DNA from: a virus
Taxonomy: Duplodnaviria; Heunggongvirae; Uroviricota; Caudoviricetes
Direction: 5' to 3' (one strand)
IMG/VR virus record: IMGVR_UViG_2734482773_000004
DNA: 35,714 nucleotides
In this document: one piece after another, positions 1 through 35,714 of the stretch
How the letters are laid out: the number at the start of each line of letters is the position of its first letter
How positions within the stretch are numbered: the stretch's first letter is position 1
Program-made: the position numbers and the translations under genes
Notes under the pieces: generated by a model
What the model was told of the DNA's origin: nothing
Databases searched by the model: none
The model's input: only the letters and a program-made list of their open reading frames with translations

Positions 1-318
1 ATGAAAAAGATAGCTGCTATATCATTAATTAGTATTTTTATTATGTCTGGTTGTGCTGTGCATAATGATGAGACAAGTATCGGTAAATTTGGTCTTGCAT
101 ATAAAAGTAATATTCAGCGTAAACTCGATAACCAATACTACACCGAAGCCGAAGCTTCTTTAGCCAGGGGCAGAATATCTGGTGCAGAAAATATAGTAAA
201 AAATGATGCAGCCCATTTCTGTGTTACTCAGGGCAAAAAAATGCAGATAGTTGACCTGAAGACAGAAGGTGCAGGATTACATGGCGTCGCTCGTCTGACA
301 TTCAAATGTGGAGAGTGA
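1..318 (+). CDS. yegR: Small host lipoprotein, 105 aa, YegR-like
   Basis: N-terminal signal peptide with lipobox (IMSGC); AT-rich; lies outside the left att core. The symbol comes from recalled K-12 gene order (yegQ-cyaR-ogrK-yegZ-yegR) and matching length, not from a search. Confidence 0.5.
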   Translation: MKKIAAISLISIFIMSGCAVHNDETSIGKFGLAYKSNIQRKLDNQYYTEAEASLARGRISGAENIVKNDAAHFCVTQGKKMQIVDLKTEGAGLHGVARLTFKCGE

Positions 319-380
319 GAATATTTTTTGGTAAGCGTCAAACATGCGCGTTCTGGTTGTGCTTAGCCGGAACCTGTGCG

Positions 381-413
381 AGCACGATGCCGTTACGTGA
401 AAGGCATCGTGCT
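381..413. other. Hairpin (11-bp stem, 11-nt loop) in host flank, possible terminator or REP-like element
   Basis: agcacgatgcc (381..391) pairs with ggcatcgtgct (403..413); no T-run follows. Confidence 0.25.
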
Positions 414-428
414 ATGAAGGGAGATTCT

Positions 429-460
429 ATCGATGTGGTCAATGGAAGACGGTGACCAGG
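429..460. repeat. Relic of a P2-like phage arm in the host flank
   Basis: About 32 bp (tcgatgtggtcaatg-gaagacggtgaccag) closely resemble the arm between ogr and the right att core (34118..34148), at the same side of the core. Confidence 0.45.
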
Positions 461-475
461 GATAGGGCTTATGCA

Positions 476-503
476 TAAAAAATAAGCCCGTGTAAGGGAG
501 ATT
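476..503. repeat. attL: attL core, 28-bp direct repeat
   Basis: taaaaaataagcccgtgtaagggagatt is identical to 34181..34208; lies next to the integrase gene. Confidence 0.85.
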
Positions 504-582
504 TAGGGTGTCAACAGTAGGGGCTTTCAACGGTACAATGCGGGTTTGAGCGGCATAAATTACCACTGAAAGCCCTTAAACG

Positions 583-1596
583 TTACTCTACTGTGGACAC
601 TGTGTGGACACTCTCGGCCTCAGTACCACCTCTTAGCGGATTAAGAGAAATGGCGTCCTGAAGGTACTCTGGCGCAAAATGAGCGTAAACCATCGTTTGC
701 TCAATCCGCGTGTGACCTAGTATCCGTTGTAGCGTAATAATACTTCCTCCATTAATCATGAAATGAGTGGCAAAGCTGTGCCTTAGTGCATGTGTGGCTT
801 GCCCCATTGGCAAATCCGGTTTTATTGCTTTCATTGTTCGTCTGAAGCGAGGGTAATCAGCATCAGGGAATAAAAAACCTCGTTTGTTATCCGCGATCAT
901 TTTGGCAACAGCCTCTGAGATCGGGACGGTGCGTGGTTTGTTTGTTTTCGTTTTAACAAACGTGACGCGGTTATGGATGATATTTTCTGCTTTCAAACGA
1001 GCTGCTTCTCCCCAACGTGCTCCTGTACTCAGGCAAAGAATCGCAATCTTTTTATTGTCGCCGTCAAGTGCTGCAAGCAGTAAGGCAATTTCTTCCTGTG
1101 TGAGATAGCCTGTTTCTGGTTTTTCCTCCTTAAGCCTCTTTGTCCCTCTGATAGGGTGCTCACCAAAGAATAACTCCGCTTCAATCAGGGCTGTAAACAT
1201 GCCGCTAATACATGTTAAATCACGATTGATACTCGAAGGTTTAATACCCTGACTTCTTCGGGTGGCGCAGTACTGGCTGATAAGGGATTTCGTGATTTGA
1301 AATGCGCATGGGTCATTCGTTATTTTTGTGAAGATTTCAATTTTTCCAAGATTAGATTTCCCATGCTCTTCGTGTTTACCCTTTAAATCCCACCAGATCT
1401 GTGTCAGTTCCGACAGACGTCGTTTGTCTGTTGGTTTTGATAGCCATTCTTTATTGTGGTGGTTGTACAACGTGTATTTCTCGAAAGCGACAGCTTCGCT
1501 TTTCTTATCAAACTTCCTACGGATGCGTTTTCCATTACGTCCAGTAGGGCGGATGTCCACTTCATATCGACCATCATCGAGTTTTTTGATTGCCAT
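583..1596 (-). CDS. int: Tyrosine integrase, 337 aa (P2 Int-like)
   Basis: Tyrosine recombinase motifs (TGARWGE, HALRHSFATHF, LGHTRIEQTMVYAHF); adjacent to att core; same length as P2 Int. Confidence 0.93.
   Translation of the reverse strand: MAIKKLDDGRYEVDIRPTGRNGKRIRRKFDKKSEAVAFEKYTLYNHHNKEWLSKPTDKRRLSELTQIWWDLKGKHEEHGKSNLGKIEIFTKITNDPCAFQITKSLISQYCATRRSQGIKPSSINRDLTCISGMFTALIEAELFFGEHPIRGTKRLKEEKPETGYLTQEEIALLLAALDGDNKKIAILCLSTGARWGEAARLKAENIIHNRVTFVKTKTNKPRTVPISEAVAKMIADNKRGFLFPDADYPRFRRTMKAIKPDLPMGQATHALRHSFATHFMINGGSIITLQRILGHTRIEQTMVYAHFAPEYLQDAISLNPLRGGTEAESVHTVSTVE
592..612. promoter_or_regulatory. Putative Int arm-type binding sites, tandem tgtggacact x2
   Basis: Two 10-bp direct repeats with 11-bp period inside the int 3' end; similar TGTGG(A/T)C repeats at 34123..34143 in the other arm. 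Confidence 0.4.
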
Positions 1597-1711
1597 CAGA
1601 AAACCCTCCGAGTGGTGTGTTTTTTTGCGACTACTAATCGCTTTTTTCGTGGTGGCTGAAATTTAGCCACCAATAGTAGGCACTTGTAATGAATATATTC
1701 ACGATGAATTG

Positions 1712-2011
1712 TTAACCAGTCTTTTGACCGGAGTGGGGCGACGTTGTTTCGTTTTGCCCAAAGTGTGCGAGAGCGGGCGCAATTTGCCCGGACTCAGGAG
1801 CGATCTGATTGGTCATGAACCATAAAGTGTATTTGGTGAATTGTGGGGTCTGCAGGATGTTCATCATGACATCTGTTGGAGGTGTTGAACGACCACTTTC
1901 ATAGTAACTCAGCGTGCCATACGGAACCCCTGTTAAATCAGCAAGTTGTTGTCTGCTCAAATACTCTGATTTTCGCATTAAGACTATCTTCTCGCTTATC
2001 GTGTTTGACAT
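1712..2011 (-). CDS. C: Immunity repressor C, 99 aa
   Basis: HTH segment (LSRQQLADLTGVPYGTLSYYESG); position between int and cox, divergent from cox; same length as P2 C. Confidence 0.9.
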   Translation of the reverse strand: MSNTISEKIVLMRKSEYLSRQQLADLTGVPYGTLSYYESGRSTPPTDVMMNILQTPQFTKYTLWFMTNQIAPESGQIAPALAHFGQNETTSPHSGQKTG

Positions 2012-2125
2012 GGTGTTTAGATCTCAATAGTATTTAGTTTAGATGTAGATTGTTTAGTGCTTGGATGTGGGCACTAAAAGGCATTATAAGGCATTAAACG
2101 CAATTCATGAGGGCTGGAGGACGAC
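2012..2125. promoter_or_regulatory. C/cox lysis-lysogeny switch region with divergent promoters and direct-repeat operators
   Basis: Intergenic between divergent C and cox; repeated TGTTTAG(A/T) motifs at 2014, 2037 and 2051 and a ggcatta repeat at 2080..2098. Confidence 0.5.
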
Positions 2126-2401
2126 ATGAGCAAGCAAGTAACACTCATGACTGATGCGATTCCTTATCAGGAGTTCGCAAAACTAATAGGAAAATCGACA
2201 GGAGCGGTTCGTCGGATGATCGATAAAGGAAAGCTGCCTGTAATTGATATGACCGATCCACAATCAGCTTCAGGTCGTGCAGGTGAATATTGGGTATACC
2301 TTCCGGCATGGAATAACGGACTAAAACTGGCTTATGAAAGCCGCCCTAAAGAGATTCGTGACGGCTGGTTGATGTGGTTAGGTCTCGGTGAACCACGTTA
2401 A
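2126..2401 (+). CDS. cox: Cox excisionase/early regulator, 91 aa
   Basis: Position divergent from C and length equal to P2 Cox. Confidence 0.88.
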   Translation: MSKQVTLMTDAIPYQEFAKLIGKSTGAVRRMIDKGKLPVIDMTDPQSASGRAGEYWVYLPAWNNGLKLAYESRPKEIRDGWLMWLGLGEPR

Positions 2402-2582
2402 GGAGAACCGTATGAATGAGCCTCGTTGTATTGCTCAGTTACTGCGTAACGAAAGCCCCAGGGCGATTGACTTCACCATCACCCACGGTAAGGGGCGCAA
2501 GGGAATCATTATCCGTACCAAAAAACAGAGTCTGTTAAAAAAGGCTCTGACCTTTCTGAAAAGCCGGAGGGTCTGGAAATGA
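2388..2582 (+). CDS. Small early protein (P2 orf78 position); true start may be the internal ATG near 2412
   Basis: ORF in early operon between cox and B; basic small protein. Confidence 0.55.
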   Translation: MNHVKENRMNEPRCIAQLLRNESPRAIDFTITHGKGRKGIIIRTKKQSLLKKALTFLKSRRVWK

Positions 2583-3079
2583 CAGTGATGACGCTTAATC
2601 TCGTCGAAAAACAGCCAGCAGCTATGCGCCGGATAATTGGTAAGCATCTTGCCGTCCCTCGCTGGCAGGAGACATGCGATTATTATAATCAGATGATGGA
2701 ACGCGAACGGCTAACGGTTTGCTTCCATGCGCAGTTAAAACAGCGTCACGCAACGATGCGTTTTGAAGAAATGAATGATGTCGAACGTGAACGACTGGTA
2801 TGTGCAATTGATGAATTGCGTGGGGCATTCTCAAAACGCCGTCAGGTTGGCGCAAGTGAGTATGCATATATTAGTTTTTTAACAGTCAGTCAGCGTCGCA
2901 CTTTATTTATGCACGCACGACTGACAGAAAAAGAATTTAACCAGCCATACTGGCGAATTAATGAAGAATCATGTTACTGGCGTGATGCTTTATTCCGTGC
3001 ATTACGTGAATTATTCAGTCTGTTTGAGTATGCACCGACAATTCTGACGTCGGTAAAACCAGAGCAATATCTGCATTAA
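2579..3079 (+). CDS. B: Replication protein B, 166 aa
   Basis: Position after cox and length equal to P2 B; start overlaps the preceding ORF stop. Confidence 0.85.
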   Translation: MTVMTLNLVEKQPAAMRRIIGKHLAVPRWQETCDYYNQMMERERLTVCFHAQLKQRHATMRFEEMNDVERERLVCAIDELRGAFSKRRQVGASEYAYISFLTVSQRRTLFMHARLTEKEFNQPYWRINEESCYWRDALFRALRELFSLFEYAPTILTSVKPEQYLH

Positions 3080-3109
3080 GTAATTAACCAGAGTTTTTAA
3101 CGCACTTAA

Positions 3110-3367
3110 TTGTGCGGGGCTTCTTTTTGCCTGGAGAAAGTCATGCATACAGTTTCTGAAAATCAGTGCGGTAAATACGCATTACTGCTGCAACAGGCCA
3201 GAACCGAAGCACAGGCCGACGCAGCGACGCGCTTTTCTTCTCATCTTGACGCCATGATTCGCCACATCACAAAGGCGGAGTTATCCCGCGTGGAGATAGT
3301 CGAGCTGCTCAGTCAGGAGTCGGAAAAATTTCACAATATCGGATTGTCTCGCGGGGAGGTGCTTTGA
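3110..3367 (+). CDS. Small early protein (P2 orf80 position); start may be the internal ATG at 3143
   Basis: ORF in early operon, same strand and tightly packed. Confidence 0.55.
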
Positions 3368-3666
3368 TGTCCTGTTCTCATTCAGTTGTATTACTGAATA
3401 ACGCCTTAAAAATCGCCGTTATGAAAAATGGCGATTTGTCTCTTATTCAACTTTGCCTTGATAAAGAAAAACGCGACATAACTGAATCTGTTATCGCGAT
3501 TTATCAGAATGAATTAAACCTCCTGTCTGATGTGGTCAATTTACTTGTTAAACGCGCTGTATTCCACAAGCAAATTTCCTCAGTGGATGAACTGACAAAA
3601 TTAACGACAGAACTTGCCAGTTATTGCGCTGATGTATCCAGGCAACTTAACGATAAAAGGAGCTGA
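3364..3666 (+). CDS. Small early protein (P2 orf81 position), 100 aa
   Basis: ORF overlapping the upstream stop (ATGA-type coupling) in the early operon. Confidence 0.6.
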
Positions 3667-3668
3667 TA

Positions 3669-3893
3669 ATGCCGGACAACGTAGATTTTATTCAGGAACA
3701 ACAGGCTGAATTACTGGAGCGCCAGATTAACGCGGCAAGGGTAAAACATTGCGGTGCTTCTGCGCTGGTTTGCGAAGAGTGTGACGCGCCAATACCTGCT
3801 GCCCGTCGTGCGGCTTACCCGTCAGCCACGCGTTGTGTTTCCTGCCAGTCAGTCTTTGAAGCAAAAAACAAACATTACCGGAGAACGGCATGA
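3669..3893 (+). CDS. TraR/DksA-family C4 zinc-finger protein (P2 orf82 position), 74 aa
   Basis: Two CxxC pairs (CEECDAP ... CVSCQ) with the spacing typical of DksA/TraR zinc fingers. Confidence 0.7.
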   Translation: MPDNVDFIQEQQAELLERQINAARVKHCGASALVCEECDAPIPAARRAAYPSATRCVSCQSVFEAKNKHYRRTA

Positions 3894-4165
3894 GTATTCG
3901 TATTGAAATTGGCGAACGTTATGTCGTTACCAGTGACAGCTTTCAGTTTATTCTCCACGAGAAAAAGAGAGCGGAAAGCGGTAAAAACGCCGGTCAGGAA
4001 TGGTTGGCGGTGGTTGGTTATTATCCGAAATTAAGCCAGCTCGTTTCCGGCCTGATGCATCACGATATTCTGACCGGAAGCGCAAAGTCTTTTGCTGATT
4101 TAAACGCGCAGGTTGAGCAACTCAGCAGGCGTTGTTCAGAGGCTTTTGGCTCATATGGCCGTTAA
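3890..4165 (+). CDS. Small early protein (P2 orf83 position), 91 aa
   Basis: ORF in early operon immediately upstream of A. Confidence 0.6.
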   Translation: MSIRIEIGERYVVTSDSFQFILHEKKRAESGKNAGQEWLAVVGYYPKLSQLVSGLMHHDILTGSAKSFADLNAQVEQLSRRCSEAFGSYGR

Positions 4166-6419
4166 AGCCTCCGGGCGTTTTGTCCCTCCGTCAGCATTTT
4201 CCGCAGGCACCGGTAAGACGTTTGCCGGTGCTTATGCATGGAACGCGCCACGCGAGGCTGTCGGGCGCGAAAGACCCCTTACACGTGACGAGATGCGTCA
4301 GGTGCAAGGTGTTTTATCCACGATTAACCGCCTGCCTTACTTTTTGCGCTCGCTGTTTACTTCACGCTATGACTACATCCGGCGCAATAAAAGCCCGGTG
4401 CACGGGTTTTATTTCCTCACATCCACTTTTCAGCGTCGTTTATGGCCGCGCATTGAGCGTGTGAATCAGCGCCATGAAATGAACACCGAAGCGTCGATGT
4501 TGTTTCTGGCTGAGCGTGACCACTATGCGCGTCTGCCGGGGATGAATGACAAGGAGCTGAAAAAGTTTGCCGCCCGTATCTCATCGCAGCTTTTCATGAT
4601 GTATGAGGAACTCTGCGATGCCTGGGTGGATGCGCATGGCGAAAAAGAATCGCTGTTTACGGATGAGGCGCAGGCGCATCTGTATGGTCATGTTGCTGGC
4701 GCTGCACGTGCTTTCAATATTTCCCCGCTTTACTGGAAAAAATACCGTAAAGGACAGATGACCACGAGGCAGGCATATTCTGCCATTGCCCGTCTGTTTA
4801 ACGATGAGTGGTGGACTCATCAGCTTAAAGGCCAGCGCATGCGCTGGCATGAGGCGTTACTGATTGCTGTCGGGGAGGTCAATAAAGACCGTTCTCCTTA
4901 TGCCAGTAAACATGCCATTCGTGATGTGCGTGCGCGCCGCCAGGCAAATCTGGAGTTTCTTAAATCATGTGACCTTGAAAACAGGGAAACCGGCGAGCGC
5001 ATCGACCTTATCAGTAAGGTGATGGGCAGTATTTCTAATCCTGAAATTCGCCGGATGGAGCTGATGAACACCATTGCCGGTATTGAGCGTTACGCCGCCG
5101 CAGAGGGTGATGTGGGGATGTTTATCACGCTGACCGCGCCGTCAAAGTATCACCCGACACGTCAGGTCGGAAAAGGAGAAAGTAAAACCGTCCAGCTTAA
5201 TCACGGCTGGAACGATGAGGCATTTAATCCGAAGGATGCGCAGCGTTATCTCTGCCGTATCTGGAGCCTGATGCGCACGGCATTCAAGGATAATGATTTA
5301 CAGGTCTACGGTTTGCGTGTCGTCGAGCCACACCACGACGGAACGCCGCACTGGCATATGATGCTTTTTTGTAATCCACGCCAGCGTAACCAGATTATCG
5401 AAATCATGCGTCGCTATGCGCTCAAAGAGGATGGTAACGAAAGAGGAGCCGCGCGAAACCGTTTTCAGGCAAAACACCTTAACCGGGGCGGTGCTGCGGG
5501 ATATATCGCAAAATACATCTCAAAAAATATCGACGGCTATGCACTGGATGGTCAGCTCGATAACGATACCGGCAGGCCGCTGAAAGACACTGCAGCGGCT
5601 GTTACCGCATGGGCGTCAACGTGGCGTATCCCGCAATTTAAAACGGTTGGCCTGCCGACAATGGGCGCTTACCGTGAACTACGCAAATTGCCTCGCGGCG
5701 TCAGTATTGCTGATGAGTTTGACGAACGCGTCGAGGCTGCTCGCGCTGCCGCAGACAGTGGTGATTTTGCGTTGTATATCAGCGCGCAGGGTGGGGCAAA
5801 TGTCCCGCGCGATTGTCAGACTGTCAGGGTTGCCCGTAGCCCGTCGGATGACGTTAACGAGTACGAGGAAGAAGTCGAGAGAGTGGTCGGCATTTACGCG
5901 CCGCATCTCGGCGCGCGTCATATTCATATCACCAGAACGACGGACTGGCGCATTGTTCCGAAAGTTCCGGTCGTTGAGCCTTTGACTTTAAAAAGCGGCA
6001 TCGCCGCGCCTCGGAGTCCTGTCAATAACTGTGGAAAGCTCACCGGTGGTGATACTTCGTTACCGGCTCCCACACCTTCTGAGCACGCCGCAGCAGTGCT
6101 TAATCTGGTTGATGACGGTGTTATTGAATGGAATGAACCGGAGGTCGTGAGGGCGCTCAGAGGCGCATTAAAATACGACCTGAGAACGCCAAACCGTCAG
6201 CAAAGAAACGGAAGCCCGTTAAAACCGCATGAAATTGCACCATCTGCCAGACTGACCAGGTCTGAACGATTGCAAATCACCCGTATCCGCGTTGACCTTG
6301 CTCAGAACGGTATCAGGCCGCAGCGATGGGAGCTTGAGGCGCTGGCGCGTGGAGCGACCGTAAATTATGACGGGAAAAAATTCACGTATCCGGTCGCTGA
6401 TGGTTGGGGGGATTCATAG
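4155..6419 (+). CDS. A: Rolling-circle replication initiator A (HUH endonuclease), 754 aa from ATG 4155
   Basis: HUH-like motif PHWHMMLF and Tyr-containing YIAKYISK; N-terminus MAVKASGRF matches recalled P2 A; the ORF track extends to 4113 but 4155 is the likely start. Confidence 0.9.
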   Translation: MAVKASGRFVPPSAFSAGTGKTFAGAYAWNAPREAVGRERPLTRDEMRQVQGVLSTINRLPYFLRSLFTSRYDYIRRNKSPVHGFYFLTSTFQRRLWPRIERVNQRHEMNTEASMLFLAERDHYARLPGMNDKELKKFAARISSQLFMMYEELCDAWVDAHGEKESLFTDEAQAHLYGHVAGAARAFNISPLYWKKYRKGQMTTRQAYSAIARLFNDEWWTHQLKGQRMRWHEALLIAVGEVNKDRSPYASKHAIRDVRARRQANLEFLKSCDLENRETGERIDLISKVMGSISNPEIRRMELMNTIAGIERYAAAEGDVGMFITLTAPSKYHPTRQVGKGESKTVQLNHGWNDEAFNPKDAQRYLCRIWSLMRTAFKDNDLQVYGLRVVEPHHDGTPHWHMMLFCNPRQRNQIIEIMRRYALKEDGNERGAARNRFQAKHLNRGGAAGYIAKYISKNIDGYALDGQLDNDTGRPLKDTAAAVTAWASTWRIPQFKTVGLPTMGAYRELRKLPRGVSIADEFDERVEAARAAADSGDFALYISAQGGANVPRDCQTVRVARSPSDDVNEYEEEVERVVGIYAPHLGARHIHITRTTDWRIVPKVPVVEPLTLKSGIAAPRSPVNNCGKLTGGDTSLPAPTPSEHAAAVLNLVDDGVIEWNEPEVVRALRGALKYDLRTPNRQQRNGSPLKPHEIAPSARLTRSERLQITRIRVDLAQNGIRPQRWELEALARGATVNYDGKKFTYPVADGWGDS

Positions 6420-6620
6420 GGCGCTTTGATTTTTTCTGTGTTTGACATAGAATAGCCCCGTTACCGCTTGGGACATCTACTTTGCATTACTCTTGGTATT
6501 AGCTTTGTACAAAGGGTATAAAGGCTGCTATTGGCAACAATAGTGCTGGCATGGAGATTGCCTCATGTTAAAGCTAGTGAATGTACGCCAGTACAACCGC
6601 TACCGCTTTGGGCGTTGGGA

Positions 6621-6640
6621 GACGGTGCGTAAGCACCGTC
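6621..6640. terminator. Hairpin (8-bp stem, GTAA loop) between convergent A and cargo gene; possible bidirectional terminator
   Basis: gacggtgc-gtaa-gcaccgtc followed by gttctt on the + strand. Confidence 0.35.
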
Positions 6641-6668
6641 GTTCTTACCCAAAACGATAATATGCGGC

Positions 6669-8885
6669 CTAAGCGGTAACGTTCTCCTCTTCTAGTTCGT
6701 CCATCATTTTTAAATAATGCATTTCGTCACCAGTAGCTGAAAATATTGTTCTCAATTGTTTTAGGTATTTATCTGGGTCTATGTCGCCCATATCAGTAAT
6801 ATTTACCGCATCAGAGTGAGAACCTCTGTTAATGTATCTGTAGAATGCTTTGAAATCACTGTTGCTATCGTCGCGTGCCAACTTTGTTAATTCATCTTGT
6901 AGAGCATCTGTTCTATGAACAAATGCAAAATAATATTCTAGTATGTTTCTCATAATATTAGGTATTATGATTTTGTTTGCTTTGCCATCTTTTGCATCTT
7001 TTAATATTTGCCACAAAGATTGATATTCATTCTGTATGCTGTTTTTTTGTATTTCAGTAATTATACTAAAATCATTTTTCGTTACTCTACCTAGATAATA
7101 GTTTTTCTTAAATAGTTTGTCTTCTCTGCTTTTAGGAGATAGCTTAATAAGTTCATGAAAGAAATAAAGATTGTGAGTAAGGATTAATACCTTCTTTGTT
7201 AATTCATTTTTTATAATGTGGTGATGAATAATTGATGCGATGTCGTAGACATAGTTTTGCGATAGACTAGATATTGGATCGTCAATAACAATAAAAATAT
7301 CCCTGCTATCGGTATCATTTTTATCGGTTTTACCTTTACAGCACTCTAAAAAATAAAGAAACGTTATTAGTGTTTTTTCACCTTCGCTAAGAGATCTATA
7401 AACATTTTGGTTTTTTGTATGCCCTGGTCGAGATATAATGTACATATCTTTTCTTTCTGCATGTTTTTCAATACAAAAACCAGAGATCCCTAGATTTTTT
7501 AAATGGGTGTTTATTGAGTCTATCGTAGAATCAATGTTAGATATTTTATCTCGCAATGCTTTTATTGTGAGATTATTTTCTTTTCCTTGTTGCTCAATAT
7601 TATTTAATTCATCATGAACTTTCTTTTTGATATCAAAGAATTTTTCTTTGTGTTTGGATAAATTCTCTAAATCATCGCTGCAAAAAGCATGGAGAGCCCC
7701 CCAAACTTGTTTTCCGATTTTATTCTCATACTCTTTGAGTTTTTTAACCTTATCATTTATGTCTCTTATTTTTTTGTTAACAGCGTCTATGCTTTCCTGA
7801 ACATGATTTTCTAGTTCTTTATCAATTTCTAATGTAACGCATGTTGATGGATTGTTGATCTTATCAATAATGTTTATTAAATTTTTTTCTGCAATGTTTT
7901 GCAATATTTTAATATTGGAAATAATGATCTCTTTATCTTTCTCATTGATTAGTGCACATGATGATATATTGTTTTGTATTTCGTTAAAATGATATATGGT
8001 ATTTTTCTCATAAACTGACTTTATATCTGAGAGCTGTTTTACTTTCTTTGAATAACTTTCGTCAAATATTGATTTAAGGGCATTTAAAAATTCGTGACTA
8101 ATAGTTTTTTCCTGACAAAACGGACATGTAGAACCGTCTAAATAATGTTCTTTACCTTTTTTTACCCAGTCAAGATTATGAAGTTTATTAATGGTTTCTG
8201 ATAAATAGCTATTGCTTGTATCTATTATAGGGGTTGCTAATGTATTTACATCATCAATTGATGGGGTATATGGGTGTAAAGGAGTTATTAATGCGGTTTC
8301 ATTGTTTCTATTTTCTAATAGTATAGAGTATTCTTTTGCTATATCATTTAAATTAATAAAGGTGATTGGTGAGGATGATTTTATCATCTCAAAAAAAGGT
8401 CTTTTATAGCCAACTTTACCTTTCATTAAGGTTTTTAGTACAGAGTTTCTGATTGGTTCTGTTTTTTTCCAGATCGATTCGATGTATTCATTTTCTTTTT
8501 TTTCCATTTCTGCTTCTAATTTCAATAACACTCCTTTTTTTTGTCTATATTGCTCTGTAAGTTGCTGTTTAATTGCTTCTTTTTTAATTAATTGTTTTTC
8601 AATATCTGCATTTTCTTTACTTAATGTAAAAACACCTTTTTGTTCCTGTGCATTGTAGAAATTATCTTCAATAAATTTAGTGTTGTAAACAAGAGGTTTG
8701 TAATTGTCAAGAAGGGTACATTCACACTCGTTATAATCTGTGTGTGTAGAGTCGTAGAAATAATTTGAAATGGTAGATTTGCCACAACCATTTTGGCCGT
8801 ATAGTATGTTTACTCTTTTTTCAAGATTCAGTATTGTGAAGGCGTCTTTCTTATAACTGGTAACATTTTTTAATCTAAGTTCCAT
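6669..8885 (-). CDS. Cargo: Rad50/RloC-like ABC ATPase with CxxC zinc-hook-like motif and putative C-terminal nuclease domain, 738 aa
   Basis: Walker A GQNGCGKST, long coiled-coil insert with CPFC, signature LSEGEKT, Walker B IFIVIDDP, H-loop LTHN; C-terminal R-x3-E...H pattern; AT-rich; in the A-cos variable locus. Confidence 0.7.
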   Translation of the reverse strand: MELRLKNVTSYKKDAFTILNLEKRVNILYGQNGCGKSTISNYFYDSTHTDYNECECTLLDNYKPLVYNTKFIEDNFYNAQEQKGVFTLSKENADIEKQLIKKEAIKQQLTEQYRQKKGVLLKLEAEMEKKENEYIESIWKKTEPIRNSVLKTLMKGKVGYKRPFFEMIKSSSPITFINLNDIAKEYSILLENRNNETALITPLHPYTPSIDDVNTLATPIIDTSNSYLSETINKLHNLDWVKKGKEHYLDGSTCPFCQEKTISHEFLNALKSIFDESYSKKVKQLSDIKSVYEKNTIYHFNEIQNNISSCALINEKDKEIIISNIKILQNIAEKNLINIIDKINNPSTCVTLEIDKELENHVQESIDAVNKKIRDINDKVKKLKEYENKIGKQVWGALHAFCSDDLENLSKHKEKFFDIKKKVHDELNNIEQQGKENNLTIKALRDKISNIDSTIDSINTHLKNLGISGFCIEKHAERKDMYIISRPGHTKNQNVYRSLSEGEKTLITFLYFLECCKGKTDKNDTDSRDIFIVIDDPISSLSQNYVYDIASIIHHHIIKNELTKKVLILTHNLYFFHELIKLSPKSREDKLFKKNYYLGRVTKNDFSIITEIQKNSIQNEYQSLWQILKDAKDGKANKIIIPNIMRNILEYYFAFVHRTDALQDELTKLARDDSNSDFKAFYRYINRGSHSDAVNITDMGDIDPDKYLKQLRTIFSATGDEMHYLKMMDELEEENVTA

Positions 8886-9200
8886 TTTTATGCCTCATAC
8901 GATAAAGCTTTTATTGTATGTAAAAAAGCAGCTTAATATAGCCACTTAGTGGTAAAGATCTACCTTAAGACTTTGATATGTGCAAGAGGCATATAACGTA
9001 AGTGTTCGTTGAGCCAAATGTGTTTACGCTATGACGAGTTGGTCGTTTTTTGACAATCCTGTAGGAGCTATAGATAGGCGTATATTAAGTGCGTGTTTTT
9101 GCATGTGTCAGATACTATTCTTTTTGTCAGTTTCGGTCAGTGCTGATGTGATTTCAGTTTCATCATGCAACTGCATTAAAACCGCCCCATGAAGCGGGCG

Positions 9201-9219
9201 GGCGAGGCGGGGAAAGCAC
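9201..9219. other. cos: cos cohesive-end sequence
   Basis: ggcgaggcggggaaagcac matches the 19-nt P2 cohesive end as I recall it; located between the cargo gene and Q as in P2. Confidence 0.7.
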
Positions 9220-9388
9220 TGCGCGCTGGCGGTGGTGCTGATTTTATTTTTTCAGCGTCTCAGCGCGTCGTGATGGCGTTTGGATTGTGTGCCGGGGCGT
9301 TGGTTTGTCTGCGGGCTGTTTTGCGTGGAGGTGAGCGTGTGAGGGCGTGATGACGGGGTGTAAAAAAGCCGCCCGCAGGCGGCGATGT

Positions 9389-10423
9389 TCAGTCGTTGTC
9401 AGTGTCCAGTGAGTAGTTTTTAAAGCGGATGACCTCCTGACCGAGCCAGCCGTTTATTTCCCGAATCCTGTCCTGTAACGGGATAAGCTCATTGCGGACA
9501 AAGACCTTTGCCACTTTCTCAATATCACCCAGCGACCCGACGTTCTCCGGCTTGCCGCCCATCAACTGAAAGGGGATGCGGTGCGCGTCCAGCAGGTCTG
9601 CGGCACTGGCTTTTTTGATATTAAAAAAATCGTCCTTCGTCGCCACTTCACTGAGCGGGATAATTTTAATGCCGTCGGCTTTTCCCTGTGGGGCATAGAG
9701 AAACAGGTTTTTAAAGTTGTTGCGGCCTTTCGACTTCACCATGTTTTCGCGAAGCATTTCGATATCGTTGCGATCCTGCACGGCATCGGTGACGTACATG
9801 ATGTATCCGGCATGTGCGCCGTTTTCGTAATACTTGCGGCGGAACAGCGTGGCCGATTCATTCAGCCAGGCAGAGTTAAGGGCGCTGAGATATTCCGGCA
9901 GGCCGTACAGCTCCTGATTAATATCGGGCTCCAGCAGGTGAAATACGGAGCCGGGCGTGAAAGGTGTCGGCTCGTTGAAGGACGGTACCCACCAGTAAAC
10001 ATCCTCCTCCACACCACGGCGGGTATATTTTGCCGGTGAGGTTTCCAGTCTGATGACCTTACCGGTGGTGCTGTATCGCTTTTCCAGAAACGCATTACCG
10101 AACACCAGAAAATCCAGCACAAAGCGGCTGAAATCCTGCTGGGAAAGCCACGGATGCGGGATAAATGTCGAGGCCAGAATATTGCGTTTGACGTAAATCG
10201 GGGAGCTGTGATGCACGGCAGCACGCAGGCTTTTTGCCAGACCGGTAAAGCTGACCGGTGGCTCATACCATCTGCCGTTACTGATGCACTCAACGTAATC
10301 CAGAATGTCACGGCGGTCGAGTACCGGCACCGGCTCGCCAAAGGTGAATGCTTCCATTTTCGGGGCGCTGGCGGTCATTGTTTTTGCCGCAGGTTGCGGT
10401 GTTTTCCCTTTTTTCTTGCTCAT
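9389..10423 (-). CDS. Q: Portal protein Q, 344 aa
   Basis: Position next to cos, divergent from O; length equal to P2 Q. Confidence 0.92.
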   Translation of the reverse strand: MSKKKGKTPQPAAKTMTASAPKMEAFTFGEPVPVLDRRDILDYVECISNGRWYEPPVSFTGLAKSLRAAVHHSSPIYVKRNILASTFIPHPWLSQQDFSRFVLDFLVFGNAFLEKRYSTTGKVIRLETSPAKYTRRGVEEDVYWWVPSFNEPTPFTPGSVFHLLEPDINQELYGLPEYLSALNSAWLNESATLFRRKYYENGAHAGYIMYVTDAVQDRNDIEMLRENMVKSKGRNNFKNLFLYAPQGKADGIKIIPLSEVATKDDFFNIKKASAADLLDAHRIPFQLMGGKPENVGSLGDIEKVAKVFVRNELIPLQDRIREINGWLGQEVIRFKNYSLDTDND

Positions 10424-12195
10424 CAGTAAAACTCCAGAATGGTGGATGTCAGCGGGGTGCTGATACCGGCGGTGAGTGGCTCATTTAACAGGGCGTGCAT
10501 GGTCGCCCAGGCGAGGTCGGCGTGGCTGGCTTCCTCGCTGCGGCTGGCCTCATAGGTGGCGCTGCGTCCGCTGCTGGTCATGGTCTTGCGGATAGCCATA
10601 AACGAGCTGGTGATGTCGGTGGCGCTGACGTCATATTCCAGACAGCCACGGCGGATAACGTCTTTGGCCTTGAGCACCATTGCGGTTTTCATTTCCGGCG
10701 TGTAGCGGATGTCGCGCGCGGCGGGATAGAACGAGCGCACGAGCTGGAACACGCCGACACCGAGGCCGGTGGCATCAATTCCGATGTATTCGACGTTGTA
10801 TTTTTCGGTGAGTTTGCGGATGGATTCAGCCTGAGTGGCAAAGTCCATGCCTTTCCACTGGTGACGCTCAAGTATTCTGAATTTGCCACCGGCCACCACC
10901 GGCGGTGCCAGTACCACGCATCCGGCGCTGTCGCCACGGTGTGACGGGTCGTAACCAATCCATACCGGGCGGGAGCCGAACGGATTGGCGGCAAAGGGGG
11001 CATAGTCTTCCCATTCTTCCAGCGTGTCGACCATGCAGCGTTGCAGCTCCTCGAACGGGAACACCGACGCCTTGTCGTCAACAAATTCACACATGAACAG
11101 GTTTTTAAAATCGTCGGCGCTGTTTTCGCGTTTGAGCTGCTCAATGTCGAACAGCGTGCAGCCACCTTTCAGGGCGTCCTCAATGGTGACAATCTGCCGC
11201 CACTGGCCGTCCGCACAGAGAAGACCTCCGGCAAGGGCGTTATGACTGACGTCGATTTCCACGCGTTCGGCGGCGCTGGCGCGTCCCCGGTTGAACAGTT
11301 CACCCGACCAGAACGGGTAGGCGTCGTGCGCCAGCGTGGACGGGGTGGAGAAATAGGTCGAGCGCAGGTGACTCTGTGAGGCCATACCTGATGCCACCTT
11401 ACGCAGTACCTGAAAATTCGGGATCCAGAAAATCTCATCGACGTACAGGTCGCCGTTATGGCTCTGTGCGGTGTTGGAGTTGGTGCCGAGAAAAATCAGT
11501 TTTGCGCCGTTATTGCCCAGGACAATCGGGTCACCGGTCAGGTCAACGTCAACCAGCCGGGCAAAGGCGATGATGTATTCACGGAACACATACGCCTGCG
11601 TTTTACTGGCCGACAGAAAAATCTGGTTATGGCCGGTTTTCAGGGCGCGCAGCAGCGCCTCGCGGGAAAAATAAAACGTCGCGCCAATCTGGCGGGATTT
11701 CAGGATATCGCGGATGCGGTGCTCAAGCCCGGCGCGATACCAGTGCAACTGATAGTCGAAAGACTGCTCAAAGAAAATCTGCTCCAGCTTTTCGATGGCC
11801 TCGTCACTGAAAAAATTCTTTTTCGGTTTGCGACGCCCGCCTTTGTTGCGGTTAGCGACGTTCGGATTAAGGTCTGCCTCGTTGCCGGTCTGGCTGTAGC
11901 GGTTTACCCGTGCCAGTCGTTCAATCTGACGTCCCAGCAGGTCAATTTCCTTGAAGTCACCGCCGGTTTTCTGCGGTTTGATGATGAGCTGGGTCAGCCG
12001 CGCTTCCAGACTCATTTCGACACGGCTGATGGGGGCAACGCTGTCCCAGCCGTCGCGCTGTTTCCAGCTCTGCACCGTCGGGCGTTTCATCTGCAACATG
12101 GCGGCAATCTGCGGCACGGAAAATCCCTGCCAGTACAGCAGCGCCGCCTGACGACGCGGGTCGTGTAAAAGAGTGGTGTCTGTGGTGATGGTCAT
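10423..12195 (-). CDS. P: Terminase large subunit (ATPase) P, 590 aa from ATG at 12195
   Basis: Internal start MTITTDTT gives the P2 length; stop overlaps Q start by 1 nt. Confidence 0.9.
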   Translation of the reverse strand: MTITTDTTLLHDPRRQAALLYWQGFSVPQIAAMLQMKRPTVQSWKQRDGWDSVAPISRVEMSLEARLTQLIIKPQKTGGDFKEIDLLGRQIERLARVNRYSQTGNEADLNPNVANRNKGGRRKPKKNFFSDEAIEKLEQIFFEQSFDYQLHWYRAGLEHRIRDILKSRQIGATFYFSREALLRALKTGHNQIFLSASKTQAYVFREYIIAFARLVDVDLTGDPIVLGNNGAKLIFLGTNSNTAQSHNGDLYVDEIFWIPNFQVLRKVASGMASQSHLRSTYFSTPSTLAHDAYPFWSGELFNRGRASAAERVEIDVSHNALAGGLLCADGQWRQIVTIEDALKGGCTLFDIEQLKRENSADDFKNLFMCEFVDDKASVFPFEELQRCMVDTLEEWEDYAPFAANPFGSRPVWIGYDPSHRGDSAGCVVLAPPVVAGGKFRILERHQWKGMDFATQAESIRKLTEKYNVEYIGIDATGLGVGVFQLVRSFYPAARDIRYTPEMKTAMVLKAKDVIRRGCLEYDVSATDITSSFMAIRKTMTSSGRSATYEASRSEEASHADLAWATMHALLNEPLTAGISTPLTSTILEFY

Positions 12196-12262
12196 GAATA
12201 CCTCGCCGTGATGAATACACGGCAAGGCTACTGAGTCGCGTCCCGCGATTCGCTAAGGTGCT

Positions 12263-12272
12263 GTTGTGTCAG
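12263..12272. promoter_or_regulatory. Candidate late-promoter activator motif TGTTGTGTCA upstream of O
   Basis: Same decamer recurs upstream of V (19337) and a variant upstream of FI (27386). Confidence 0.4.
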
Positions 12273-12368
12273 TGATAAGCCATCCGGGACTGATGGCGGA
12301 GGATGCGTATCGTCGGGAAACTGATGCCGACATGTGACTCCTCTAATCACTATTCAGGACTCCTGACA

Positions 12369-13223
12369 ATGGCAAAAAAAGTCTCAAAATTCTTTCGTAT
12401 CGGCGTTGAGGGTGACACCTGTGACGGGCGTGTCATCAGTGCGCAGGATATTCAGGAAATGGCCGAAACCTTTGACCCGCGAGTCTATGGTTGCCGCATT
12501 AACCTGGAACATCTGCGCGGCATCCTGCCTGACGGTATTTTTAAGCGTTATGGCGATGTGGTCGAACTGAAGGCCGAAAAGATTGACGATGATTCGGCGC
12601 TGAAAGGCAAATGGGCGCTGTTTGCGAAAATCACCCCGACCGATGACCTTATCGCGATGAACAAGGCCGCGCAGAAGGTCTACACCTCAATGGAAATTCA
12701 GCCGAACTTTGCCAATACCGGCAAATGTTATCTGGTGGGTCTGGCCGTCACCGATGACCCGGCAAGCCTCGGCACGGAATACCTGGAATTCTGCCGCACG
12801 GCAAAACACAACCCTCTGAACCGCTTCAAATTAAGCCCTGAAAACCTGATTTCAGTGGCAACGCCTGTTGAGCTGGAATTTGAAGACCTGCCTGAAACCG
12901 TGTTCACCGCCCTGACCGAAAAGGTGAAATCCATTTTTGGCCGCAAACAGGCCAGCGATGACGCCCGTCTGAATGACGTGCATGAAGCGGTGACCGCTGT
13001 CGCTGAGCATGTGCAGGAAAAACTGAGCGCCACTGAGCAGCGCCTTGCTGAGATGGAAACCGCCTTTTCCGCACTTAAGCAGGATGTGACTGACAGGGCG
13101 GATGAAACCAGTCAGGCATTCACCCGCCTGAAAAACAGTCTCGACCACACCGAAAGTCTGACCCAGCAGCGCCGCAGTAAAGCCACCGGCGGTGGCGGTG
13201 ACGCCCTGATGACGAACTGCTGA
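12369..13223 (+). CDS. O: Capsid scaffold protein O, 284 aa from ATG 12369
   Basis: Internal start MAKKVSKF gives P2 length; divergent from P across a promoter region. Confidence 0.9.
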   Translation: MAKKVSKFFRIGVEGDTCDGRVISAQDIQEMAETFDPRVYGCRINLEHLRGILPDGIFKRYGDVVELKAEKIDDDSALKGKWALFAKITPTDDLIAMNKAAQKVYTSMEIQPNFANTGKCYLVGLAVTDDPASLGTEYLEFCRTAKHNPLNRFKLSPENLISVATPVELEFEDLPETVFTALTEKVKSIFGRKQASDDARLNDVHEAVTAVAEHVQEKLSATEQRLAEMETAFSALKQDVTDRADETSQAFTRLKNSLDHTESLTQQRRSKATGGGGDALMTNC

Positions 13224-13281
13224 CCGGCGTCAGTCAGTCCGGGAAAACCTTCACGATTAACCCTTAATTTCAGGAAAAACT

Positions 13282-14355
13282 ATGCGCCAGGAAACCCGCT
13301 TTAAATTTAATGCCTACCTGTCCCGTGTTGCCGAACTGAACGGCATCGACGCCGGTGATGTGTCGAAAAAATTCACCGTTGAACCGTCGGTCACCCAGAC
13401 CCTGATGAACACCATGCAGGAGTCCTCTGACTTTCTGACCCGCATCAACATTGTGCCGGTCAGCGAAATGAAAGGGGAAAAAATTGGTATCGGTGTCACC
13501 GGCTCCATCGCCAGCACCACCGACACCGCCGGTGGCACCGAGCGTCAGCCGAAGGACTTCTCGAAGCTGGCGTCCAACAAGTACGAATGCGACCAGGTTA
13601 ACTTCGATTTTTATATCCGCTACAAAACGCTGGACCTGTGGGCGCGTTATCAGGATTTCCAGCTCCGTATCCGTAACGCCATTATCAAACGCCAGTCCCT
13701 TGATTTAATCATGGCCGGTTTTAACGGCGTGAGGCGTGCCGAAACCTCTGACCGCAGCAGCAATCCGATGCTGCAGGATGTGGCGGTCGGCTGGCTGCAG
13801 AAATACCGCAATGAAGCCCCGGCGCGCGTGATGAGCAAGGTCACTGACGAGGAAGGGCACACCACCTCTGAGGTTATCCGCGTGGGTAAGGGCGGTGATT
13901 ATGCCAGCCTTGACGCACTGGTGATGGATGCGACCAACAACCTGATTGAGCCGTGGTATCAGGAAGACCCTGACCTTGTGGTGATTGTGGGACGTCAGCT
14001 ACTGGCGGACAAGTATTTTCCCATCGTCAACAAGGAGCAGGACAACAGCGAAATGCTGGCCGCTGACGTCATCATCAGCCAGAAACGCATCGGTAACCTG
14101 CCGGCGGTACGCGTCCCGTACTTCCCGGCGGATGCGATGCTCATCACAAAGCTGGAAAACCTGTCCATCTACTACATGGATGACAGCCATCGCCGCGTGA
14201 TTGAGGAAAACCCGAAACTCGACCGCGTGGAGAACTACGAGTCAATGAACATTGATTACGTGGTGGAAGACTACGCCGCCGGTTGTCTGGTGGAAAAAAT
14301 TAAGGTCGGTGATTTCTCCACACTGGCTAAAGCGACCGCAGAGCCGGGAGCGTAA
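13282..14355 (+). CDS. N: Major capsid protein N, 357 aa
   Basis: Position and length as P2 N. Confidence 0.92.
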   Translation: MRQETRFKFNAYLSRVAELNGIDAGDVSKKFTVEPSVTQTLMNTMQESSDFLTRINIVPVSEMKGEKIGIGVTGSIASTTDTAGGTERQPKDFSKLASNKYECDQVNFDFYIRYKTLDLWARYQDFQLRIRNAIIKRQSLDLIMAGFNGVRRAETSDRSSNPMLQDVAVGWLQKYRNEAPARVMSKVTDEEGHTTSEVIRVGKGGDYASLDALVMDATNNLIEPWYQEDPDLVVIVGRQLLADKYFPIVNKEQDNSEMLAADVIISQKRIGNLPAVRVPYFPADAMLITKLENLSIYYMDDSHRRVIEENPKLDRVENYESMNIDYVVEDYAAGCLVEKIKVGDFSTLAKATAEPGA

Positions 14356-14358
14356 CCG

Positions 14359-15102
14359 ATGACGAGTCCCGCACAGCGCCACATGATGCGGGTCTCGGCA
14401 GCGATGACCGCGCAGCGGGAAGCCGCCCCGCTGCGACATGCAACTGTCTATGAGCAGATGCTGGTTAAGCTCGCCGCAGACCAGCGCACACTGAAAGCGA
14501 TTTATTCAAAAGAGCTGAAGGCCGCGAAAAAACGCGAACTGCTGCCGTTCTGGTTGCCGTGGGTGAATGGCGTGCTGGAGCAGGGCAAAGGTGCACAGGA
14601 TGACATTCTGATGACGGTCATGCTGTGGCGTCTGGATACCGGCGATATTGCCGGTGCGCTGGAGATTGCCCGTTATGCCCTGAAATACGGTCTGACCATG
14701 CCGGGTAAACACCGCCGTACCCCGCCGTACATGTTCACCGAGGAGGTGGCACTTGCGGCCATGCGCGCCCACGCTGCCGGTGAGTCTGTGGATACCCGCC
14801 TGCTGACGGACACCCTTGAACTGACTGCCACGGCTGACATGCCTGATGAAGTGCGCGCAAAGCTGCACAAAATCACCGGTCTGTTTCTGCGTGACGCTGG
14901 TGATGCCGCCGGTGCGCTGGCTCACCTGCAACGTGCGACACAGCTCGACTGTCAGGCAGGCGTCAAAAAAGAGATTGAACGACTGGAGCGGGAGCTGAAA
15001 CCGAAGCCGGAGCCGCAGCCCAAAGCGGCCACCCGCGCCCCGCGTAAGACCCGGAGCGTGACACCGGCAAAACGTGGACGCCCGAAAAAGAAAGCCAGTT
15101 AA
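14359..15102 (+). CDS. M: Terminase small/endonuclease subunit M, 247 aa
   Basis: Position and length as P2 M; basic C-terminal tail. Confidence 0.9.
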   Translation: MTSPAQRHMMRVSAAMTAQREAAPLRHATVYEQMLVKLAADQRTLKAIYSKELKAAKKRELLPFWLPWVNGVLEQGKGAQDDILMTVMLWRLDTGDIAGALEIARYALKYGLTMPGKHRRTPPYMFTEEVALAAMRAHAAGESVDTRLLTDTLELTATADMPDEVRAKLHKITGLFLRDAGDAAGALAHLQRATQLDCQAGVKKEIERLERELKPKPEPQPKAATRAPRKTRSVTPAKRGRPKKKAS

Positions 15103-15201
15103 CAACCGAATGCGCCCCGCGCCAGGGCGGCACGCCGGTCAGTGTGGGTGAATCACCTGACACTGTTCCGGCGTCCACCGCCCGACTTTTCTGAGGTAGT
15201 C

Positions 15202-15711
15202 ATGATGACGCTGATTATTCCGCGAAAGGAGGCTCCCGTGTCCGGTGAGGGTACGGTGGTCATCCCGCAACCGGCAGGCGACGAGCCGGTGATTAAAAAC
15301 ACGTTCTTTTTTCCCGATATCGACCCGAAGCGCGTCCGGGAACGTATGCGCCTTGAGCAGACCGTCGCCCCCGCCCGTCTGCGTGAGGCCATCAAGTCAG
15401 GCATGGCGGAGACGAATGCGGAGCTGTACGAGTACCGCGAACAGAAAATTGCCGCCGGTTTTACGCGTCTGGCTGACGTCCCGGCAGACGATATCGACGG
15501 TGAAAGCATCAAGGTTTTTTACTACGAGCGCGCCGTGTGTGCGATGGCGACCGCGTCGCTTTATGAGCGTTATCGCGGCGTGGATGCCAGTGCGAAAGGC
15601 GACAAGAAGGCCGACAGCATTGACAGCACCATTGATGAACTGTGGCGGGATATGCGCTGGGCGGTGGCGCGTATCCAGGACAAGCCGCGCTGCATCGTGA
15701 GTCAAATCTGA
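15202..15711 (+). CDS. L: Head completion protein L, 169 aa from ATG 15202
   Basis: Internal start MMTLIIPRKEAP gives P2 length; stop overlaps X start. Confidence 0.88.
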   Translation: MMTLIIPRKEAPVSGEGTVVIPQPAGDEPVIKNTFFFPDIDPKRVRERMRLEQTVAPARLREAIKSGMAETNAELYEYREQKIAAGFTRLADVPADDIDGESIKVFYYERAVCAMATASLYERYRGVDASAKGDKKADSIDSTIDELWRDMRWAVARIQDKPRCIVSQI

Positions 15712-15914
15712 TGAAGACCTTTGCGCTACAGGGCGACACGCTCGACGCCATTTGTGTCCGGTATTACGGGCGAACTGAGGGCGTGGTCGAGGCTGTGCTC
15801 GCCGCAAATCCGGGACTGGCTGAACTGGGGGCGATGCTGCCACACGGCACCGCCGTCGAACTGCCCGACGTTCAGACCGCGCCCGTGGCTGAAACTGTCA
15901 ATCTGTGGGAGTAA
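15711..15914 (+). CDS. X: Tail protein X, 67 aa
   Basis: ATG at 15711 overlapping L stop (ATGA-type coupling); length as P2 X. Confidence 0.85.
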   Translation: MKTFALQGDTLDAICVRYYGRTEGVVEAVLAANPGLAELGAMLPHGTAVELPDVQTAPVAETVNLWE

Positions 15915-15917
15915 CGC

Positions 15918-16199
15918 ATGACAGCAGAAGAAAAAAGCGTCCTGTCGCTTTTCATGATTGGGGTGCTGATTGTTGTCGGCAAGGTGCTTGCCGGTGGTGA
16001 ACCCATCACCCCGCGTCTGTTTATCGGGCGCATGTTGCTCGGTGGTTTTGTCTCGATGGTTGCCGGTGTTGTTCTGGTGCAGTTTCCTGACCTGTCACTG
16101 CCTGCGGTGTGCGGCATCGGCTCCATGCTGGGTATCGCCGGTTATCAGGTGATTGAGATTGCCATTCAGCGCCGCTTTAAGGGCAGGGGGAAACCGTAA
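15918..16199 (+). CDS. Y: Holin Y, 93 aa
   Basis: Small protein with hydrophobic transmembrane segments and charged C-terminus, directly upstream of the endolysin. Confidence 0.88.
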   Translation: MTAEEKSVLSLFMIGVLIVVGKVLAGGEPITPRLFIGRMLLGGFVSMVAGVVLVQFPDLSLPAVCGIGSMLGIAGYQVIEIAIQRRFKGRGKP

Positions 16200-16696
16200 T
16201 GCCGGTAATTAACACGCATCAGAATATCGCCGCCTTTCTCGACATGCTGGCGGTATCCGAAGGGACGGCGAATCATCCGCTGACGAAAAACCGTGGCTAT
16301 GACGTGATAGTCACCGGACTGGACGGGAAGCCGGAAATTTTCACCGACTACAGTGACCACCCGTTCGCGCATGGCCGACCGGCGAAGGTGTTTAACCGTC
16401 GCGGTGAAAAATCCACGGCCTCCGGTCGCTATCAGCAGCTTTACCTGTTCTGGCCGCATTACCGCAAACAGCTTGCCCTGCCGGATTTCAGTCCGCTGTC
16501 ACAGGACAGACTTGCCATTCAGTTGATCCGCGAACGCGGTGCACTGGATGACATCCGGGCGGGACGCATTGAGCGCGCCATTTCACGCTGTCGCAATATC
16601 TGGGCGTCCCTGCCGGGTGCCGGTTACGGTCAGCGTGAGCATTCACTGGAAAAACTGGTCACCGTCTGGCGTACCGCTGGCGGCGTACCGGCTTAA
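16199..16696 (+). CDS. K: Endolysin K, 165 aa, lambda R-like lytic transglycosylase
   Basis: FLDMLAVSEGT and NIWASLPGAGYGQ segments resemble lambda R as recalled; position after holin. Confidence 0.9.
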   Translation: MPVINTHQNIAAFLDMLAVSEGTANHPLTKNRGYDVIVTGLDGKPEIFTDYSDHPFAHGRPAKVFNRRGEKSTASGRYQQLYLFWPHYRKQLALPDFSPLSQDRLAIQLIRERGALDDIRAGRIERAISRCRNIWASLPGAGYGQREHSLEKLVTVWRTAGGVPA

Positions 16697-16710
16697 ACGG
16701 AGTAAACACC

Positions 16711-17136
16711 ATGAAGAAATTATCCCTTTCACTGATGCTGAACGTGTCGCTGGCGCTGATGCTGGCACTGTCCCTGATTTACCCGCAGAGCGGGGCCGTC
16801 AATTTTGTCGCTGCCTGGGCGATTCTGGCGACGGCTATCTGTGTGGTTGCCGGTGGTGTCGGCGTGTATGCCACTGAGTATGTACTGGAACGCTACGGGC
16901 GGGAGCTGCCGCCGGAATCGCTGGCCGTGAAGATTGTCACGTCGCTGTTTTTGCAGCCGGTGCCGTGGTGCAGACGGGCGGCGGCTCTGGTAGTGATGGT
17001 GGCGACGTTTATCTCGCTGGTTGCCGCCGGGTGGATTTTTACCGCGCTGATTTATCTCGTGGCGTCGGTGTTCTTCCGGCTGATACGTACGGCCTGCCGT
17101 CAGCGTTTTGAGGGGCGGGAACCATGTCAAAGCTGA
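16711..17136 (+). CDS. lysA: Lysis accessory membrane protein LysA, 141 aa
   Basis: Multiple hydrophobic helices; position and length as P2 LysA. Confidence 0.85.
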   Translation: MKKLSLSLMLNVSLALMLALSLIYPQSGAVNFVAAWAILATAICVVAGGVGVYATEYVLERYGRELPPESLAVKIVTSLFLQPVPWCRRAAALVVMVATFISLVAAGWIFTALIYLVASVFFRLIRTACRQRFEGREPCQS

Positions 17137-17549
17137 TGATTGTGATGGTTGTGCTGTTATCGCTGGCGGTGGCGGGGCTGTTTCTGGTGAAGCATGAAAA
17201 CGCCAGCCTGCGCGCCTCGCTGGACAGGGCGAACAACGTCGCCAGCGGGCAGCAGACGACCATCACCATGCTGCAAAATCAGCTTCATGTTGCCATCACC
17301 AGGGCAGACAAAAACGAGCTGGCGCAGGTGGCACTGCGTCAGGAACTGGAAAACGCCGCGAAGCGTGAAGCTCAGCGCGAGAAAACCATCACGAGATTAC
17401 TCAATGAAAACGAAGATTTCCGCCGCTGGTATGGCGCTGACCTGCCTGATGCTGTGCGCCGGTTGCACCAGCGCCCCGCCTGCACCGACGCCAGTGATTG
17501 TCCACAACGCCTGCCCGAAAGTGAGTCTTTGCCCGATGCCGGGCAGTGA
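17124..17549 (+). CDS. lysB: LysB, Rz-like inner-membrane spanin, 141 aa
   Basis: N-terminal transmembrane helix followed by charged coiled-coil-like region; position as P2 LysB. Confidence 0.85.
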   Translation: MSKLMIVMVVLLSLAVAGLFLVKHENASLRASLDRANNVASGQQTTITMLQNQLHVAITRADKNELAQVALRQELENAAKREAQREKTITRLLNENEDFRRWYGADLPDAVRRLHQRPACTDASDCPQRLPESESLPDAGQ

Positions 17550-17694
17550 CCCGGAGACGAACGGCGATTTAAGTGCCGATATCCGACAGCTTGAGAACGC
17601 GCTGGCACGCTGTGCCAGCCAGGTAAAAATGATTAAACACTGTCAGGACGAAAACGATGCTCAAACCCGACAGCCTGCGCAGGGCGCTGACTGA
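17404..17694 (+). CDS. lysC: LysC, Rz1-like outer-membrane lipoprotein spanin, 96 aa, embedded in alternate frame
   Basis: Internal ATG at 17404 in the frame of ORF 17194..17694; lipobox LCAGC, Pro-rich; overlaps lysB 3' end and R 5' end. Confidence 0.8.
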   Translation: MKTKISAAGMALTCLMLCAGCTSAPPAPTPVIVHNACPKVSLCPMPGSDPETNGDLSADIRQLENALARCASQVKMIKHCQDENDAQTRQPAQGAD

Positions 17695-18124
17695 TGCCGT
17701 CACGGTGCTGAAAACTAACCCCGATATGCTTCGGATATTCGTGGATAACGGGAGTATTGCCTCCACACTGGCGACGTCGCTGTCATTCGAAAAGCGTTAC
17801 ACGCTCAATGTCATTGTGACCGATTTTACCGGTGATTTTGACCTGCTCATCGTGCCGGTGCTGGCGTGGCTGCGGGAAAATCAGCCCGACATCATGACCA
17901 CCGACGAAGGCCAGAAAAAAGGCTTCACGTTTTATGCAGACATCAACAATGACAGCAGCTTTGATATCAGTATCAGCCTGATGCTGACCGAGCGCACGCT
18001 GGTCAGTGAGGTTGACGGTGCGCTGCATGTGAAGAATATCCCGGAACCCACGCCGCCGGAGCCGGTCACCCGCCCGATGGAGCTTTATATCAATGGCGAA
18101 CTGGTGAGCAAGTGGGATGAATGA
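17657..18124 (+). CDS. R: Tail completion protein R, 155 aa
   Basis: Position and length as P2 R. Confidence 0.88.
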   Translation: MLKPDSLRRALTDAVTVLKTNPDMLRIFVDNGSIASTLATSLSFEKRYTLNVIVTDFTGDFDLLIVPVLAWLRENQPDIMTTDEGQKKGFTFYADINNDSSFDISISLMLTERTLVSEVDGALHVKNIPEPTPPEPVTRPMELYINGELVSKWDE

Positions 18125-18575
18125 GTTTAAGCGTTTTGAAGACCGGCTGGCCGGACTGGCTGAATCGCTGTCACCGTCTGGGCGTCGGCGACTGGCGATA
18201 GATATTGCGAAGAAGCTGCGCCAGCGCCAGCAGCAGCGAATTAAATTACAAAAAGCCCCGGATGGTACGCCGTATGTACCGAGAAAAAACCAACCAGTAC
18301 GTAATAAGAAAGGCCGGATAAAGCGGGAAATGTTTGTGAAATTACGCACTAACCGGTTTATGAAAGCAACAGGTAGCGAGAGTGCGGCGGTGGTGGCGTT
18401 TGCCAGCGGAGTACAACGAATTGCGCGAGTACATCAATTAGGGCTTAGGGATAAGCCGGGGCGTAATAGTGCTGTGGTGGAATATCCTGTTCGTGAGTTA
18501 TTTGGTTTTGACAAGGAATCTATACAATTGATAGAAAGGGAGTTATTAGTGATTCTATCGAAAGATGTTATATGA
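18117..18575 (+). CDS. S: Tail completion protein S, 152 aa, mosaic 3' portion
   Basis: N-terminus MNEFKRFEDRL as recalled for P2 S; DNA becomes AT-rich from about 18240, so the distal part looks exchanged. Confidence 0.85.
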   Translation: MNEFKRFEDRLAGLAESLSPSGRRRLAIDIAKKLRQRQQQRIKLQKAPDGTPYVPRKNQPVRNKKGRIKREMFVKLRTNRFMKATGSESAAVVAFASGVQRIARVHQLGLRDKPGRNSAVVEYPVRELFGFDKESIQLIERELLVILSKDVI

Positions 18576-19327
18576 GACGGGTGTTTGTGGATAAAAAGTT
18601 TTCCATTTTGAGAAAAAGAGTAAAGCATTCTCAAAAGAAAGTTATGGATTGTATTATTGCTGACCATAATGCTGATATATGTGTGTTATGCGGGAGTTCT
18701 GACGATATTACTCGTGAGCACATTATTCCTCAGTGGGCCTTTGAGTCAAATGCTGAAAAATCTTTAATTAATAAAAAGAATAATCAGTCAACTCATTACA
18801 TTAAAGCCACTGTACCAGCATGCAGAGTGTGCAATTCTGATTTGCTGGGAGTGTTTGAGTATAACCTGAAGAAATTTCTTACGGAAAAGAGGGGGGGTGA
18901 GTTAACAGATTATGAATATGATTGCATCATATGGTGGTTGCAATACATGGGCTTCAAGTTGCAATTAATGGATTTACGGACCCGCTTTCTCAGGTATAAA
19001 GGGGGTGATTATATCCCTTTTCTTGCAAACTTCCCGGTTGCAATGTTTTGGGGGGATGTCGATACGACGCCGGGGGATGTCTTCAGGATTATACGAAAAT
19101 CGCGACGCAATCTGATGTCGAAATGGAAGGATAAAAAACATAATTCTTTGATGGTTTTTGAAACATCAAACAAGAGTTTTCATTTCTTTCATAAGGTTGA
19201 TGAATTTATTTTTATTGAAATACCTCAGGTTAAGAAGGCGTTTTTCTTCTTTTTTAATAAAGAATTTGACAGCCATGATTTAGCTCATGAGGAGTGTATG
19301 AAGATTATAGAGAAGTGCTACAACTAA
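18572..19327 (+). CDS. Cargo: HNH-motif nuclease-like protein with unknown C-terminal domain, 251 aa
   Basis: CVLCG...REHIIPQW...N...CRVCN follows the HNH zinc-finger pattern; ATG overlaps S stop; AT-rich; occupies the P2 orf30 locus between S and V. Confidence 0.7.
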   Translation: MRRVFVDKKFSILRKRVKHSQKKVMDCIIADHNADICVLCGSSDDITREHIIPQWAFESNAEKSLINKKNNQSTHYIKATVPACRVCNSDLLGVFEYNLKKFLTEKRGGELTDYEYDCIIWWLQYMGFKLQLMDLRTRFLRYKGGDYIPFLANFPVAMFWGDVDTTPGDVFRIIRKSRRNLMSKWKDKKHNSLMVFETSNKSFHFFHKVDEFIFIEIPQVKKAFFFFFNKEFDSHDLAHEECMKIIEKCYN

Positions 19328-19336
19328 TATTTATTA

Positions 19337-19355
19337 TGTTGTGTCACAGCTGACA
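19337..19355. promoter_or_regulatory. Candidate late-promoter element upstream of V: TGTTGTGTCA plus palindrome TGTCA-N4-TGACA
   Basis: Decamer shared with the O upstream region; perfect dyad tgtcacagctgaca at 19342..19355. Confidence 0.4.
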
Positions 19356-19404
19356 GAATCCTCCATGATTGCTGCTGGTATCGTCCGGCGGCATCCTTCC
19401 CGTT

Positions 19405-20040
19405 ATGAACACTCTCGCAAATATTCAGGAACTCGCGCGCGCACTGCGCAACATGATTCGCACCGGCATTATCGTCGAAACTGACCTTAACGCCGGTCGC
19501 TGCCGTGTGCAGACCGGCGGCATGTGCACTGACTGGCTTCAGTGGCTGACCCATCGCGCCGGACGTTCGCGCACATGGTGGGCACCTTCCGTGGGGGAAC
19601 AGGTGCTGATTCTGGCCGTGGGCGGTGAACTCGACACGGCGTTCGTTCTGCCGGGGATTTATTCCGGCGATAACCCCGCGCCGTCTGCGTCGTCTGATGC
19701 CCTGCATATCCGTTTCCCTGACGGGGCGGTGATTGAATATGAACCTGAAACCAGTGCACTCACGGTAAGCGGAATTAAAACGGCCAGCGTGACGGCTTCT
19801 GATTCTGTTACTGCCACGGTGCCGGTGGTCATGGTGAAAGCATCAACCCGCGTCACCCTGGACACACCGGAGGTGGTTTGCACCAACAGGCTGATTACCG
19901 GCACGCTGGAAGTGCAGAAGGGCGGGACGATGCGCGGCAACATTGAACACACCGGCGGTGAGCTCTCATCAAACGGTAAGGTACTGCATACCCATAAACA
20001 CCCCGGCGACAGCGGCGGCACAACCGGGGGACCTCTATGA
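19405..20040 (+). CDS. V: Baseplate spike protein V, 211 aa from ATG 19405
   Basis: Internal start MNTLANIQELARAL gives P2 length. Confidence 0.9.
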   Translation: MNTLANIQELARALRNMIRTGIIVETDLNAGRCRVQTGGMCTDWLQWLTHRAGRSRTWWAPSVGEQVLILAVGGELDTAFVLPGIYSGDNPAPSASSDALHIRFPDGAVIEYEPETSALTVSGIKTASVTASDSVTATVPVVMVKASTRVTLDTPEVVCTNRLITGTLEVQKGGTMRGNIEHTGGELSSNGKVLHTHKHPGDSGGTTGGPL

Positions 20041-20384
20041 CTGCGCGTTATCTCGGAATGAATCGCAGTGATGGCCTGACTGTCACTGACCTTGAGCATA
20101 TCAGCCAGAGTATCGGCGATATCCTGCGTACCCCCGTCGGCTCACGGGTGATGCGTCGTGATTACGGCTCGTTGCTGGCGTCAATGATTGACCAGCCGCA
20201 GACCCCGGCGCTTGAGTTGCAGATTAAGGTCGCCTGTTACATGGCGGTGCTGAAATGGGAACCCCGCGTAACCCTGTCATCCGTCACCACTGAGCGCAGT
20301 TTTGACGGGCGAATGACTGTCACTTTGACCGGCCAGCACAACGACACCGGCCAGCCACTTTCGTTAACCATCCCTGTGAGTTGA
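20037..20384 (+). CDS. W: Baseplate protein W, 115 aa
   Basis: Position and length as P2 W; start overlaps V stop. Confidence 0.9.
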   Translation: MTARYLGMNRSDGLTVTDLEHISQSIGDILRTPVGSRVMRRDYGSLLASMIDQPQTPALELQIKVACYMAVLKWEPRVTLSSVTTERSFDGRMTVTLTGQHNDTGQPLSLTIPVS

Positions 20385-20388
20385 AACC

Positions 20389-21297
20389 ATGCCGATTATC
20401 GACCTGAACCAGCTACCCGCACCGGATGTGGTCGAGGAGCTGGACTTTGAAACCATTCTTGCCGAACGCAAGGCGACACTGATTTCCCTTTACCCGGAAG
20501 ACCAGCAGGAGGCGGTCGCCCGTACCCTGACGCTGGAATCTGAGCCTCTCGTCAAACTGCTGGAGGAAAATGCTTATCGTGAGCTTATCTGGCGTCAGCG
20601 TGTGAATGAGGCCGCACGGGCGGTGATGCTGGCCTGTGCCGCCGGTAATGACCTTGATGTGATTGGTGCCAATTACAACACCACGCGCCTGATTATCACC
20701 CCGGCAGATGATTCGACTATCCCGCCGACACCGGCAGTGATGGAATCTGACACCGATTATCGTCTGCGTATTCAGCAGGCTTTTGAGGGCTTAAGCGTCG
20801 CCGGGTCAGTGGGAGCCTATCAGTATCATGGTCGCAGTGCTGACGGGCGTGTCGCGGATATTTCTGTCACCAGTCCGTCTCCTGCCTGTGTCACCATCTC
20901 TGTGCTGTCACGTGAAAATAACGGCGTCGCATCCGAAGACCTGCTGGCTGTGGTGCGTAACGCCCTTAATGGCGAGGACGTCAGGCCGGTGGCCGACCGC
21001 GTGACCGTGCAGTCTGCCGCCATCGTTGAATACCAGATAAACGCCACGCTTTACCTTTACCCTGGTCCCGAAAGCGAACCCATCCGCGCTGCCGCCGTGA
21101 AAAAACTGGAAGCGTACATCACGGCACAGCACCGGCTGGGGCGCGACATCCGTCTGTCTGCCATTTATGCCGCTTTGCATGTGGAAGGCGTGCAGCGTGT
21201 CGAGCTGGCCGCACCACTGGCCGACATCGTGCTCAACAGTACGCAGGCGTCTTTCTGCACCGAATACCGCGTCGTGACCGGAGGCTCGGATGAGTGA
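20389..21297 (+). CDS. J: Baseplate protein J, 302 aa
   Basis: Position and length as P2 J. Confidence 0.9.
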   Translation: MPIIDLNQLPAPDVVEELDFETILAERKATLISLYPEDQQEAVARTLTLESEPLVKLLEENAYRELIWRQRVNEAARAVMLACAAGNDLDVIGANYNTTRLIITPADDSTIPPTPAVMESDTDYRLRIQQAFEGLSVAGSVGAYQYHGRSADGRVADISVTSPSPACVTISVLSRENNGVASEDLLAVVRNALNGEDVRPVADRVTVQSAAIVEYQINATLYLYPGPESEPIRAAAVKKLEAYITAQHRLGRDIRLSAIYAALHVEGVQRVELAAPLADIVLNSTQASFCTEYRVVTGGSDE

Positions 21298-21820
21298 TTC
21301 GCGACTGCTGCCGACCGGCTCATCACCGCTTGAAGTTGCTGCCGCAAAAGCCTGTGCGGAAATTGAAAAAACGCCGGTCAGGATTCGTGAGCTGTGGAAC
21401 CCGGACACCTGCCCGGCAAATTTGCTGCCGTGGCTGGCGTGGGCGTTTTCGGTCGACAGGTGGGATGAAAAGTGGCCGGAAGCGACAAAACGCGCCGTTA
21501 TCCGCGATGCCTATTTCATCCACTGTCATAAGGGCACTATAGGTGCAATCCGGCGTGTGGTGGAGCCGCTCGGCTATCTCATCAACGTGACGGAGTGGTG
21601 GGAAAACAGTGACCCGCCCGGCACCTTCCGGCTTGATATTGGTGTACTGGAAAGCGGTATCACAGAGGCAATGTATCAGGAAATGGAACGGCTGATTGCT
21701 GATGCCAAACCTGCAAGCCGCCACCTTATTGGTCTGAACATTACCCGGGACATTCCCGGCTACCTGTTCGTCGGTGGTGTGGCTTATGACGGCGATGTAA
21801 TTACGGTTTACCCCGGATAA
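21290..21820 (+). CDS. I: Baseplate/tail-fibre attachment protein I, 176 aa
   Basis: Position and length as P2 I; overlaps J end. Confidence 0.9.
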   Translation: MSDSRLLPTGSSPLEVAAAKACAEIEKTPVRIRELWNPDTCPANLLPWLAWAFSVDRWDEKWPEATKRAVIRDAYFIHCHKGTIGAIRRVVEPLGYLINVTEWWENSDPPGTFRLDIGVLESGITEAMYQEMERLIADAKPASRHLIGLNITRDIPGYLFVGGVAYDGDVITVYPG

Positions 21821-21830
21821 GTGAGGAATA

Positions 21831-24149
21831 ATGAGCACAAAATTCAGAACCGTTATCACCACTGCCGGTGCAGCAAAGCTGGCAGCGGCAACCGCACCGG
21901 GAGGGCGGAAGGTCAACATTACCACGATGGCCGTCGGGGATGGCGGTGGTAAATTGCCTGTCCCGGATGCCGGACAGACCGGGCTTATCCACGAAGTCTG
22001 GCGACATGCGCTGAACAAAATCAGCCAGGACAAACGAAACAGTAATTATATTATCGCAGAGCTGGTTATTCCGCCGGAGGTGGGCGGTTTCTGGATGCGT
22101 GAGCTTGGCCTGTACGATGATGCAGGAACGTTAATTGCCGTGGCGAACATGGCCGAAAGTTATAAGCCTGCCCTTGCCGAAGGCTCAGGGCGTTCGCAGA
22201 CCTGCCGCATGGTCATCATCGTCAGCAGTGTGGCCTCAGTGGAGCTGACCATTGACACCACAACGGTGATGGCAACGCAGGATTACGTTGATGACAAAAT
22301 TGCAGAGCACGAACAGTCACGACGTCACCCGGACGCCTCGCTGACCGCAAAAGGTTTTACTCAGCTAAGCAGCGCGACCAACAGCACGTCTGAAACACTG
22401 GCCGCAACGCCGAAAGCGGTAAAGGCCGCCTATGACCTTGCTAACGGGAAATATACTGCGCAGGATGCCACCACGGCGCGAAAAGGCCTTGTTCAGCTCA
22501 GTAGTGCGACCAACAGCTCGTCTGAAACGCTCGCCGCAACGCCGAAAGCGGTAAAGGCAGCATATGACCTTGCTAACGGGAAATACACTGCACAGGACGC
22601 CACCACCGCGCGAAAAGGCCTTGTTCAGCTTAGTAGCGCCACCAACAGCGATTCTGAAACGCTTGCGGCAACACCAAAGGCGGTTAAGACAGCGTATGAC
22701 CTTGCTAACGGGAAATACACTGCACAGGATGCCACCACTGCGCGAAAAGGTCTTGTCCAGCTAAGTAGCGCCACCAACAGTGATTCTGAAACCCTCGCGG
22801 CAACGCCAAAAGCAGTGAAGTCTGCCTATGACAATGCTGAAAAACGTCTTCAGAAAGATCAGAACGGTGCGGATATTCCGGGAAAGGATACCTTCACGAA
22901 AAATATCGGAGCCTGTCGTGCTTATAGCGGCGCTTTGAGCACTGAAGCCGGAAACTGGACAACCGCTCAGTTTATTGAATGGCTGGATTCCCGTGGTGCA
23001 TTTAATCATCCGTACTGGATGTGCAAAGGCTCCTGGTCATATGCAAATAACAAAATCATTACGGATACCGGATGTGGTGATATCCACCTGGCTGGTTGTG
23101 TCGTCGAGGTCATGGGAACTAAATCTGCAATCACTATCCGAGTGACCACGCCGACAACATCAAGCGGTGGCGGTACAACCAGCGCGCAATTCACTTACAT
23201 TAATCATGGGGACGGCTACTCCCCCGGCTGGCGTCGTGACTGGAATCGTCAGGGCGACTCAATGACCGGAACGATTAATCAGGATGGCGGAAGCCAGAAT
23301 GCCTATATGTCTACGGCCTTATGTTCAGGCACCAGAGGCGGCAAAAAATATCTCAGAAAGTTTCGTGGTGGAGAAGGAGACACTATCTGGCATGAAACAG
23401 TACAGGGCGGGGTAGTTCGCTGGGCGACTGGTAATACTGATGCTCAGGAAGAATTATCACTCAGCTCCGCTTATGGTCTCCGTTCAAGAGGTGAGATTAC
23501 ATCAAGCAGTGCTAATGGTCTGCGCATTGCTTATGGCAATTATGGATTCTTTATCAGGAATGATGGCAGCAGCACTTATTTTATGTTGACTAAATCAGGT
23601 GACAGATTAGGCACTTATAATAATTTAAGACCACTGATTATAAATGATGCCACGGGTGCTGTATCAATGGGGCATGGCCTGAGTGTTACTGGTGATATTG
23701 CCTCAAGTACCAAAGTACGTGCCGGTAGCGGGAAAAAATTCACGGTCAGCAGCAGTAATACATCCACGAAGGAAGCCGCATTCAATTTGTGGGGCAACTC
23801 AAGTCGTCCGGTGGTGGCTGAATTAGGTGATGATGCAGGCTGGCATTTTTACAGTCAGAGAAATACAGATAACAGCATCACTTTTGCTGTTAACGGGCAG
23901 GTATCACCATCTAACTATAGTAATTTTGATTCACGCTATGTCCGGGATATCCGGCTTGGTGGTGCTGCCACATACAAACCTGCGAACAATGGCATGACAT
24001 GGACACATCAGGCACCGTCCGGGTGTGTATATTCCGGCATTATTGTTCAGGATACCGGCTCAAACTCTGCCGATAACATTGGTGGCGTATATTACAGACC
24101 GGTGCAGAAATACATTAACGGGACTTGGTATAACGTGGCGCAGGTATAA
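21831..24149 (+). CDS. H: Tail fibre protein H, 772 aa, with four tandem 44-aa repeats and a divergent AT-rich C-terminal domain
   Basis: Position after I; about 100 aa longer than recalled P2 H (669 aa), roughly the size of the repeat expansion; C-terminal half lies in lower-GC DNA. Confidence 0.88.
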   Translation: MSTKFRTVITTAGAAKLAAATAPGGRKVNITTMAVGDGGGKLPVPDAGQTGLIHEVWRHALNKISQDKRNSNYIIAELVIPPEVGGFWMRELGLYDDAGTLIAVANMAESYKPALAEGSGRSQTCRMVIIVSSVASVELTIDTTTVMATQDYVDDKIAEHEQSRRHPDASLTAKGFTQLSSATNSTSETLAATPKAVKAAYDLANGKYTAQDATTARKGLVQLSSATNSSSETLAATPKAVKAAYDLANGKYTAQDATTARKGLVQLSSATNSDSETLAATPKAVKTAYDLANGKYTAQDATTARKGLVQLSSATNSDSETLAATPKAVKSAYDNAEKRLQKDQNGADIPGKDTFTKNIGACRAYSGALSTEAGNWTTAQFIEWLDSRGAFNHPYWMCKGSWSYANNKIITDTGCGDIHLAGCVVEVMGTKSAITIRVTTPTTSSGGGTTSAQFTYINHGDGYSPGWRRDWNRQGDSMTGTINQDGGSQNAYMSTALCSGTRGGKKYLRKFRGGEGDTIWHETVQGGVVRWATGNTDAQEELSLSSAYGLRSRGEITSSSANGLRIAYGNYGFFIRNDGSSTYFMLTKSGDRLGTYNNLRPLIINDATGAVSMGHGLSVTGDIASSTKVRAGSGKKFTVSSSNTSTKEAAFNLWGNSSRPVVAELGDDAGWHFYSQRNTDNSITFAVNGQVSPSNYSNFDSRYVRDIRLGGAATYKPANNGMTWTHQAPSGCVYSGIIVQDTGSNSADNIGGVYYRPVQKYINGTWYNVAQV
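22350..22877 (+). repeat. Four tandem 132-bp (44-codon) in-frame repeats within H
   Basis: aaagg repeat anchors at 22350, 22482, 22614 and 22746 (period exactly 132); protein unit is approximately KGLVQLSSATNS-SETLAATPKAVKAAYDLANGKYTAQDATTAR. Confidence 0.9.
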
Positions 24150-24152
24150 TTT

Positions 24153-24680
24153 ATGCAGCATTTGATAAATATAACGGCAGGTAATCCAAAAACGGTTGAA
24201 CAATATCAATTGACAAAGGATTTTGATGTTGTCTGGTTTTTTACAGAAGATGGTAAGAACTGGTACGAAGAACAAAAGTATTTTGCTGATGACACGATAA
24301 AAATAGCGTACGACAAAGATAATATCATCCGCTATGTGGAAAAGGATGTGACAGCTATCAGACCGGATGGATTAAGTGTGGTTGAAGTGGCGGATATTAC
24401 TGCTAACCGACGGGCGGATATTTCAGGGGGCTGGATGTTTAAGGACGGCAAAGTGATTAAACGCATTTATACGGCAGAGGAATTACAGCAGCAGGCAGAA
24501 ATTCGGAAAGCCAGACTTCTTGCAGATGCTGAATCCGTGATTTTGCCGCTGGAGCGCGCGGTCAGACTGAACATGGCAACAGATGAGGAGCGTAGCCGAC
24601 TGGAAGCATGGGAGCGCTACAGCGTTCTGGTCAGTCGTGTGGATCCTGCAAATCCTGAATGGCCGGAAATGCCGCAATAA
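24153..24680 (+). CDS. G: Tail fibre assembly chaperone G, 175 aa
   Basis: Immediately downstream of H; length as P2 G; AT-rich 5' portion. Confidence 0.85.
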
Positions 24681-24849
24681 GTTGTATGAGCTCTGGTGTG
24701 AGCTTACATATCTATGGCACAGAGTAAAGCCTAATCTGACAGTCAGCTCTGTGCCAAAAGCAGACGTTCAAGTTATACTGTCCATTTCTGCAATCAGTCA
24801 CCTGCAACTATGCGGCCAATTGCAAAGATGGCGGTAATAAACAATAGTT

Positions 24850-24885
24850 GATTTGCCGGCGTGGTCGTATAAATGCTGGCAAATC
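24850..24885 (-). terminator. Possible terminator hairpin downstream of the minus-strand cargo gene
   Basis: gatttgccggc (24850..24860) pairs with gctggcaaatc (24875..24885) with one mismatch; moderately T-rich following sequence on the minus strand. Confidence 0.3.
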
Positions 24886-24925
24886 CCCTCTTGACGTAAT
24901 TCCCAGCCCCATCCGGACACGATAG

Positions 24926-25630
24926 TCATTTTGTTTTCATATCGTTTTTTAAGCTCTTCTGTTTGAACTCCAACCCATTAATATTCTCCATGCGAAAGTA
25001 AGTCAGCTGATGAATCACTTTCCCGTTAACCACGTTCCATGTAAAAACATTTTCGTCATACACTTTTGCTATTGCATATTCTTTATTATTCATGATAAAT
25101 ACTGTGAATTCGTTGCCGTGAACAGATGATCTACCCAGTCCTATAAAGGTAAGGGAAAAGAAGAAAGCAATGGCTGCACCGTTGAGAGCCTGAATACCAA
25201 ACTCTCTGATATTCCCTCTATCAAAGGAAGCATTTTTCTTTTCAACATGGATAGGTATCCACTGGCTCAGCAAGTGTAAAAGAACGAGCGCATTAAAAAC
25301 AAAAAGCAGCAGAATGTCGAGTGGAATGTTTAGCATGGAATATGCACCGGCCACATATACTACGCTTATCCCTAAATGTGCAGCGGCTCTTTTATGTTTA
25401 TCATCCTTCGCCCATATAAGAAAAGCAGTGGATATCGTCAATAAAGGAAATGAAAAAAGACATATACTCATAATGTCATTGCTTATCGTGGGAATGCTGA
25501 GAGTTATTAAATCCAACGGTATATTCAGCTCACTGGCGACCCCCCTTTCATAAAAATATACGGCGGCATAAAAAGCTGCCGTCAGGCCCGCTACAAATAA
25601 AGATTCTTTTTTTAAGATATAGTTGTACAT
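24926..25630 (-). CDS. Cargo: polytopic membrane protein (about 4 predicted TM helices) with small C-terminal soluble domain, 234 aa
   Basis: Hydrophobic segments at roughly residues 11-27, 45-70, 83-120 and 150-168; AT-rich; minus strand within the G-FI variable locus. Confidence 0.65.
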   Translation of the reverse strand: MYNYILKKESLFVAGLTAAFYAAVYFYERGVASELNIPLDLITLSIPTISNDIMSICLFSFPLLTISTAFLIWAKDDKHKRAAAHLGISVVYVAGAYSMLNIPLDILLLFVFNALVLLHLLSQWIPIHVEKKNASFDRGNIREFGIQALNGAAIAFFFSLTFIGLGRSSVHGNEFTVFIMNNKEYAIAKVYDENVFTWNVVNGKVIHQLTYFRMENINGLEFKQKSLKNDMKTK

Positions 25631-26157
25631 AACATTCCTGTAATGCTTTTTTCAGCATATCAAATTGCCTGACTGGCCCGACAACTCATTTCATAACGAA
25701 CTAAATGTTCGCAAAATGCAGGGAGTCAGAGACTTCTTTTCGGTCTGATTAATACTCCCAAACCACCGCGATGTCCCTTACACTGAAGAGAATGCGATAG
25801 CATCAGAAATAATTTATCAGTTCAGATTCGTTGAGTTCTATGACTATGAGCACGTGTATTTCCTTGATTGCCGTTCCATCACGACAGGTCCGCAACGTGC
25901 TAGAAATAGATATTATAACATTTGTATGTCCTAATTTCCTAGAGCTGTGAGCAGATCAACGTCATTTCGTCCTGACCGGCCCCCTATACTTCCTACAGTT
26001 CTGATGTTGCTGCTGGGCGAAGCTGAAATCGAAGGAGGGAATACTCTTATTTAACGTTAGCGGAGAATGTGTTTCGACAAAATCCGCTAATTTTACCACA
26101 AAAAATGAGGGAATGGGCTAAGCCCAATTAAGCTTATTAAACAAATAATCTGAAGAT

Positions 26158-27123
26158 TTATTTGTTGGCATTTTTCTCTTTTCCGAATTTGTATTTTAGT
26201 TCATCTACTGTAATGATATCTATCTCAATTGGGAAATTGGCTTTACGCTTGATTTTTGAAATCAGCTTCATGAATGAGTTCGCTTCATTATAATTTTTTG
26301 CCGTGATTACATAGACAATATAGACTCTAAAGCCTTTAAAATGCCTCCAGCTCTCGTTGATCAAATCTAGGGTGCTAAGAATATTAGCGCTCTTCAGCGG
26401 ACTAAACACATCGATTTCCAAGAAAATAATTTCACCAGTTAAAACTCCATTGGAAATTGGAGGGTAATAAGCGCCATCAAAATTGTGATAACCGAATTCA
26501 TTTCTCATCTCGGTTTTGTCAACATCAAAACTTACATCAAGCTTAGATTCAGCATATTGAAAAGCCATATATGATACTTCATTACCGAGTTTTTTAAGCA
26601 TTTTCTCCTTCTTGTCAACAGTCTCAGAGACAGAATTCAAGGGGGAGGTCTTTAATGATGGGATAATGGTGCCTACCGAGAAATATTTGTCATCTTGTTT
26701 AGAGGACTCACTTTCTTGTCGACTGTTTTCATCTTTACCAGCAAACTCATTATTTTTAGGAGTCATTTCCTCTTCTAATATAGATACGTTTGGCACATCA
26801 TTTTTATCTAATGGGGAGGTAATGGATATACCCTGCAGACCTATCAAAGTCATATAGTTTTTCTCATCCGCAAAATCACTGGGAGCATAAAGGGACTCCG
26901 GCTTCTTATGGAGAGTGAAAAAAAATAGACTAACTAAGAATGTAGGGAAGAACATTAGAAAAAATATATATATTTTTTGATTTGGCTCGGATATCCATGG
27001 GAGTATTGCTGTACCGCTTACCTCTGCTAGCCCAGCAAACATTGCAATAATAGTTAAGGGGTTTTTTACTAATGAAATAGCACCAGCCATTGTCATATCC
27101 TTATAAAAATTCAAATAGCTCAT
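26158..27123 (-). CDS. Cargo: membrane-anchored protein (2 N-terminal TM helices, acidic/Ser-rich linker, C-terminal domain of about 150 aa), 321 aa
   Basis: N-terminal hydrophobic helices, low-complexity linker (EEEMTPKNNEFAGKDENSRQESESSKQDDK), AT-rich; minus strand within the G-FI variable locus. Confidence 0.65.
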   Translation of the reverse strand: MSYLNFYKDMTMAGAISLVKNPLTIIAMFAGLAEVSGTAILPWISEPNQKIYIFFLMFFPTFLVSLFFFTLHKKPESLYAPSDFADEKNYMTLIGLQGISITSPLDKNDVPNVSILEEEMTPKNNEFAGKDENSRQESESSKQDDKYFSVGTIIPSLKTSPLNSVSETVDKKEKMLKKLGNEVSYMAFQYAESKLDVSFDVDKTEMRNEFGYHNFDGAYYPPISNGVLTGEIIFLEIDVFSPLKSANILSTLDLINESWRHFKGFRVYIVYVITAKNYNEANSFMKLISKIKRKANFPIEIDIITVDELKYKFGKEKNANK

Positions 27124-27385
27124 TGCGACACACGCTCACCAGAGCGTGAAATTTGTTCATATCTTAATTATTAAAACCTACTGAGTCCACAATGTCATTT
27201 TATCTCGCTGGAGTCCAGAGTGACCAGTTCCCAGTGATTGACAATTAATGTTGTTAGCAATGCCTGCATCTCGCTCAAAGCAGACTGTCAGATTTGACAA
27301 AGTTTTGGCTACGTAATTTGTCAGTTGGAAACTGAGTGAGTGCAAATCATGACAGGTAGGCGGATTACCCGCCTTTTCTTTGTCT

Positions 27386-27395
27386 GTTGTTTCAT
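27386..27395. promoter_or_regulatory. Candidate late-promoter motif TGTTGTTTCA upstream of FI
   Basis: Variant of the decamer found upstream of O and V, followed by CTGACCAG similar to the V upstream CTGACAGA. Confidence 0.35.
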
Positions 27396-27477
27396 CCACT
27401 GACCAGCCAGGTCAAATAGCGTCTCATGCTCTGCACAACAGAAAATAGTTGCACCCATTAACCACGGAGTTAAACGG

Positions 27478-28668
27478 ATGAGTGACTATCATCACGGCGT
27501 GCAGGTGCTGGAGATTAACGACGGCACCCGCGTCATTTCCACCGTATCCACCGCCATTGTTGGCATGGTCTGCACGGCCAGCGATGCGGATGCGGAAATC
27601 TTCCCCCTCAATAAACCGGTGCTGATTACCAATGTGCAGAGCGCAATTGCAAAGGCCGGTAAAAAAGGCACGCTGACGGCGTCGTTGCAGGCCATCGCTG
27701 ACCAGTCAAAACCGGTCACCGTTGTTGTGCGCGTGGAAGACGGCACCGGCGACGACGAAGAAACGAAACTTGCGCAGACCGTTTCCAATATCATCGGCAC
27801 CACCGACGAAAACGGTCAGTACACCGGACTGAAAGCCCTGCTGGCGGCGGAGTCGGTAACCGGTGTTAAACCGCGTATTCTCGGCGTGCCGGGACTGGAC
27901 ACCAAAGAGGTGGCTGTTGCACTGGCATCAGTCTGTCAGAAGCTGCGCGCTTTCGGATATATCAGCGCATGGGGCTGTAAGACCATTTCCGAGGTGAAAG
28001 CCTACCGCCAGAATTTCAGCCAGCGTGAGCTGATGGTCATCTGGCCGGATTTCCTCGCATGGGATACGGTCACCAGTACCACCGCCACCGCGTATGCCAC
28101 CGCCCGTGCGCTGGGTCTGCGCGCTAAAATCGACCAGGAGCAGGGCTGGCATAAAACGCTGTCCAATGTCGGGGTGAACGGTGTTACCGGCATCAGCGCA
28201 TCCGTCTTCTGGGATTTGCAGGAGTCCGGCACCGATGCTGACCTGCTTAACGAGTCAGGCGTCACTACGCTGATTCGCCGCGACGGTTTCCGCTTCTGGG
28301 GTAACCGTACCTGCTCCGATGACCCGCTGTTCCTCTTTGAAAACTACACCCGCACCGCGCAGGTGCTGGCCGACACGATGGCTGAGGCGCACATGTGGGC
28401 GGTGGACAAGCCCATCACCGCAACGCTGATTCGCGACATCGTTGACGGCATCAATGCCAAATTTCGTGAGCTGAAAACAAACGGCTATATCGTGGATGCG
28501 ACCTGCTGGTTCAGCGAAGAATCCAACGATGCGGAAACCCTCAAGGCCGGAAAACTGTATATCGACTACGACTATACCCCGGTGCCTCCTCTCGAAAACC
28601 TGACCCTGCGCCAGCGTATTACCGATAAATACCTGGCAAATCTGGTCACTTCGGTTAACAGCAATTAA
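27478..28668 (+). CDS. FI: Tail sheath protein FI, 396 aa
   Basis: Position and length as P2 FI. Confidence 0.92.
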   Translation: MSDYHHGVQVLEINDGTRVISTVSTAIVGMVCTASDADAEIFPLNKPVLITNVQSAIAKAGKKGTLTASLQAIADQSKPVTVVVRVEDGTGDDEETKLAQTVSNIIGTTDENGQYTGLKALLAAESVTGVKPRILGVPGLDTKEVAVALASVCQKLRAFGYISAWGCKTISEVKAYRQNFSQRELMVIWPDFLAWDTVTSTTATAYATARALGLRAKIDQEQGWHKTLSNVGVNGVTGISASVFWDLQESGTDADLLNESGVTTLIRRDGFRFWGNRTCSDDPLFLFENYTRTAQVLADTMAEAHMWAVDKPITATLIRDIVDGINAKFRELKTNGYIVDATCWFSEESNDAETLKAGKLYIDYDYTPVPPLENLTLRQRITDKYLANLVTSVNSN

Positions 28669-28680
28669 GGAGCCTGACCG

Positions 28681-29199
28681 ATGGCAATGCCGCGCAAACT
28701 CAAGTTAATGAACGTCTTTCTGAACGGCTACAGCTATCAGGGCGTTGCAAAGTCCGTCACGCTGCCAAAACTGACCCGTAAGCTCGAAAACTATCGCGGT
28801 GCGGGGATGAACGGCAGCGCACCGGTAGACCTCGGCCTTGATGACGATGCGCTGTCAATGGAGTGGTCGCTCGGGGGCTTCCCGGATTCGGTTATCTGGG
28901 AGCTTTACGCCGCAACCGGTGTGGATGCCGTACCGATTCGTTTTGCAGGCTCTTACCAGCGCGACGATACCGGCGAAACGGTGGCCGTCGAGGTGGTCAT
29001 GCGTGGACGTCAGAAAGAAATCGACACCGGCGAGGGTAAACAGGGAGAAGACACCGAGTCGAAAATCTCCGTGGTCTGCACCTATTTCCGGCTGACGATG
29101 GACGGTAAGGAGCTGGTCGAAATCGACACCATCAACATGATTGAGAAGGTGAACGGCGTCGACCGGCTGGAGCAACACCGCCGCAATATCGGCCTGTGA
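28681..29199 (+). CDS. FII: Tail tube protein FII, 172 aa
   Basis: Position and length as P2 FII. Confidence 0.92.
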   Translation: MAMPRKLKLMNVFLNGYSYQGVAKSVTLPKLTRKLENYRGAGMNGSAPVDLGLDDDALSMEWSLGGFPDSVIWELYAATGVDAVPIRFAGSYQRDDTGETVAVEVVMRGRQKEIDTGEGKQGEDTESKISVVCTYFRLTMDGKELVEIDTINMIEKVNGVDRLEQHRRNIGL

Positions 29200-29255
29200 T
29201 TTTCATACGGTCAGCCAGGCTGACCGGTTAACCCTGATTCAGAAGTGAGAAAACC

Positions 29256-29531
29256 ATGAACAAAGAAAATGTCATTACCCTGGAAAATCCGGTCAAACGT
29301 GGTGAGCAGGTTATCGAACAGGTCACGCTGATGAAACCCAGTGCCGGGACGCTGCGCGGTGTCAGTCTGGCTGCGGTCGCAAACTCCGAAGTCGATGCAC
29401 TGATTAAAGTGCTGCCGCGCATGACGGCACCGATGCTGACCGAGCAGGAAGTCGCCGCGCTGGAACTGCCTGACCTTGTGGCGCTGGCCGGTAAGGTGGT
29501 CGGTTTTTTGTCGCCGAACTCGGTGCAGTAA
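29256..29531 (+). CDS. E: Tail assembly chaperone E, 91 aa
   Basis: Position upstream of the tape measure gene; length as P2 E; contains slippery heptamer near its 3' end. Confidence 0.88.
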   Translation: MNKENVITLENPVKRGEQVIEQVTLMKPSAGTLRGVSLAAVANSEVDALIKVLPRMTAPMLTEQEVAALELPDLVALAGKVVGFLSPNSVQ

Positions 29532-29683
29532 CGTTTCCGAAAAATCTCTCGGTCGATGACCTGATGGCGGATGTGGCAGTGATATTTCACTGGCCGCCAT
29601 CAGAACTGTATCCCATGAGCCTGACCGAACTCATCACATGGCGCGAAAAGGCGCTCCGGCGAAGCGGAAACACGAATGAGTAA
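29256..29683 (+). CDS. E+E': E+E' tail assembly chaperone produced by programmed -1 frameshift, about 142 aa
   Basis: Slippery site T_TTT_TTG at 29504..29510 in the E frame; the -1 frame stays open to TAA at 29681..29683, overlapping the start of T. Confidence 0.8.
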
Positions 29684-32123
29684 CAATGTAAAATTACAGG
29701 TATTGCTCAGGGCTGTTGACCAGGCATCCCGCCCGTTTAAATCCATCCGCACAGCGAGCAAATCGCTGTCGGGGGATATCCGGGAAACACAAAAATCACT
29801 GCGCGAGTTGAACGGTCAGGCATCCCGTATTGAGGGATTTCGCAAGACCAGTGCACAGCTCGCCGTGACTGGTCATGCACTTGAAAAGGCACGGCAGGAG
29901 GCCGAAGCCCTTGCCACACAGTTTAAAAACACCGAACGTCCGACACGTGCTCAGGCGAAAGTGCTGGAATCCGCGAAGCGTGCGGCGGAGGACTTACAGG
30001 CGAAATATAACCGCCTGACGGATTCCGTTAAACGCCAGCAGCGGGAACTGGCCGTTGTGGGAATTAATACCCGCAATCTTGCACATGATGAGCAGGGACT
30101 GAAAAACCGTATCAGTGAAACCACCGCACAGCTTAACCGTCAGCGTGACGCGCTGGCGCGTGTCAGTGCGCAACAGGCAAAACTTAACGCAGTAAAACAG
30201 CGTTATCAGGCAGGCAAGGAACTGGCCGGAAATATGGCCTCAGTGGGCGCTGCCGGTGTGGGGATTGCTGCTGCGGGAACGATGGCCGGAGTTAAGCTGC
30301 TGATGCCCGGTTATGAGTTTGCGCAGAAAAACTCAGAATTGCAGGCCGTGCTCGGAGTGGCAAAAGACTCCGCCGAAATGGCCGCGCTACGCAAACAGGC
30401 GCGCCAGCTCGGCGACAATACCGCCGCCTCGGCGGATGATGCGGCCGGTGCGCAGATTATCATTGCGAAAGCGGGTGGAGATGCTGCGGCTATTCAGGCG
30501 GCAACGCCGGTCACGCTGAATATGGCACTGGCGAATCAGCGGTCGATGGAAGAAAACGCGCAACTGTTGCTGGGGACTAAGGCATCCTTTCAACTGTCAA
30601 ATGATGATGTCAGCCATGTGGGCGACGTGTTGTCGGCAACGATGAATAAGTCGGCGGCTGATTTTCAGGGGCTCAGTGATGCACTGACTTACCTCGGGCC
30701 GGTTGCGAGGACGGCAGGTGTAAGTCTTGAGCAGGCAGCGGCCATGACAGGTGTGCTGCATGACAATAACATCAGGGGGTCAATGGCGGGTACGGGTGGC
30801 AGTGCCGTTGTCACCCGATTACAGGCACCGACTGGAAAAGCATGGGATGCACTCAAAGAGCTTGGCGTTAAAACCTCGGACAAAAAGGGAAATATGCGTC
30901 CGTTGTTCACCATTCTGAAAGAGATTCAGACCAGCTTTGATAAACACAAGCTGGGAACGTCTCAGAAGGGGGAATACCTTAAAACCATTTTTGGTGAGGA
31001 AGCCCTGAAATCAGCGAACGTTTTACTGGCAGCGGCAGCAAGCGGAAAACTGGATACGCTGACCGCCACGCTGAAAGCCTCGGACGGTAAAACGGAAGAG
31101 CTGGTTAAAATCATGCAGGATAACCTCGGCGGTGACTTTAAGGAGTTTCAGTCCGCTTATGAGGCGGTGGGGACTGACCTGTTTGACCAGCAGGAAGGCG
31201 CACTGCGTAAGCTCACACAGACGGCCACAAAGTATGTGTTAAAACTCGACGGCTGGATCCAGAAAAACAAATCACTGGCGTCAACCATCGGCCTCATTGT
31301 CGGTAGCGCGCTGGCGCTTACTGGCATCATCGGTGCAATTGGTCTTGTAGCCTGGCCGGTTATCACCGGCATCAATGCCATCATCGCGGTAGCAGGCGCA
31401 ATGGGGGCAATCTTCACGACGGTTGGCAGTGCTGTTATGACGGCCATCGGGGCGATTAGCTGGCCGGTTGTGGCCGTGGTGGCCGCCATTGTCGCCGGGG
31501 CGTTGCTTATCCGTAAATACTGGGAGCCTGTCAGCGCATTCTTTGGCGGTGTGGTGGAAGGGCTGAAAGCGGCATTTGCGCCGGTGGGGGAACTGTTCAC
31601 GCCACTTAAGCCGGTGTTTGACTGGCTGGGTGAAAAGTTACAGGCCGCGTGGCAGTGGTTTAAAAACCTGATTGCCCCGGTTAAAGCCACCCAGGACACC
31701 CTGAACCGTTGCCGTGACACGGGCGTCATGTTCGGGCAGGCACTGGCTGACGCGCTGATGCTGCCGCTTAATGCGTTCAACAAACTGCGCAGCGGTATTG
31801 ACTGGGTACTGGAAAAACTCGGTGTTATCAACAAAGAGTCAGACACACTTGACCAGACCGCCGCAAGGACTCATGCCGCCACGTATGGCACCGGTGGTTA
31901 TATTCCGGCGACCAGCTCTTATGCAGGCTATCAGGCTTATCAGCCGGTCACGGCACCGGCTGGTCGCTCTTATGTGGACCAGAGTAAAAACGAATATCAC
32001 ATCAACCTGACGGGCGGTACTGCGCCGGGGACACAGCTTGACCGCCAGTTACAGGATGCGCTCGAAAAATACGAGCGGGATAAACGTGCGCGCGCCCGTG
32101 CCAGCATGATGCATGACGGTTAA
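29676..32123 (+). CDS. T: Tail tape measure protein T, 815 aa
   Basis: Long Ala/Gly-rich protein with coiled-coil N-terminus and hydrophobic central segment; position and length as P2 T. Confidence 0.92.
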   Translation: MSNNVKLQVLLRAVDQASRPFKSIRTASKSLSGDIRETQKSLRELNGQASRIEGFRKTSAQLAVTGHALEKARQEAEALATQFKNTERPTRAQAKVLESAKRAAEDLQAKYNRLTDSVKRQQRELAVVGINTRNLAHDEQGLKNRISETTAQLNRQRDALARVSAQQAKLNAVKQRYQAGKELAGNMASVGAAGVGIAAAGTMAGVKLLMPGYEFAQKNSELQAVLGVAKDSAEMAALRKQARQLGDNTAASADDAAGAQIIIAKAGGDAAAIQAATPVTLNMALANQRSMEENAQLLLGTKASFQLSNDDVSHVGDVLSATMNKSAADFQGLSDALTYLGPVARTAGVSLEQAAAMTGVLHDNNIRGSMAGTGGSAVVTRLQAPTGKAWDALKELGVKTSDKKGNMRPLFTILKEIQTSFDKHKLGTSQKGEYLKTIFGEEALKSANVLLAAAASGKLDTLTATLKASDGKTEELVKIMQDNLGGDFKEFQSAYEAVGTDLFDQQEGALRKLTQTATKYVLKLDGWIQKNKSLASTIGLIVGSALALTGIIGAIGLVAWPVITGINAIIAVAGAMGAIFTTVGSAVMTAIGAISWPVVAVVAAIVAGALLIRKYWEPVSAFFGGVVEGLKAAFAPVGELFTPLKPVFDWLGEKLQAAWQWFKNLIAPVKATQDTLNRCRDTGVMFGQALADALMLPLNAFNKLRSGIDWVLEKLGVINKESDTLDQTAARTHAATYGTGGYIPATSSYAGYQAYQPVTAPAGRSYVDQSKNEYHINLTGGTAPGTQLDRQLQDALEKYERDKRARARASMMHDG

Positions 32124-32137
32124 GGAGGTGACGAAAA

Positions 32138-32617
32138 ATGATGCTCGCGTTAGGTATGTTTGTTTTTATGCGCCAGACGTTGCCACACCAGACCATGCAG
32201 CGTGAATCAGATTATCGCTGGCCGTCAAATTCCCGTATCGGTAAACGGGATGCCTTTCAGTATCTCGGTGTGGGTGAGGAAAACATTACGCTTGCCGGCG
32301 TGCTTTATCCCGAACTGACCGGCGGCAAGCTGACGATGACCACGCTCAGGCTGATGGCAGAGGAAGGCCGGGCGTGGCCGTTGCTGGATGGCACCGGCAT
32401 GATTTACGGCATGTATGTCATCAGCAGGGTGAGTGAAACAGGGAGTATTTTCTTTGCAGACGGCACACCCCGAAAAATTGATTTTACGCTGTCACTCACC
32501 CGCGTTGATGAATCACTGGCCGCGCTTTATGGCGATATCGGTAAACAGGCGGAATCGCTCATCGGTAAAGCTGGCAGTATGGCGACCAGATTCACGGGTA
32601 TGACGGGGGCGGTATAA
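32138..32617 (+). CDS. U: Tail protein U, 159 aa
   Basis: Position and length as P2 U. Confidence 0.9.
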   Translation: MMLALGMFVFMRQTLPHQTMQRESDYRWPSNSRIGKRDAFQYLGVGEENITLAGVLYPELTGGKLTMTTLRLMAEEGRAWPLLDGTGMIYGMYVISRVSETGSIFFADGTPRKIDFTLSLTRVDESLAALYGDIGKQAESLIGKAGSMATRFTGMTGAV

Positions 32618-33780
32618 TGCTGGATGCACTGACATTTGATGCAGGCAGTACGCTGACGCCGGATTACATGCTGATGCTCGACAGCAGGGATATTACCGGC
32701 AATATCAGCGACCGTCTGATGAGTATGACCCTGACGGATAGCCGGGGCTTTGAGGCTGACCAGCTTGATATTGAACTGAACGATGCCGACGGGCAGGTCG
32801 GGCTGCCGGTTCGTGGTGCTGTTCTGACGGTGTATATCGGCTGGAAAGGTTTTGCCCTGGTATGCAAAGGGAAATTTACCGTTGATGAGGTTGAACACCG
32901 GGGCGCGCCGGATGTGGTCACCATCCGCGCCCGGAGTGCAGATTTCCGCGGGACGCTCAATTCCCGCCGTGAAGGCTCCTGGCATGACACCACGCTCGGT
33001 GCGATTGTTGAGGCGATAGCCTCCCGTAACAGACTGGAAGCCAGTGTCGCTCCGTCACTGGCCGGAATTAAAATCCCGCACATCGACCAGTCGCAGGAGT
33101 CTGATGCGAAATTCCTGACCCGTCTTGCAGAACGCAACGGCGGTGAGGTCTCGGTAAAAATGGGAAAACTGTTGTTTCTCAAAGCGGGGCGGGGGGTGAC
33201 GGCCAGTGGTAAAAAAATCCCGCAGATTACCATCACCCGCAGCGACGGCGACCGTCATCATTTTGCGATTGCTGACCGTGGAGCTTACACCGGCGTAACG
33301 GCAAAGTGGTTACACACCAAAGACCCGAAGCCGCAAAAGCAGAAGGTAAAACTGAAACGCAAAAAGAAAGAGAAACACCTGCGCGCACTGGAGCACCCGA
33401 AAGCGAAACCAGTCACGCAGAAGAAAGCTCCTAAAGTACCGGAAGCGCGCGAAGGTGAATACATGGCCGGTGAGGCTGATAACGTTTTTGCCCTGACCAC
33501 GGTATATGCCACGAAAGCGCAGGCCATGCGCGCCGCTCAGGCGAAGTGGGATAAACTGCAACGGGGCGTTGCGGAGTTCTCCATCAGCCTGGCTACCGGT
33601 CGGGCAGATATTTACACGGAAACACCGGTTAAAGTGTCAGGCTTTAAGCGCGTCATAGACGAGCAGGACTGGACAATCACTAAGGTGACACATTTTCTGA
33701 ATAATAGCGGCTTCACGACGTCCCTGGAGCTTGAGGTCAGGCTTTCTGATGTGGAGTACGAAACAGAAGATAATGAGTGA
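32617..33780 (+). CDS. D: Tail protein D (late control region), 387 aa
   Basis: Position and length as P2 D; start overlaps U stop. Confidence 0.9.
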   Translation: MLDALTFDAGSTLTPDYMLMLDSRDITGNISDRLMSMTLTDSRGFEADQLDIELNDADGQVGLPVRGAVLTVYIGWKGFALVCKGKFTVDEVEHRGAPDVVTIRARSADFRGTLNSRREGSWHDTTLGAIVEAIASRNRLEASVAPSLAGIKIPHIDQSQESDAKFLTRLAERNGGEVSVKMGKLLFLKAGRGVTASGKKIPQITITRSDGDRHHFAIADRGAYTGVTAKWLHTKDPKPQKQKVKLKRKKKEKHLRALEHPKAKPVTQKKAPKVPEAREGEYMAGEADNVFALTTVYATKAQAMRAAQAKWDKLQRGVAEFSISLATGRADIYTETPVKVSGFKRVIDEQDWTITKVTHFLNNSGFTTSLELEVRLSDVEYETEDNE

Positions 33781-33861
33781 TGTTTTTATTTTATCTGTTT
33801 GTTTTATAAGGATAAATTAACTAAAATGGCACCATCAACAAAACCGGAAGAGGTGCTCGCG

Positions 33862-34080
33862 ATGTTTCATTGTCCTTTATGCCAGCATGCCGCACATGCG
33901 CGTACAAGCCGCTATATCACTGACACGACAAAAGAGCGTTATCATCAGTGCCAGAACGTGAATTGCAGTGCCACGTTCATCACTTATGAGTCGGTACAGC
34001 GATACATCGTGAAGCCGGGAGAAGTCCATGCCGTAAGGCCGCACCCGTTGCCGTCAGGGCAGCAAATTATGTGGATGTAA
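33862..34080 (+). CDS. ogr: Ogr late-gene transcription activator (zinc finger), 72 aa from ATG 33862
   Basis: CPLC...CQNVNC zinc-binding motif; internal start MFHCPLCQ gives the 72-aa P2 Ogr length; last phage gene before attR. Confidence 0.92.
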   Translation: MFHCPLCQHAAHARTSRYITDTTKERYHQCQNVNCSATFITYESVQRYIVKPGEVHAVRPHPLPSGQQIMWM

Positions 34081-34093
34081 TTACAAACAGGAA

Positions 34094-34117
34094 GCCCCTC
34101 AGTCGAGGGGCTTTTTT
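34094..34117 (+). terminator. Rho-independent terminator after ogr
   Basis: gcccctc-agtc-gaggggc hairpin followed by tttttt. Confidence 0.8.
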
Positions 34118-34122
34118 GTCGA

Positions 34123-34143
34123 TGTGGTCAATGTGTGGACGTG
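34123..34143. promoter_or_regulatory. Putative Int arm-type sites in the ogr-side arm (tgtggtcaat / tgtggacgtg)
   Basis: Two TGTGG(A/T)C repeats with 11-bp period, same family as 592..612. Confidence 0.4.
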
Positions 34144-34180
34144 ACCAGAAATAAATCCTTTTATTTCAATTTGTTGTACG

Positions 34181-34208
34181 TAAAAAATAAGCCCGTGTAA
34201 GGGAGATT
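34181..34208. repeat. attR: attR core, 28-bp direct repeat
   Basis: Identical to 476..503; overlaps the 3' terminator of the CyaR sRNA. Confidence 0.85.
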
Positions 34209-34268
34209 ACACAGGCTAAGGAGGTGGTTCCTGGTACAGCTAGCATTTTATGGGTTATGTTTTTCAGC
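34182..34268 (-). ncRNA. cyaR: CyaR (RyeE) CRP-dependent Hfq-binding sRNA, about 87 nt
   Basis: Minus-strand sequence gctgaaaaacauaacccauaaaaugcuagcuguaccaggaaccaccuccuuagccuguguaaucucccuuacacgggcuuauuuuuu matches my recollection of CyaR; terminator stem formed by gccuguguaa and uuacacgggc plus U-run; lies between yegQ and the prophage as in K-12. Confidence 0.75.
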
Positions 34269-34289
34269 GAAACGGATGATAACCTTAAT

Positions 34290-34325
34290 AAATACAGCTG
34301 TATGTGATCGGTTTCTAAGAATTTT
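34290..34325 (-). promoter_or_regulatory. Putative cyaR promoter with CRP half-site
   Basis: Minus-strand tcttagaaaccgatcacata contains a TCACA half-site about 40 nt upstream of the inferred CyaR 5' end; a TATCAT -10-like hexamer lies nearer the start. Confidence 0.35.
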
Positions 34326-34352
34326 CCATCCGGGAAAAATAATCGAAATTAA

Positions 34353-35714
34353 TCACTTACCGTGGGGATTACGCGTGGTTTCCCCGGAGAAATTACGCAT
34401 CAGCAGCGCGTAATTGAGCTCAAGATCCTGCGGGACCGGGAGCCACACAGTATAACCATCGCCTGGTGCTATCGGCATAGCTTCGCCTTTGGCGTTTTCC
34501 ATGTGCTCAAGGGTAAAATTAATGTTGCCTTGCGGCGTCATCAGCTCAAGGCTGTCGCCAACGGAGAATTTATTTTTCACCGCTACCGCCGCGAGGTCCC
34601 CCTTGCGCTCACCGGTAAACTCACCAACAAACTGCTGGCGGTCAGAAACTGAATAACCGTATTCGTAGTTCTGATAATCGTCGTGAGTATGACGACGCAG
34701 GAAACCTTCGGTATAGCCACGATGCGCCAGACCTTCCAGAGTTTCCAGCAGGCTGGTATCGAACGGTTTTCCCGCAGCGGCGTCATCGATAGCTTTGCGG
34801 TAAACCTGTGCGGTGCGTGCACAATAGTAGAAAGATTTGGTACGACCTTCGATTTTCAGCGAATGCACGCCCATTTTGGTCAGGCGTTCTACATGGGCGA
34901 TGGCGCGCAGATCTTTCGAGTTCATGATGTAAGTGCCGTGCTCATCTTCAAACGCGGTCATATACTCGCCCGGACGCTGGGCCTCTTCGATCATAAACAC
35001 TTTGTCGGTTGGTGCGCCGATACCCAGCGTCGGCTCAACATTTTGCACCGGAATCGGCTCGTACTTGTGTACGATGTTGCCAACATCATCTTCTTTCCCT
35101 TCCTGGACGTTGTACTCCCAGCGGCAGGCGTTGGTGCAGGTGCCCTGGTTCGGGTCGCGCTTGTTGATATAGCCAGAGAGCAGGCAGCGACCGGAGTAGG
35201 CCATGCACAGCGCGCCGTGAACGAAGATCTCGATCTCCATATCCGGCACCTGATTGCGGATCTCTTCAATCTCTTCCAGCGACAGCTCGCGAGAGAGGAT
35301 CACGCGGGTCAGGCCCATTTGCTGCCAGAATTTCACCGTCGCCCAGTTCACGGCGTTAGCCTGCACCGAAAGGTGGATCGGCATTTCAGGGAAGTGCTCA
35401 CGCACCAGCATAATCAGCCCTGGATCGGACATAATCAGCGCATCCGGCCCCATTTCCACCACCGGTTTCAGGTCACGGATAAAGGTTTTCAGCTTGGCGT
35501 TGTGCGGTGCAATGTTGACCACGACATAAAACTTTTTCCCCAGCGCGTGGGCTTCATTGATGCCGAGCTGAAGATTTTCGTGGTTGAATTCGTTGTTGCG
35601 CACACGCAGGGAATAACGCGGCTGGCCCGCATAAACAGCATCTGCGCCATAAGCGAAAGCGTAACGCATATTTTTCAGCGTTCCCGCCGGGGAAAGGAGT
35701 TCCGGTTTAAACAT
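34353..35714 (-). CDS. yegQ: Peptidase U32-family protein YegQ (tRNA hydroxylation protein TrhP), 453 aa
   Basis: Full-length ORF on the minus strand beyond attR; N-terminus MFKPELLSPAGTLKNMRYAFAYGADAVYAGQPRYSLRVRN matches recalled E. coli YegQ; host-like GC content. Confidence 0.85.
   Translation of the reverse strand: MFKPELLSPAGTLKNMRYAFAYGADAVYAGQPRYSLRVRNNEFNHENLQLGINEAHALGKKFYVVVNIAPHNAKLKTFIRDLKPVVEMGPDALIMSDPGLIMLVREHFPEMPIHLSVQANAVNWATVKFWQQMGLTRVILSRELSLEEIEEIRNQVPDMEIEIFVHGALCMAYSGRCLLSGYINKRDPNQGTCTNACRWEYNVQEGKEDDVGNIVHKYEPIPVQNVEPTLGIGAPTDKVFMIEEAQRPGEYMTAFEDEHGTYIMNSKDLRAIAHVERLTKMGVHSLKIEGRTKSFYYCARTAQVYRKAIDDAAAGKPFDTSLLETLEGLAHRGYTEGFLRRHTHDDYQNYEYGYSVSDRQQFVGEFTGERKGDLAAVAVKNKFSVGDSLELMTPQGNINFTLEHMENAKGEAMPIAPGDGYTVWLPVPQDLELNYALLMRNFSGETTRNPHGK

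Follow-up and report, generated by a model that had tools for sequence, protein, structure and literature searches.

A probable fossil P arm of an old P2-like element in the bacterial flank of the cyaR attachment site of Escherichia coli

A 30-bp sequence lying just outside the left end of a P2-like prophage at the cyaR locus of Escherichia coli is very probably the decayed P arm, that is, the ogr-side Int arm-type site, of a fossil attR left by an old P2-like element, and it probably has no function today. It was analyzed in a window of 35,714 nucleotides, the whole stretch of DNA under study, which runs from the start codon of yegR on the left to that of yegQ/trhP on the right and contains a resident P2-like prophage (table 1). 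We propose that E. coli had an ancestor in which cyaR lay directly beside yegS, and that a P2-like integrating element entered this genome by recombination at the 3′ end of cyaR. Its interior would then have been lost or replaced, leaving an islet of ~0.8-1.1 kb made up, in this order, of a degenerate attL core, a decayed P′ arm, AT-rich DNA, yegR, a spacer, the decayed P arm, and an intact core. Only the core on the right would have stayed perfect, as it provides the terminator and 3′ end of CyaR, a functional sRNA; the other parts would have drifted, and the resident prophage would have integrated into this surviving core. This reading is drawn, at the level of sequence, from the homology of the arms, the insertion relative to outgroups, the pairing of att fossils at the two ends of the islet, and the low conservation of the arm; we infer that the original element was a full prophage.

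Table 1. Features of the window; P2 positions refer to NC_001895
Feature	Position	Strand	P2 position	Remarks
yegR	1-318	+		Orphan lipoprotein gene; E. coli record annotation; within the islet between yegS and cyaR
Host flank	319-476			Between yegR and attL core
Spacer, yegR to fossil arm	319-429	.		Islet DNA; holds hairpin 382-414 and AAGGGAGATT at 417-426
Fossil Int arm-type site (predicted)	430-459	+		Collinear with the P2 "Int, P arm" protein_bind feature
Rest of fossil P arm	460-476	+		IHF-site segment missing; from alignments
attL core of resident prophage, also attB/attR core of fossil	477-503	+	24356-24382 (attP core)	27 bp
P′ (int-side) arm, resident prophage	504-617	+		P2 annotation mapped onto window
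Cox-binding region in P′ arm	~520-593		24399-24472 (Cox sites)	Mapped from P2 annotation
Int arm repeats in P′ arm, TGTGGACA twice	591-617		24470-24496 (Int site, "P′ arm")	Mapped from P2 annotation
int, resident P2-like prophage	583-1596	-		337-aa ORF; position as P2 int
ogr, resident prophage	33862-34080	+		Translation MFHCPLCQ...IMWM*; P2 annotation
ogr-side arm	34081-34181			Between ogr and attR core
ogr/F-operon intrinsic terminator	34091-34114	+	24265-24288 (ogr terminator)	Mapped from P2 annotation
Int P-arm binding site, resident prophage (predicted functional)	34119-34146	+	24293-24320 (Int binding site, "P arm")	Mapped via alignment
IHF site of P arm	34150-34183	+	24324-24357	P2 annotation and alignment; missing from the fossil of the window
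attR core = cyaR 3′ end	34182-34208	+		27 bp
cyaR (RyeE) sRNA gene	34185-34270	-		Rfam RF00112, 100.7 bits, E 3.9e-21, full length
yegQ/trhP	34353-35714	-		E. coli record annotation; anchor of the 80-species comparison

The host copy of the 30-mer (TCGATGTGGTCAATGGAAGACGGTGACCAG) and the phage copy at 34119-34148 (TCGATGTGGTCAATGTGTGGACGTGACCAG) are identical at 24 of 30 positions without gaps, including exact blocks of 15 and 8 nt. The pattern TCGATGTGGTCAATG-N7-GTGACCAG has exactly two matches in the window, which are these two copies, none being expected from 100 shuffles. Local alignment of the flank (319-476) with the ogr-side arm gave a score of 36, which was reached by 0 of 2,000 dinucleotide shuffles (null maximum 27). 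Both copies have the same orientation and lie on the same side of the 27-bp core, at a distance of 17 nt for the host copy on the left versus 33 nt for the phage copy on the right. The first-pass annotation had described about 32 bp immediately left of attL as resembling the ogr-side arm; the resemblance and the side are as it described them, whereas its coordinates were about one base off and the 30-mer does not adjoin attL. It had also recognized the arm-type repeat TGTGGTCA in the flank, and we found this first repeat in both copies (434-441 and 34123-34130). The second repeat reads GGAAGACG in the host versus TGTGGACG in the phage. Compared with the consensus of the P2 arm-type Int repeats, tgTGGaCa (PMC3448106), the host version matches at four of eight positions, so that the host copy does not display the two repeats of a P arm.

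From ogr to the core (34040-34208), the window is 98.2% identical to phage P2, and the Int P-arm site annotated in P2 maps by alignment onto the phage 30-mer. The host flank aligns with the P2 P arm from TCGATG through to the core with a single 16-bp gap. This gap takes out most of the annotated IHF site, and the IHF site of a P arm is thus not found in the host copy; in the same 460-476 region the gap amounts to 20 bp when the flank is compared with a minority E. coli allele described below. The attL core is collinear with the annotated P2 attP core and identical to the attR core at 27 of 27 positions. As Rfam places cyaR on the prophage's right-hand boundary (table 1), the att core is the 3′ end of this sRNA gene, and "cyaR RNA" is listed as a P2-type insertion site for Wphi2 in strain W, "ogr-D′" in K-12, and P2*B in B (E. 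coli W genome paper, PMC3032704, Table 2).

The spacer between yegR and the 30-mer has features of its own. Just 3 nt to the left of the fossil arm, the sequence AAGGGAGATT is the same as the final 10 nt of the att core; it differs among alleles (AAGGAGGATT in K-12, AAGGGGAATT in M160133). An ogr-type terminator whose 3′ half and T-tract have decayed, another core relic, or a chance match may account for it; judged from its alignment, the whole of 415-429 may be such a decayed terminator half. Further left, a conserved hairpin (GAGCACGATGCC...GGCATCGTGCT) has an 11-bp stem, in which one change found in other alleles still pairs, as G-T, and a T-run on neither strand. A terminator scan of window 1-700 detected none, the hairpin included.

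To the outside of E. coli, we compared loci anchored on YegQ in 80 other enterobacterial species. In all 79 aligned loci, the sequence ceases to be homologous to E. coli at the last base of cyaR or no more than ~10 nt from it; the eightieth (L042) has no recognizable core. In 48 of the 80 species yegS begins at most 150 bp from cyaR, typically at 74-117 bp, and cyaR directly beside yegS is the ancestral arrangement. Neither yegR, searched by tblastn, nor the E. coli-type 30-mer was found at any of these 80 yegQ loci. In Escherichia sp. E1V33, the DNA upstream of yegS, ending in ...gatgaaagtcgtgaggc, abuts AAAAAATAAGCCTGCGTAAGGGAGATT; at the equivalent place in E. coli, the homologous ...gatgaaagtcggaggat is followed by AAAAAGTCAGTTCAAGTATGGAGGATT, then by 798 bp, and then by the true core. 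The extra E. coli DNA relative to E1V33 is therefore a 798-bp segment located at the exact end of cyaR and containing the AT-rich DNA, yegR, and the 30-mer. Its absence from the orthologous site, in E1V33 as in the 48 species with yegS close to cyaR, is that expected for the remnant of an integrated element. As two non-coli Escherichia genomes entered the comparison, the insertion is dated loosely.

Because the window begins at the yegR ATG, we took the left edge of the islet from strain STEC719, which matches the flank of the window at 100% identity. In a register fixed beforehand by the outgroup, this far edge is a 27-mer (L002 2674-2700) identical to the core at 18 of 27 positions. Among the 3.4 million 27-mers of the window and all loci, at least 18/27 is reached at a frequency of 3.4e-5, mostly by real cores; leaving aside an ambiguous A-run, the degenerate core retains 13/22, with a frequency of 4.7e-4. 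The DNA inside it resembles P′ arms in a register-preserving manner (anchored p = 0.00075 with a relic of Escherichia albertii and 0.007 with the P′ arm of the window). Free local alignments of the majority-allele left edge to P′ arms reach scores attained by 107 and 643 of 2,000 shuffles and are not significant alone. For the majority allele, to which the flank of the window belongs, the statistical evidence at the left edge is thus modest, and the case rests on the fixed register and on the minority allele. Taken together, the islet is bounded by a direct repeat of the att core, perfect on the right and degenerate on the left, with a P′ arm within the left core and a P arm within the right core (strong in the minority allele, weaker in the majority), as would be left by an integrated element.

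The minority allele was found in 23 of 5,426 complete E. coli genomes, for example RMDEC465 and APEC E19025 (both prophage-occupied) and M160133 (empty site). Its left edge, AAAAAATCAGTTCAAGGATGGGGAATT, leads into a nearly full-length P′ fossil that shares 82.9% identity with window 528-597 across 70 nt (E 3.7e-15); beyond this fossil, both arm repeats survive in decayed form (ACTGTGGATTCAGCGTGGCAGC). The right edge of the allele, TCGATATGGTCAATGGAAGGAGGTAACCAGGTATGAATCCTTCCTTCTGTTTCATTGAATTACGCAT plus the core, carries a full-length P-arm fossil identical to the K-12 ogrK arm and core at 77 of 94 positions. The IHF-site segment, missing from the majority allele, is present in decayed form in the minority allele only. 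The two alleles share derived changes, among them TCAGTTCAAG (left core) and GGAAG (second P-arm repeat), and therefore descend from one event, after which, to judge from the alignments, small lineage-specific deletions removed ~75 bp of the P′ arm and ~20 bp of the P arm. We consider this allele, with both arms nearly full length, the clinching evidence for a relic.

The relic is almost universal in the species. The flank (1-476) is at least 80% covered in 5,385 of the 5,426 genomes and the arm-like segment plus core (405-503) is present in 5,376. A synthetic empty-site junction is contiguous in 4,570 genomes, a number that includes K-12-type genomes in which the pieces are joined across the ogrK remnant. 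STEC719 is such an empty site, with yegR, flank, core, cyaR, and yegQ in a row. The first-pass annotation had proposed that an earlier P2-like element sat at this site, was mostly lost, and left a core into which the present phage integrated; the outgroups without the segment and the paired att fossils agree with it, although the relic is not a strain-level event, being near-universal and carried by empty sites too. It had also considered that empty-site strains with the same 32 bp and no phage history would speak against a relic. Empty-site strains do have this sequence, but they also have a phage history, because the outgroups lack the ~0.8-kb segment and its edges bear a degenerate core with a P′ arm on one side and a P relic with the core on the other. 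The idea of a relic therefore stands.

K-12 combines this fossil with a more recent remnant. From left to right, its locus contains the 30-mer (with one substitution), a truncated attL core, a gene D fragment, ogrK, an undecayed P arm, and an intact attR core. Since the 30-mer lies left of the truncated attL core and the D′-ogrK block has its own P arm to the right, the 30-mer is outside that block. The flank relic is thus distinct from the K-12 ogrK/yegZ remnant, with which the first-pass annotation had linked it. The ogrK-D′ remnant is a second, younger, and separate occupant of the same core, on top of the old relic, and the 30-mer is part of what normally counts as the bacterial arm of the attachment site. 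In K-12, the attL core of the remnant (L001 3477-3496) ends after AAAAAAATAAGCCCGTGTA and is fused directly to the gene D fragment; the deletion that produced the ogrK remnant hence began within the core. A cryptic P2 remnant at cyaR in K-12, comprising ogrK, D′/yegZ, and attR, was reportedly described by Barreiro and Haggard-Ljungquist in 1992.

Other relics were identified at cyaR in related genera. In E. albertii NBRC 107761 (L007 11534-14902), a truncated P arm beside cyaR is followed by ~3.2 kb of other DNA, including IS-like sequences, then by a P′ arm and an attL core, which is near-intact and lies directly against the DNA upstream of yegS; yegR is not found there. This relic is P2-like and independent of the E. 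coli fossil. Citrobacter youngae has ogr together with D′ and int′ fragments at cyaR. At five further loci (L009, L041, L066, L077, and L079), P2-type P arms adjoin cyaR on its downstream side, tblastn detecting no ogr in any of them, and yegS is only 1.7-2.8 kb away in L041, L066, and L077. Arm-only or near arm-only relics thus seem common across the Enterobacteriaceae. The relics at this site always keep the cyaR-proximal end, which is consistent with a protection of the core by selection on the sRNA terminator. In a genome recorded as Enterobacter hormaechei B17-3 (CP169086; L005 9163-11533 and 12091-12990), the yegQ-cyaR side is 98.9% identical to K-12, and this identity runs to the last base of the att core, yegS past the core being only ~70% identical. 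This pattern reflects either a recombination or horizontal transfer breakpoint exactly at the att core, or a mislabeled or hybrid genome.

The interior of the islet is less informative. Searches by tblastx and blastn against the resident prophage revealed no recognizable phage gene in it. YegR homologs bear the precomputed Pfam tag PF27694, and in a direct Pfam scan of YegR nothing reached the gathering score. These homologs are encoded at unrelated loci in non-phage contexts, among them an 81%-identical copy between a glutaminase and a nitroreductase gene in another species and a 51%-identical copy among transposase genes in an Enterobacter; ~450 bp around yegR are homologous at the DNA level to the glutaminase/nitroreductase locus. 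As yegR is an orphan with homologs in non-phage contexts, a phage origin of the interior cannot be demonstrated, and yegR could equally be cargo of the element or have arrived after its decay. We rejected YegR as a phage cargo protein on the basis of phage collections, where its matches are host-flank records only. PHROG 21109 (phrog_21109) matches YegR over its full length and was probably built from host-flank contamination. Likewise, a blastn search of 340-476 for a phage with a better-matching arm returned from the phage collection only two records, ON470606 (vB_EcoM-720R8) and AY639599 ("Phage TP"), both of which contain host flank. The GenBank record ON470606 (L004, "Escherichia phage vB_EcoM-720R8") includes the host genes gatR, yegS, and yegR; host flank appears to have leaked into phage databases.

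Two variants affect this region among E. coli strains. In FDAARGOS_1077 (L086 3940-4020; approximately window 47-362), most of yegR and the proximal flank is deleted between two copies of TCTGGTTGTGCT, and yegR is therefore dispensable in at least one strain. A 170-bp indel just 3′ of yegR (C9, L085 1822-1990; after window 322) is present in C9, 720R8, RMDEC465, and M160133 and missing from the window and from K-12. In another species, a yegR homolog at a different locus is followed by a 110-aa ORF (L090/L092), and the start of this ORF is homologous to part of the indel.

When the STEC719 and M160133 alleles were compared by segment, identity was lowest in the fossil P arm (78.7%) and rose to 82% in the P′ fossil and AT-rich DNA, 85% in the degenerate core, 95% in yegR, and 98-100% in cyaR. 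Both alleles host prophages. The fossil arm most likely has no present function, since it has lost its second Int repeat and, in the allele of the window, its IHF site, and since no other segment has diverged more between the two alleles; we infer that Int no longer binds it productively. Selection might nevertheless have kept the 30-mer as an accessory site, residual Int binding in the B arm tuning integration or excision at the primary P2 site. Indeed, the 15 nt made up of the first arm repeat and its flanks do not differ from the live phage site and are unchanged in 9 of the 10 E. coli alleles sampled, and the sequence is near-universal in the species. However, an attB accessory site under selection should be better conserved than the neighboring neutral DNA, and the fossil arm is the least conserved segment. 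In addition, the second repeat is far from the tgTGGaCa consensus (4/8; PMC3448106), the IHF site has been lost, the alleles differ by 20 bp in their spacing to the core, prophages are found in both alleles, and other species with an armless att core still bear P2-like prophages or relics there. This role is very improbable, and the conserved Int/IHF site that the first-pass annotation had offered as an alternative does not agree with an arm so poorly conserved between alleles. It is also improbable that the surviving TGTGGTCA half-site weakly recruits P2 Int, which would make attB and the attL of every lysogen partly attP-like and bias site choice or depress excision; under such weak recruitment, decay of the arm would have turned a blocked attR back into a usable attB. 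K-12, where a remnant with an intact P arm lies beside the intact core, is reportedly not used by P2 at this site.

The nature of the ancestral element and the direction of transfer can be weighed in the same way. Rather than being a prophage, the ancestor of the islet could have been a small integrative element, or a cassette, that was equipped with P2-type att arms, carried yegR, was mobilized in trans by a P2-like Int, inserted at cyaR, and then decayed. An interior without surviving remnants of phage genes, YegR homologs at unrelated loci, once with flanking transposases, and the ~450-bp yegR module homologous to a non-phage locus elsewhere would fit such an origin. It is nonetheless unlikely, as intermediate stages of prophage decay exist at the same site (D′-ogrK in K-12, ogr/D′/int′ in C. 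youngae, arms and IS-like DNA in E. albertii), a search of the phage collection gave no free element of this kind, and insertion of yegR after decay is equally possible. The reverse transfer, in which a P2 ancestor gained host flank and the phage P arm derives from E. coli DNA, is topologically possible, aberrant excision being expected to place host DNA from the left of attL between ogr and the core. The first-pass annotation had mentioned such a capture. We regard it as highly improbable: the TCGATGTGGTCAATGTGTGGAC arm is found beside cyaR in prophages or relics of C. youngae, Scandinavium, and other genera without the E. coli flank; homology from ogr to the core extends to 95 phage records from Escherichia, Yersinia, Klebsiella, and Salmonella, the E. 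coli-type version of the arm being seen in E. coli only; and capture by a phage cannot account for the degenerate core and P′ fossil found at the opposite end of the islet. Finally, the match is short, and short sequences can resemble each other by chance, but a fortuitous resemblance is hardly conceivable here, as no shuffle out of 100 or of 2,000 reached it, it is collinear with the core, and longer homologous arms exist in the minority allele (E 3.7e-15).

A decayed P arm of a P2-like element has several consequences for the way in which this locus is read. The cyaR site is regarded as the primary P2 attachment site of E. coli, locI. Formally, this primary site appears to be the attR of the fossil, and its "B arm" a dead P arm; the classic P2 site would thus be flanked by a bacterial arm that appears to be dead phage DNA. 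The location of yegR inside an att-bounded islet missing from outgroups implies that it reached E. coli through, or into, an integration hotspot. Three P2-like generations, the near-universal fossil, the K-12 ogrK remnant, and the live prophage, would be layered at the 3′ end of one sRNA gene, where one att core is maintained by selection on the terminator and the remainder is lost to decay; the survival of the ogr side in several genera would be explained in this way. A caution follows: the presence of a sequence in "empty-site" strains is no proof of a non-phage origin, and prophage predictors and phage databases already take in the cyaR flank (phrog_21109, ON470606). Full-text literature searches found no account of an arm-like sequence in the P2 attB flank, a prior mention being possible in subscription-only papers or in the P2 att papers of 1992-93. 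The fossil is a remnant of an ordinary kind, a prophage remnant, but it is unusually old, near-universal, and apparently unreported.

Compared with known systems, the fossil is closest in position to the K-12 remnant, with which it shares the integration site, the phage family, and an ogr-side end kept beside an intact cyaR core. The K-12 remnant is young and lineage-restricted and retains ogr and a D fragment as well as a P arm that has not decayed, whereas the fossil is near-universal in E. coli, without phage genes, heavily decayed, and located left of the truncated attL core of K-12. With the P arm of P2 attP it shares homology, orientation, the side of the core, and an intact first repeat. 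Unlike that arm, it has its second repeat destroyed and its IHF site deleted (in this allele), has no adjoining ogr or terminator, and is not conserved within E. coli. More generally, cis-mobilizable elements and "grounded" prophages have been defined as att-bounded remnants of integrative elements (PMC6379469). Like them, the islet consists of cargo between derivatives of attL and attR, the recombination and structural genes being gone. It differs from cis-mobilizable elements in that its attL (18/27) is too degenerate for mobilization, and attR alone is kept, as this site also serves as the 3′ end of an sRNA gene.

Follow-up and report, generated by a model that had tools for sequence, protein, structure and literature searches.

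The 35,714 nucleotides analyzed here, referred to as the window, very probably contain an intact temperate P2-type myovirus that carries alternative cargo at known accessory hotspots. The prophage (Peduovirus) spans positions 476-34208 (33.7 kb) and ends on both sides in an identical 28-bp repeat. This 28-mer, TAAAAAATAAGCCCGTGTAAGGGAGATT, is present at both 476-503 and 34181-34208 and consists of the 27-bp attP core of P2 plus one T; the chance expectation of such an identity in 35.7 kb is ~1e-8. The ends of the element and their bacterial flanks are as follows:

1-318, plus strand: yegR, bacterial flank, 105 aa; an ORF with the same annotation in the matching RefSeq genome and at empty sites, outside the element
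476-503, no strand: attL, 28-bp core repeat between the bacterial side and the P2 P' arm side, identical to 34181-34208 and the P2 attP core
34181-34208, no strand: attR, 28-bp core repeat between the P2 P arm side and the bacterial side, identical to attL
34185-34270, minus strand: cyaR, bacterial sRNA gene (Rfam RF00112, 100.7 bits against a gathering score of 47, E=3.4e-19, full length)
34353-35714, minus strand: trhP/yegQ, bacterial flank cut by the window end (NCBIfam PRK15452 TrhP, E=7.6e-264; yegQ in RefSeq)

Next to attL, the P' arm (27/27) and the Cox sites (74/74) are identical to those of P2, and next to attR the Int P arm matches at 28/28 and the IHF site at 33/34 positions. The insertion lies at the classical P2 site locI, at the 3' end of cyaR and between yegR and yegQ/trhP, a listed site for P2-type prophages in E. 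coli W, K-12 and B (PMC3032704). As the 3' end of cyaR falls inside the att core, integration leaves the gene intact. When the element is deleted in silico, the left flank, one core and the right flank (604 nt) form a contiguous sequence that many E. coli genomes contain at 100% identity; in 4563 of the 5426 complete E. coli genomes, a single place covers at least 80% of this empty site. The boundaries of the element are exact, and the junction sequences indicate entry by Int-mediated recombination of the attP core with attB at E. coli locI, a site that overlaps cyaR at its terminator end. The preliminary description had regarded the repeats, the integrase and cos as defining a complete element, and this is borne out by the attP core, a 100% identical Int, a cos conserved at 19/19 positions and the recovered empty site.

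Comparison of P2 (NC_001895) with the window by blastn yields four collinear backbone blocks at 94.2-97.8% identity, comprising:

583-2401: lysogeny/switch module, with int (583-1596, minus strand; protein 100% identical to P2 Int), the C repressor gene (1712-2011, minus strand), cox (2126-2401, plus strand) and Pc/Pe with O1/O2
2412-6419, plus strand: early/replication operon orf78, B, orf80, orf81, orf82, orf83, A (88-100% amino acid identity to P2, full length), with gene A at 4155-6419 containing the ori nick site (nick context 26/26 vs P2)
9201-9219, no strand: cos, 19-nt cohesive end GGCGAGGCGGGGAAAGCAC, identical to P2 cosL/cosR
9389-18575: packaging, head, lysis and tail-completion genes Q and P (minus strand) and O, N, M, L, X, Y, K, lysA, lysB, lysC, R and S (plus strand)
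19405-24680, plus strand: baseplate/tail-fibre operon V, W, J, I, H, G (V, W, J and I 98-99% identical to P2)
27478-34080, plus strand: tail operon FI, FII, E, E+E', T, U, D, ogr (91-100% amino acid identity to P2, full length), with E+E' at 29256-29683 (-1 frameshift; slippery site and E+E' product intact) and the late activator gene ogr at 33862-34080 (terminator 23/24 vs P2)

All 39 P2 backbone proteins are present, full length, ungapped and free of frameshifts, so that the correspondence to the P2 map in order and length, as first described, holds in whole-element alignment; protein A, matched over 751 of 761 residues at 98% identity, stops 7 aa early. Int, C, Cox, P, K, Y, FII, Ogr and orf82 are 100% identical to their P2 counterparts, and the products of Q to S are full length and 94-100% identical, S excepted. 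Among the regulatory sites, the Pe-O1-O2 stretch (40/40), Pc (25/26) and the pO/pP activator site (31/31) are conserved, an Ogr-type site (TGTTGTGTCA...) is located 68 nt upstream of V, and the flanks of cos are conserved for ~30 nt on its left and ~60 nt on its right. By alignment, every P2 cis-element and essential gene is thus recognized in P2 order. The whole-genome nucleotide similarity to P2, computed from the blastn blocks, is ~74%, which places the prophage in a separate species within Peduovirus.

The view of this backbone as a fixed chassis does not hold throughout, as mosaicism extends to the H C-terminus/G module and to two thirds of S at its 3' side. S is 54% identical to P2 S overall, with 77% over residues 1-53 and 40% from residue 54 to the end; by this comparison its 3' two thirds are foreign. 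The tail fibre gene H (21831-24149, plus strand) encodes 772 aa (P2: 669 aa), of which residues 1-251 are 96% identical to P2 and the remainder is replaced; a 132-nt tandem repeat (x3.6) is present at 22361-22832. The assembly protein G (24153-24680, plus strand) is 74% identical to P2. Judged from these alignments, the C-terminal two thirds of H and G are a swapped module, which may set a receptor specificity other than that of P2.

The intact reading frames and sites suggest that the prophage is viable. Missense changes could impair assembly, T being only 91% identical to P2 and S and H/G being chimeric. A cryptic, domesticated P2-like prophage that yields no infectious particles and is kept by the host for its cargo would be in line with these same divergent proteins, with the frameshift in the gene between S and V in one of the two genomes that carry the prophage, and with the P2 remnant (ogr-D') that the K-12 lineage retains at the cyaR site (PMC3032704). 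We nevertheless consider it highly improbable: none of the 39 backbone genes shows a frameshift, a truncation or an IS insertion, all cis-sites are conserved, and excision would give a genome of 33,705 bp, which differs from P2 in size by less than 0.4% and is packageable. Moreover, the chimeric S with its adjoining HNH gene also occurs in a deposited phage record, R18C, and P2-like elements reportedly contain few pseudogenes (PMC13586616).

For an intact prophage, the life cycle would by analogy follow that of P2. Lysogeny would be held by the C repressor at Pe, and release would proceed via Cox, Int and IHF as a rare, spontaneous event that is not SOS-driven. DNA would then be replicated by nicking of ori by the A protein, Ogr would switch on the four late operons, and the M/P terminase would cut at cos. 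Phage P2 is classically not SOS-inducible. The window contains no LexA box (CTGT-N8-ACAG) and no homolog of Tum, an SOS antirepressor of the 186 type; a P2-like prophage that is SOS-inducible needs tum and a cleavable LexA for its induction (PMC11195241). The earlier expectation that the element is likely inducible is therefore not supported by its immunity module, which is that of P2 itself (C 100%).

Three blocks of non-P2 sequence interrupt the backbone, all of low GC content (32-38%, vs 50% for the element): 6416-9171 at the old/tin locus, 18275-19404 at the orf30 locus (including the 3' part of S) and 24769-27265 at the Z/fun locus. None of the P2 genes old, tin, orf91, orf30 and fun(Z) is matched in the window; all are replaced, in agreement with the initial reading of three classical variable loci with non-P2 content.

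The block between A and Q (32% GC) contains a single listed gene:

6669-8885, minus strand: RloC-like ABC ATPase, 738 aa, with a C-terminal anticodon-nuclease-type motif (Pfam AAA_13, E=2.8e-111)

NCBI annotates the protein only as "AAA family ATPase." It matches PADLOC PDC-S06 (E=1.6e-254) and, with residues 490-730 in its C-terminal third, the PrrC profile; PADLOC files it under the candidate PDC-S06 and not under PrrC. Its motifs are Walker A (30-37), CPFC (254-257), LSEGE (499-503), Walker B (531-536) and THN (570-572), followed by R646-x3-E650-x39-S689-H690. RloC likewise combines ABC-ATPase motifs with a long insert between Walker A and signature that has a central CxxC, and the Arg-x3-Glu-x39-(Ser)His arrangement fits the RloC pattern Arg-X3-Glu-X36-52-His (PMC2610378). 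In contrast to RloC and PrrC (PMC2610378), the protein is phage-borne and lacks a linked restriction-modification locus. We consider it a candidate RloC-like ABC-ATPase/anticodon nuclease. Its gene is read leftwards, as old/tin in P2, and most likely encodes an abortive-infection tRNase expressed from the prophage.

The second block carries one gene between S and V:

18572-19327, plus strand: 251-aa protein with a CxxC...EH...N...CxxCN HNH-type motif, from the family alignment

The start of this gene overlaps the S stop codon (ATGA), which assigns it to the late O operon, and no terminator-like site was found at the junction. The protein is probably translationally coupled to S and hence would be made late in lytic growth. 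It matches phrog_10503 (E=3e-180), and its assignment as a candidate HNH protein rests on the motif, in which C37, C40, E49, H50, N70, C84, C87 and N88 are invariant in the family, and on a weak Pfam HNH_5 match (E=0.01) below the cut-off. The gene has a homolog at the same position and on the same strand in Enterobacter P2-like prophages, and S from residue 54 to the end is 55% identical to S of an Enterobacter HNH-bearing phage vs 40% to P2 S. Record R18C (NC_049461) contains the gene at 97% identity; in NZ_CP070152 it is split by a frameshift.

The most likely interpretation is that of a free-standing nuclease of the homing type, which moves together with its own 3' half of S, a linkage that fits co-conversion. 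A possible though less favored alternative is that the gene is not a selfish homing nuclease at all and serves a late function beneficial to the phage, or encodes no nuclease. Late functions that can be named are an HNH partner of terminase and a nuclease directed against host or competitor DNA. Such a role would suit its co-transcription with head, lysis and tail genes and the 62-74% identity kept across P2-like prophages of several enterobacterial genera, and the structure model is one compact domain (pTM 0.84) for which whole-model searches gave no recognizable nuclease fold match. Against it, the Cys4, E-H and N pattern is invariant in the family, and P2 and most relatives are viable with nothing or an unrelated gene between S and V, indicating that the gene is dispensable for packaging.

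The third block, between G and FI, holds two genes and is bordered by hairpins:

24742-24765, plus strand: left border hairpin, REP-like "L-type," GTCAGCT-CTGTGCCAAA-AGCAGAC, common to P2 backbone and cassette homology
24926-25630, minus strand: 234-aa multi-pass membrane protein, with hydrophobic segments and a conserved C-terminal soluble domain of ~65 aa
26158-27123, minus strand: 321-aa protein, with two TM helices at the N-terminus, an acidic linker that is disordered, and at the C-terminus a PD-(D/E)xK-like domain (restriction-endonuclease-like fold)
27262-27285, plus strand: right border hairpin, REP-like "R-type," GCCTGCA-TCTCGCTCAA-AGCAGAC, spanning the overlap of both homologies

P2 backbone homology ends at 24768 and resumes at 27266, whereas homology of the cassette to non-phage chromosomes starts at 24742 and ends at 27285; for most of the 25 P2-like phages among the matches listed, homology stops at 24753-24765. 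In non-phage chromosomes the cassette is flanked by the same REP-like hairpins. Like REP/BIME elements, the 24-nt border hairpins belong to a family, with stem GTCCGCT/AGCGGAC and 10-nt loops, which has no Rfam match. It forms many-copy intergenic doublets in some enterobacterial and many alphaproteobacterial genomes, but E. coli chromosomes rarely contain it, with 15 of 5426 genomes showing a full doublet. The border hairpins may have a role in cargo exchange; the hairpin-bounded cassette is a by-product of this work that merits follow-up.

The 2.54-kb, two-gene cassette most likely provides a membrane-associated exclusion or abortive-infection function expressed from the prophage. It resides in a hotspot that houses fun(Z) and three validated systems (PMC9519451), and it is oriented against the late operons, as is fun(Z). 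Homologs of the 234-aa protein (eleven clusters) adjoin a SIR2-STAND gene in the A-Q hotspot of a Serratia P2-like prophage and an AAA_15/21 ATPase gene in Aeromonas; the slots that relatives occupy include a site next to an OLD/Septu-type ATPase and, in a lambdoid prophage, an accessory position flanked by cIII and N. A quite plausible alternative, falling only slightly short of even probability, is that the cassette is not anti-phage, but serves another lysogenic conversion or consists of two passengers, unrelated to each other, on a mobile unit bounded by hairpins. The other conversion function could be envelope modification or a stress function. In its favor, neither protein matched any Pfam, PADLOC or NCBIfam model, defense models included, the cassette is present in plain chromosomal contexts too, and each gene is found without its partner elsewhere, so that the two perhaps do not form one system. 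In addition, the 321-aa protein has Asp at the position of the motif Lys, which is Lys in 135 of 175 relatives and varies (D/N/K/R) in the closest ones, making nuclease activity of this copy doubtful.

The three loci were described as independently swapped, and their distribution agrees with this. Of 5426 complete E. coli genomes, 44 carry the A-Q allele, 77 the S-V allele and 2 the Z/fun cassette; all three are combined in one prophage only in the two cassette genomes, as judged from 44/44 A-Q carriers and, among the matches listed, 60/77 S-V carriers. These are the independent complete genomes NZ_CP070152 and NZ_OW967003, which contain the same prophage.

The prophage resembles P2 (NC_001895/AF063097) in gene order, the 39 backbone genes, cos, ori and the attP core and arms, as well as in the C/Cox switch, the Ogr and late promoter sites and the locI (cyaR) integration site; identity of C and its operators implies the same immunity as P2. 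It differs in H, which has 103 additional residues and another C-terminus, and in the divergent G and S. Over the first 25 kb of the window, coverage by any phage record stays below 80%. The best overall backbone matches, phage 10W and Peduovirus P24C9, cover ~76% of this part at 96.5% identity, and R18C has the R-S-HNH-V segment in common with the window (97.1% identity); all three lack the A-Q and Z/fun cargo of the window. Turnover of cargo at P2 hotspots is already well described (PMC9122126; PMC9519451; 10.1101/2024.10.15.618418; PMC13586616). The text of these studies does not contain "orf30," and the S-V locus is no defense hotspot there. As in the anti-phage hotspots of these four studies, the cargo sits exactly at A-Q and Z/fun, is of low GC content, is not pseudogenized and varies between near-identical phages; unlike theirs, the Z/fun cassette is unmatched by PADLOC, Pfam and NCBIfam models and confined to 2 of 5426 E. 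coli genomes. As an instance of a known phenomenon the prophage is ordinary, and it adds a few uncharacterized cargo genes.

The element that occupies 476-34208 has the backbone of P2. Whole-element alignment (blastn against P2, NC_001895) returned collinear blocks, which bears out the preliminary description of a P2-like prophage, and the P2 gene content and order (int-C-cox-B-A ... cos ... Q-P / O-S / V-G / FI-D-ogr) were recovered. The backbone blocks are:

476-6415, P2 24355-30295, 97.8% identity
9201-18274, P2 1-9072, 97.2% identity
19405-22556, P2 10308-13459, 97.0% identity
27266-34208, P2 17436-24382, 94.2% identity

In a tblastn check for frameshifts and truncations with every P2 protein, 39 of 39 backbone proteins were full length and ungapped, in keeping with the intact element that had been claimed. 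Identity to P2 is 100% for Int, C, Cox, the terminase subunit P, Y, K, FII, Ogr and orf82, and 98.8% for the other terminase subunit, M; the match of A covers 751 of 761 residues, the protein stopping 7 aa short of its P2 counterpart, and T is the most diverged ordinary backbone gene (91% identity to P2). The cis-acting elements compare with those of P2 as follows:

cos, 19/19, plus flanks
Pe-O1-O2, 40/40
Pc, 25/26
Cox sites, 74/74
Int P' arm, 27/27
Int P arm, 28/28
IHF site, 33/34
ori nick context, 26/26
pO/pP activator site, 31/31
E/E' slippery site and frameshift product, intact

The excised genome would measure 33,705 bp, compared to 33,574 bp for P2, and its genome-wide similarity to P2 is approximately 74% (~24.9 kb of identical bases summed over the blastn blocks, divided by the 33.7-kb genome). 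In ICTV practice, genome-wide nucleotide similarity of at least 70% defines a genus and at least 95% a species; on nucleotide similarity the element is placed within P2's genus, as a different species. Two independent complete genomes, NZ_CP070152 and NZ_OW967003, contain the same prophage, and an assembly artefact is thereby excluded. The intact genes and sites indicate a complete P2-type phage, for which release of particles is a prediction.

The insertion site could be defined exactly. A single inserted element separates yegR from the cyaR/trhP flank:

1-318, yegR, window start, E. coli chromosome
476-503, left 28-nt direct repeat (attL)
34181-34208, right 28-nt direct repeat (attR)
34185-34270, minus strand, cyaR sRNA gene (Rfam, 100.7 bits)
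34353-35714, trhP/yegQ, window end, E. coli chromosome

The direct repeats noticed previously are real: the two 28-mers are identical and are made up of the attP core of P2 and one adjacent T. When the empty site was rebuilt in silico from the left flank, a single copy of the core and the right flank, the resulting 604 nt were found contiguous at 100% identity in many E. coli genomes, and in 4563 of 5426 complete E. coli genomes the site was at least 80% covered at a single place. As the empty site occurs contiguously in other genomes, the boundaries are exact and the insertion amounts to 33,705 bp. Both attL and attR, with the P2 core and the Int, IHF and Cox sites, are present, and excision in silico restores an empty attB. 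The cyaR gene is intact after integration, since its 3' end is contained in the att core. The last 24 nt of cyaR, including the terminator hairpin, lie within the core at attR, and this piece is duplicated at attL. CyaR was the sole match in an Rfam scan of the window at the gathering threshold. Integration into a tRNA gene was considered and rejected, as a tRNA scan of the window gave none. The use of cyaR by P2-type prophages has already been recorded in E. coli W, K-12 (as an ogr-D' remnant) and B (PMC3032704). On the bacterial side of attL, 49 nt (416-464) are 71% identical to the Int P-arm region of the phage (34105-34153; TCGATGTGGTCAATG...GTGACCAG); this stretch belongs to the common E. 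coli empty site and so looks like a relic left long ago by the right end of an earlier P2-type element. The yegR gene is intact in the window and is annotated as frameshifted in strain FDAARGOS_1285 (NZ_CP070152).

The prophage had also been described as likely inducible, and this does not hold. It carries P2's own immunity module, with P2 C rather than 186 CI as repressor. A search across the window for the LexA site CTGT-N8-ACAG found none, and the best tblastn match of 186 Tum to the window (E = 0.023 over 25 aa) falls inside gene T. A regulatory module of the 186 type was rejected, as tblastn with CI, Apl and Tum of phage 186 gave nothing meaningful. P2 itself is classically non-inducible. 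In E. coli HS, whose P2-like prophage does respond to SOS, induction depends on tum and on a LexA that can be cleaved (PMC11195241). We predict rare spontaneous release and an absent response to mitomycin C, which corrects a tempting experimental plan, as this agent is unlikely to induce the prophage. Of the original interpretation, the main claim stands and the observation is confirmed, whereas the P2-type immunity and the lack of tum and a LexA box speak against inducibility.

The backbone is also less fixed than had been proposed. The first 251 residues of the tail fibre protein H are P2-like, followed by a tandem repeat and a different C-terminus, and G is 74% identical to that of P2; the nearest relatives of this H/G module are found in P2-like phages plated on Yersinia. 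As the C-terminus of H and G have been replaced, the segment is mosaic and the chassis is not wholly fixed. The repeat in H is a 132-nt (44-aa) unit present 3.6 times at 22361-22832; P2 has one full unit (13252-13461), which matches each copy in the window (blastn), and the repeat explains most of the 103-aa length excess of H over P2. The promoter region of gene V is devoid of P2 homology; an Ogr-type half-site (ATGTTGTGTCACAGCTGACA) at 19337-19360 resembles the pO site and lies 68 nt from the V start codon, compared to 69 in P2.

The three accessory loci each hold genes that differ from those of P2:

6416-9171, A-Q (old/tin) locus, cargo 1 block, 32% GC, single gene
6669-8885, minus strand, 738-aa protein
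18275-19404, S-V (orf30) locus, cargo 2
18572-19327, late strand, 251-aa ORF
24769-27265, G-FI (Z/fun) locus, cargo 3 block, 38% GC, two genes on the minus strand (321 aa and 234 aa)

Scanning these regions for promoters and terminators gave counts near shuffled expectation and no decisive site.

At the A-Q locus, the gene has the same orientation as old/tin in P2. Its 738-aa product matches Pfam AAA_13 from end to end (E = 2.8e-111) and the PADLOC candidate family PDC-S06 (E = 1.6e-254); the SMC_N profile covers residues 2-576, and the last third (490-730) aligns to the PrrC profile. The motifs of an ABC ATPase are present: Walker A (30-37), the signature LSEGE (499), Walker B/D-loop and the His switch. 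An insert of ~430 aa divides Walker A from LSEGE; CPFC (254-257), a possible zinc hook, falls close to the centre of this putative coiled coil, and the C-terminal part contains the triad R646-x3-E650-x39-S689-H690, with a spacing of 39. RloC is defined by the pattern Arg-X3-Glu-X36-52-His, with Ser often preceding the His, together with a CxxC zinc hook and the ABC motifs (PMC2610378). On the basis of the AAA_13, PDC-S06 and PrrC matches and the RloC-type motif set, we read the protein as a candidate RloC-like abortive tRNase, with cleavage of tRNA anticodon loops as its predicted activity; a PDB sequence search with the protein as query gave no match. In several complete E. coli records (NZ_OW967003, NZ_AP029046, NZ_CM129038, NZ_CP058618, NZ_CP076527 and others) this cargo is located at 2515-4731 or 2516-4732, which places the first base of these records precisely where the prophage replication gene A begins. 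It would appear that the start-fixing step of assembly pipelines took gpA for a chromosomal replication gene.

The S-V locus is empty in most P2-like phages (R-S-V spans ~630 nt in W-phi, fiAA91-ss and others), and in P2 it contains orf30, on the opposite strand and behind a terminator. Here, the ATG of the 251-aa ORF overlaps the S stop codon and a terminator scan between S and this gene found no terminator-like site, which together make it a late gene. Where the gene is found it always lies between S and V, and a deposited phage record, R18C, has it at 97% identity. The family comprises 44 clusters, with named sources almost all from Enterobacterales. Invariant residues C37, C40, E49-H50, N70, C84 and C87-N88 form an HNH-type Cys4/His/Asn pattern, and the structural model has a strand (46-50) ending in H50, strands up to 84 and a helix at 85-105. 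The match to Pfam HNH_5 stays below the cut-off (16.2 bits against 27.5; E = 0.01), the HNH-family profile found nothing among PDB sequences, and whole-model fold searches gave no nuclease match. With a sub-threshold profile score and uninformative fold searches, membership of the HNH family is unproven. The neighbouring S gene is foreign in its 3' two thirds: from residue 54 to the end, S is 40% identical to P2 S and 55% identical to S of an Enterobacter phage that has the 251-aa gene, while the flanking R and V are 98% P2-like. A nuclease gene next to a diverged piece of its neighbour is the expected trace of co-conversion, which favours homing. We rank a homing nuclease with co-conversion first among the readings of this gene, as a tentative proposal that may well prove wrong. 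In FDAARGOS_1285 (L002, the matched locus in NZ_CP070152), a frameshift splits the S-V gene into two annotated hypothetical proteins (18193-18513 and 17771-18151); the gene is intact in the window (18572-19327). The frameshifts of this gene and yegR in that strain are due either to genuine decay or to errors in the sequencing of that assembly.

Like fun(Z) in P2, both genes of cargo 3 are on the minus strand. The 321-aa protein consists of two transmembrane helices, a disordered acidic linker and a C-terminal domain with a confident AF2 model, which has the restriction-endonuclease-like alpha/beta fold of the PD-(D/E)xK superfamily. A profile search with its family, which is without a Pfam model, identified 2851 representative proteins (E <= 1e-3), mostly of the same architecture. 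The family motif FD(G/A)...E-x-K is well conserved (n = 175; D216 in 173, E236 in 159 and K238 in 135), but the copy in the window keeps D216 and E236 and has Asp at 238, and does not show the catalytic D...(D/E)-x-K pattern. The codons for E236-I237-D238 are at 26410-26418, and the closest relatives have Asn, Lys or Arg at 238. This suggests that catalysis is relaxed or altered in the enterobacterial clade of the family. Relatives of the 321-aa protein occupy accessory slots of prophages. In one lambdoid prophage the slot is between cIII and N, and in another it follows a methylase; the Achromobacter relative precedes HNH-terminase genes, and the one in Hymenobacter is at the end of a prophage. 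The 234-aa protein spans the membrane several times and has a conserved C-terminal domain; relatives are found in the A-Q hotspot of a Serratia P2-like element, beside a SIR2-STAND gene, and in Aeromonas adjoining an OLD/Septu-type ATPase gene. No PADLOC, Pfam or NCBIfam model matches the 234-aa or 321-aa protein, and the profiles of PADLOC-DB v2 also gave no match for the 251-aa protein. By position and association, cargo 3 most likely has an exclusion or abortive function that is expressed from the prophage. The two genes are separated by a 527-nt non-coding spacer (25631-26157), whose length is kept (524-528 nt) in the three cassette contexts compared. In 100-nt bins its sequence identity across these contexts ranges from 73 to 93%, which does not exceed that of the coding parts and neither favours nor disfavours a non-coding RNA; no ORF or RNA was assigned to it.

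The borders of cargo 3 point to how such genes may be exchanged. A 2.54-kb cassette (24742-27285) has counterparts in an Enterobacter chromosome (L003, 5805-8350; 92.8% identity) and in another enterobacterial chromosome (L012/L013, 3345-5889; 90.5% identity); both segments lie outside prophages and have the same end points as the copy in the window. At its ends the cassette extends into the P2-homologous backbone, for 27 nt at the left (24742-24768) and 20 nt at the right (27266-27285). The stretches shared in this way are two 24-nt REP-like hairpins on the same strand:

24742-24765, left hairpin, GTCAGCT-CTGTGCCAAA-AGCAGAC
27262-27285, right hairpin, GCCTGCA-TCTCGCTCAA-AGCAGAC

In P2, degenerate copies of the hairpin surround fun(Z), and for most of the 25 P2-like phages listed, homology breaks off at 24753-24765, within the left hairpin. 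The hairpins of L012/L013 have a perfect stem (GTCCGCT/AGCGGAC) and form doublets in at least five intergenic regions; hairpin sequences there lie at 604-665, 2335-2397, 3300-3361, 5863-5930 and 6990-7006. Ordinary genes in some Enterobacterales are flanked by such doublets. At least 120 stretches of reference genomes contain the exact left-type hairpin; most of the listed matches are of Xanthobacteraceae type, again as doublets (including Pseudolabrys, alphaproteobacteria), and a few are from Enterobacterales (Pantoea, Phytobacter, Mixta and Pseudescherichia). At the loci matching the exact hairpin GTCCGCT-NN-GTGCCAA-N-AGCGGAC (L018-L097 and further loci), a second hairpin with the same stem is usually found ~20 nt upstream. 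Stem and loop are conserved across classes, and the hairpin family is rare in E. coli chromosomes. A search of the hairpin-rich locus L012 at E <= 1 gave no Rfam match, leaving the hairpin without an Rfam family.

These observations suggest that Z/fun cargo may be exchanged through recombination at REP-like repeats, or through transposition of units bounded by them. Chromosomal genes could enter the phage either by recombination between short repeats or with the help of a REP-specific single-strand transposase. The exchange mechanism is left open in a study of the hotspots, which speculates on cos ends for the A-Q locus (PMC9122126). The full proposal, that Z/fun exchanges hairpin-cargo-hairpin units and that this cassette encodes a new membrane-anchored exclusion or abortive-infection system, we consider rather unlikely as a whole; if true, it would provide a concrete mechanism for hotspot turnover.

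The distribution of the alleles bears on the independence of the three swaps. Among 5426 E. coli genomes, the A-Q allele occurs in 44, the S-V allele in 77 and the Z/fun pair of 234-aa and 321-aa genes in only 2. Beyond the two genomes with this prophage, the listed allele sets (for S-V, the 60 of 77 records that were listed) overlap once, in strain PE144, where the two alleles belong to different prophages separated by 1.3 Mb.

The element retains a moderate interest for its uncharacterized cargo and its hairpin-bounded cassette. It provides a phage-borne candidate for an RloC-type tRNase. Its late-expressed gene with an HNH motif, linked to a 3' half of S that is foreign, offers a testable case of homing at S-V, a locus that has received little study. 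The Z/fun cassette is rare and belongs to a large protein family that lacks annotation; its hairpin borders suggest a route for reloading the hotspot. P2-like prophages are found in roughly one third of E. coli genomes, with A-Q and Z/fun as established reservoirs of anti-phage genes. Turnover of cargo at the P2 hotspots is already well known (PMC9122126; PMC9519451; 10.1101/2024.10.15.618418; PMC13586616), and the present prophage is a textbook case of it that contributes one further combination of alleles.

Follow-up and report, generated by a model that had tools for sequence, protein, structure and literature searches.

HNH nucleases of the McrA type (type IV, modification-dependent) are single-gene, partner-less and prophage-borne enzymes of about 250–280 aa that carry a second, specificity-type domain. 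New immune systems have demonstrably come from the hotspots of P2-like prophages, and old, tin and fun of P2 are exclusion genes (PMC9122126). The site between the genes S and V, occupied by orf30 in P2, is a documented place of horizontal gene transfer (PMC3091744) and is far less studied than the old/tin and Z/fun sites. Here, we analysed this site in a stretch of viral DNA of 35,714 nt from a P2-like E. coli prophage (IMG/VR record IMGVR_UViG_2734482773_000004; the whole stretch is called the window), where it holds a gene, referred to below as the ORF, which encodes an HNH-like module followed by a strongly constrained C-terminal domain. The S-V site is thereby now seen to hold Pycsar, an ATPase gene and the ORF family of predicted nucleases.

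The S-V locus and the mosaic S gene

The left flank of the locus is formed by R, a tail completion gene of the backbone (17657–18124, plus strand; Pfam P2_Phage_GpR, 1.4e-45), and by S (18117–18575, plus strand; Pfam Phage_tail_S, 5.5e-29), and the right flank by the backbone gene V for the baseplate spike (19407–20040, plus strand; Pfam Phage_base_V, Phage_spike and Apex). The initial annotation had reported a 251-aa ORF between S and V, translationally coupled to S, and an ORF is indeed present there on the plus strand at 18572–19327, physically coupled to S with no terminator predicted in between. The ATG at 18572 and the stop of S share the sequence ATGA, an overlap that had been described; this overlap is, however, not the conserved feature. 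Since the starts in relatives fall 0–12 nt after the S stop, what is conserved is that the ORF abuts S. The conserved start is a GTG at 18587, 15 nt downstream (ATG in most homologues), which gives a product of 246 aa beginning with MDKKF, and this start was chosen by both the PGAP and the R18C annotators.

The GC content along the sequence drops from approximately 0.59 to 0.31–0.43 over the ORF (0.364 for the ORF as a whole, 0.543 for R and 0.596 for V). Homologues of the ORF are numerous (44 close, more than 130 distant), and its median dN/dS of 0.157 indicates purifying selection and is similar to the values for the tail genes R and W, so that it is not a chance reading frame; disrupted copies were 2 among 59 (L135 and L137). 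Thus, the gene is genuine, and it is conserved and subject to selection. Its protein matches PHROG 10503, an entry with no assigned function, over the full length. A Pfam search with the protein gave nothing above the cutoff, an NCBIfam search gave no match, and neither did a sequence search of the PDB with the single protein. PADLOC returned no meaningful match for it (PDC-M01B only, E=0.036), and for its relatives either none or, in one protein, PDC-M01B at 1e-5.

The S gene is a three-part mosaic with two nested junctions. The proximal segment (18117–18176, plus strand; GC 0.533) is of P2 type: compared in windows of 30 nt, its nucleotide sequence is 87–100% identical to that of P2 and L-413C. 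The middle segment, here called allele B (18177–18386, plus strand; GC 0.495), is 40–73% identical to the same two phages and 93–100% identical to the S genes of E. coli prophages whose S-V site holds different cargo (L012, L013 and L014). The distal segment (18387–18575, plus strand; GC 0.434) is co-inherited with the ORF. It consists of a transition zone (18387–18443) and of a part specific to ORF carriers (18444–18575, approximately the last 44 codons and the stop), and from 18444 onward the identity to every comparator is 33–63%. The tail of the S protein, IQLIERELL, is similar to S of other ORF-carrying phages, and among E. coli genomes the 18200–18571 variant was found in 79 and the ORF in 77. 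A single breakpoint at 18240 had been proposed initially. We found instead one junction at about 18177 and a second, linked to the cargo, at about 18390–18444, with the GC content falling stepwise from segment to segment. The proposal that the distal part of S arrived together with the cargo is therefore upheld for the distal segment, which is unlike P2 and inherited along with the ORF, but not for 18177–18386, which is not cargo-specific. The alignment with P2-like phages also showed that the 3′ region of S is not uniformly P2-like; this was one of three outcomes named beforehand as contrary to the initial annotation, and none of the three was observed.

On the other side of the ORF, just downstream of its stop, the stretch 19336–19363 (plus strand) aligns to a P2 misc_feature (10239–10266) annotated as the activator-binding site of the late pV promoter. 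Its GTTGT core is invariant in all five of the loci compared, and this alignment suggests that the stretch may serve as the pV activator site here as well. High identity to L-413C picks up again at approximately 19372.

The HNH-like module and the C-terminal domain

Residues 37–92 (18680–18847, plus strand) are predicted to form a beta-beta-alpha-metal nuclease module of the HNH_5 kind. The motifs are arranged as C37-V-L-C40-G, E49-H50-I-I-P-Q-W, N70 and C84-R-V-C87-N88, with N70 carried on an insertion of about 25 aa between E49-H50 and C84xxC87-N88. CVLCG and REH are separated by 6 residues and not by 8, as given before. C37, C40, E49, H50, N70, C84, C87 and N88 do not vary among 24 sequences reaching down to 25% identity, and with the exception of N70 the same residues are invariant in a wider family of 300–360-aa proteins. 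The ORF protein itself scored 16.2 bits against HNH_5 (PF14279; E=0.01), below the Pfam cutoff of 27.5 and covering profile positions 1–21, and for this reason the assignment relies on the combined evidence. Relatives in two sets matched HNH_5 in 22 of 24 and 21 of 22 cases (best 2.1e-8). In a profile-to-PDB search the top five matches were all HNH nucleases, and the match to 4h9d (E=0.016) spans both halves of the motif. In the AF2 model, strands at 46–50 and 80–84 precede a helix at 85–105, an order that suits a beta-beta-alpha fold, and the loop at 59–73 is of low confidence. Structure searches of the PDB and BFVD yielded no significant match; HNH endonucleases were recurrent among the weak BFVD matches. 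The N-terminal module is thus supported as HNH-like by motif invariance and by transitive profile evidence. The HNH reading of the initial annotation holds as far as the invariant motif and the relatives' matches to HNH_5 are concerned, but the protein's own profile score stays under Pfam's threshold.

The remainder of the protein (residues ~100–251; 18869–19324, plus strand) comprises helices followed by a four-stranded sheet. Constraint on the protein is strongest in this domain, where dN/dS is 0.095 as against 0.41 in the HNH half. It had been described as an unrecognised domain of about 150 aa, and this description stands: no known fold was matched by it in Pfam or in the structure searches of PDB and BFVD.

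Occurrence, inheritance and possible function

The S-V site is an insertion hotspot. A survey of the locus in related prophages, suggested by the initial annotation, found it to hold Pycsar, an ATPase gene or the ORF: a Pycsar effector and cyclase occupy the slot in the same orientation in an E. coli ST2747 prophage (L012), and a 414-aa ATP-binding protein is encoded there in two others (L013 and L014). In some phages extra genes lie between the ORF and V; these encode unrelated membrane proteins and represent stacked cargo.

About 30% of the complete E. coli genomes contain P2-like prophages (the segment 17657–18190 was found at 1823 places in 1600 of 5426 genomes), and approximately 4% of the E. 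coli P2-like prophages carry the ORF. Given this frequency, and since P2, L-413C and most relatives are devoid of it, the gene is dispensable. A tblastn search against 50,697 phage records, including P2 (NC_001895), matched R18C alone. All copies of at least 46% identity but one are located in the R-S-[ORF]-V slot, on the same strand, in divergent P2-like phages of Enterobacterales. The exception is a 62–73% identical copy in an Erwinia ICE, beside an integrase and a KAP NTPase and without an S gene, which nests within the phage clade. Copies of at most 42% identity, more than 80 of them, are standalone chromosomal genes, some near defence genes, and a search for a conserved partner gene in 81 non-P2 loci found none. 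The absence of S from the ICE locus and of a conserved neighbour from these 81 loci indicates that the ORF is autonomous. The gene is mobile between element types. The family extends over Proteobacteria, Bacteroidota, Desulfobacterota and CPR bacteria, and despite this broad range it has neither a Pfam or NCBIfam model nor a solved structure.

Within P2-like phages, the ORF co-diverges with backbone genes (Spearman 0.66–0.71; 0.65–0.85 for core genes among themselves), and it evolves at the rate of R, S and W. In this respect it is unlike the defence cargo reported for P2, which turns over rapidly and shows a correlation of at most 0.2 (PMC13586616). The picture of recently acquired, AT-rich cargo is thus too simple: the ORF is a long-term resident of the same site in Enterobacterales P2-like phages. 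Such backbone-like inheritance, together with coupling to the late operon, is unusual in defence cargo, and with the ORF one can examine directly if certain 'defence' genes act chiefly for the benefit of the phage.

A promoter scan upstream of the ORF found no sigma-70-like promoter. By eye, a perfect -35 hexamer (TTGACA, 18508–18513) can be paired across an 18-nt spacer with a poor -10 (TAGAAA); we did not count it as promoter evidence because its codons (F-D-K) vary in other carriers. The position of the gene, on the strand of the late genes and directly behind S, with no promoter predicted upstream and no terminator in between, fits late lytic expression better than constitutive expression in the lysogen. 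Transcription would come from read-through of the late O operon, and translation from coupling to S; expression in a lysogen would require an internal promoter within the AT-rich distal part of S.

Distant copies adjoin AbiEii, type I R-M and AAA_13 genes, in another neighbourhood HicAB, and also mREase_IV genes. The 144 flanking ORFs of distant copies include Mrr_cat and GmrSD_N (twice each), ThsA, LmuA and PDC/HEC candidates, all as raw counts, and many of the flanks are housekeeping genes. The family is already known as a predicted defence gene: a member, WP_224479633.1, is listed as a predicted novel defence gene in Table S10 of DefensePredictor (2026), with a log-odds of 5.77 (stringent cutoff 4). 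HHblits in the same study aligned it with the Alw26I/Eco31I/Esp3I restriction enzyme family (probability 97.1, 25% of the protein). A literature search by protein accessions found this supplementary table as the sole mention, and no paper text. The family is absent from the 118 cloned units of Table S6 in PMC13092281, a study with a validation rate of 45%.

Points counted against a defensive role were the lack of a PADLOC match, the sub-cutoff HNH_5 score, the lack of a structural match, the backbone-like co-divergence and the housekeeping flanks, as well as the late-strand position abutting S and the absence from the units cloned in PMC13092281.

In the reading that we favour, to which we give about an even chance, the ORF belongs to the accessory ('moron') genes, sits in the S-V hotspot of a P2-like prophage and codes for a nuclease that works as a single protein, with no partner, in defence or exclusion. 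The N-terminal part would be a zinc-stabilised HNH_5-type beta-beta-alpha-metal domain, in which H50 would act as the general base, N88 as a metal ligand, and N70, on the family-specific insertion, as a structural Asn. The C-terminal alpha/beta domain, novel and strongly constrained, would provide target recognition or regulation. By cutting DNA, such an enzyme might shield the lysogen or the phage from rival phages or other mobile DNA. A narrower version is that of a McrA-like, partner-less enzyme that would spare self DNA; it would need to recognise a feature of the foreign DNA, such as a modified base or an intermediate of replication or packaging. Nuclease activity, target, defence phenotype and expression timing are all inferred in this reading. 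A minimal HNH effector joined to a strongly constrained domain would, if the latter is a sensor, offer a compact model of how a single protein discriminates foreign DNA.

Another explanation is a nuclease made late, together with the tail genes from the O operon, for use in the lytic cycle of the phage itself; it would be quasi-core in one P2-like sub-lineage and give the lysogen no protection. Host DNA, or the DNA of a co-resident competitor or satellite (P4-like), might be degraded late in development. The shared slot and strand of all but one of the copies of at least 46% identity, with starts 0–12 nt past the S stop, are in line with this, as are the S-ORF interval devoid of predicted promoters and terminators, the co-divergence and rate that match those of R, S and W, a dN/dS equal to that of tail genes, and the rarity of disrupted copies (2 of 59). 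Slot and orientation, however, imply no lytic-cycle role, because Pycsar, a bona fide defence system, shares both. Moreover, such a role agrees poorly with the presence of the gene in about 4% of E. coli P2-like prophages and its absence from P2, L-413C and most relatives, and the same gene exists outside phages, in an ICE and at more than 80 chromosomal loci; we consider this explanation rather unlikely. To a further proposal we give similarly low credence, namely that the ORF represents a new class of single-protein nuclease in which the C-terminal domain, with a fold not seen before, would be the sensor, and which P2-like phages would have retained over a long time as an S-coupled late-operon weapon, employed in their own lytic cycle against co-resident competitors such as P4-like satellites or superinfecting phages. 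If this were true, the gene would be phage-serving and inherited like a core gene, and not a fast-swapping lysogen defence. A helper of the terminase, similar to HK97 gp74, was also considered; the ORF lies between the tail genes S and V, and this role was rejected since the terminase genes are approximately 6 kb away in related loci.

Many free-standing homing genes of T4 are co-oriented with late genes, and the ORF, too, combines this orientation with an HNH catalytic motif. If it were a free-standing homing endonuclease, its target would be the S-V allele of related phages that lack the ORF, met in co-infections or when a phage encounters a prophage. Repair would copy the ORF in and co-convert distal S, and carriers would escape cutting through their divergent distal S. 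Its sporadic occurrence in divergent phages at one fixed site between conserved essential genes, and its tight linkage to a private distal-S sequence, agree with this. On the other hand, allele B of S lies upstream of the ORF in all E. coli carriers (79 genomes with the S variant, 77 with the ORF), with no spectrum of co-conversion tracts in P2-type S, which indicates one introduction followed by ordinary recombination, and allele B flanks unrelated cargo as well, so the mosaicism of S is general to the hotspot. Pfam searches of the ORF and its relatives found no NUMOD, IENR1, AP2 or other homing-type DNA-binding module, the frequency is as low as about 4%, and the more than 80 standalone chromosomal homologues, a point checked following the initial annotation, occur in variable contexts that are non-phage, non-intron and non-intein. 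Homing is thus quite improbable in our estimation. The initial annotation had left the choice between defence and homing open; the hotspot shared with Pycsar, the standalone homologues, the ICE copy and the published prediction make the evidence lean to defence or exclusion, though not decisively. Least probable, and by our estimate very unlikely, is a non-catalytic protein with a structural zinc ribbon, acting as a regulator or inhibitor that binds DNA or protein, e.g., in anti-defence or in exclusion without DNA cutting. The protein's own HNH_5 match, below the cutoff and restricted to the first 21 profile positions, would suit such a protein, and so would structure searches that did not confirm a nuclease fold, the low AF2 confidence of the catalytic loop (59–73) and a constraint strongest in the C-terminal domain and not in the HNH half. 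Yet E49, H50, N70 and N88, which catalysis and metal binding would call for but a simple zinc ribbon would not, stay unchanged in relatives of as little as 25% identity, E-H and C-x-x-C-N are invariant in the wider 300–360-aa family as well, and relatives reach HNH_5 at 2.1e-8.

Comparison with known systems

With the HNH_5 nucleases (PF14279; PDB 4h9d) the ORF family has in common the signature CxxC, [DE]H and P-A-C-x-x-C-N, i.e., the small catalytic core only. It differs from them by some 25 additional, family-specific residues that separate the EH strand from the PAC..CN element and by the added C-terminal domain of ~150 aa, for which no fold match was found. The published HHblits result (25% of the protein) points to a likeness between the HNH catalytic domain and that of the type IIS enzymes Alw26I, Eco31I and Esp3I, but the ORF has no methyltransferase partner nearby. 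In comparison to McrA the order of domains is reversed, the HNH part being N-terminal in the ORF, so that the resemblance would be one of mechanism only; neither the mREase_IV model of PADLOC nor a modified-base-binding domain of Pfam was found in the ORF.

The hotspot genes of P2 (orf30, old, tin and those of Z/fun) are, like the ORF, AT-rich dispensable cargo at sites of horizontal gene transfer. However, orf30 lies on the opposite strand, behind the terminator of the O operon, whereas the ORF is joined to the late operon. Homology to P2 Orf30 was rejected, given this difference in strand and transcription unit and the tblastn search in which R18C alone was matched in a collection that contained P2. 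The Mob proteins of T4 and I-HmuI share with the ORF an HNH motif, a sporadic presence at a fixed site and linked flanking polymorphism; unlike them, the ORF has no homing modules, has many chromosomal homologues and is accompanied by one S haplotype in its E. coli carriers.

Two HNH proteins from DefensePredictor can be set beside the ORF by description only. The 'HNH1' candidate (301 aa) was not defensive. DS-7 ('SVIR'), a 368-aa fusion of HNH with a phage baseplate protein (DUF2634), was validated as defensive. Like the predicted HNH nuclease of the ORF, it is associated with prophages and linked to genes of the tail or baseplate, although DS-7 is a fusion protein and the ORF a separate gene beside S and V. 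The validation of DS-7 thus shows that HNH proteins linked to the tail or baseplate can be defensive.

Position and expression signals of the S-V ORF

The window is a P2-like (Peduovirus) prophage. Strong Pfam scores identify R (17657-18124) and S (18117-18575) as tail completion genes, and V, which starts at ATG 19407, as the spike gene. The 251-aa ORF with an HNH motif that the initial annotation had described between S and V is present at 18572-19327 on the plus strand, with a GC content of 0.364 vs 0.543 for R and 0.596 for V. Its ATG had been said to overlap the S stop. An ATGA overlap does exist at 18572; however, the start conserved among homologues ('MDKKF...') lies 15 nt 3' of this ATG, at 18587, where the window has GTG and most relatives have ATG. 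This second start, which gives a 246-aa product, was chosen by PGAP and by the annotators of phage R18C. Since the ORF begins 0-12 nt past the S stop in other carriers, it is the abutment to S that is conserved and not the exact overlap.

Direct reading of the sequence revealed no good Shine-Dalgarno at either candidate start, which would fit coupling to S translation. Terminator prediction was negative both at the S-ORF boundary and 3' of the ORF, and no sigma-70-like promoter was predicted upstream of the ORF. Alignment placed a match to the annotated activator-binding site of the P2 late pV promoter at 19336-19363, 3' of the ORF stop. A perfect -35 hexamer (TTGACA) is found in distal S at 18508-18513, 59 nt 5' of ATG 18572, followed by a poor -10 (TAGAAA, 18-nt spacer); the motif is not conserved in other ORF carriers and could provide low lysogenic expression of the ORF.

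The N-terminal HNH-like module and constraint on the gene

The proposed HNH pattern is there, except that CVLCG and REH are 6 residues apart and not 8. With the ORF protein alone, Pfam HNH_5 reached 16.2 bits (E=0.01), short of the 27.5-bit cutoff, over profile positions 1-21 only, and searches of NCBIfam, PADLOC and PDB sequences gave no match. The assignment is therefore based not on the protein's own score but on motif invariance and on its relatives. C37, C40, E49, H50, P53, W55, N70, C84, C87 and N88, and further L92, W122 and K129, are invariant in the family alignment down to 25% identity, which gives the CxxC/[DE]H/N/CxxC[NH] signature. HNH_5 was matched independently by 22 of the 24 ORF-family members and, in a wider family of 300-360-aa proteins, by 21 of the 22 N-terminal modules (best E=2.1e-8). 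When a profile of the N-terminal module was compared with PDB, the top five matches were HNH nucleases, and both motif halves were aligned with 4h9d (E=0.016). In a supplementary table of the DefensePredictor paper, HHblits relates a family member to the Alw26I/Eco31I/Esp3I restriction endonuclease family (probability 97.1, 25% of the protein; PMC13092281). The AlphaFold model (pLDDT 80, pTM 0.83) has the expected strand-strand-helix order; a peculiarity of the ORF family, an insertion of ~25 residues that separates the EH strand from the PAC..CN element, is modelled at low confidence. Taken together, the N-terminal module is very probably an HNH_5-type nuclease.

The wider family (P0118-P0192) is much larger, has only the N-terminal module in common with the ORF (CxxC..EH.P.W..N..PCC..CN and a W-containing helix), and is without annotation except for weak HNH_5 matches; one member, P0174 (595 aa), is fused to an OTU protease domain.

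Homologues, dN/dS and the small number of disrupted copies all indicate that the ORF is a real gene. A search of 5.8 billion proteins returned 44 homologues, all unannotated, and an exhaustive profile search gave 869 matches (35 at E<1e-30); scans located 131 ORF loci in species genomes and 51 in viral contigs. The median dN/dS across P2-type loci is 0.157, in the same range as R (0.148) and W (0.185), and the strongest constraint falls on residues 101-251 (0.095). Only 2 of 59 phage-borne copies seem disrupted. Shortened or frameshifted forms (proteins P0037, 170 aa with 23 member sequences, P0038 and P0202; loci L135 and L137) occur repeatedly in a subset of E. coli genomes and viral contigs, thus the gene is occasionally inactivated.

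The mosaic S gene, the cargo slot and the spread of the family

We compared S in 30-nt windows with P2, the P2-like phage L-413C and carriers of other cargo, and found three parts. Up to 18176 the gene is P2-type, with 87-100% identity to P2 and L-413C. A second allele, 40-73% like P2 and 93-100% identical to S of the carriers of Pycsar or ATPase cargo, covers 18177 to ~18386; after a transition zone (18387-18443), the last ~44 codons (18444-18575) match other ORF carriers only. Of the E. coli genomes, 79 have the full S variant, 77 have the ORF and another 18 have the proximal part alone. These windows and counts place the cargo-linked junction at ~18390-18444, where GC falls to 0.43. The breakpoint expected near 18240 is not there, and the junction near 18177 is a separate recombination scar, not specific to the cargo. 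Thus, the proposed link of distal S to the cargo holds for 18444-18575 but not for the part from 18177, which is common to other cargo; the comparison indicates that each cargo type comes with its own S C-terminus. On the right side, high identity to phages without the ORF returns by ~19372.

The S-V site is a hotspot with varied cargo in related prophages. In E. coli ST2747 (NZ_CP007394.1, L012 2895-4797) a Pycsar effector and an adenylate/guanylate cyclase lie there on the late-gene strand, 16 nt after S, so that a known defence system occupies the slot and orientation of the ORF. A 414-aa 'ATP-binding protein', whose sole Pfam match is a weak AAA_22 (4.5e-5), recurs as cargo in E. coli P2-like prophages (2968-4212, minus strand, in both L013 and L014). 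Some ORF carriers have an additional unrelated gene between the ORF and V, whose predicted protein has hydrophobic, membrane-like stretches (272 aa, L128 6846-7664, minus strand; 347 aa, L018 8785-9828, plus strand), thus cargo is stacked at this site. The locus itself is already known: in P2-like phages, orf30 marks one of three places where genes have been acquired horizontally (PMC3091744). Recent hotspot surveys focus on the old/tin and Z/fun sites, and one mentions, downstream of GpL, a hotspot 'within the tail genes' (PMC13586616).

Other islands were noted in the window. A 738-aa ORF (6669-8885, minus strand) spans a very AT-rich island (GC 0.27-0.34) that is apparently the P2 old/tin (gpA-gpQ) hotspot; this ORF matches the PADLOC candidate PDC-S06 over its full length (1.6e-254) and Pfam AAA_13 (2.8e-111), and is therefore a second candidate defence gene in this prophage. 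A third AT-rich island (GC 0.36-0.45), which appears to be at the Z/fun position, follows the tail-fibre genes and carries two ORFs on the opposite (minus) strand (234 aa, 24926-25630; 321 aa, 26158-27123), neither matched in Pfam or PADLOC. The predicted tail fibre H (21831-24149, plus strand) contains four near-identical ~46-aa tandem copies, '...KGLVQLSSATNS.SETLAATPKAVK.AYDLANGKYTAQDATTAR...'.

Among 50,697 phage records R18C is the sole phage with the ORF (97% identity). Complete E. coli genomes have it at 79 places (77 genomes) and the adjacent R/S-5' backbone at 1823 places (1600 genomes), so it resides in ~4% of P2-like prophages of this species. All copies of at least 46% identity but one sit in the R-S-[ORF]-V slot on the same strand, in P2-like elements with R, S, W and J proteins just 51-83% identical to those of the window. 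Across 41 distinct P2-type loci, pairwise identities of the ORF correlate with those of R, W and J (Spearman 0.66-0.71) much as core genes do among themselves (0.65-0.85), and between-group identity is 63% for the ORF and 64-66% for R, S and W. It follows that part of the P2-like radiation has long had the ORF in this slot; recombination appears to have brought it into the E. coli P2 lineage, apparently once.

The exception, in an Erwinia ICE, is without an S gene (Erwinia sp. S59, JACVUN010000019.1, L011 6001-6744; order TraG_N, ORF, integrase and a 1087-aa KAP NTPase). It groups inside the phage clade, with 72-73% identity to Klebsiella-type copies, which is evidence that a P2-like phage and an ICE have exchanged the gene. 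Copies of at most 42% identity (Vibrio, Shewanella, Flavobacterium, Chryseobacterium, Pedobacter, Desulfobulbaceae, Gracilibacteria and others) have no P2 context. No neighbour gene is conserved across 81 such loci, thus the protein is a self-sufficient single-gene module. Around some distant copies the neighbourhood is clearly one of defence, with AbiEii, type I R-M and AAA_13 or with HicAB. In a bulk scan of 37 loci, the 144 flanking ORFs included Mrr_cat, GmrSD_N, NA-iREase1, ThsA, LmuA and PDC/HEC candidates together with conjugation genes and many housekeeping genes; in these raw counts the defence share looks raised.

Possible function and known systems

The best-supported reading, to which we give about an even chance, is that the accessory cargo encodes a single-protein nuclease directed at competing phages or other mobile DNA. 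In it, the HNH module would serve as effector, and specificity or sensing would fall to the novel C-terminal domain. A dependence of cutting on some feature of foreign DNA, as with McrA, would account for the absence of an immunity partner. The main rival, a nuclease with a role in P2's own late development, is favoured by strict coupling to S, the lack of a visible promoter and backbone-like inheritance; we nevertheless consider it rather unlikely.

A homing endonuclease would account for the fixed site and the private distal S. However, E. coli carriers have one S haplotype, shared with other cargo, homing-type DNA-binding modules were not found, and many homologues are standalone chromosomal genes, so this reading is improbable. 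Least probable of all is a non-catalytic zinc protein. The initial annotation was largely right in what it observed, once coordinates are corrected, and its interpretation is supported in part.

The family has been flagged by machine learning yet is uncharacterised. PHROG 10503, of unknown function, matches the ORF over its full length. Table S10 of the DefensePredictor paper includes WP_224479633.1, the ORF of E. coli 2009C-3133, among the predicted novel defence genes (log-odds 5.77, stringent cutoff 4). The units that the authors cloned do not include it, and their overall validation rate was 45% (PMC13092281).

P2 itself has orf30 between S and V, on the opposite strand and past the terminator of the O operon. 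Rapid swapping has been reported for P2 defence cargo (PMC13586616), and the backbone-like inheritance of the ORF differs from it. DS-7, in which an HNH domain is fused to a baseplate domain, was validated as defensive (PMC13092281) and is a useful precedent for HNH nucleases within prophage tail modules.

Follow-up and report, generated by a model that had tools for sequence, protein, structure and literature searches.

A P2-like prophage with a repeat array in its tail fibre gene

The DNA analysed here, which we call the window, is a stretch of 35,714 nucleotides (IMG/VR record IMGVR_UViG_2734482773_000004) and is a P2-like prophage of E. coli. Its gene H lies between I (PF09684) and G (PF02413) in the order V-W-J-I-H-G, with the baseplate genes V, W, J and I upstream, which is also the order of the P2 reference record, and its N-terminal PF12571 match covers profile positions 1-150 of 150; both are as expected for a gpH of the P2 type. 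Over H, the window is 100% identical to two independent complete genomes, NZ_CP070152.1 and NZ_OW967003.1. RefSeq annotates H in the former as 'tail fiber protein' (WP_047659090.1), and the open reading frames (ORFs) flanking H in the window follow the same gene order as that annotation. The features of the locus are as follows:

21831..24149, + strand: gene H, P2-type tail fibre protein, 772 aa (ORF, Pfam domains, RefSeq annotation)
21831..22283, + strand: N-terminal tail-collar (baseplate-attachment) domain, aa 1-151 (PF12571, E 1.6e-58)
22350..22481, + strand: repeat unit 1, aa 174-217, KGFTQLSSATNSTSETLAATPKAVKAAYDLANGKYTAQDATTAR (tandem-repeat and Pfam calls)
22482..22613, + strand: repeat unit 2, aa 218-261 (tandem-repeat and Pfam calls, anchor match)
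22564..22764, + strand: alternate-frame (+1) ORF of 66 aa inside the array (ORF list)
22614..22745, + strand: repeat unit 3, aa 262-305 (tandem-repeat and Pfam calls, anchor match)
22746..22832, + strand: repeat unit 4, truncated, 29-codon core KGLVQLSSATNSDSETLAATPKAVKSAYD only (Pfam, unit alignment, anchor match)
22827..23291, + strand: shaft segment resembling Mu tail fibre S', aa 333-487 (8ju3_A domain 2, 238.6 bits)
22833..22910, + strand: post-array joint, NAEKRLQKDQNGADIPGKDTFTKNIG (aligned by phmmer to 8ju3 and 5yvq)
23460..24143, + strand: distal receptor-binding part resembling Mu tail fibre S, aa 544-771 (5yvq_A domain 2, 155.7 bits)
24153..24680, + strand: gene G, tail fibre assembly protein, chaperone of H (PF02413 Caudo_TAP, E 6.2e-34; RefSeq annotation)

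The Pfam calls in H are PF12571, four stretches of PF03406 and PF21446, the last being a T4 gp34-type trimerisation domain at aa 540-604 (E 6.4e-26). The distal part of the protein is a mosaic of Mu fibre sequences, S'-like and then S-like. From the homology to the Mu S and S' structures, together with the gp34-type domain, we infer that H would be a trimeric fibre of the virion that binds a receptor on the host. The two genes downstream of G had no match in PADLOC or Pfam. We rejected an invertible-segment tail fibre of the Mu G, P1 C or e14 P type for want of suitable inverted repeats and of an invertase: no inverted copy of fibre sequence occurs around H-G, where the only inverted pairs are 20-36 nt long at 72-80% complementarity, and neither a second fibre/chaperone pair nor an invertase is present around H.

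The periodicity of H noted in the preliminary description is borne out by Tandem Repeats Finder, which places an array at 22361-22832 with a period of 132, 3.6 copies, 87% matches, 0% indels and a score of 671, and by a separate repeat search that returned 226-nt copies at 22349, 22481 and 22613, again spaced by 132 nt. The units start at 22350, 22482, 22614 and 22746, in frame 0 of H (aa 174, 218, 262 and 306). A 23-nt anchor pattern matches the last three of these starts, with 0 matches in 100 shuffles; unit 1 lies outside the pattern, since it opens with KGFTQ instead of KGLVQ. All four units score as PF03406, the 'Phage tail fibre repeat', with E 2.6e-77 and 254.6 bits in total where the cut-off is 22, and match the profile end to end, the best stretch spanning positions 1-41 of 42. 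The preliminary description had reported four in-frame 132-bp repeats at 22350-22877; the spacing, the frame and the assignment to H stand, but the fourth copy contributes only 29 codons (87 bp) of repeat and ends at 22832. Its remainder, up to 22877, is unrelated sequence, unit 4 is only 61-64% identical to the other units when compared over the full 132 nt, and the true span of the array is 483 nt (22350-22832) rather than 528. The array is thus real but ordinary, its repeats belonging to a known, catalogued family and its tail fibre gene being annotated.

The array also contains the alternate-frame ORF, the peptide of which is self-repeating (MTLLTGNTLHR occurs twice). Where the units differ, the substitutions occupy third codon positions in the frame of H. 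We reject a coding role for this ORF, which is intact in only 7 of the 53 four-copy alleles described below; it was correctly regarded from the outset as a spurious by-product of the repeats.

The array in relatives and in other phages

The H protein of P2 (NP_046775.1) has 669 aa and two units, compared with 772 aa and four units in the window. The two genes share their position, the N-terminal collar domain, the repeat family and the register of the units from aa 174. At the DNA level, 60-nt windows across the first ~700 nt show 87-100% identity, the figure for nt 1-726 is 95.6%, and homology ends at about gene nt 720, within unit 2 after 'KAVK'. P2 has one full unit and one truncated after 'KAVK', which is fused to ...TVMDETNKKAPLNSPALTG, and its distal module is unrelated to the Mu S'/S-like module of the window. 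The window protein was initially noted to be about 100 aa longer than that of P2, and this is accurate: the excess is 103 aa, of which 88 aa come from two units of 44 aa and 15 aa from the distal part (438 versus 423 aa).

A protein search with the N-terminal 173 aa returned almost solely 'partial' proteins of at most 303 aa. These are useless for counting copies, and we therefore used IMG/VR loci. The relatives are the 80 best N-terminal matches in IMG/VR to the 173-aa query, a non-random sample in which the N-terminal domain is 98-100% identical. Using an HMM built from the window's own units, we counted the units in the 77 complete H genes of this set: 53 genes have four units, 12 have two, 10 have five and two have three, and the 44-aa spacing from aa 174 is kept in all units of all 77 genes. 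P2-like H genes of E. coli thus most often have four copies, and the comparison of copy number suggested at the start gives two in P2 and two to five in the family. The Salmonella phage PSP3 (Eganvirus, a different genus) has three units in the same 44-aa register, and genera further removed carry one to three units. Among the 5,426 complete E. coli genomes, 174 cover at least 80% of H; matching places number 1 to 11 per genome, with a median of 1. In the 40 listed of these 174, H aligns as a single ungapped piece over the full 2319 bp at 97.6-100% identity; apart from the two genomes with 100% identity, the other 38 listed matches have the same length and are 97.6-98.5% identical. The P2-like phages vB_YpM_115, vB_YpM_117 and vB_YpM_46, plated on Yersinia pestis, are 95-98% identical to the window over the first 2129 nt of H, ungapped and including all four units, and the difference from the window is confined to the last ~190 nt, that is, the tip.

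The unit is also found in fibres of other phages. The PF03406 domain occurs in lambda Stf and in the collagen-like fibres of EHEC prophages (PMC3368898), where the units are interspersed with collagen or coiled-coil sequence, whereas the window has a head-to-tail array with a fixed 44-aa period. The S protein of Mu (gp49; PDB 5yvq, 9ki1, 8ju3) carries the unit once, at residues 117-160, and the '...RLAKDRNGADIP.K..F..N.G' joint comes after it just as in the window H. This joint is common to the end of the constant part of Mu S and the start of Mu S', and the distal parts of Mu S' and S are homologous to H aa 333-487 and aa 544-771, respectively. Mu differs from the window in having a different N-terminus and an invertible G segment.

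These distributions bear on the idea that the repeat is selected mainly as a DNA-homology linker, which allows distal host-range modules to be swapped between unrelated phages, with the length of the shaft being secondary. Such a role would fit the relationship between P2 and the window, which run collinear as far as the unit 2 core and are unrelated beyond it, and also the finding that at least 10 different distal modules follow one and the same combination of N-terminus and array. The unit adjoins the variable part in Mu S, and it recurs in lambda Stf and the EHEC fibres. The title of a 1992 article by Haggard-Ljungquist et al. speaks of tail fibre genes being transferred horizontally between unrelated phages. 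However, a role in DNA homology would not explain why the protein sequence of the units is under strong purifying selection while synonymous sites are free to change (dN/dS between units 0.01-0.11), and a single copy would be enough for it. Moreover, every examined allele with three, four or five copies has the same post-array sequence behind its last unit, and the joints to the distal modules must therefore lie further downstream and not in the array. We consider it unlikely that linkage is what the repeat is mainly selected for.

Divergence between the units

In the preliminary description, the copies were called near-identical and were taken to have expanded recently by slipped recombination. 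The first statement holds for the protein, in which units 1-3 differ from one another at 2-4 of 44 codons, but it does not hold for the DNA, in which the same units are only 82.6-87.9% identical (12-17% diverged). Among units 1-3 there are 16-23 nucleotide differences, 12-17 of them at third codon positions, and exact matches between adjacent units reach at most 35 nt; the near-identical DNA copies and long exact matches that mark a recent expansion or a VNTR were not found in the H array. Synonymous divergence (dS, Nei-Gojobori) is 0.48-0.81 among units 1-3 and 0.94-1.36 between these and the core of unit 4. For the N-terminal domain, comparison of the window with 52 four-copy relatives gives a median dS of 0.066, far below the values between units. 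The copies thus separated long before these prophages diverged. The low dN/dS shows that the protein sequence of the units is held nearly constant by purifying selection, with synonymous sites having diverged.

In most of the alleles examined, each unit of the window shares 91-99% identity with the relative's unit in that position, compared with 80-88% with the other units. The identity of unit 1 to its counterpart in relatives is 91-98.5%, compared with 80-88% to units 2 and 3; units 2 and 3 each have their best match in the relatives' unit 2 and unit 3, respectively, in most of the alleles shown; and the core of unit 4 matches the last unit of relatives with three, four or five copies at 91-99% identity. 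The units are thus positional orthologues of the units in relatives.

A recent origin of the four copies in this lineage, through slipped-strand or unequal recombination that left them still nearly identical, would account for the exact 132-bp spacing without indels, for the few residues that separate units 1-3, and for the range of two to five copies among relatives; indeed, truly recent duplications are present in other alleles (see below). It is very hard to reconcile with an inter-unit DNA identity of 83-88% and the dS values given above, with units that are closer to their positional counterparts in most relatives examined than to their own neighbours, and with four copies being the modal state. 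The 40 listed complete-genome matches carry the 2319-bp gene in one ungapped piece, and the register is common to PSP3. We thus abandon the recent expansion as a very improbable account of the array in this window.

Exchange between units and copy-number change

To follow individual units through the family, we painted each array at the 25 sites that separate the consensus sequences of units 1-3. The window's own array paints in the canonical order 1-2-3 with the terminal unit after it, and no trace of recent change is visible in it. Other alleles have been rearranged: units 3 and 4 of locus L078 are near-identical duplicates, as are units 2 and 3 of L008, which are identical in type, and units 2 and 3 are swapped in L037. 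A type-3 tract occupies the second half of unit 2 in L027, L036 and the complete genome L086, and the first two thirds of unit 2 in L079 and L080.

The array also stands out in its diversity. Among the 772-aa alleles, nucleotide diversity (pi) is 0.06-0.09 in the array compared with ~0.01-0.02 immediately on either side, and third-position pi is 0.159 compared with 0.04; silent diversity in the array is 4-9 times the level immediately on either side. Five complete genomes each show 35-56 differences from the window, 20-30 of which fall within the 483-nt array. The array is not the sole hotspot of H, as a second peak of diversity, up to 0.133, lies in the distal part at gene nt 1650-1900. Third positions that distinguish the units are polymorphic more frequently than other third positions (35/54 versus 17/78; odds ratio 6.6, p = 8e-7), and the variant matches a paralogous unit in 36 of 42 cases, but this test is partly confounded: sites that differ between units are also those freest to vary, and such sites should recur in all units, so that some overlap would arise without exchange and the test puts exchange too high. 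Firmer evidence for exchange comes from the tract patterns. The array is a local hotspot, chiefly of synonymous diversity, that apparently stems from exchange between units, and the units of the family appear still to swap tracts, with rare unequal exchanges giving rise to 3- and 5-unit variants that keep the same distal module.

Such variants are found in three clusters of genes that are each defined by their distal module. The cluster of the window itself holds 19 genes with four units and one with five (L018, the H protein of which has 816 aa, i.e. 772 + 44); the second holds nine genes with four units and one with five (L078); and the third holds eight genes with five units and one with three (L045). 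Alleles with three, four and five units are all found in complete genomes, and the copy variants are therefore not artefacts of draft assembly.

Copy-number variants that share a distal module, and the raised diversity of the array, are what one would also look for in a contingency locus, a VNTR-like array in which frequent changes of copy number within a population diversify the length of the fibre. The frequency is at odds with this notion, since only 3 of the 39 genes in the three polymorphic clusters deviate from the usual copy number of their cluster, and all 40 listed matches among the 174 complete genomes have the same length. Units diverged by 12-17%, with a longest exact match of 35 nt, are a poor substrate for frequent slippage; and every copy variant is in frame, which means that there is no on/off switching. 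We give this notion very little credence. That the repeat number itself results from collapse or expansion of the repeat during assembly has next to no probability: many database entries for H are 'partial' proteins that stop within the repeats, from which it follows that short-read assemblies struggle there, but the two independent complete genomes are identical over H, the other 38 listed genomes have the same H length, and the units are distinguishable by their divergence.

An old array and its probable role in the fibre shaft

The reading that we favour, with a probability of roughly 0.85, is that the array is an ancient structural module of the fibre shaft, with units that still recombine with one another. 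The array would sit in the proximal shaft of H, between the baseplate-attachment domain and the Mu S'/S-like receptor-binding part, and each unit would provide one structural module of a trimeric shaft, so that the number of units may help to set the length or reach of the fibre. The conserved core of the unit is the site where the H of P2 joins a different distal module. The old, distinct paralogous units are maintained by purifying selection on the protein, while diverging at synonymous sites. The preliminary description had proposed that a change of copy number would alter the length of the fibre; this effect is putative but plausible.

In an AlphaFold2 monomer model of H aa 1-363, based on a 28-sequence alignment, pLDDT is 74-94 over most of the N-terminal domain and <50 across the array, where the model is unreliable. 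The model suggests one short helix per unit, around PKAVKAAYDLA. Sequence searches of the PDB found the unit only in the Mu S entries (5yvq, 9ki1, 8ju3), in single copy, and no solved array. The cryo-EM study of Mu built only the N-terminus of the S fibre (PMC11915804), a paper from 2012 describes the PF03406 domain's structure and role as little known (PMC3368898), and our literature search found no structural or functional account of the repeat unit.

One may go further and regard the array not as a passive spacer alone but as a maintained system, in which ancient units swap tracts and now and then whole units and act as a hotspot of silent diversity, while tuning the reach of the fibre (2-5 units) to the thickness of the host's surface layer. 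We regard this extension as doubtful. If it were true, synonymous divergence itself could be favoured, as it would prevent the collapse of the array.

Implications

Beyond correct annotation, the array as an ancient shaft module matters little: it belongs to a catalogued Pfam family, it lies in a gene annotated by RefSeq, and identical or near-identical alleles occur in many sequenced E. coli genomes. For those who engineer tail fibres on P2-like scaffolds, the boundaries of the units may be usable as natural joints, with 2-5 units being tolerated. The array often breaks short-read assemblies, which leaves many 'partial' H proteins in the databases. Similarity between repeats at the protein level is a poor clock, as the DNA in this case shows the copies to be old. 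Only one aspect is mildly interesting, namely that an old array acts as a hotspot of silent diversity through the exchange of its units.

Distal fibre and incomplete fibre genes in databases

The distal part of the tail fibre protein H (aa 333-771, window 22827-24143) is a mosaic, in which aa 333-487 are similar to Mu S' (8ju3) and aa 544-771 to Mu S (5yvq), with a T4 gp34-type trimerisation domain at aa 540-604. Among the 772-aa alleles, that is, relatives' H genes of the same length as the one in the window, nt 1650-1900 of the gene form a second peak of nucleotide diversity (pi up to 0.133).

Very many NCBI entries for the H fibre are labelled 'partial' among the matches listed (P0001-P0120, retrieved with the 173-aa N-terminus of H), with lengths of about 190-303 aa, and these proteins end inside the zone of 44-aa repeats or just past it, which suggests that the array is a common break point of short-read assemblies. 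In one IMG/VR relative (L026), the H gene encodes 322 aa and the ORF ends 32 aa past the third repeat unit; this fibre gene has probably been frameshifted or disrupted.

Candidate accessory genes and a further ORF

The interval between the tail fibre assembly gene G and FI, which corresponds to the Z/fun accessory-gene slot of P2, contains two minus-strand ORFs annotated as hypothetical in RefSeq:

24926..25630, minus strand, ORF of 234 aa
26158..27123, minus strand, ORF of 321 aa
27478..28668, FI, sheath gene, downstream border of the interval

Searches of Pfam and PADLOC gave no match for either ORF. The pair is flanked by a 36-nt inverted repeat (24733-24768 / 27259-27294) that is 78% complementary and has a perfect 12-nt end (AATCTGACAGTC/GACTGTCAGATT), and that may mark the borders of an inserted cassette between G and FI. 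The same slot is occupied by a different gene in another prophage.

The mechanical ORF list also contains a single ORF in the interval that separates V from the virion morphogenesis gene:

18572..19327, plus strand, ORF of 251 aa

Neither Pfam nor PADLOC gives a match for it, and the RefSeq annotation of the identical region has two short hypothetical genes in its place.

A further minus-strand ORF comes after the A-like replication gene, at a position equivalent to the old/tin accessory-gene site of P2:

4113..6419, A-like replication gene
6669..8885, minus strand, ORF of 738 aa

Searches with its product hit AAA_13 in Pfam (E 2.8e-111) and PDC-S06, a candidate defence family, in PADLOC (E 1.6e-254), along with weak PrrC- and LmuB-like matches, and the ORF is probably an anti-phage gene carried by the prophage.

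What the first reader, a model, noticed from the sequence alone, without database searches (positions are those of the whole stretch)
23400..24680. AT-rich host-range cassette: H C-terminal domain plus chaperone G
Composition drops visibly in the distal third of H and the 5' part of G relative to the surrounding structural genes, consistent with horizontal exchange of the receptor-binding tip and its cognate assembly chaperone as a unit, a known pattern in P2/Mu/lambda-type fibres.
Basis: partly seen in the sequence, partly recalled or inferred. Interest (0 to 1): 0.4.

Follow-up and report, generated by a model that had tools for sequence, protein, structure and literature searches.

The report
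Mosaic P2 tail-fibre tip and chaperone
The AT-rich stretch is real and is the swappable far end of a P2-type phage tail fibre gene together with the matching half of its assembly chaperone. This is a long-known way for phages to change host range, so the finding is correct in outline but ordinary.

Summary
The window is a complete P2-like prophage of E. coli, 100% identical to strain FDAARGOS_1285. H (21831-24149) is the tail fibre gene and G (24153-24680) its Tfa-type chaperone.

The composition drop is real. GC is about 0.56 up to 23431 and 0.33-0.49 through distal H and the first two thirds of G. It returns to about 0.52-0.56 in the last third of G. GC3 falls as well.

The 23400-24680 interval is not one cassette:
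- **Shaft module.** 22990-23888 is 99.3% identical to Yersinia-plating phage vB_YpM_115 and absent from P2.
- **Crossover.** A sharp crossover lies at 23925-23935, inside the conserved NFDSRYVRDIRLG motif.
- **Tip and chaperone.** The 62-aa tip plus the G N-domain (aa 1-125) are about 97% identical to P24E6b and fiAA91-ss, which carry different shafts.
- **Conserved end.** The G C-domain is conserved in every relative examined.

Across 164 related loci, tip type and G N-domain type are perfectly linked, while shaft and H N-terminal types reassort. dS between the two G N-domain alleles is saturated, against 0.06-0.12 in J and I.

All alleles, and Mu S/U, show the same AT-richness. Low GC therefore marks the shared module pool, not a recent event. 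This is known biology (Haggard-Ljungquist 1992; North 2019), so interest is low.

The parts
21589..21820 (+). 3' end of baseplate gene I (about aa 100-176): the variable part that co-varies with the H N-terminus
   Evidence: P24E6b and P37 drop to 82-85% identity here while the rest of J and I stays at 94-100%. The I C-terminal allele is perfectly linked to the H N-terminal allele, 75/75 and 14/14.
21831..22283 (+). H aa 1-151: N-terminal baseplate-attachment domain, P2 backbone allele
   Evidence: Pfam PF12571 E 1.6e-58. 96-100% nt identity to P2, fiAA91-ss, vB_YpM_115 and 12474II. 66-86% to P37 and P24E6b, with dS about 1.8-1.9. GC 0.56.
22361..22832 (+). Tandem array of 3.6 copies of a 132-nt unit, encoding the Phage_fiber_2 shaft repeats (44 aa each)
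   Evidence: TRF finds period 132, 3.6 copies, 87% matches. Pfam PF03406 matches four times, E 2.6e-77. Repeat number differs between relatives, and H length ranges from 621 to 919 aa.
22836..23291 (+). H aa 336-487: domain homologous to the variable part of Mu S' (the G(-) fibre)
   Evidence: PDB 8JU3_A residues 179-332, E 1e-69. 69% aa identity to Mu S'v of NC_000929. 22990-23241 is 74-78% nt identical to Mu, SfMu, P1-like RCS47 and P88.
22990..23888 (+). Pre-tip shaft module, with its own ancestry
   Evidence: 99.3% identical to Yersinia phage vB_YpM_115 and 94.3% to P37 over its full length. Only 7 phage records cover at least 80% of it. It is absent from P2, P24E6b and, beyond 23241, fiAA91-ss.
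23432..23921 (+). AT-rich trough of H (aa 534-697): shaft like Mu S and the T4 gp34 C-terminus, including the Gp34_trimer domain
   Evidence: Change-point at 23431/2. Minimum GC 0.373 at 23481-23630. Pfam PF21446 at aa 540-604. Mu S 260-343 and T4 gp34 chains 5NXF/4UXE match. 23533-23606 is up to 88% nt identical to T-even gp34 genes.
23922..23960 (+). Conserved junction motif NFDSRYVRDIRLG (H aa 698-710); the crossover lies at 23925-23935
   Evidence: Upstream (23703-23924), 143 of 144 informative sites match vB_YpM_115. From 23936 the window matches P24E6b. The switch of tip type falls at this same motif in five different shaft backgrounds.
23961..24149 (+). H tip (aa 711-772, 62 aa, 'type A') plus stop codon: presumed receptor-binding and chaperone-binding end
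   Evidence: 93-99% nt identity to P24E6b and fiAA91-ss, against 47-82% to P2-type tips. Three tip types occur among 164 loci. Homologous to the Mu S C-terminus, 50% aa identity.
24153..24527 (+). G aa 1-125: variable N-terminal (fibre-binding) domain of the Tfa chaperone, 'type A' allele
   Evidence: All 23 fixed differences between types A and B lie in aa 23-125. dS against type B is 1.6-2.2 or undefined, and 0.10-0.11 against P24E6b and fiAA91-ss. GC 0.41, GC3 0.39. 66% aa identity to Mu U and 69% to Mu U'.
24528..24680 (+). G aa 126-175 plus stop codon: conserved C-terminal (oligomerisation) domain of the chaperone
   Evidence: No fixed differences between types. All 164 loci fall in a single cluster. 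GC 0.57. 86% aa identity to Mu U but only 32% to Mu U'.
24681..24768 (+). Conserved non-coding segment after G: right-hand homology flank of the cassette and left border of the cargo hotspot. It holds a 9-bp-stem hairpin (24716-24755) and the left arm of a 12-nt inverted repeat (24733-24744).
   Evidence: 89-92% identical in P2, fiAA91-ss, vB_YpM_115, P24E6b and 12474II, after which similarity ends. The inverted repeat is described.

Best explanation
H and G are the tail fibre and its Tfa-type assembly chaperone of a P2-like prophage. H is built from independently inherited modules:
- an N-terminal baseplate-docking domain that co-varies with the C-terminus of gpI;
- a variable number of 44-aa shaft repeats;
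- a Mu S'-like domain;
- an AT-rich shaft like Mu S and T4 gp34;
- a conserved 13-aa junction motif;
- a 62-aa tip.

The tip and the N-terminal domain of G (aa 1-125) are inherited together as a cassette of about 0.6-0.7 kb. Two conserved sequences bracket it: the junction motif in H on the left, and the G C-domain plus about 90 nt of conserved downstream DNA on the right. These provide homology for recombination with other fibre genes (P2-like, Mu-like, P1-like).

By homology with Mu S/U, the mechanism would be as follows. The G N-domain binds the fibre tip. The conserved G C-domain drives trimerisation from the C-terminus. The tip, possibly with bound G, contacts the LPS receptor. Swapping the cassette would then change host range while keeping a matched fibre-chaperone interface.

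What is shown: gene identities, module boundaries, linkage, depth of allele divergence and composition. What is inferred: physical binding, receptor specificity and the recombination mechanism.

The low GC is a standing property of the whole interchangeable module pool. It also appears in Mu, so it does not date or prove a transfer in this prophage.
For: **Identity.** Pfam and PHROG assignments. G matches 5YVQ_B at E 6e-82 and 72% identity. H matches 8JU3_A, 5YVQ_A and T4 gp34 chains. The window is a full P2 gene map, 100% identical to an E. coli chromosome.

**Mosaic.** The 100-nt identity profile against six phages shows different nearest relatives for 20389-22400, 22990-23888 and 23920-24680. 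The phage-database searches agree.

**Crossover.** 143 of 144 informative sites switch over to about 222 of 228 between 23924 and 23936. This lies within NFDSRYVRDIRLG. The same junction recurs in five shaft backgrounds.

**Linkage.** Tip type against G N-domain type is 82/82 and 82/82. Tip A occurs on 6 pre-tip clusters, tip B on 11 and tip 2 on 2. All four combinations of H N-terminal type and tip type exist.

**Depth of divergence.** dS in the G N-domain between types is at least 1.6 or undefined. It is 0.06-0.12 in J and I and 0.15-0.64 in the G C-domain.

**Domain structure of G.** All 23 fixed differences lie in aa 23-125 and none in aa 126-175. The N-domain is 69% identical to Mu U', while the C-domain is 86% identical to U and only 32% to U'.

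**Published model.** In Tfa proteins a non-conserved N-domain binds the fibre tip and a conserved C-domain mediates trimerisation (North et al. 2019, as summarised in PMC9608196). P2 fibres bind LPS, gpG is needed for assembly, and the fibres have formed natural fusions by horizontal transfer (PMC9594776, citing Haggard-Ljungquist 1992).

**Composition.** All alleles have variable modules at GC 0.40-0.49 and conserved ends at 0.55-0.56. Mu gives baseplate 0.544, Sv 0.450, U aa 1-125 0.397 and U aa 126-175 0.556.
Against: - No experiment here shows that this tip binds a receptor or that G type A is required for tip type A.
- Five loci with a third tip type resemble type A in their C-terminal half, yet carry a G whose aa 27-125 are type-B-like, with a distinct aa 1-30. 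Tip similarity and G similarity are therefore not strictly one-to-one, and chaperone specificity may be looser, or lie in fewer residues, than the cassette model implies.
- The 164 loci were collected by G type and include many near-identical prophages, so the linkage counts are not independent events.
- The right-hand boundary is diffuse. Alleles converge somewhere between G codons 126 and 155, and it differs between relatives.
- Constraint on the encoded proteins could contribute to low GC, since GC at codon positions 1 and 2 also falls.
Confidence: 0.85

Rival explanations
1. The whole AT-rich block 23432-27494 is one foreign island, made of distal H, G and the downstream cargo genes and acquired in a single event.
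For: Window-scale segmentation returns it as one segment with GC 0.409.
Against: - The 3' third of G and the next 90 nt are GC-normal and conserved in all P2-like relatives.
- The cargo DNA 24769-27258 occurs in only 2 of 5426 E. coli genomes, whereas this H-G allele has at least 80% coverage in 139.
- Relatives with the same tip and G carry different cargo.
Confidence: 0.02
2. The divergence and low GC arose in place, through rapid diversifying selection on the receptor-binding end and its chaperone, without horizontal exchange.
For: Receptor-binding regions are classic targets of diversifying selection. dN in the G N-domain between types is high, at 0.22-0.24.
Against: - Synonymous divergence is saturated (dS at least 1.6), against 0.06-0.12 in the flanking genes.
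- Near-identical cassettes (97%) sit on different shafts and different H N-terminal alleles, and all four combinations are present.
- The change in identity is step-like, within about 10 nt.
- Homologous modules occur in Mu, P1-like and T-even phages.
Confidence: 0.03
3. The low GC reflects constraints on the encoded proteins or on expression, rather than ancestry. Candidate constraints are beta-rich shafts high in Asn, Ser, Thr, Tyr and Gly, codon choice that slows translation for trimer folding, or H-NS silencing. The modules may be exchanged, but composition says nothing about origin.
For: The same low GC appears in all 14 pre-tip clusters, all 3 tip types, both G N-domain types and in Mu. 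GC at codon positions 1 and 2 also drops in parts of distal H and in the 5' part of G.
Against: - GC3 drops at least as much, for example 0.63 to 0.39-0.40, which amino-acid content cannot explain.
- A 70-nt stretch of the trough is up to 88% identical at DNA level to genes of T-even phages. From my own knowledge, not tested here, T-even genomes are AT-rich (T4 about 35% GC). This fits circulation through AT-richer genomes.
- A selective reason for AT-rich synonymous sites is neither shown nor excluded.
Confidence: 0.1
4. The region is a remnant of, or equivalent to, an invertible host-range segment of the Mu G or P1 C type. On this reading the two minus-strand ORFs after G would be an alternative S'/U' set.
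For: G and parts of H are close homologues of Mu U, S and S'. Two ORFs lie on the opposite strand directly after G. A 12-nt inverted repeat flanks them.
Against: - The two ORFs have no Pfam, PHROG tail-fibre, NCBIfam or PADLOC match.
- Their models are membrane proteins, one with a nuclease-like domain.
- No invertase gene lies between G and FI.
- The inverted repeat is conserved around cargo of 68 different lengths in P2-like loci and bears no resemblance, from memory, to gix/cix sites.
Confidence: 0.01

Closest known systems
Bacteriophage P2 gpH / gpG (AF063097)
   Same: Same operon position (V-W-J-I-H-G). J, I and H aa 1-190 are 94-100% identical at nt level. Same N-terminal domain, fibre repeats, junction motif and conserved last 20 aa of H. 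G has the same length (175 aa) and is 74% identical.
   Different: From about 22800 onward H has no DNA-level match to P2 H, apart from short patches at 72-81%. The tip is 62 aa of type A, against 54 aa of type B in P2. The G N-domain is a different allele with saturated dS. H is 772 aa here and 669 aa in P2.
Phage Mu tail fibre S/S' and assembly protein U/U' (PDB 5YVQ, 8JU3)
   Same: G is 72% identical to U over all 175 aa. H aa 336-487 matches S'. H aa 544-627 matches S 260-343. The tip and junction motif align with the S C-terminus. G has the same two-domain logic, and the composition pattern is the same, with an AT-rich variable fibre part and Tfa N-domain and a GC-normal Tfa C-domain.
   Different: There is no invertible segment, no gin and no second inverted fibre/chaperone set. 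The N-terminal attachment domain is P2-type (26% local identity to Mu S). One H protein combines S'-like and S-like segments that in Mu belong to alternative fibres.
Yersinia-plating Peduovirus vB_YpM_115 and P37
   Same: They share the pre-tip shaft module 22990-23888 (99.3% and 94.3%). vB_YpM_115 also shares everything upstream.
   Different: They carry the P2-type (type B) tip and G N-domain. Identity falls to 47-82% after 23936.
Peduovirus P24E6b, fiAA91-ss and relatives (D8, 10W-12W, PhiR44_1)
   Same: Same tip and G cassette, 93-100% per 100-nt window from about 23890/23920 to 24680.
   Different: Their shafts are different (H of 919 and 692 aa). P24E6b also has the other H N-terminal and I C-terminal allele.
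T4-type long tail fibre proximal subunit gp34, C-terminal region (PF21446; PDB 5NXF, 4UXE)
   Same: H aa 550-623 and 648-697 are homologous (E about 1e-25). 23533-23606 is 80-88% identical at nt level to T-even gp34 genes.
   Different: In T4 this domain ends the proximal half-fibre. Here it lies just before the receptor-binding tip of a single-protein fibre. The DNA-level match covers only about 70 nt.

Membership tests
P2-type tail fibre (gpH) | N-terminal 'tail-collar fibre' domain (Pfam PF12571) that docks on the baseplate, encoded directly after gene I | tested here: met
   PF12571 at aa 1-151, E 1.6e-58. Gene order V-W-J-I-H-G is as in AF063097. 97% nt identity to P2 H over aa 1-150.
P2-type tail fibre (gpH) | Phage_fiber_2 shaft repeats (PF03406) | tested here: met
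   Four matches, E 2.6e-77. A 132-nt tandem array of 3.6 copies.
P2-type tail fibre (gpH) | The C-terminal tip binds the host receptor (LPS core for P2) | not testable with these tools
   Inferred from homology to Mu S and from the literature on P2 (PMC9594776).
Tail fibre assembly protein, Tfa (Caudo_TAP, PF02413; Mu U / P2 G / lambda Tfa) | Caudo_TAP domain, with the gene immediately downstream of the fibre gene | tested here: met
   PF02413 E 6.2e-34. phrog_136 E 2.6e-78. 5YVQ_B E 6.1e-82. G starts 4 nt after the H stop codon.
Tail fibre assembly protein, Tfa (Caudo_TAP, PF02413; Mu U / P2 G / lambda Tfa) | Two-domain build: a variable N-domain that binds the fibre and a conserved C-domain that oligomerises | tested here: met
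   At sequence level only. There are 23 fixed type differences in aa 23-125 and none in aa 126-175. The G C-domain forms a single cluster across 164 loci. Identity to Mu U' is 69% in the N-domain and 32% in the C-domain. The model is from North 2019, via PMC9608196.
Tail fibre assembly protein, Tfa (Caudo_TAP, PF02413; Mu U / P2 G / lambda Tfa) | Forms a physical complex with the fibre C-terminus and is required for fibre trimerisation | not testable with these tools
   Not tested. This needs co-expression and pull-down, or a multimer structure.
Horizontally exchanged fibre-tip and chaperone cassette | Nearest relatives of the cassette differ from those of the flanking fibre and baseplate sequence, with a sharp breakpoint | tested here: met
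   the switch from vB_YpM_115-like to P24E6b-like lies between 23924 and 23936.
Horizontally exchanged fibre-tip and chaperone cassette | Tip and chaperone alleles are inherited together while other fibre modules reassort | tested here: met
   Linkage is 82/82 and 82/82. The tip types occur on 6, 11 and 2 shaft clusters. All four combinations with the H N-terminal alleles exist. Caveat: tip type 2 pairs with a type-B-like G.
Horizontally exchanged fibre-tip and chaperone cassette | Cassette alleles are much older than the backbone (synonymous divergence) | tested here: met
   dS is at least 1.6 or undefined, against 0.06-0.12 in J and I.
Horizontally exchanged fibre-tip and chaperone cassette | Atypical composition is specific to the imported allele | tested here: not met
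   All alleles, and Mu, share the low GC. Composition does not discriminate between alleles.
Invertible host-range segment (Mu G, P1 C, e14 P) | Adjacent serine invertase (gin/cin/pin) and an inverted alternative fibre-end and chaperone gene set | tested here: not met
   There is no such gene between G and FI. The two minus-strand ORFs have no fibre or Tfa similarity.

The most novel reading that the evidence does not exclude
The P2 fibre may be inherited as 'interface pairs'. Two matched cassettes sit at its two ends: the I C-terminus with the H N-terminus, and the H tip with the G N-domain. They reassort freely around a shaft patched together from Mu S'-, Mu S- and T4 gp34-like pieces.

On this reading the SRYV(R/K)D(I/V/L/M)RLG-coding motif acts as a recurrent, quasi-dedicated crossover point. 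The uniformly AT-rich composition of all interchangeable modules would be actively maintained rather than a relic, either by circulation through AT-rich phages or by selection. That would give a predictable natural 'plug-in' junction for retargeting P2 particles.
Probability: 0.25. Interest if true: 0.3.

Novelty: already known. Interest (0 to 1): 0.12.

Why it matters
The practical value is modest. The analysis gives exact natural splice points for swapping host range in P2-type particles. The left junction is H codons 699-702 in the NFDSRYVRDIRLG motif. The right junction is at G codons about 126-155.

It also shows that the chaperone's N-domain should be moved together with the tip, and that the G C-domain can stay. 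This is relevant to P2/P4-based delivery particles and pseudotyped fibres (PMC9594776).

There is also a caution for genome scans. An AT-rich trough in a fibre gene marks the interchangeable module pool, not a recent acquisition.

Biologically, the finding restates what has been known since the 1992 P2 H/G paper and the 2019 Mu Tfa structure.

Tried and rejected
- **One AT-rich island from distal H to the cargo.** Rejected: the G 3' end and the following 90 nt are conserved, and the cargo and the H-G allele have very different prevalence.
- **Invertible Mu-like segment.** Rejected: no invertase, and the downstream minus-strand ORFs are not fibre or Tfa genes.
- **Amino-acid composition as the sole cause of low GC.** Rejected: GC3 also falls.
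- **In-place diversifying selection.** Rejected: dS is saturated and all four allele combinations exist.
- **NCBIfam for H and G.** No hit.
- **Rfam over the window.** Nothing in or near the finding; only CyaR outside the prophage. No tRNA.
- **Inverted-repeat scan of 21800-27500.** Nothing flanks the H-tip/G cassette itself; the repeats flank only the cargo.
- **Literature.** The 1992 P2 H/G paper (PMC206541), the P2 review (PMC4836473) and North & Davidson 2021 (PMC7811200) are not held in the library. They are cited only through other papers' reference lists and from my own knowledge.
- **Self-correction.** My first estimate of about 85% identity between H aa 336-487 and Mu S' was read by eye from the alignment to the PDB 8JU3 chain. 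Direct alignment to the S' of NC_000929 gives 69%.
Full report
**Context.** The 35.7-kb window is a complete P2-like (Peduovirus) prophage of Escherichia coli.
- Its ORF map reproduces the P2 order int-C-cox-B-A / Q-P / O-N-M-L-X-Y-K-lysA-lysB-R-S / V-W-J-I-H-G / FI-FII-E-T-U-D-ogr.
- The H-G stretch is 100% identical to the chromosome of E. coli FDAARGOS_1285, where PGAP calls the two genes 'tail fiber protein' and 'tail fiber assembly protein'.
- The sRNA gene cyaR lies just outside the right end.
- H is 21831-24149 (772 aa) and G is 24153-24680 (175 aa).

- Whole-window change-point segmentation puts a break at 23431/23432 (LLR 60). GC is 0.562 to the left and 0.409 to the right.
- Inside the V-G operon alone, the best single split is at 22807, from 0.573 to 0.468, with LLR 26.8. 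The null maxima from 1000 shuffles were 10.1 (single sites) and 11.5 (30-nt blocks).
- In 150-nt blocks the deepest troughs are 23481-23630 (0.373) and 24153-24302 (0.333). GC recovers to 0.51-0.54 after 24453.
- Third codon positions fall too, so this is not just amino-acid content.
The decline actually starts at the end of the repeat region.
- At window scale the AT-rich block merges with unrelated cargo beyond G.

**What the genes are.** H carries several recognisable parts:
- the P2 N-terminal fibre domain (PF12571, aa 1-151);
- four Phage_fiber_2 repeats, encoded by a 132-nt tandem array at 22361-22832;
- a Gp34_trimer domain at aa 540-604.

Against solved structures:
- H aa 336-487 match the Mu G(-) fibre S' (8JU3, E 1e-69). 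Identity to the S' of NC_000929 is 69%.
- H aa 544-627 match Mu S 260-343 and the C-terminal region of T4 gp34.
- The last 75 aa align with the Mu S C-terminus at 50% identity.

G is a Caudo_TAP protein, 72% identical over its full length to Mu U, the chaperone in the 5YVQ fibre-chaperone complex.

**Mosaic structure.** I compared J-I-H-G with P2, fiAA91-ss, P37, vB_YpM_115, P24E6b and vB_EcoM-12474II. Identity to the window, by segment:

| Window segment | High identity | Low or no identity |
|---|---|---|
| 20389 to about 22400 (J, I, H N-terminus) | P2, fiAA91-ss, vB_YpM_115, 12474II: 94-100% | P37 and P24E6b: 66-86% from the 3' end of I through H aa about 190 |
| 22990-23888 (pre-tip shaft) | vB_YpM_115 98-100%; P37 mostly 91-100%, with one 73% patch | P2, P24E6b: no match apart from one isolated 73% window against P2; fiAA91-ss: none beyond 23241 |
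| 23889-24688 (tip and G) | P24E6b 93-99%; fiAA91-ss 84-100% | vB_YpM_115, P37, P2, 12474II: 47-85% |
| 24589-24688 (3' end of G) | all six relatives: 84-98% | none |

A three-way informative-site analysis of the window, vB_YpM_115 and P24E6b gives a sharp result. Upstream (23703-23924), 143 of 144 sites are vB_YpM_115-like. From 23936 to 24614, about 222 of 228 are P24E6b-like. The crossover interval, 23925-23935, is H codons 699-702. It lies inside the conserved motif NFDSRYVRDIRLG (aa 698-710).

The phage database confirms the different affinities.
- The pre-tip module is covered at 80% or more of its length in only seven phage records, all Y. pestis-plating Peduovirus.
- Sub-pieces of it occur at 74-78% in Mu (S' region), SfMu and P1-like phages.
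- A 70-nt piece occurs at up to 88% in T-even gp34 genes.
- The tip and G N-domain cassette is at 93% or higher in 22 Peduovirus records, and at no more than about 75% elsewhere, including P2, Mu, D108 and P1.

**Is the tip exchanged with the chaperone as a unit?** I collected 160 further loci from IMG/VR, the best 80 for each G type. For each I extracted H and G and clustered five modules.
- Among 164 loci with the junction motif, tip type A always goes with G N-domain type A (82/82).
- Tip types B and 2 always go with G N-domain type B (77 and 5).
- The shaft just upstream falls into 14 clusters. Tip A occurs on 6 of them, tip B on 11 and tip 2 on 2. Three clusters, including the window's, carry both A and B.
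- The two H N-terminal alleles occur with both tip types, so all four combinations exist.
- In five shaft backgrounds the switch of tip type happens at the same SRY..RLG motif. Divergence is a few percent before it and about 50% after it.
- The G C-domain is a single cluster in all loci.
- All 23 fixed differences between G types lie in aa 23-125.

Synonymous divergence separates the histories.
- Between G N-domain types, dS is 1.6-2.2 or not computable.
- For J and I against the same phages, dS is 0.06-0.12.
- Against phages with the same cassette, dS is 0.10-0.11.

These are old alleles moved between backbones, not in-place divergence.

Caveats:
- The loci were sampled by G type and many are near-duplicates. 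The number of distinct backgrounds, not the raw counts, is the independent evidence.
- Tip type 2 resembles tip A in its C-terminal half but pairs with a type-B-like G that has a distinct aa 1-30. Specificity may therefore be looser, or more local, than a simple pairing.

**What the low GC means.**

| Module | GC | GC3 |
|---|---|---|
| Pre-tip shaft, all clusters and tip types | 0.42-0.47 | variable modules together: 0.31-0.49 |
| Tip, all types | 0.43-0.49 | (as above) |
| G N-domain, both types | 0.40-0.41 | (as above) |
| H N-terminus (conserved) | 0.56 | not listed |
| G C-domain (conserved) | 0.55-0.56 | not listed |

Phage Mu, an unrelated backbone, shows the same pattern: baseplate genes 0.544, variable S 0.450, U aa 1-125 0.397, U aa 126-175 0.556, U' 0.425 and S'v 0.473.

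The trough is therefore a standing property of the shared pool of interchangeable fibre-end and chaperone N-domain modules. It does not show that this prophage acquired its cassette recently. Indeed, this exact H-G combination is covered at 80% or more, with about 97-98% identity in the best matches listed, in 139 of 5426 complete E. coli genomes.

**Mechanism.** Shown: the gene identities, module borders, linkage, depth of divergence and composition above. Inferred from the Mu S/U work, as summarised in PMC9608196 and PMC11915804, and from the P2 literature (PMC9594776):
- The fibre trimer docks by its N-terminus on the gpI wedge protein.
- The G N-domain binds the fibre tip.
- The conserved G C-domain nucleates trimerisation from the C-terminus.
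- The tip, possibly with G still attached as in Mu, contacts LPS.

Two conserved sequences bracket the variable 0.6-0.7 kb and offer homology for recombination with other fibre genes. They are the junction motif on the left, and the G C-domain plus about 90 nt of conserved downstream DNA on the right. G itself is a domain chimera. Its N-domain is as close to Mu U' (69%) as to U (66%). Its C-domain is U-like (86%) and unlike U' (32%).

[quoted passage not shown] That paper is not held in the library and is cited here through. The Tfa two-domain model comes from North et al. 2019. The alleles themselves are common and already annotated. I therefore rate the finding as already known, with low interest.

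**Rejected alternatives.** Four readings were tested and rejected:
- a single AT-rich island;
- in-place diversifying selection;
- amino-acid composition alone;
- a Mu-like invertible segment.

The reasons are given in the rival-explanations and tried-and-rejected sections.

**Side observations.**
- The position between G and FI, where P2 carries Z/fun, holds a rare two-gene cargo found in 2 of 5426 E. coli genomes. One protein is a two-TM protein with a C-terminal domain of PD-(D/E)XK nuclease-like fold. The other is a five-helix membrane protein.
- A conserved 12-nt inverted repeat borders this hotspot in most P2-like loci, whatever the cargo.
- A second co-varying pair, the I C-terminus with the H N-terminus, exists at the other end of the fibre.

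Noticed in passing
window 26158-27123 (-) and 24926-25630 (-): An AT-rich (GC 0.36-0.40) two-gene cargo sits at the position between G and FI where P2 carries Z/fun. It has no Pfam, NCBIfam or PADLOC hit, and its DNA occurs in only 2 of 5426 complete E. coli genomes.

The 234-aa protein has 11 homologues. Its model shows five long helices plus a small beta domain, with no significant fold match.

Together these are a candidate membrane-anchored nuclease for superinfection exclusion or abortive infection.
   Followed up: partly
window 24733-24744 (+) and 27283-27294 (-): A perfect 12-nt inverted repeat, AATCTGACAGTC, flanks the cargo. The extended arms are 36 nt and 78% complementary. Two copies are present where 0.14 would be expected by chance.

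In 101 of 112 P2-like loci that reach FI, both arms are present. The left arm lies about 52 nt after the G stop codon, and the right arm about 179 nt before the FI ribosome-binding site. This holds for cargo of 68 different lengths (117-3949 nt). Phage P37, which has no cargo, lacks both arms.

The left arm lies in the loop and 3' stem of a 9-bp hairpin (24716-24755). Its function is unknown; it could be a hotspot border element.
   Followed up: partly
window 21589-22400: A second co-varying cassette lies at the other end of the fibre: the C-terminal part of baseplate protein I (from aa 100 or 134 to 176) and the H N-terminus. They exist as two alleles with dS about 1.8-1.9 between them. The two are perfectly linked (75/75 and 14/14 loci) and reassort freely with the tip/G types. 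This fits the Mu structure, where the fibre N-terminus docks on a loop (residues 133-155) of wedge protein gp48; from my own knowledge, not tested here, gp48 is the counterpart of P2 gpI.
   Followed up: partly
window 6669-8885 (-): A very AT-rich (GC about 0.28) 738-aa AAA_13 ATPase sits at the P2 old/tin position between A and Q. It matches the PADLOC candidate defence family PDC-S06 (E 1.6e-254) and, distantly, PrrC and LmuB. It matches phrog_2801 over its full length.
   Followed up: partly
window 18572-19327 (+): An AT-rich (GC about 0.37-0.39) 251-aa ORF lies between S and V, the position of P2 orf30, but on the opposite strand to P2 orf30. It matches phrog_10503 over its full length, with no Pfam or PADLOC hit. 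In the identical RefSeq genome, PGAP annotates two shorter hypothetical CDS here instead.
   Followed up: no
window 34185-34270 (-): The CyaR/RyeE sRNA gene (Rfam RF00112, 100.7 bits) lies immediately outside the ogr end of the prophage. From memory, this places the prophage at the chromosomal site that in K-12 holds the ogrK remnant.
   Followed up: no
IMG/VR loci L149, L152, L154, L156, L165: A third tip type (61 aa, SQQYYGVNNWQTWNFQCPSGHVLSGINVQDTGSNSADNIAGVYYRPVQKYINGTWYNVASV) resembles the window's tip in its C-terminal half. It is paired with a G that is P2-type in aa 27-125 and has a distinct aa 1-30 ([30 protein letters not shown]). This is an exception to simple tip/chaperone similarity matching.
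   Followed up: no

Follow-up and report, generated by a model that had tools for sequence, protein, structure and literature searches.

The window, a stretch of 35,714 nucleotides from a Caudoviricetes virus, belongs to a P2-like prophage and houses two genes, here called A and B, in the variable slot between the genes for the tail-fibre chaperone G and the sheath FI. In our best reading, this island is a discrete accessory cassette carrying two independent single-gene modules and not one two-gene system. Tentatively, and with less than even confidence, we regard both as moron-type genes, A providing exclusion at the membrane through a tethered nuclease-fold domain and B being a separate exclusion-type moron.

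The G-FI locus and its cassette

Two AT-rich minus-strand open reading frames in the G-FI (Z/fun) variable locus had been proposed in an initial annotation of this DNA, and both the frames and the locus were borne out: RefSeq has A and B in two E. coli genomes, annotated as hypothetical proteins, the flanking genes are G and the sheath, and fun(Z) of P2 occupies the identical slot, also on the minus strand. The locus comprises the following features.

24153..24680, plus strand: tail-fibre assembly protein G, left flank (Pfam Caudo_TAP, E 6e-34)
24742..24768, no strand: left 27-bp terminal inverted repeat of the cassette (GTCAGCTCTGTGCCAAAAGCAGACGTT), from the inverted-repeat pair
24926..25630, minus strand: gene B, 234 aa, about five membrane helices (ORF; AGGA 5 nt before ATG)
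25631..26157, minus strand: spacer between A and B, 527 bp (sequence reading)
26158..27123, minus strand: gene A, 321-aa ORF
27197..27226, minus strand: candidate sigma-70-like promoter upstream of A, TGGTCA-18-TAAAAT (consensus scan only)
27259..27285, no strand: right 27-bp terminal inverted repeat of the cassette, from the inverted-repeat pair
27478..28668, plus strand: tail sheath FI, right flank (Pfam Phage_sheath_1, Phage_sheath_1C, Gp18_domIII_N)

The foreign composition of the island and its orientation against the late operon, both pointed out earlier, are evident (GC 0.35-0.41 versus 0.55-0.61 for the flanking late genes). The cassette extends over 2.5 kb (24742..27285) and has 27-bp inverted ends. 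In two non-phage copies, the homology begins exactly at the left repeat, and the core of the 27-bp site is also found after G in P2 and P2-EC30; repeats of the Z region are taken here from the GenBank annotation of AJ512676. An interpretation of the sites as E. coli REP elements was rejected, because they occur about once per site-bearing genome and once per viral contig. The cargo is rare, being found in 2 of 5,426 complete E. coli genomes, and it is held by 2 of the 1,011 E. coli genomes that have the flanks of the slot. The other hotspot of the window also bears a defence candidate.

In a comparison of three diverged copies, A and B both evolve under purifying selection (dN/dS 0.35-0.53 and 0.21-0.25, respectively), which marks them as genuine genes rather than fortuitous ORFs. 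The long spacer between them suggests two transcription units; it contains TGTTATAAT (25920-25912), an extended -10-like element upstream of B, and the homology of an A-only copy in Phytobacter stops within it, at 26003. Promoter and terminator signals are at consensus level only, and a promoter consensus scan of the island gave site counts not above the shuffled expectation. Rfam returned a chance snoRNA match and nothing else in the island. With regard to the features of a moron, A and B display sporadic presence among related phages and deviant composition, together with expression signals of their own at that same consensus level.

Architecture of A and its nuclease-fold domain

Translation of A probably begins at M12 (ATG at 27090, AGGA ahead), which yields a protein of 310 aa and agrees with RefSeq and most homologues. 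The layout read from the sequence in the initial annotation, i.e., two N-terminal TM helices followed by an acidic Ser-rich linker and a domain of roughly 150 aa at the C-terminus, was matched by AF2, and the predicted membrane localisation of both products is in line with AF2 and hydropathy. Three parts can be distinguished in A.

26833..27090, minus strand: residues 12-97, conserved 2-TM module (NPLT..AEVSGT..FP..LYAPSDFxDE; invariant columns, 35 sequences)
26623..26832, minus strand: residues 98-167, acidic disordered Ser/Glu-rich linker (pLDDT<50; pI 4.46)
26161..26622, minus strand: residues 168-321, PD-(D/E)xK nuclease-fold domain with D216, E236 and D238

Using a 35-sequence alignment, AF2 places the N-terminal hydrophobic helices at 22-43 and 46-73, and models the C-terminal domain (168-316, about 150 aa) with a pLDDT of about 90. 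The acidity of the linker is shared by the family (median pI 4.5).

Overlooked at first was the nature of the C-terminal domain, which has a PD-(D/E)xK nuclease fold. The confident AF2 model of residues 168-321 contains the core alpha-beta-beta-beta-alpha-beta, the hallmark of this superfamily. A Foldseek comparison of the A model, as suggested in the initial annotation, gave weak matches in PDB and BFVD (E>1e-2 for the relevant ones), which nevertheless fall in the same fold class; a profile search of PDB sequences retrieved no match. The family consensus reads FDG-x12-14-(V/I)E(V/I)K, with K at position 238, and in a regex census the motif ended in ExK or DxK in 103 of the 150 top representatives. 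The window copy departs from the canonical catalytic D...(D/E)-x-K in that D238 replaces K (E236-I-D238). In close relatives this position is taken by N, R or K, and F116p41, the A-family gene of F116, has lost both D and K. Given the substitution in the window copy and the degeneration of F116p41, catalysis is possibly dispensable or absent in the A of the window. For BamHI and BglII, a non-lysine third residue is compatible with activity, and judging from this precedent the window copy may still be active.

Neither A nor B could be placed in a known defence family by eye, and the searches agreed: no family was found for either in NCBIfam or in Pfam (a set without PF27470), with chance-level matches only in Pfam at E<=1; PADLOC-DB v2.0.0 returned zero families at E<=1, and PHROGs returned families of unknown function only.

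Size, spread and genomic settings of the A family

The most conserved part of A is the membrane module and not the nuclease fold. The module shows 55-66% identity across phyla, ranges from Firmicutes to CPR, contains 18 invariant residues in the 35-sequence alignment (TM1 residue E34 among them), and matches phrog_26238 (E 2.7e-22). It also stands alone, as proteins of 101-125 aa, in both phages and bacteria. This top conservation, in combination with the stand-alone occurrence, suggests that the module is more than an anchor, and the unusual conservation of the hairpin would point to a specific membrane partner or activity. Besides the nuclease fold, the module is joined on its C-terminal side to winged-helix DNA-binding domains, which makes DNA a plausible common theme of the family.

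The 2-TM module defines a large family without any Pfam, NCBIfam or PADLOC model. We counted 2,868 clusters at 50% identity (E<=1e-3) from many phyla and 156 matches, again from many phyla, among 100,044 species genomes scanned, while 91 IMG/VR contigs encode a relative. In 69 of 69 loci the A-family gene is richer in AT than its phage (median -12.6 points). Members of the family mostly occupy accessory sites in prophages, among them the slot of lambda sieB: four lambdoid prophage contigs carry the gene in the cIII-N interval, in opposite orientation, and further members are located in the nin region or just upstream of HNH and terminase genes. F116p41 is inserted between portal and capsid genes and is missing from the close relatives phiC725A and LKA5 (PMC5217972).

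The neighbours in 26 bacterial A loci include integrases, S24 repressors, VapE, AbiJ, AriA/AbiL-type ATPases and methyltransferases, likewise NsnA, KwaA and PD-T4-2. Among their 300 neighbour ORFs, about 10 are plausible defence proteins and about 20 are MGE markers, counts that have no background control and in which the family hits partly overlap; many neighbours are housekeeping genes. PADLOC mad3/mad8 matches were discounted as probable ABC-ATPase cross-matches.

Proposed role of A and competing explanations

Its genomic context makes A a good candidate for a protein that blocks other phages. We propose that A serves in prophage-encoded exclusion. It would be an inner-membrane protein with a two-helix hairpin, both ends of which are predicted to be cytoplasmic, and the 70-residue acidic flexible linker would keep the PD-(D/E)xK-fold domain in the cytoplasm near the membrane. 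There, the tethered domain would bind DNA, its presumed ligand, when an injected genome emerges at the inner membrane, and most family members would also cut the entering DNA. Confinement to the membrane, possibly aided by the acidic linker, may spare the chromosome. B, a predicted polytopic membrane protein whose beta domain probably lies in the periplasm, would act separately. A broader proposition is possible, if doubtful: the whole 2-TM module family (~2,900 clusters) might consist of single-protein phage-exclusion factors, in which the module acts as entry-site sensor or effector and exchangeable heads (PD-(D/E)xK, winged helix, or none) set the specificity, and such genes, with other G-FI cargo, might move as cassettes delimited by 27-bp inverted sites, the same sites being present as tandem arrays in some enterobacterial chromosomes.

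The prominence of the membrane module can also be explained by a single-chain, Rex-like abortive infection, which we consider rather unlikely. Here the 2-TM module would be the effector (pore or depolarisation), and the nuclease-fold or winged-helix domain would be a sensor only, binding phage DNA or replication intermediates and driving oligomerisation. The invariant residues of the N-module, E34 in TM1 included, its solitary occurrence, the exchange of the C-terminus for wHTH domains, and the degenerate catalytic residues of the window copy and F116p41 would all suit such a protein, and lambda RexAB and sieB reside in the same immunity-region neighbourhood. However, the D..ExK signature is kept in most family members, which argues for selection on catalysis; moreover, each chain has only two helices, and there is no sequence similarity to lambda SieB, the sole exclusion protein compared directly.

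It is less probable still that A and B are generic cassette cargo with a role in host physiology or the phage life cycle, e.g., in anchoring DNA to the membrane, altering the envelope through lysogenic conversion, or timing lysis. Membership in the cassette does not by itself imply defence, since the same kind of sites also enclose a DJ-1/PfpI gene (locus L018). Additionally, about 43% of the A-family genes in viruses point in the same direction as the genes on either side, in some cases within late operons, the membrane-tethered wHTH variants resemble membrane-bound regulators, and the PADLOC models match neither protein. Against this, the A family combines a strong bias towards accessory positions of prophages with AT-richness and sporadic distribution, the slots it occupies are those of known exclusion genes, and the other hotspot of the window holds a defence candidate.

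Gene B and its relation to A

For B, which had been described as a protein with about four TM helices, the membrane nature stands and the topology changes to about five helices plus a beta region of five strands. The helix count is based on hydropathy and charge together with low-confidence AF2 secondary structure, which is also the source of the five strands in the C-terminal beta-rich region (167-234); the AF2 model as such (10 sequences) is unreliable, with a pLDDT of 49. This C-terminal domain is probably periplasmic. A profile search brought up 17 homologous clusters with no names, and two B homologues carry the precomputed Pfam label PF27470. Some homologues adjoin SIR2-STAND, ApeA or AAA_15 genes, and others are found alone in the other P2 hotspot and on plasmid-like contigs (ParA and integrase neighbours). 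B is most likely a separate polytopic membrane protein and an independent exclusion-type moron.

The initial annotation had treated the two genes as a single module and asked whether they co-occur across relatives. A two-component membrane system of sensor and effector, with both genes needed, would account for their adjacency at the same spacing of about 525 bp in three unrelated genomic contexts, and both products are predicted membrane proteins; even so, we deem it quite improbable. B is absent from 167 of the 171 A-family loci and A from 6 of the 10 B loci, so that co-occurrence is not conserved across diverged homologues. Both are present only in L001, L002, L018 and L019, which represent one cassette lineage, with copies of 90-93% nt identity and identical ends; since all three contexts hold this same recent cassette, the pairing reflects one evolutionary event. 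An A homologue of 71% identity stands alone with its own flanks, the B homologues mentioned above are alone or beside other genes, and within the cassette itself A and B are set apart by the spacer. They ride together only on account of a common mobile cassette, and neighbours in a hotspot should not be taken for "systems".

That A and B are decaying functionless remnants, as the lost catalytic lysine of A and the rarity of the cargo in E. coli might suggest, is scarcely credible in view of their intact frames with Shine-Dalgarno sites, the dN/dS of 0.2-0.5 across three copies, and the large and conserved A family.

Comparison with known systems

Among the exclusion genes of temperate phages, sieB of lambda adjoins N on the opposite strand, in the interval that runs from the cIII-side genes to N, and the four lambdoid A-family genes match this arrangement. 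SieB is a small membrane protein and is not known to have a nuclease fold. Homology of A to SieB of lambda or P22 was rejected (hhalign probability with lambda SieB 0.2%; no match to Pfam SieB). Fun(Z) of P2 resembles A and B in being non-essential lysogenic-conversion cargo of the G-FI slot on the minus strand, and, according to its record annotation, the cloned gene blocks T5. Nevertheless, neither A nor B is a homologue of this 528-aa protein (BLASTP E>0.5 for both). Lambda RexAB, an exclusion system of the prophage immunity region, divides sensing in the cytoplasm and action at the membrane between two coupled proteins, roles that would be fused in A; it was set apart from A and B solely by the search of Pfam families, in which both had chance-level hits only at E<=1. 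The PD-(D/E)xK domains of Hachiman HamA, Can2/Card1 and the Avs4 nuclease belong to soluble proteins of the cytoplasm that helicase, cyclic-nucleotide or STAND partners control, whereas A is predicted to be membrane-tethered, has no partner domain, and has no sequence-family match with them.

The closest parallel is in mechanism. [quoted passage not shown] In both, one polypeptide would join an N-terminal membrane anchor to a cytoplasmic nuclease-type domain, constitutively placed where phage DNA enters, with confinement as a possible rule for telling self from non-self. SNIPE, however, has its DNA-binding DUF4041 domain and its GIY-YIG nuclease behind a single N-terminal TM helix, and neither domain matches A at E<=1 in Pfam, while A uses a 2-TM hairpin and a PD-(D/E)xK fold. 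Conservation is reversed as well: in SNIPE the nuclease is most conserved and the N-terminus variable, whereas A has an invariant membrane module and an exchangeable C-terminus. Should A turn out to protect cells from phages, membrane-tethered defence of the nuclease type would have two structurally unrelated examples; guarding the site of DNA entry would then be a general strategy with SNIPE as one case, and thousands of unnamed prophage proteins across many bacterial phyla would gain a function.

Prophage and the G-FI slot

The window comprises an entire P2-like prophage, which begins with the integrase and extends over the late genes as far as tail gene D; its landmarks are as follows.

583..1596, integrase
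4113..6419, gpA
9389..10423, portal
24153..24680, tail-fibre assembly gene G (Caudo_TAP)
24926..25630, minus strand, gene B, 234 aa
26158..27123, minus strand, gene A, ORF of 321 aa
27478..28668, sheath gene FI
right end of the window, host Peptidase_U32 gene

Genes A and B are exactly the two sizeable ORFs between G and FI, both on the minus strand, and the initial annotation of two AT-rich minus-strand genes in this interval holds, with a GC content of 0.35-0.41 in the island vs 0.55-0.61 on both flanks. Its reading of the slot as the place of the P2 exclusion gene Z/fun was likewise borne out by the P2 record, which has fun(Z) there on the minus strand, annotated as non-essential and as blocking T5. 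The G-FI hotspot is already known, fun(Z) being its occupant in P2; GenBank AJ512676 annotates inverted-repeat-flanked cargo at this locus, and Rousset et al. cited two variable P2 loci, the systematic analysis there being that of the gpA-gpQ locus. Slot flanks with different cargo (FRG, HNH, DUF4145, SMEK and others) were found in approximately 1,000 of 5,426 complete E. coli genomes and the A+B cargo in 2 of the 5,426, while the 116 viral contigs having the left boundary site of the slot, with G-FI gaps of 1.2 to 4.5 kb, include none with A+B.

AGGA-type ribosome-binding sites precede both genes; that of A stands before ATG 27090, the start in RefSeq and in most homologues, which gives 310 aa. 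The spacer between A and B (527 bp) holds a TGTTATAAT element upstream of B. Over three diverged copies, dN/dS was 0.35-0.53 for A and 0.21-0.25 for B. Beyond the island, a terminator-like hairpin AGGCGGATTACCCGCCT with a T-run was observed on the plus strand (27358..27374), whereas the V-operon terminator of P2 precedes fun(Z); given these positions, late transcription of H-G may run antisense through B and A.

Additionally, tail-fibre gene H was seen in translation to contain 3-4 near-identical tandem protein repeats (KGLVQLSSATNS.SETLAATPKAVK.AYDLANGKYTAQDATTAR; 22400..22800). In the other hotspot, between gpA and portal, lies the gene of an AAA_13 ATPase of 738 aa whose C-terminus is PrrC-like (6669..8885, minus strand); this ATPase matches the PADLOC candidate family PDC-S06 (E 1.6e-254).

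Predicted architecture of A

Neither gene had been placed in a known defence family, and our searches agree: A matched no model in Pfam, NCBIfam or PADLOC, its sole match being a PHROG of unknown function that covers the N-terminus, and B had no family match in Pfam, NCBIfam, PADLOC or PHROGs. In homologue searches, residues 12-97 of A showed 55-66% identity in Hymenobacter, Achromobacter, Colwellia and many metagenomes, the remainder being divergent. This segment has 18 invariant residues across 35 sequences, among them an NPLT motif, E34 within helix 1, Q49, F59-P60 and LY.P.D past helix 2. The AlphaFold2 model, built on a 35-sequence alignment, predicts two long helices (22-43 and 46-73), then an acidic stretch without confident structure (98-167, pI 4.5; equally acidic in the family at large), and finally a confident C-terminal domain (168-316, pLDDT about 90) with the predicted order helix-helix-four strands-helix-strand-helix-strand-helix, so that the architecture first read for A, namely two N-terminal helices, an acidic linker and a C-terminal domain, is supported. 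The flanking lysines of the hairpin (K20 before, HKK after) and its short, acidic connecting loop suggest that both termini are cytoplasmic. Among the three cassette copies, the hairpin-coding part (26833..27090) is 96-98% identical in nucleotides, with a dS of 0.04-0.06 vs 0.13-0.28 in the C-terminal part, and this low dS suggests recombination or nucleotide-level constraint.

The motif of the family is FDG-x12-14-(V/I)E(V/I)K(Y/F), and by a regex census it ends in ExK or DxK in 103 of the 150 top representatives. In the window, A keeps D216 and E236 and has D238 in place of the canonical ExK lysine (codons 236-238, 26410..26418); at position 238 the Enterobacter copy has asparagine, and other close relatives have lysine or arginine. 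Between the D and E motifs, the clade of the window A additionally contains about 8 inserted residues.

The A family

When 1.84 billion representatives were searched with a profile, 2,868 clusters matched at E<=1e-3 (900 at E<=1e-30), mostly of 260-320 aa and of complete architecture. Scanning 100,044 species genomes turned up 156 matches, which come from Firmicutes, Bacteroidota, all proteobacterial classes, Verrucomicrobiota, Planctomycetota, Ignavibacteria and one CPR genome. By a crude motif classification, about half of the 68 genome loci with a callable A-family gene have the nuclease-fold motif; other C-termini include several winged-helix DNA-binding domains (IclR, TrmB and MarR types), and a few loci consist of the membrane module alone. 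Phages hold the same three classes. The module-only proteins (101-125 aa, two TM helices and an LYAPSDF motif) were observed in phages and bacteria, e.g., in Elizabethkingia phage EKP1 (locus L010, 4001..4312) and in loci L036-L038, L052-L055 and more, and the existence of such standalone proteins argues that the two-helix module has a function of its own.

The settings of A-family genes are overwhelmingly accessory positions in temperate phages, for example:

between cIII and N, opposite strand, in four lambdoid prophage contigs
in the nin region of a Phytobacter prophage
just upstream of HNH and terminase genes in an Achromobacter prophage
between portal and capsid genes in Pseudomonas phage F116, gene 41 (locus L009, 4004..4915)

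Close F116 relatives, phiC725A and LKA5, are without gene 41 (PMC5217972). A relatives were present in 91 IMG/VR contigs, and in all 69 evaluable viral loci (among L023-L102) the gene is AT-richer than its own phage contig, by a median of -12.6 GC points. For 26 chromosomal members, 300 ORFs in the neighbourhood were scanned without background control and with partly overlapping family matches per protein; they gave a suggestive picture, with MGE markers (six integrase hits, four S24 repressors, three VapE, four Toprim_3 and two resolvases) and about ten defence-type neighbours (AriA/AbiL-type ATPases, AbiJ, NsnA, KwaA, PD-T4-2_A, PDC-S32, PDC-S64 and methyltransferases), along with numerous housekeeping genes. 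We regard the A family as a large, unannotated, prophage-borne family predicted to join a membrane hairpin to a PD-(D/E)xK or winged-helix head; our literature search found no mention of these proteins, and their recognition is new.

One cassette, not one system

A and B had been taken as one module, a proposal that did not survive comparison: they are not one system. Of all 300 fetched loci, A relatives are present at 171 and B relatives at 10, and the only loci with both are the four of this cassette lineage. Their adjacency is limited to three contexts, i.e., the E. coli P2 slot of the window, a chromosome of Enterobacter quasiroggenkampii (flanked there by ycgJ-like and lysE-like genes) and a chromosome in JGI sample 3300036803 (locus L018, next to a DJ-1/PfpI gene), all sharing the nucleotide limits 24742 and 27285 at 90-93% identity. 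The cassette is a discrete unit of 2,544 bp, ending in 27-bp inverted repeats (GTCNGCT..GCNGAC.TT; 24742..24768 and 27259..27285), with unrelated flanks beyond and identical ends at two non-phage chromosomal sites (L002, 5805..8350; L018, 4345..6889). Identical ends, inverted repeats and unrelated flanks together point to a single moved cassette and not to repeated independent association. Furthermore, a Phytobacter homologue of A (71% identical) shares window 26003..27262, which takes in A and its own flanks on both sides but no part of B.

The left 27-bp site just after G is also present in P2 and P2-EC30. A reading of these sites as a REP element was rejected, as E. coli genomes having any carry about one each. 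In L018 (639..6889), four intergenic clusters hold the sites at 9 more positions, and the sites bound the DJ-1/PfpI gene as a second cassette (3381..4326) that directly abuts the A+B cassette; the region resembles a series of gene cassettes in tandem, each bounded by these sites.

Gene B

B stands as a predicted membrane protein, with its helix count revised from about four to about five by hydropathy and a low-confidence AlphaFold2 model, which also place a five-strand beta region at 167-234; the loop charge distribution suggests that this region is periplasmic. The family comprises 17 clusters, in Enterobacterales or Aeromonas only. Homologues without A were found at several sites. In the other P2 hotspot (portal to gpA), the neighbour is a SIR2-STAND gene in Serratia and an ApeA HEPN gene in another prophage; further homologues lie next to an AAA_15/AAA_21 ATPase in Aeromonas and on plasmid-like contigs that also carry genes for ParA and integrase. 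This is the habitat of a mobile accessory gene, and B is most simply read as a separate exclusion-type membrane protein.

Proposed mechanism of A and comparison with known systems

We propose tentatively, as the likeliest of several readings, that A holds a nuclease-fold head under the inner membrane to act on entering phage DNA. Produced in the lysogen and inserted into the inner membrane, A would keep its DNA-binding head just beneath the membrane by the flexible acidic tether, and the head would act on phage DNA during entry. A Rex-like model also fits, in which DNA binding by the head would trigger a membrane effector. In its favour, the N-terminal membrane module is the most conserved part of A and is able to exist alone, the opposite of the membrane-bound nuclease SNIPE, whose N-terminus is most variable; moreover, the catalytic lysine is absent in the window A, and the C-terminal motif of F116 gene 41 is degenerate (S..E-V-F), with D and K both gone.

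The tethered-nuclease proposal for A has its logic in common with SNIPE and no domains. SNIPE combines a single TM helix with DUF4041 and a GIY-YIG nuclease, is constitutively membrane-bound, cuts lambda DNA during injection and, without its TM helix, becomes toxic to the chromosome (Saxton et al., bioRxiv 10.1101/2025.11.03.685801). Since A contains no SNIPE domain, it is not a member of that family, and we consider the A family a further variant of the membrane-tethered nuclease kind, with a putative function. As for position, lambda sieB adjoins N on the opposite strand, at the end of the cIII-N interval where the A-family genes of the four lambdoid contigs also lie, and P2 fun(Z) occupies the G-FI slot on the minus strand, as do A and B.

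Follow-up and report, generated by a model that had tools for sequence, protein, structure and literature searches.

A gene-free spacer in the cargo island of a P2-like prophage: a probable recombination seam between two single-gene modules

The 527-bp spacer that separates two cargo genes of a P2-like prophage is probably the seam left where recombination joined two single-gene cargo modules, each mobile on its own, and not a functional element itself. Alignments with related loci show that it is composite: the flanks of two genes meet in it at a boundary palindrome that has decayed. A preliminary description of this DNA, made from the sequence alone, had named a promoter, a small RNA, a short peptide gene or the remnant of a displaced gene as its possible content, and overlooked its mosaic nature, in which two gene flanks meet at a relic palindrome. 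As intergenic DNA the spacer is an ordinary mosaic, one case of the recombinational patchwork known from P2 hotspots, and its only unusual trait is its non-coding length within a compact prophage. A long stretch of prophage cargo without genes does not have to conceal a gene or an RNA; the leftover flanks of two joined modules can account for it. The spacer itself is of little import, and the boundary palindrome that came to light with it is the more interesting by-product.

The window, by which we mean the whole 35,714-nucleotide stretch analysed (IMG/VR record IMGVR_UViG_2734482773_000004), is a P2-like prophage, and the spacer lies within the cargo island of its Z/fun hotspot. Annotation of identical E. 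coli loci places the cargo between the genes G and FI. Only 2 of 5426 E. coli genomes carry this cargo; a further 1770 match only the first ~88 bp and/or the last ~219 bp of positions 24681-27477, and the unrelated cargo found there, among the matches listed, encodes HTH plus acetyltransferase, FRG, SMEK and DUF4145 proteins. A blastn search of the spacer against phages gave no match.

The spacer runs from 25631 to 26157, between the start of the 234-aa gene (25630) and the stop of the 321-aa gene (26158), both on the minus strand. Its description as an ORF-free interval is borne out, with exact coordinates and no ORF longer than 45 aa. The longest frame opened by ATG, GTG or TTG has 45 aa, the longest stop-to-stop stretch is 61 codons, and RefSeq places no annotation inside the spacer in the two E. 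coli genomes that have the identical sequence. The absence of an ORF of at least 60 aa is at chance level: none occurs in 58% of 2000 dinucleotide shuffles of the spacer, and 74% of 2000 such shuffles contain an open stretch of at least 61 codons. As for the patchy composition noted earlier, the GC bump is real but slight (0.43 against 0.35-0.39), with a GC content of 0.433 in 25700-26050 and of 0.391 and 0.346 at the two spacer ends; the two cargo genes have 0.382 and 0.354, and the whole cargo 0.387. Relatives have a gap of similar length (524 bp in locus L003, 528 bp in locus L100). Direct repeats of the type III antitoxin type were looked for in the gap and this candidate was rejected, as the search returned just one 11-nt pair.

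Neither of the two cargo genes is a known defence gene. Their proteins have no Pfam match and no PADLOC match, and protein searches returned small families for both. The model of the 321-aa protein starts with a two-helix membrane domain at the N-terminus, continues with a disordered linker and ends in an alpha/beta domain, which shows weak matches to restriction-endonuclease-like folds (Foldseek, E at least 0.02). The Foldseek partners of the protein at this level (E at least 0.02) are R.BspD6I, Avs4, Can2, NucS, Cdn1 and Hachiman nuclease domains, and its N-terminal part matches PHROG 26238, which has no assigned function. The 234-aa protein, also a membrane protein, is predicted to have five long helices and a C-terminal beta-sheet domain; its model gave no significant structural match, and a scan of viral contigs for relatives of the 234-family found none.

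As a pair with the ~525-bp spacer the two genes are also found in a metagenome contig (L043; spacer 98.5% identical) and at two different non-prophage chromosomal sites (L003/L004 and L100; spacer 88-91% identical). Because pair and spacer are intact in three contexts, namely the E. coli P2 prophage, L003/L004 and L100, the arrangement could be selected as a unit. Each gene is also found without the other. A 321-family gene lacking the 234-aa gene follows the primase in a P4-like satellite (L008/L009), occurs in lambdoid prophages (L010, L101 and L102) and adjoins umuDC in L011. A 234-family gene lacking the 321-aa gene is found beside the P2 portal (L007 and L103), beside BrxC and a helicase (L005) and in Aeromonas (L104), and in L105/L106 a TIR-DUF3298 gene lies upstream of it instead of the 321-aa gene.

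When the whole cargo was compared with these loci by BLAST, homology to those with only the 321-family gene extended across that gene and ended inside the spacer, at 25916 for L011, 26003 for L010 and 25995 for L008/L009. Homology to L105/L106 extended from 25905 to 24867, with 92% identity to the window. The homologies of the two modules end within ~10 nt of each other, on a palindrome at 25911-25888. The breakpoints at 25916 and 25905 indicate that the proximal ~245 nt of the spacer belong to the 321-aa gene and the distal ~275 nt to the 234-aa gene. Module A is thus probably made up of the 321-aa gene, ~160 nt upstream of it and a 3' tail of ~245 nt, and module B, with the same confidence, of the 234-aa gene, its leader of ~275 nt and ~60 nt downstream. 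The earlier suggestion that the two cargo genes are separate transcription units is supported by this modularity: they behave as separate units in that each is found elsewhere without the other and has kept its own flank of the spacer.

The ends of the homology blocks show the same short sequence at every module boundary, a palindrome with a 24-nt core, GTCYGCT-NN-TGGCAC-NN-AGCRGAC. The copies that matter here, D and U at the two cargo edges and J at the seam, are listed with the other features in Table 1. Copy D is the sole match in the window at up to three mismatches, where 0.00 are expected by chance. Copy U is inverted relative to D, and the two lie within a 36-nt inverted repeat (24733-24768 and 27259-27294) that is 78% complementary. 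Homology with the non-prophage copies L100 and L003 stops exactly at D, and homology with L100, L003 and L008 begins exactly at U.

Table 1. Features of the cargo island and its neighbours, in coordinates of the window.
Feature	Position	Strand	Remarks
Tail-fibre assembly gene G	24153-24680		G-side neighbour of the cargo island
Palindrome D, G-side cargo edge (GTCTGCTTTTGGCACAGAGCTGAC)	24742..24765	-	19/20 match
Module B gene, 234 aa	24926..25630	-	ORF, family, structure model
5' leader/upstream region of module B	25631..25905	-	Inherited with the 234-aa gene
Palindrome J, decayed internal copy (ATCTATTTCTAGCACGTTGCGGAC)	25888..25911	-	Exactly at the module seam
A/T-rich 5' extension of palindrome J (CATACAAATGTTATAAT)	25912..25928	-	TG at 25920-25919, TATAAT at 25917-25912
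3' tail of module A, non-coding	25912..26157	-	Inherited with the 321-aa gene
Module A gene, 321 aa	26158..27123	-	ORF; 310 aa in RefSeq, from an internal ATG
Palindrome U, FI-side cargo edge, TCGCTC-loop variant (GCCTGCATCTCGCTCAAAGCAGAC)	27262..27285	+	18/20 to the variant consensus
Tail-sheath gene FI	27478-28668		FI-side neighbour of the cargo island

Copy J matches the core at 15 of the 20 specified positions, a score reached by 0.5% of 1500 shuffles of the spacer (p about 0.005), and its orthologues in L100 and L105 match at 17 of 20. The predicted fold energy is -1.9 kcal/mol for J, -7.7 for D, -9.1 for U and -14.7 for a canonical copy (z -5.4). The 7-bp hairpin is not formed by J, whose folding is no better than that of its shuffles, and as J no longer folds we regard it as a relic and not as an intact member. 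It is preceded by an A/T-rich extension, which is ACATACAAATGTTAGAAC in relatives; in L105 the palindrome downstream of the 234-aa gene has this extension before it, as have the palindromes at the ends of the 321-family genes in L008, L010 and L011. Matching palindromes close the 234-aa gene (D in the window, 3268-3291 in L105) and the 321-family genes of L008 and L010. Three other identities for the palindrome were considered by eye: a sigma-54 promoter was rejected, TGGCAC being present but at the wrong spacing to the GC element, and neither XerCD dif/cer sites nor intrinsic terminators gave a fit.

In the most likely history, the palindrome would once have marked the end of module A, a place that it keeps in other elements, and module B would then have joined by recombination in or next to it. 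The internal copy J would have decayed after the joining because nothing selects for an internal copy. The tail would be the untranslated 3' end of the 321-aa gene. The 234-aa gene would have its ribosome-binding site, and probably its promoter, in the leader, which would allow separate expression of the two genes. An AGGA Shine-Dalgarno sequence is present 7 nt before the ATG of the 234-aa gene. An intrinsic terminator scan of 25631-26157 found no site on either strand; TGGGCTTAGCCCA has a 5-bp stem, with a T-run 9 nt away.

A promoter for the 234-aa gene within the spacer, as the preliminary description had proposed, is plausible. A putative extended -10 element of consensus sequence, TGTTATAAT, was read by eye on the minus strand at 25920->25912, and may serve as the promoter of the gene, in which case the 5' UTR would be ~270 nt long. 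A two-hexamer promoter scan, which needs both hexamers and is blind to an extended -10, found nothing in the spacer. The same site reads TGTTAGAAT in L100, TGTTAGAAC in L003 and in the downstream copy of L105, and TATTAGGTA in L011. Besides the window, only L043 and the two identical copies in E. coli have the perfect -10. Two substitutions in the window convert TGTTAGAAC into TGTTATAAT, and this origin makes the promoter-like element a lineage-specific by-product of the A/T-rich extension.

Transcription from TGTTATAAT would also be the starting point of a regulatory 5' UTR of the 234-aa gene (riboswitch-like, a thermosensor or an sRNA target) in the distal half of the spacer. Such a role, which would account for the retention of the leader and would supplement the seam explanation, not replace it, strikes us as unlikely. 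The leader of ~275 nt does stay with its gene despite the new upstream partner in L105, 170-340 bp of non-coding DNA lie upstream of every 234-family gene examined, and a long imperfect hairpin is predicted around 25815-25745. However, a substitution in L105 breaks this hairpin, L003 and L105 lack the -10 element, the fold z-score of the leader is only -1.12, and there is no Rfam match. The leader is 89-92% identical in close relatives, where the genes are 91-94% identical, but in 234-family members at 40-66% protein identity (L005, L007, L103 and L104) it is unalignable, with no common 10-11-mer.

The tail is alignable at 72-75% identity in L008-L011, over the first ~160-240 nt after the 321-aa gene, and on this figure we first favoured a conserved 3' RNA element. 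Comparison with four-fold sites of the gene led us to reject it. Over its first 155 nt the tail has an identity of 0.69-0.82 in the 11 deeper pairs, against 0.60-0.74 at four-fold sites, and in all 15 pairs the ranges are 0.69-0.91 and 0.60-0.90. The four-fold-site identity of the 321-aa gene to the window is 73% in L011, 60% in L010 and 63% in L008, and is low because the protein evolves fast (71-75% amino-acid identity). As the neutral sites of the gene themselves show 60-74% identity at this divergence, shared ancestry explains most of the tail signal. Tail divergence is ~0.7 of neutral, and tail identity consistently exceeds that of the four-fold sites by a few to 14 points, with most of the excess conservation gone once gaps are counted as differences. 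Any constraint on the tail would be weak at most, for instance that of a 3' end or a processing signal, and coding is excluded by indels of 1, 2, 8 and 10 nt among the relatives. Taken together, the comparisons give neither half of the spacer the appearance of a discrete element, and suggest a constraint that is weak at most.

We consider it very unlikely that the proximal ~160-245 nt encode a functional non-coding RNA, whether a 3'-UTR-derived sRNA or an RNA that is the partner or antitoxin of the membrane protein. An RNA of this kind would explain why the tail accompanies the 321-aa gene across different mobile elements and is slightly more conserved than four-fold sites, and the tail has invariant blocks (AAAATTAGCG, GATAAGA and CAGGTCAG) as well as two CU-rich ATTCCCTC(C/A)TT motifs. 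Against it, the consensus fold that RNAalifold computes for the tail reaches only -16 to -17 kcal/mol over 250 columns, and the covariation terms for the two strands are +1.6 and -0.01, in a test whose power is low at 3-6 independent lineages. L008 and L010 disrupt the best tail hairpin (TTAGCGGA…TCCGCTAA), and the element is missing from 321-family loci at no more than 67% protein identity (L030, L031, L101 and L102). Fold z-scores are ordinary for the tail (-0.25) and for the whole gap on the plus strand (-0.16). The covariance-model check of 24600-27500 against Rfam at E up to 10 returned only chance-level matches of eukaryotic snoRNA type, all outside the spacer, and no family reaches E=0.3 inside it; ARAGORN found no tRNA or tmRNA. 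The small RNA suggested earlier is thus not supported, given the lack of an Rfam match, ordinary fold z-scores and covariation that is essentially nil.

That a third gene once stood between the cargo genes and decayed into the spacer is highly improbable. In favour of the idea are the unusual length of the gap, the reported frequency of small intergenic pseudogene fragments in P2/P4 defence loci (PMC13586616), and a protein-like plus-strand frame of ~142 codons that just two stops interrupt. This frame was rejected as a gene: its longest open part, 61 codons, is of a length reached by 74% of shuffles, and it gains extra stops and frameshifts in L100 and L003. Six-frame translation of the spacer gave no Pfam match and, in PHROGs, a best E of 0.27-0.34, which is not significant; a concatenated six-frame query against 5.8 billion proteins returned nothing at E up to 10. 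The two halves of the spacer, moreover, have separate histories tied to the flanking genes, and the decayed gene of the preliminary description is not supported. A short peptide gene can be all but dismissed, as the several ORFs of 25-45 aa in the gap have no homologues and, by eye, no convincing ribosome-binding site, and none is preserved across L100, L003 and L011, the candidate frames all being interrupted in relatives by indels and new stops.

The seam explanation directs attention to the palindrome itself, whose border copies have a precedent. GenBank records AJ512676-AJ512683, which cover the Z-region of P2-EC30, -EC46, -EC48 and -EC58, label the borders of that region 'left inverted repeat' and 'right inverted repeat'; we take the records to be those of Nilsson, Karlsson & Haggard-Ljungquist (Mol Biol Evol 2004). 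Positions 24660-24769 of the window align at 93-95% identity to the annotated left inverted repeat, with D at its inner end, which shows that the border repeats were already known. As in the P2-EC Z-regions, D and U lie at the inner ends of the repeats and the cargo lies between G and FI. Copy J differs in being internal, decayed and without any annotation, and the 24-nt core, unlike the P2-EC borders, is also found at cargo junctions of non-P2 prophages and chromosomal islands. Copies between cargo genes are present in P2-EC46 (1580-1634) and in both spacers of P2-EC48 (1402-1425 and 2713-2736), and internal copies also occur in L005 and L132. L003 has paired copies at five intergenic sites in 10.7 kb. 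A text search of the literature for the sequence strings of the palindrome found no paper.

Two families of repeats resemble the palindrome in part. REP elements are hotspots of recombination and insertion, and REP/BIME sequences are likewise short imperfect extragenic palindromes, often in pairs of two variants at a fixed distance. The palindrome differs from them in its low copy number in E. coli (a median of one BLAST place per genome having any) and in its conserved loop, TGGCAC/TCGCTC, and the E. coli REP consensus is unrelated to it in sequence. With integron attC cassettes the likeness is one of layout only: a one-gene unit that ends in an imperfect palindrome, stacked arrays, and the same genes in different arrays. 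The orientation of the palindrome is fixed to the phage backbone, however, and not to the gene. An attC site was rejected because the right flanks (TGTCAG, AACCAC, GCCCAC, ATCTCA and others) lack GTTRRRY and there are no paired RYYYAAC/GTTRRRY core sites, and no integron integrase is found among the called genes of the loci examined.

Rapid swapping and stacking of cargo at fixed P2/P4 hotspots has been described (Rousset et al. 2022, PMC9122126; Moura de Sousa et al. 2026, PMC13586616), with near-identical cargo in other mobile elements and at cryptic chromosomal sites, and with short non-coding leftovers read as remnants of recombination. In neither paper is a sequence element named for the junctions, and both leave the mechanism of exchange unresolved. 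The window fits these mosaics in its swapped and stacked cargo, in the occurrence of that cargo elsewhere and in its non-coding leftovers; it differs in that its junctions coincide with a defined palindrome and in that its cargo has no PADLOC match.

It is conceivable, if doubtful, that the palindrome and its TCGCTC-loop variant are the actual site at which modules of accessory and defence genes are exchanged. The palindrome would then be a hairpin-forming junction common to the hotspots of P2-like phages, P4-like satellites, lambdoid prophages and chromosomal islands. A dedicated recombinase, or recombination driven by hairpins or microhomology, might cut, stack and move single-gene modules there, and J would be the scar of one such event. 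Were this so, it would supply the mechanism of exchange between unrelated elements that is missing from the recent hotspot surveys. Exchange sites of this kind would also provide a sequence handle for the automatic delimiting of cargo modules and a route to test the movement of defence genes between unrelated mobile elements. Alternatively, the palindromes might be insulators or terminators, or no more than edges of a common backbone that offer homology.

The motif lies at the junction of variable and conserved DNA in well over 100 phage contigs with several backbones. An exact-pattern scan of viral contigs found the palindrome in at least 120 of them, and among the matches listed 123 viral instances sort into 81 clusters by their 40-nt left flanks and into 42 by their 40-nt right flanks, the two largest right-flank clusters holding 25 and 21. 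The P2 G-side class, again among the matches listed, comprises 21 instances with 16 different cargo-side flanks. In one large class the palindrome is located in a non-P2 prophage and adjoins DUF977 and an S24 repressor. Beside this class lie a protein with a weak, sub-threshold N-terminal match to HEPN/RES (E 2e-4) and a GNAT-like protein.

Junctions between cargo and backbone, and between one cargo gene and another, are marked by a 24-nt palindrome and its TCGCTC-loop variant. The palindrome has the consensus GTCYGCT-NN-TGGCAC-NN-AGCRGAC, in which the loop is conserved, and the TCGCTC-loop variant is often located 15-20 nt from a TGGCAC-type copy. It is present in P2-like prophages, in other prophage types and in chromosomal islands, with exact copies in at least 120 viral contigs, where the flank on one side is variable and that on the other side is conserved. 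The border copies were already known, being labelled as inverted repeats in the 2004 GenBank records of P2-EC phages (AJ512676-AJ512683); internal copies and those outside P2 carry no annotation in the records examined.

Location of palindrome copies, cargo genes and neighbouring features
Feature	Sequence	Position	Strand	Remark
Palindrome D (G-side cargo edge)	window	24742-24765	-	motif match
Palindrome U (FI-side edge), TCGCTC-loop variant	window	27262-27285	+	motif match
Palindrome J (decayed copy in spacer)	window	25888-25911	-	motif match
Palindrome copies	L003, chromosomal gene pair	607-672, 2338-2404, 3303-3368, 5866-5928, 6951-7013		motif match
Palindrome copies	L005	3509-3574, 4877-4940		motif match
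Palindrome copy	L229 (P2-EC46)	1580-1634		motif match
Palindrome copies	L230 (P2-EC48)	1402-1425, 2713-2736		motif match
Backbone hairpin	window	24715-24758	+	predicted
321-aa gene	window	26158-27123	-	
234-aa gene	window	24926-25630	-	
738-aa ORF	window	6669-8885	-	between gpA-like gene (4113-6419) and portal gene (9389-10423)
Tail-fibre gene H	window	21831-24149	+	
Repeats in gene H	window	about 22330-22800	+	
TIR-DUF3298 gene	L105	1005-2150		neighbour of 234-family gene
BrxC and DEAD helicase	L005	1-4742		neighbours of 234-family gene
P2 portal-side hotspot	L007, L103			setting of 234-family gene, by ApeA-HEPN or SIR2-STAND genes

A second hairpin is predicted in the P2 backbone immediately outside the cargo, with a 9-bp stem (GGCACAGAG ... 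CTCTGTGCC) and CTGAC-A-GTCAG enclosed. Because this hairpin overlaps the loop of palindrome D, the two are mutually exclusive. Another backbone class has the same layout, with TGGCACA ... TGTGCCA. The 738-aa ORF lies at the old/tin position, where this prophage has its second classical hotspot for cargo, and no palindrome copy matching at 16/20 or better was found there.

The 321-aa protein is modular. Its N-terminus is a two-helix membrane domain (VKNPLTIIAMFAG...YAPSDFxDEKNYM). Dozens of other proteins, from many phyla, carry this domain at ~60% identity, joined to C-termini that are unrelated. The C-terminal domain, modelled with a pLDDT of around 90, gave only weak structure matches (E at least 0.02), every one to a restriction-endonuclease-like nuclease domain (R.BspD6I, Avs4, Can2, NucS, Cdn1 and Hachiman). 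Within the family alignment Asp216 is invariant and Glu236 nearly so; where an E-x-K motif would have its lysine, the window protein has Asp, and the residue varies among family members. When compared with homologues from a P4-like satellite (L008), a lambdoid prophage (L010) and a locus beside umuDC (L011), the protein changes almost as fast as four-fold degenerate sites (identities of 0.71-0.75 for amino acids and 0.60-0.73 for four-fold sites), with replacements mostly within the linker; selection on the gene is thus either relaxed or diversifying.

This one cargo family occupies two hotspots, in the P4-like satellite (L008/L009) and in the P2-like prophage; the proteins share 73% amino-acid identity, and the upstream palindrome and 3' tail are also common to both. 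According to a 2026 survey (PMC13586616), cargo sharing between P2 and P4 almost never occurs.

The 234-aa membrane protein family has defence-like genomic neighbours. For the 234-aa protein itself, neither a PADLOC search nor structure comparison gave a match; a source database gives a faint PF27470 (TfpB) match for one homologue. Elsewhere in the window, the translation of tail-fibre gene H shows a tandem array in which a unit of roughly 44 aa occurs about four times, the unit resembling ...TAQDATTARKGLVQLSSATNSxSETLAATPKAVKxAYDLANGKY....

Follow-up and report, generated by a model that had tools for sequence, protein, structure and literature searches.

The window (the whole 35,714-nucleotide stretch of DNA analyzed) is bounded by host genes, with yegR at its left end and yegQ (trhP), which adjoins the small RNA (sRNA) gene cyaR, at its right end. 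A P2-type prophage occupies the space between yegR and cyaR, and each of its ends carries the 28-mer TAAAAAATAAGCCCGTGTAAGGGAGATT. Exactly two copies of this 28-mer were found in the window, at 476..503 and 34181..34208, both on the plus strand and in direct orientation; the probability of a 28-nt exact repeat arising by chance in 35.7 kb is negligible. The main features of the locus are as follows.

1..318, plus strand: yegR (host), identified by position and sequence as the yegR annotated in E. coli MSHS 472 (L003) and in a K-12-type sequence (L002)
378..475: host left arm (B arm) of attB, resembling a decayed P2 P arm (compare 34081..34180)
476..503: attL core copy (B-O-P'), exact 28-mer repeat; holds the U-tract, 3' stem arm and loop, without the 5' arm
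476..34208: complete P2-type (Peduovirus) prophage including both cores, 33,733 bp, delimited by BLASTN against P2 (AF063097)
583..1596, minus strand: int, tyrosine integrase, 337/337 residues identical to P2 Int (Pfam Int_N and Phage_integrase)
33862..34080, plus strand: ogr, late-gene activator (Pfam Ogr_Delta; E value, 1.1e-21), mapping to P2 ogr at 24036..24254
34181..34208: attR core copy (P-O-B'), exact 28-mer repeat
34182..34268, minus strand: cyaR (ryeE) sRNA gene, intact, 87 nt, identified by Rfam RF00112 and identity to b4438
34353..35714, minus strand: yegQ (trhP) (host), adjoining cyaR, annotated in 5,424 of 5,426 complete E. coli genomes

cyaR is known as a CRP-regulated sRNA gene with an Hfq-dependent product, CyaR. 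A TGTGA half-site, recognized by eye only, lies at 34303..34307, upstream of the cyaR start. The Rfam family RF00112 (CyaR_RyeE) matched 34270..34185 on the minus strand with 100.7 bits (gathering score, 47), and the match was not truncated, spanning model positions 1 to 85 of 85. The curated cyaR of K-12 (NC_000913.3, b4438, 87 nt) aligned to window positions 34268..34182 with 87 of 87 nucleotides identical. An earlier note on this DNA, prepared from the letters alone, had assigned the minus strand of 34181..34268 to CyaR; the gene is indeed there, as both comparisons confirm, but the interval was one base too long at the 3' end, which lies at 34182. Since K-12 cyaR maps base for base to 34268..34182, the deposited 27-nt attP core of P2, found at 34182..34208 in the window, is identical to the 3'-terminal 27 nt of cyaR.

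The best phage matches of the prophage were P2 and its relatives. BLASTN analyses against P2 gave blocks at 476..6415 (P2 24355..30295, 97.8% identity), 9201..18194 (P2 1..8992), and 27266..34208 (P2 17436..24382), and the order was colinear with that of P2: attP core, int, C, cox, B, A, cos, the late operons, ogr, and again the attP core. The P2-matched blocks were 94 to 98% identical, except for the segment of the tail-fiber-assembly gene (gene G), at 77.5%. Four segments were not of P2 type, namely three at nonessential cargo positions and the C-terminal part of the tail-fiber gene H. Joining window positions 34100..34208 to 504..620 rebuilt the P2 attP without gaps (224/226 identical). As the joined ends align gap-free to the P2 attP, the features of the P2 record could be transferred to the window; these comprise attP (24356..24382), the Int core, P-arm, and P'-arm sites, an IHF site, a Cox-binding region, and the ogr terminator. 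The mapping was validated by the int open reading frame, the coordinates of which were reproduced exactly using the same offset. The P2-colinear DNA between the two copies, the P2 integrase, and the rebuilt attP all bear out the earlier note in its reading of the repeat as the att core of a prophage. Transferred features are listed below.

520..593: predicted Cox-binding region (P2 24399..24472)
591..617: predicted Int sites of the P' arm (P2 24470..24496)
34091..34183: P arm of the attachment site
34091..34114: ogr terminator, the hairpin of which was also flagged by a terminator scan
34119..34146: predicted Int arm-type sites of the P arm
34150..34183: predicted IHF site

The minimum free energy fold of the minus strand from 34270 to 34178 and an independent terminator scan agreed on an intrinsic terminator at the 3' end of cyaR, with a stem of 11 pairs. 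Its parts, all read on the minus strand, are as follows.

34190..34217, minus strand: CyaR intrinsic terminator hairpin
34217..34207, minus strand: 5' arm of the terminator
34209..34217, minus strand: host-only part of the 5' arm (B' side), 9 nt, pairing with core-borne 34190..34198
34206..34201, minus strand: loop, UCUCCC, 6 nt
34200..34190, minus strand: 3' arm of the terminator
34189..34181, minus strand: terminator tail, UAUUUUUUA
34189..34182, minus strand: U-tract within the cyaR gene (tail TATTTTTTAC in the terminator scan)

The core at 34181..34208 therefore includes the U-tract and the 3' arm in full, together with the loop and the two innermost bases of the 5' arm. According to the earlier note, the core would supply the 3' half of the stem plus the U-run and would pair with host sequence at about 34212..34222. 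Both the half-stem and the U-run are present, and the predicted hairpin was found at attR, ending within the core; however, the core also extends through the loop and 2 nt into the 5' arm, and the host pairing partner had been placed about 5 nt away from the 34209..34217 given by the fold and the scan. The statement that the left copy (476..503) carries no 5' arm was correct. There, phage P' sequence (TAGGGTGTC...) takes the place of the 5' arm, the scan of 1..800 gave no terminator-like site, and the fold of the minus strand from 560 to 470 was not better than those of shuffled sequences (z = +0.62). Thus, of the two junctions, only attR has the terminator. The left core was also considered as a terminator of int transcription, and this was rejected, as neither a hairpin nor a terminator-like site lies there. 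On the strand of cyaR, the hairpin of the ogr terminator (34092..34113, minus strand) was flagged as terminator-like, 70 nt past the CyaR U-tract; any CyaR read-through would cross the IHF and Int arm sites before reaching it.

An unoccupied site was identified in E. coli MSHS 472 (L003), where the order is yegR, a single core, cyaR, and yegQ. A 116-mer generated by joining the left flank of the window and the core to the right flank had an exact match in this genome. In addition, the 90-mer at 34181..34270 was identical in the window lysogen, the empty site of MSHS 472, and K-12. Because this 90-mer is the same in the empty-site genome, integration has left cyaR unchanged base for base, as the earlier note had proposed in stating that the sRNA gene is kept intact.

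The distribution of these junctions was assessed across 5,426 complete E. coli genomes. The cyaR-yegQ region was present in all but two, and the P2-type junction of P arm, core, and cyaR was carried by 1,222 (22.5%). The opposite junction, consisting of the B arm, core, P' arm, and int, was found in 814 of the 5,426. From these counts, approximately 15% of complete E. coli genomes would carry a P2-type element with int at the cyaR site, and approximately 7% would have a right-end remnant only, as K-12 does. In the other genomes, among the matches listed, similarity to the window is lost at 34181/34182, where the core starts. A synthetic B-core-B' query was covered to at least 80% in 4,574 genomes, which is an overestimate of empty sites, as 4,574 together with the 1,222 attR-type genomes exceeds the total. 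This is likely due to K-12-like remnants (∼610 bp), which fall within the piece-joining distance of the search. Outside E. coli, the 20-mer AAGCCCGTGTAAGGGAGATT, which corresponds to the cyaR terminator sequence, was identified in Shigella, Escherichia ruysiae, and other Escherichia species, as well as in many Kluyvera species and two records labeled Enterobacter hormaechei. A P2-like arm abuts this 20-mer in several non-E. coli genomes, for example in Kluyvera intermedia (L025). In Shigella flexneri SFBU0723 (L011, ∼736..830), small deletions and substitutions lie in cyaR just past the core (GAGATTCACAGGCTAGG..., then CCTGTTTAGCCGCG). These changes would shorten the 5' arm of the terminator and may reflect decay of cyaR in this lineage or an assembly error.

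In K-12-type genomes, yegR is followed by a truncated core and the 3' end of gene D; ogrK and the P arm come next, then an intact core, and finally cyaR. Here, NC_000913.3 annotates a cryptic prophage, PR-X, that overlaps the last 18 nt of cyaR. The K-12-type left core (L002, 2395..2425) is truncated after ...AAGCCCGTGTA, has one extra A in its A-run, and is fused directly to the 3' end of D. The K-12 remnant therefore stems from a deletion, one endpoint of which fell within the attL core. The attR junction (P arm, core, cyaR) of this remnant (ogrK-D', PR-X) is the same as that of the window, and cyaR is identical. The two differ in that K-12 retains only ∼630 bp (the end of D, ogr, and attR), with a left core truncated after ...GCCCGTGTA, whereas the window holds a whole prophage with two intact cores.

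Together, these features argue strongly that a P2-type prophage has integrated at the primary E. coli attachment site of P2, which is the 3' end of cyaR, and we put the probability of this reading at about 95%; nothing in the sequence argues against it. In P2-type recombination, the tyrosine recombinase Int and IHF exchange strands within the core, and Cox directs excision. Here, P2 Int together with IHF would have recombined the attP core with the identical last 27 to 28 nt of cyaR. The organization of arms and core in P2 is one in which Int is bound at both arm-type and core-type sites (PMC3448106). The junction on the ogr side (attR), adjoining cyaR, regenerates the complete gene and its terminator, because the attP core and the host core are identical, and the far junction on the int side (attL) retains a nonfunctional fragment of the cyaR 3' end. 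As the crossover must lie within a 28-nt identity that starts one base past the gene, some phage-derived nucleotides are expected at attR, and the core sequence left of the crossover, which would include some or all of the U-tract and 3' arm, would physically be phage DNA. The crossover point itself could not be read from differences between attL and attR, as the two cores are identical. CyaR is probably expressed and terminated normally in the lysogen.

A direct repeat of this length might in principle represent a chance match or a target duplication of the transposition type, unrelated to site-specific recombination. The bare existence of the repeat is all that speaks for such an origin, whereas the deposited P2 attP core consists of the same 27 to 28 nt between the same P and P' arms, a single core copy is present at the empty site, the integrase is that of P2, and a 28-nt match is unexpected by chance in 35.7 kb. 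Chance or target duplication is thus refuted by the P2 attP, the single-core empty site, the rebuilt attP, and P2 Int, and can be given practically no weight. Somewhat less remote, yet still very unlikely, is that the prophage is a decayed and immobile P2 remnant comparable to ogr-D' (PR-X) of K-12, so that the att anatomy would be a fossil rather than a working module. Such a state would find parallels in the population, where roughly 400 of the 1,222 attR-type genomes appear without a matching int-side junction (1,222 versus 814), K-12 among them. In the window, however, both junctions are intact, the cores are identical, Int is 100% identical to that of P2, and the deposited Cox and arm-type positions fall inside the attP alignment (224/226). 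Outside the four replaced segments, the element is also colinear with P2 at 94 to 98% identity. The prophage is probably still excision competent.

Integration that is neutral for the host would be in doubt if the downstream context altered CyaR termination, or if CRP-driven read-through antisense to the P arm and ogr coupled carbon status to the prophage, both of which appear very unlikely. The terminator of CyaR was reported to be leaky on a plasmid in an hfq mutant, with 41% read-through (PMC9765468), the DNA downstream of the U-tract differs between the empty and the occupied site, and the hairpin of the ogr terminator, in its minus-strand reading, lies 70 nt downstream of the CyaR U-tract. 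Nevertheless, neither the hairpin nor the U-tract differs between the empty and the occupied site, and the terminated RNA would therefore be the same. Approached from the cyaR side, the ogr hairpin resembles a terminator but is followed by a tail with few T residues, and it may or may not stop read-through.

Reading the window as integration of a P2-type phage into the terminator of cyaR is correct but rediscovers what public annotation and genome papers already record, namely the attachment site, its core, and its overlap with cyaR. Table 2 of the E. coli W genome paper gives "cyaR RNA" as the site of Wphi2 (P2 type) in W, ogr-D' in K-12, and P2*B in B (PMC3032704). Bobay et al. (2013), citing Wassarman et al. 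(2001), described ryeE in E. coli as an already known phage target (PMC3603311). A paper by P2 specialists placed P2-type sites mostly between genes and did not name cyaR (PMC3448106). An explicit statement that the core is the 3' half of the CyaR terminator was not found in the searchable literature, which excluded the likely sources Wassarman 2001 and De Lay and Gottesman 2009. The present analysis makes one modest addition, a host left arm that looks like a decayed P2 P arm.

The closest known system is P2 itself, for which recombination of attP with attB at locI, the preferred site in E. coli C, involves a core, P arm, and P' arm (AF063097/NC_001895) that match those of the window at 224 of 226 positions; the Int protein is identical and the gene order colinear. 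The window prophage differs from P2 at three cargo positions and in the C-terminal part of the tail fiber, with the att anatomy untouched. Integration at the 3' ends of tRNA and tmRNA genes, as by 186 in tRNA-Ile and by Fels-2 and SopEPhi in ssrA (PMC3448106), is similar in that the core overlaps the 3' end of a structured RNA. In both cases, one junction regenerates the gene and the other duplicates a 3' fragment. Unlike in tRNA and tmRNA genes, the target here is an Hfq-dependent sRNA, with an intrinsic terminator as its 3' structure instead of an acceptor or T arm. The window prophage has its int at the end distant from the restored gene, whereas many tRNA-gene islands carry int directly beside the tRNA gene. 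Other sRNA 3' regions are also hotspots. These include ryeB/sdsR in Salmonella (PMC3603311, PMC3333887) and rybB, into which P2-type elements have inserted in E. coli W, B, and Crooks (PMC3032704, Table 2); both are loci other than cyaR and have different cores.

The locus offers a textbook-style case of a temperate phage targeting the intrinsic terminator of a conserved regulatory RNA, and lysogeny does not destroy cyaR because the phage carries a copy of the 3' half of the terminator. For annotation, cyaR can serve as a marker of a P2 hotspot, with ∼22% of complete E. coli genomes having a P2-type arm beside it. It is a further example of sRNA genes serving, as tRNA genes do, as integration sites, and it leaves current understanding unchanged.

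The host sequence to the left of the left core was compared with the P arm to the left of the right core. Positions 416..464 and 34105..34153 were 71% identical and occur in the same order relative to the core. Within them, the 15-mer TCGATGTGGTCAATG is identical at 431..445 and 34120..34134 and contains one arm-type Int site (consensus, tgTGGaCa; PMC3448106). When the 100-nt stretches immediately left of the two cores were aligned locally, the score was 22, compared with a mean of 7.5 (standard deviation, 1.3) for dinucleotide shuffles, none of which reached 22 (0/3000). The same left arm is present in unoccupied E. coli sites (L003, 2900..3000). In Escherichia sp. MOD1-EC7003 (L026, ∼560..660), where the site lacks P2 genes, the arm extends ∼17 nt further and aligned ungapped, in core register, to the region of the P2 arm-type and IHF sites (score, 26; 0/3000 shuffles). 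As the left arm is P-arm-like and, in MOD1-EC7003, in register with the IHF region, the "empty" P2 site of E. coli (locI) has the appearance of a fossil attR. There is perhaps an even chance that it derives from an ancient P2-type prophage, whose decayed P arm would survive as the arm-type Int site and remnants of the IHF region. The reverse transfer, in which a phage would have acquired the host arm by aberrant excision, could produce the same resemblance but is less economical, as the Int and IHF sites of the P arm are functional parts of attP. Under the fossil-attR reading, all E. coli would owe the 3' part of their CyaR terminator to a core copy of phage origin, and the unchanged arm-type Int site beside attB might contribute to the site preference of P2.

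The remaining differences from P2 concern the cargo and the tail fiber. At 6416..9171, the orf91-tin-old region of P2 is replaced by a segment of low GC content (28 to 30%). It contains an open reading frame (ORF) at 6669..8885 on the minus strand for a 738-amino-acid AAA_13 ATPase, which matched the PADLOC candidate defense family PDC-S06 (E value, 1.6e-254) and, more weakly, PrrC. The fun(Z) position carries a different low-GC insert (24766..27265; 36 to 40%) with two ORFs, 24926..25630 and 26158..27123, both on the minus strand, encoding 234 and 321 amino acids, respectively, with hydrophobic N-terminal halves. Neither had a Pfam, PADLOC, or NCBIfam match, and they matched only PHROG families of unknown function (strongly for the 321-amino-acid product and marginally for the 234-amino-acid product); they could possibly be uncharacterized lysogenic-conversion or defense cargo. 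At 18195..19404, orf30 of P2 is replaced by a 251-amino-acid ORF (18572..19327, plus strand) that matched only PHROG 10503, of unknown function. The tail-fiber gene (21831..24149) encodes 772 amino acids, compared with 669 for P2 gpH, and contains three tandem units of 132 nt (44 amino acids) at 22349..22838. The match to P2 ends after 22556 within this gene, and therefore the receptor-binding part differs from that of P2.
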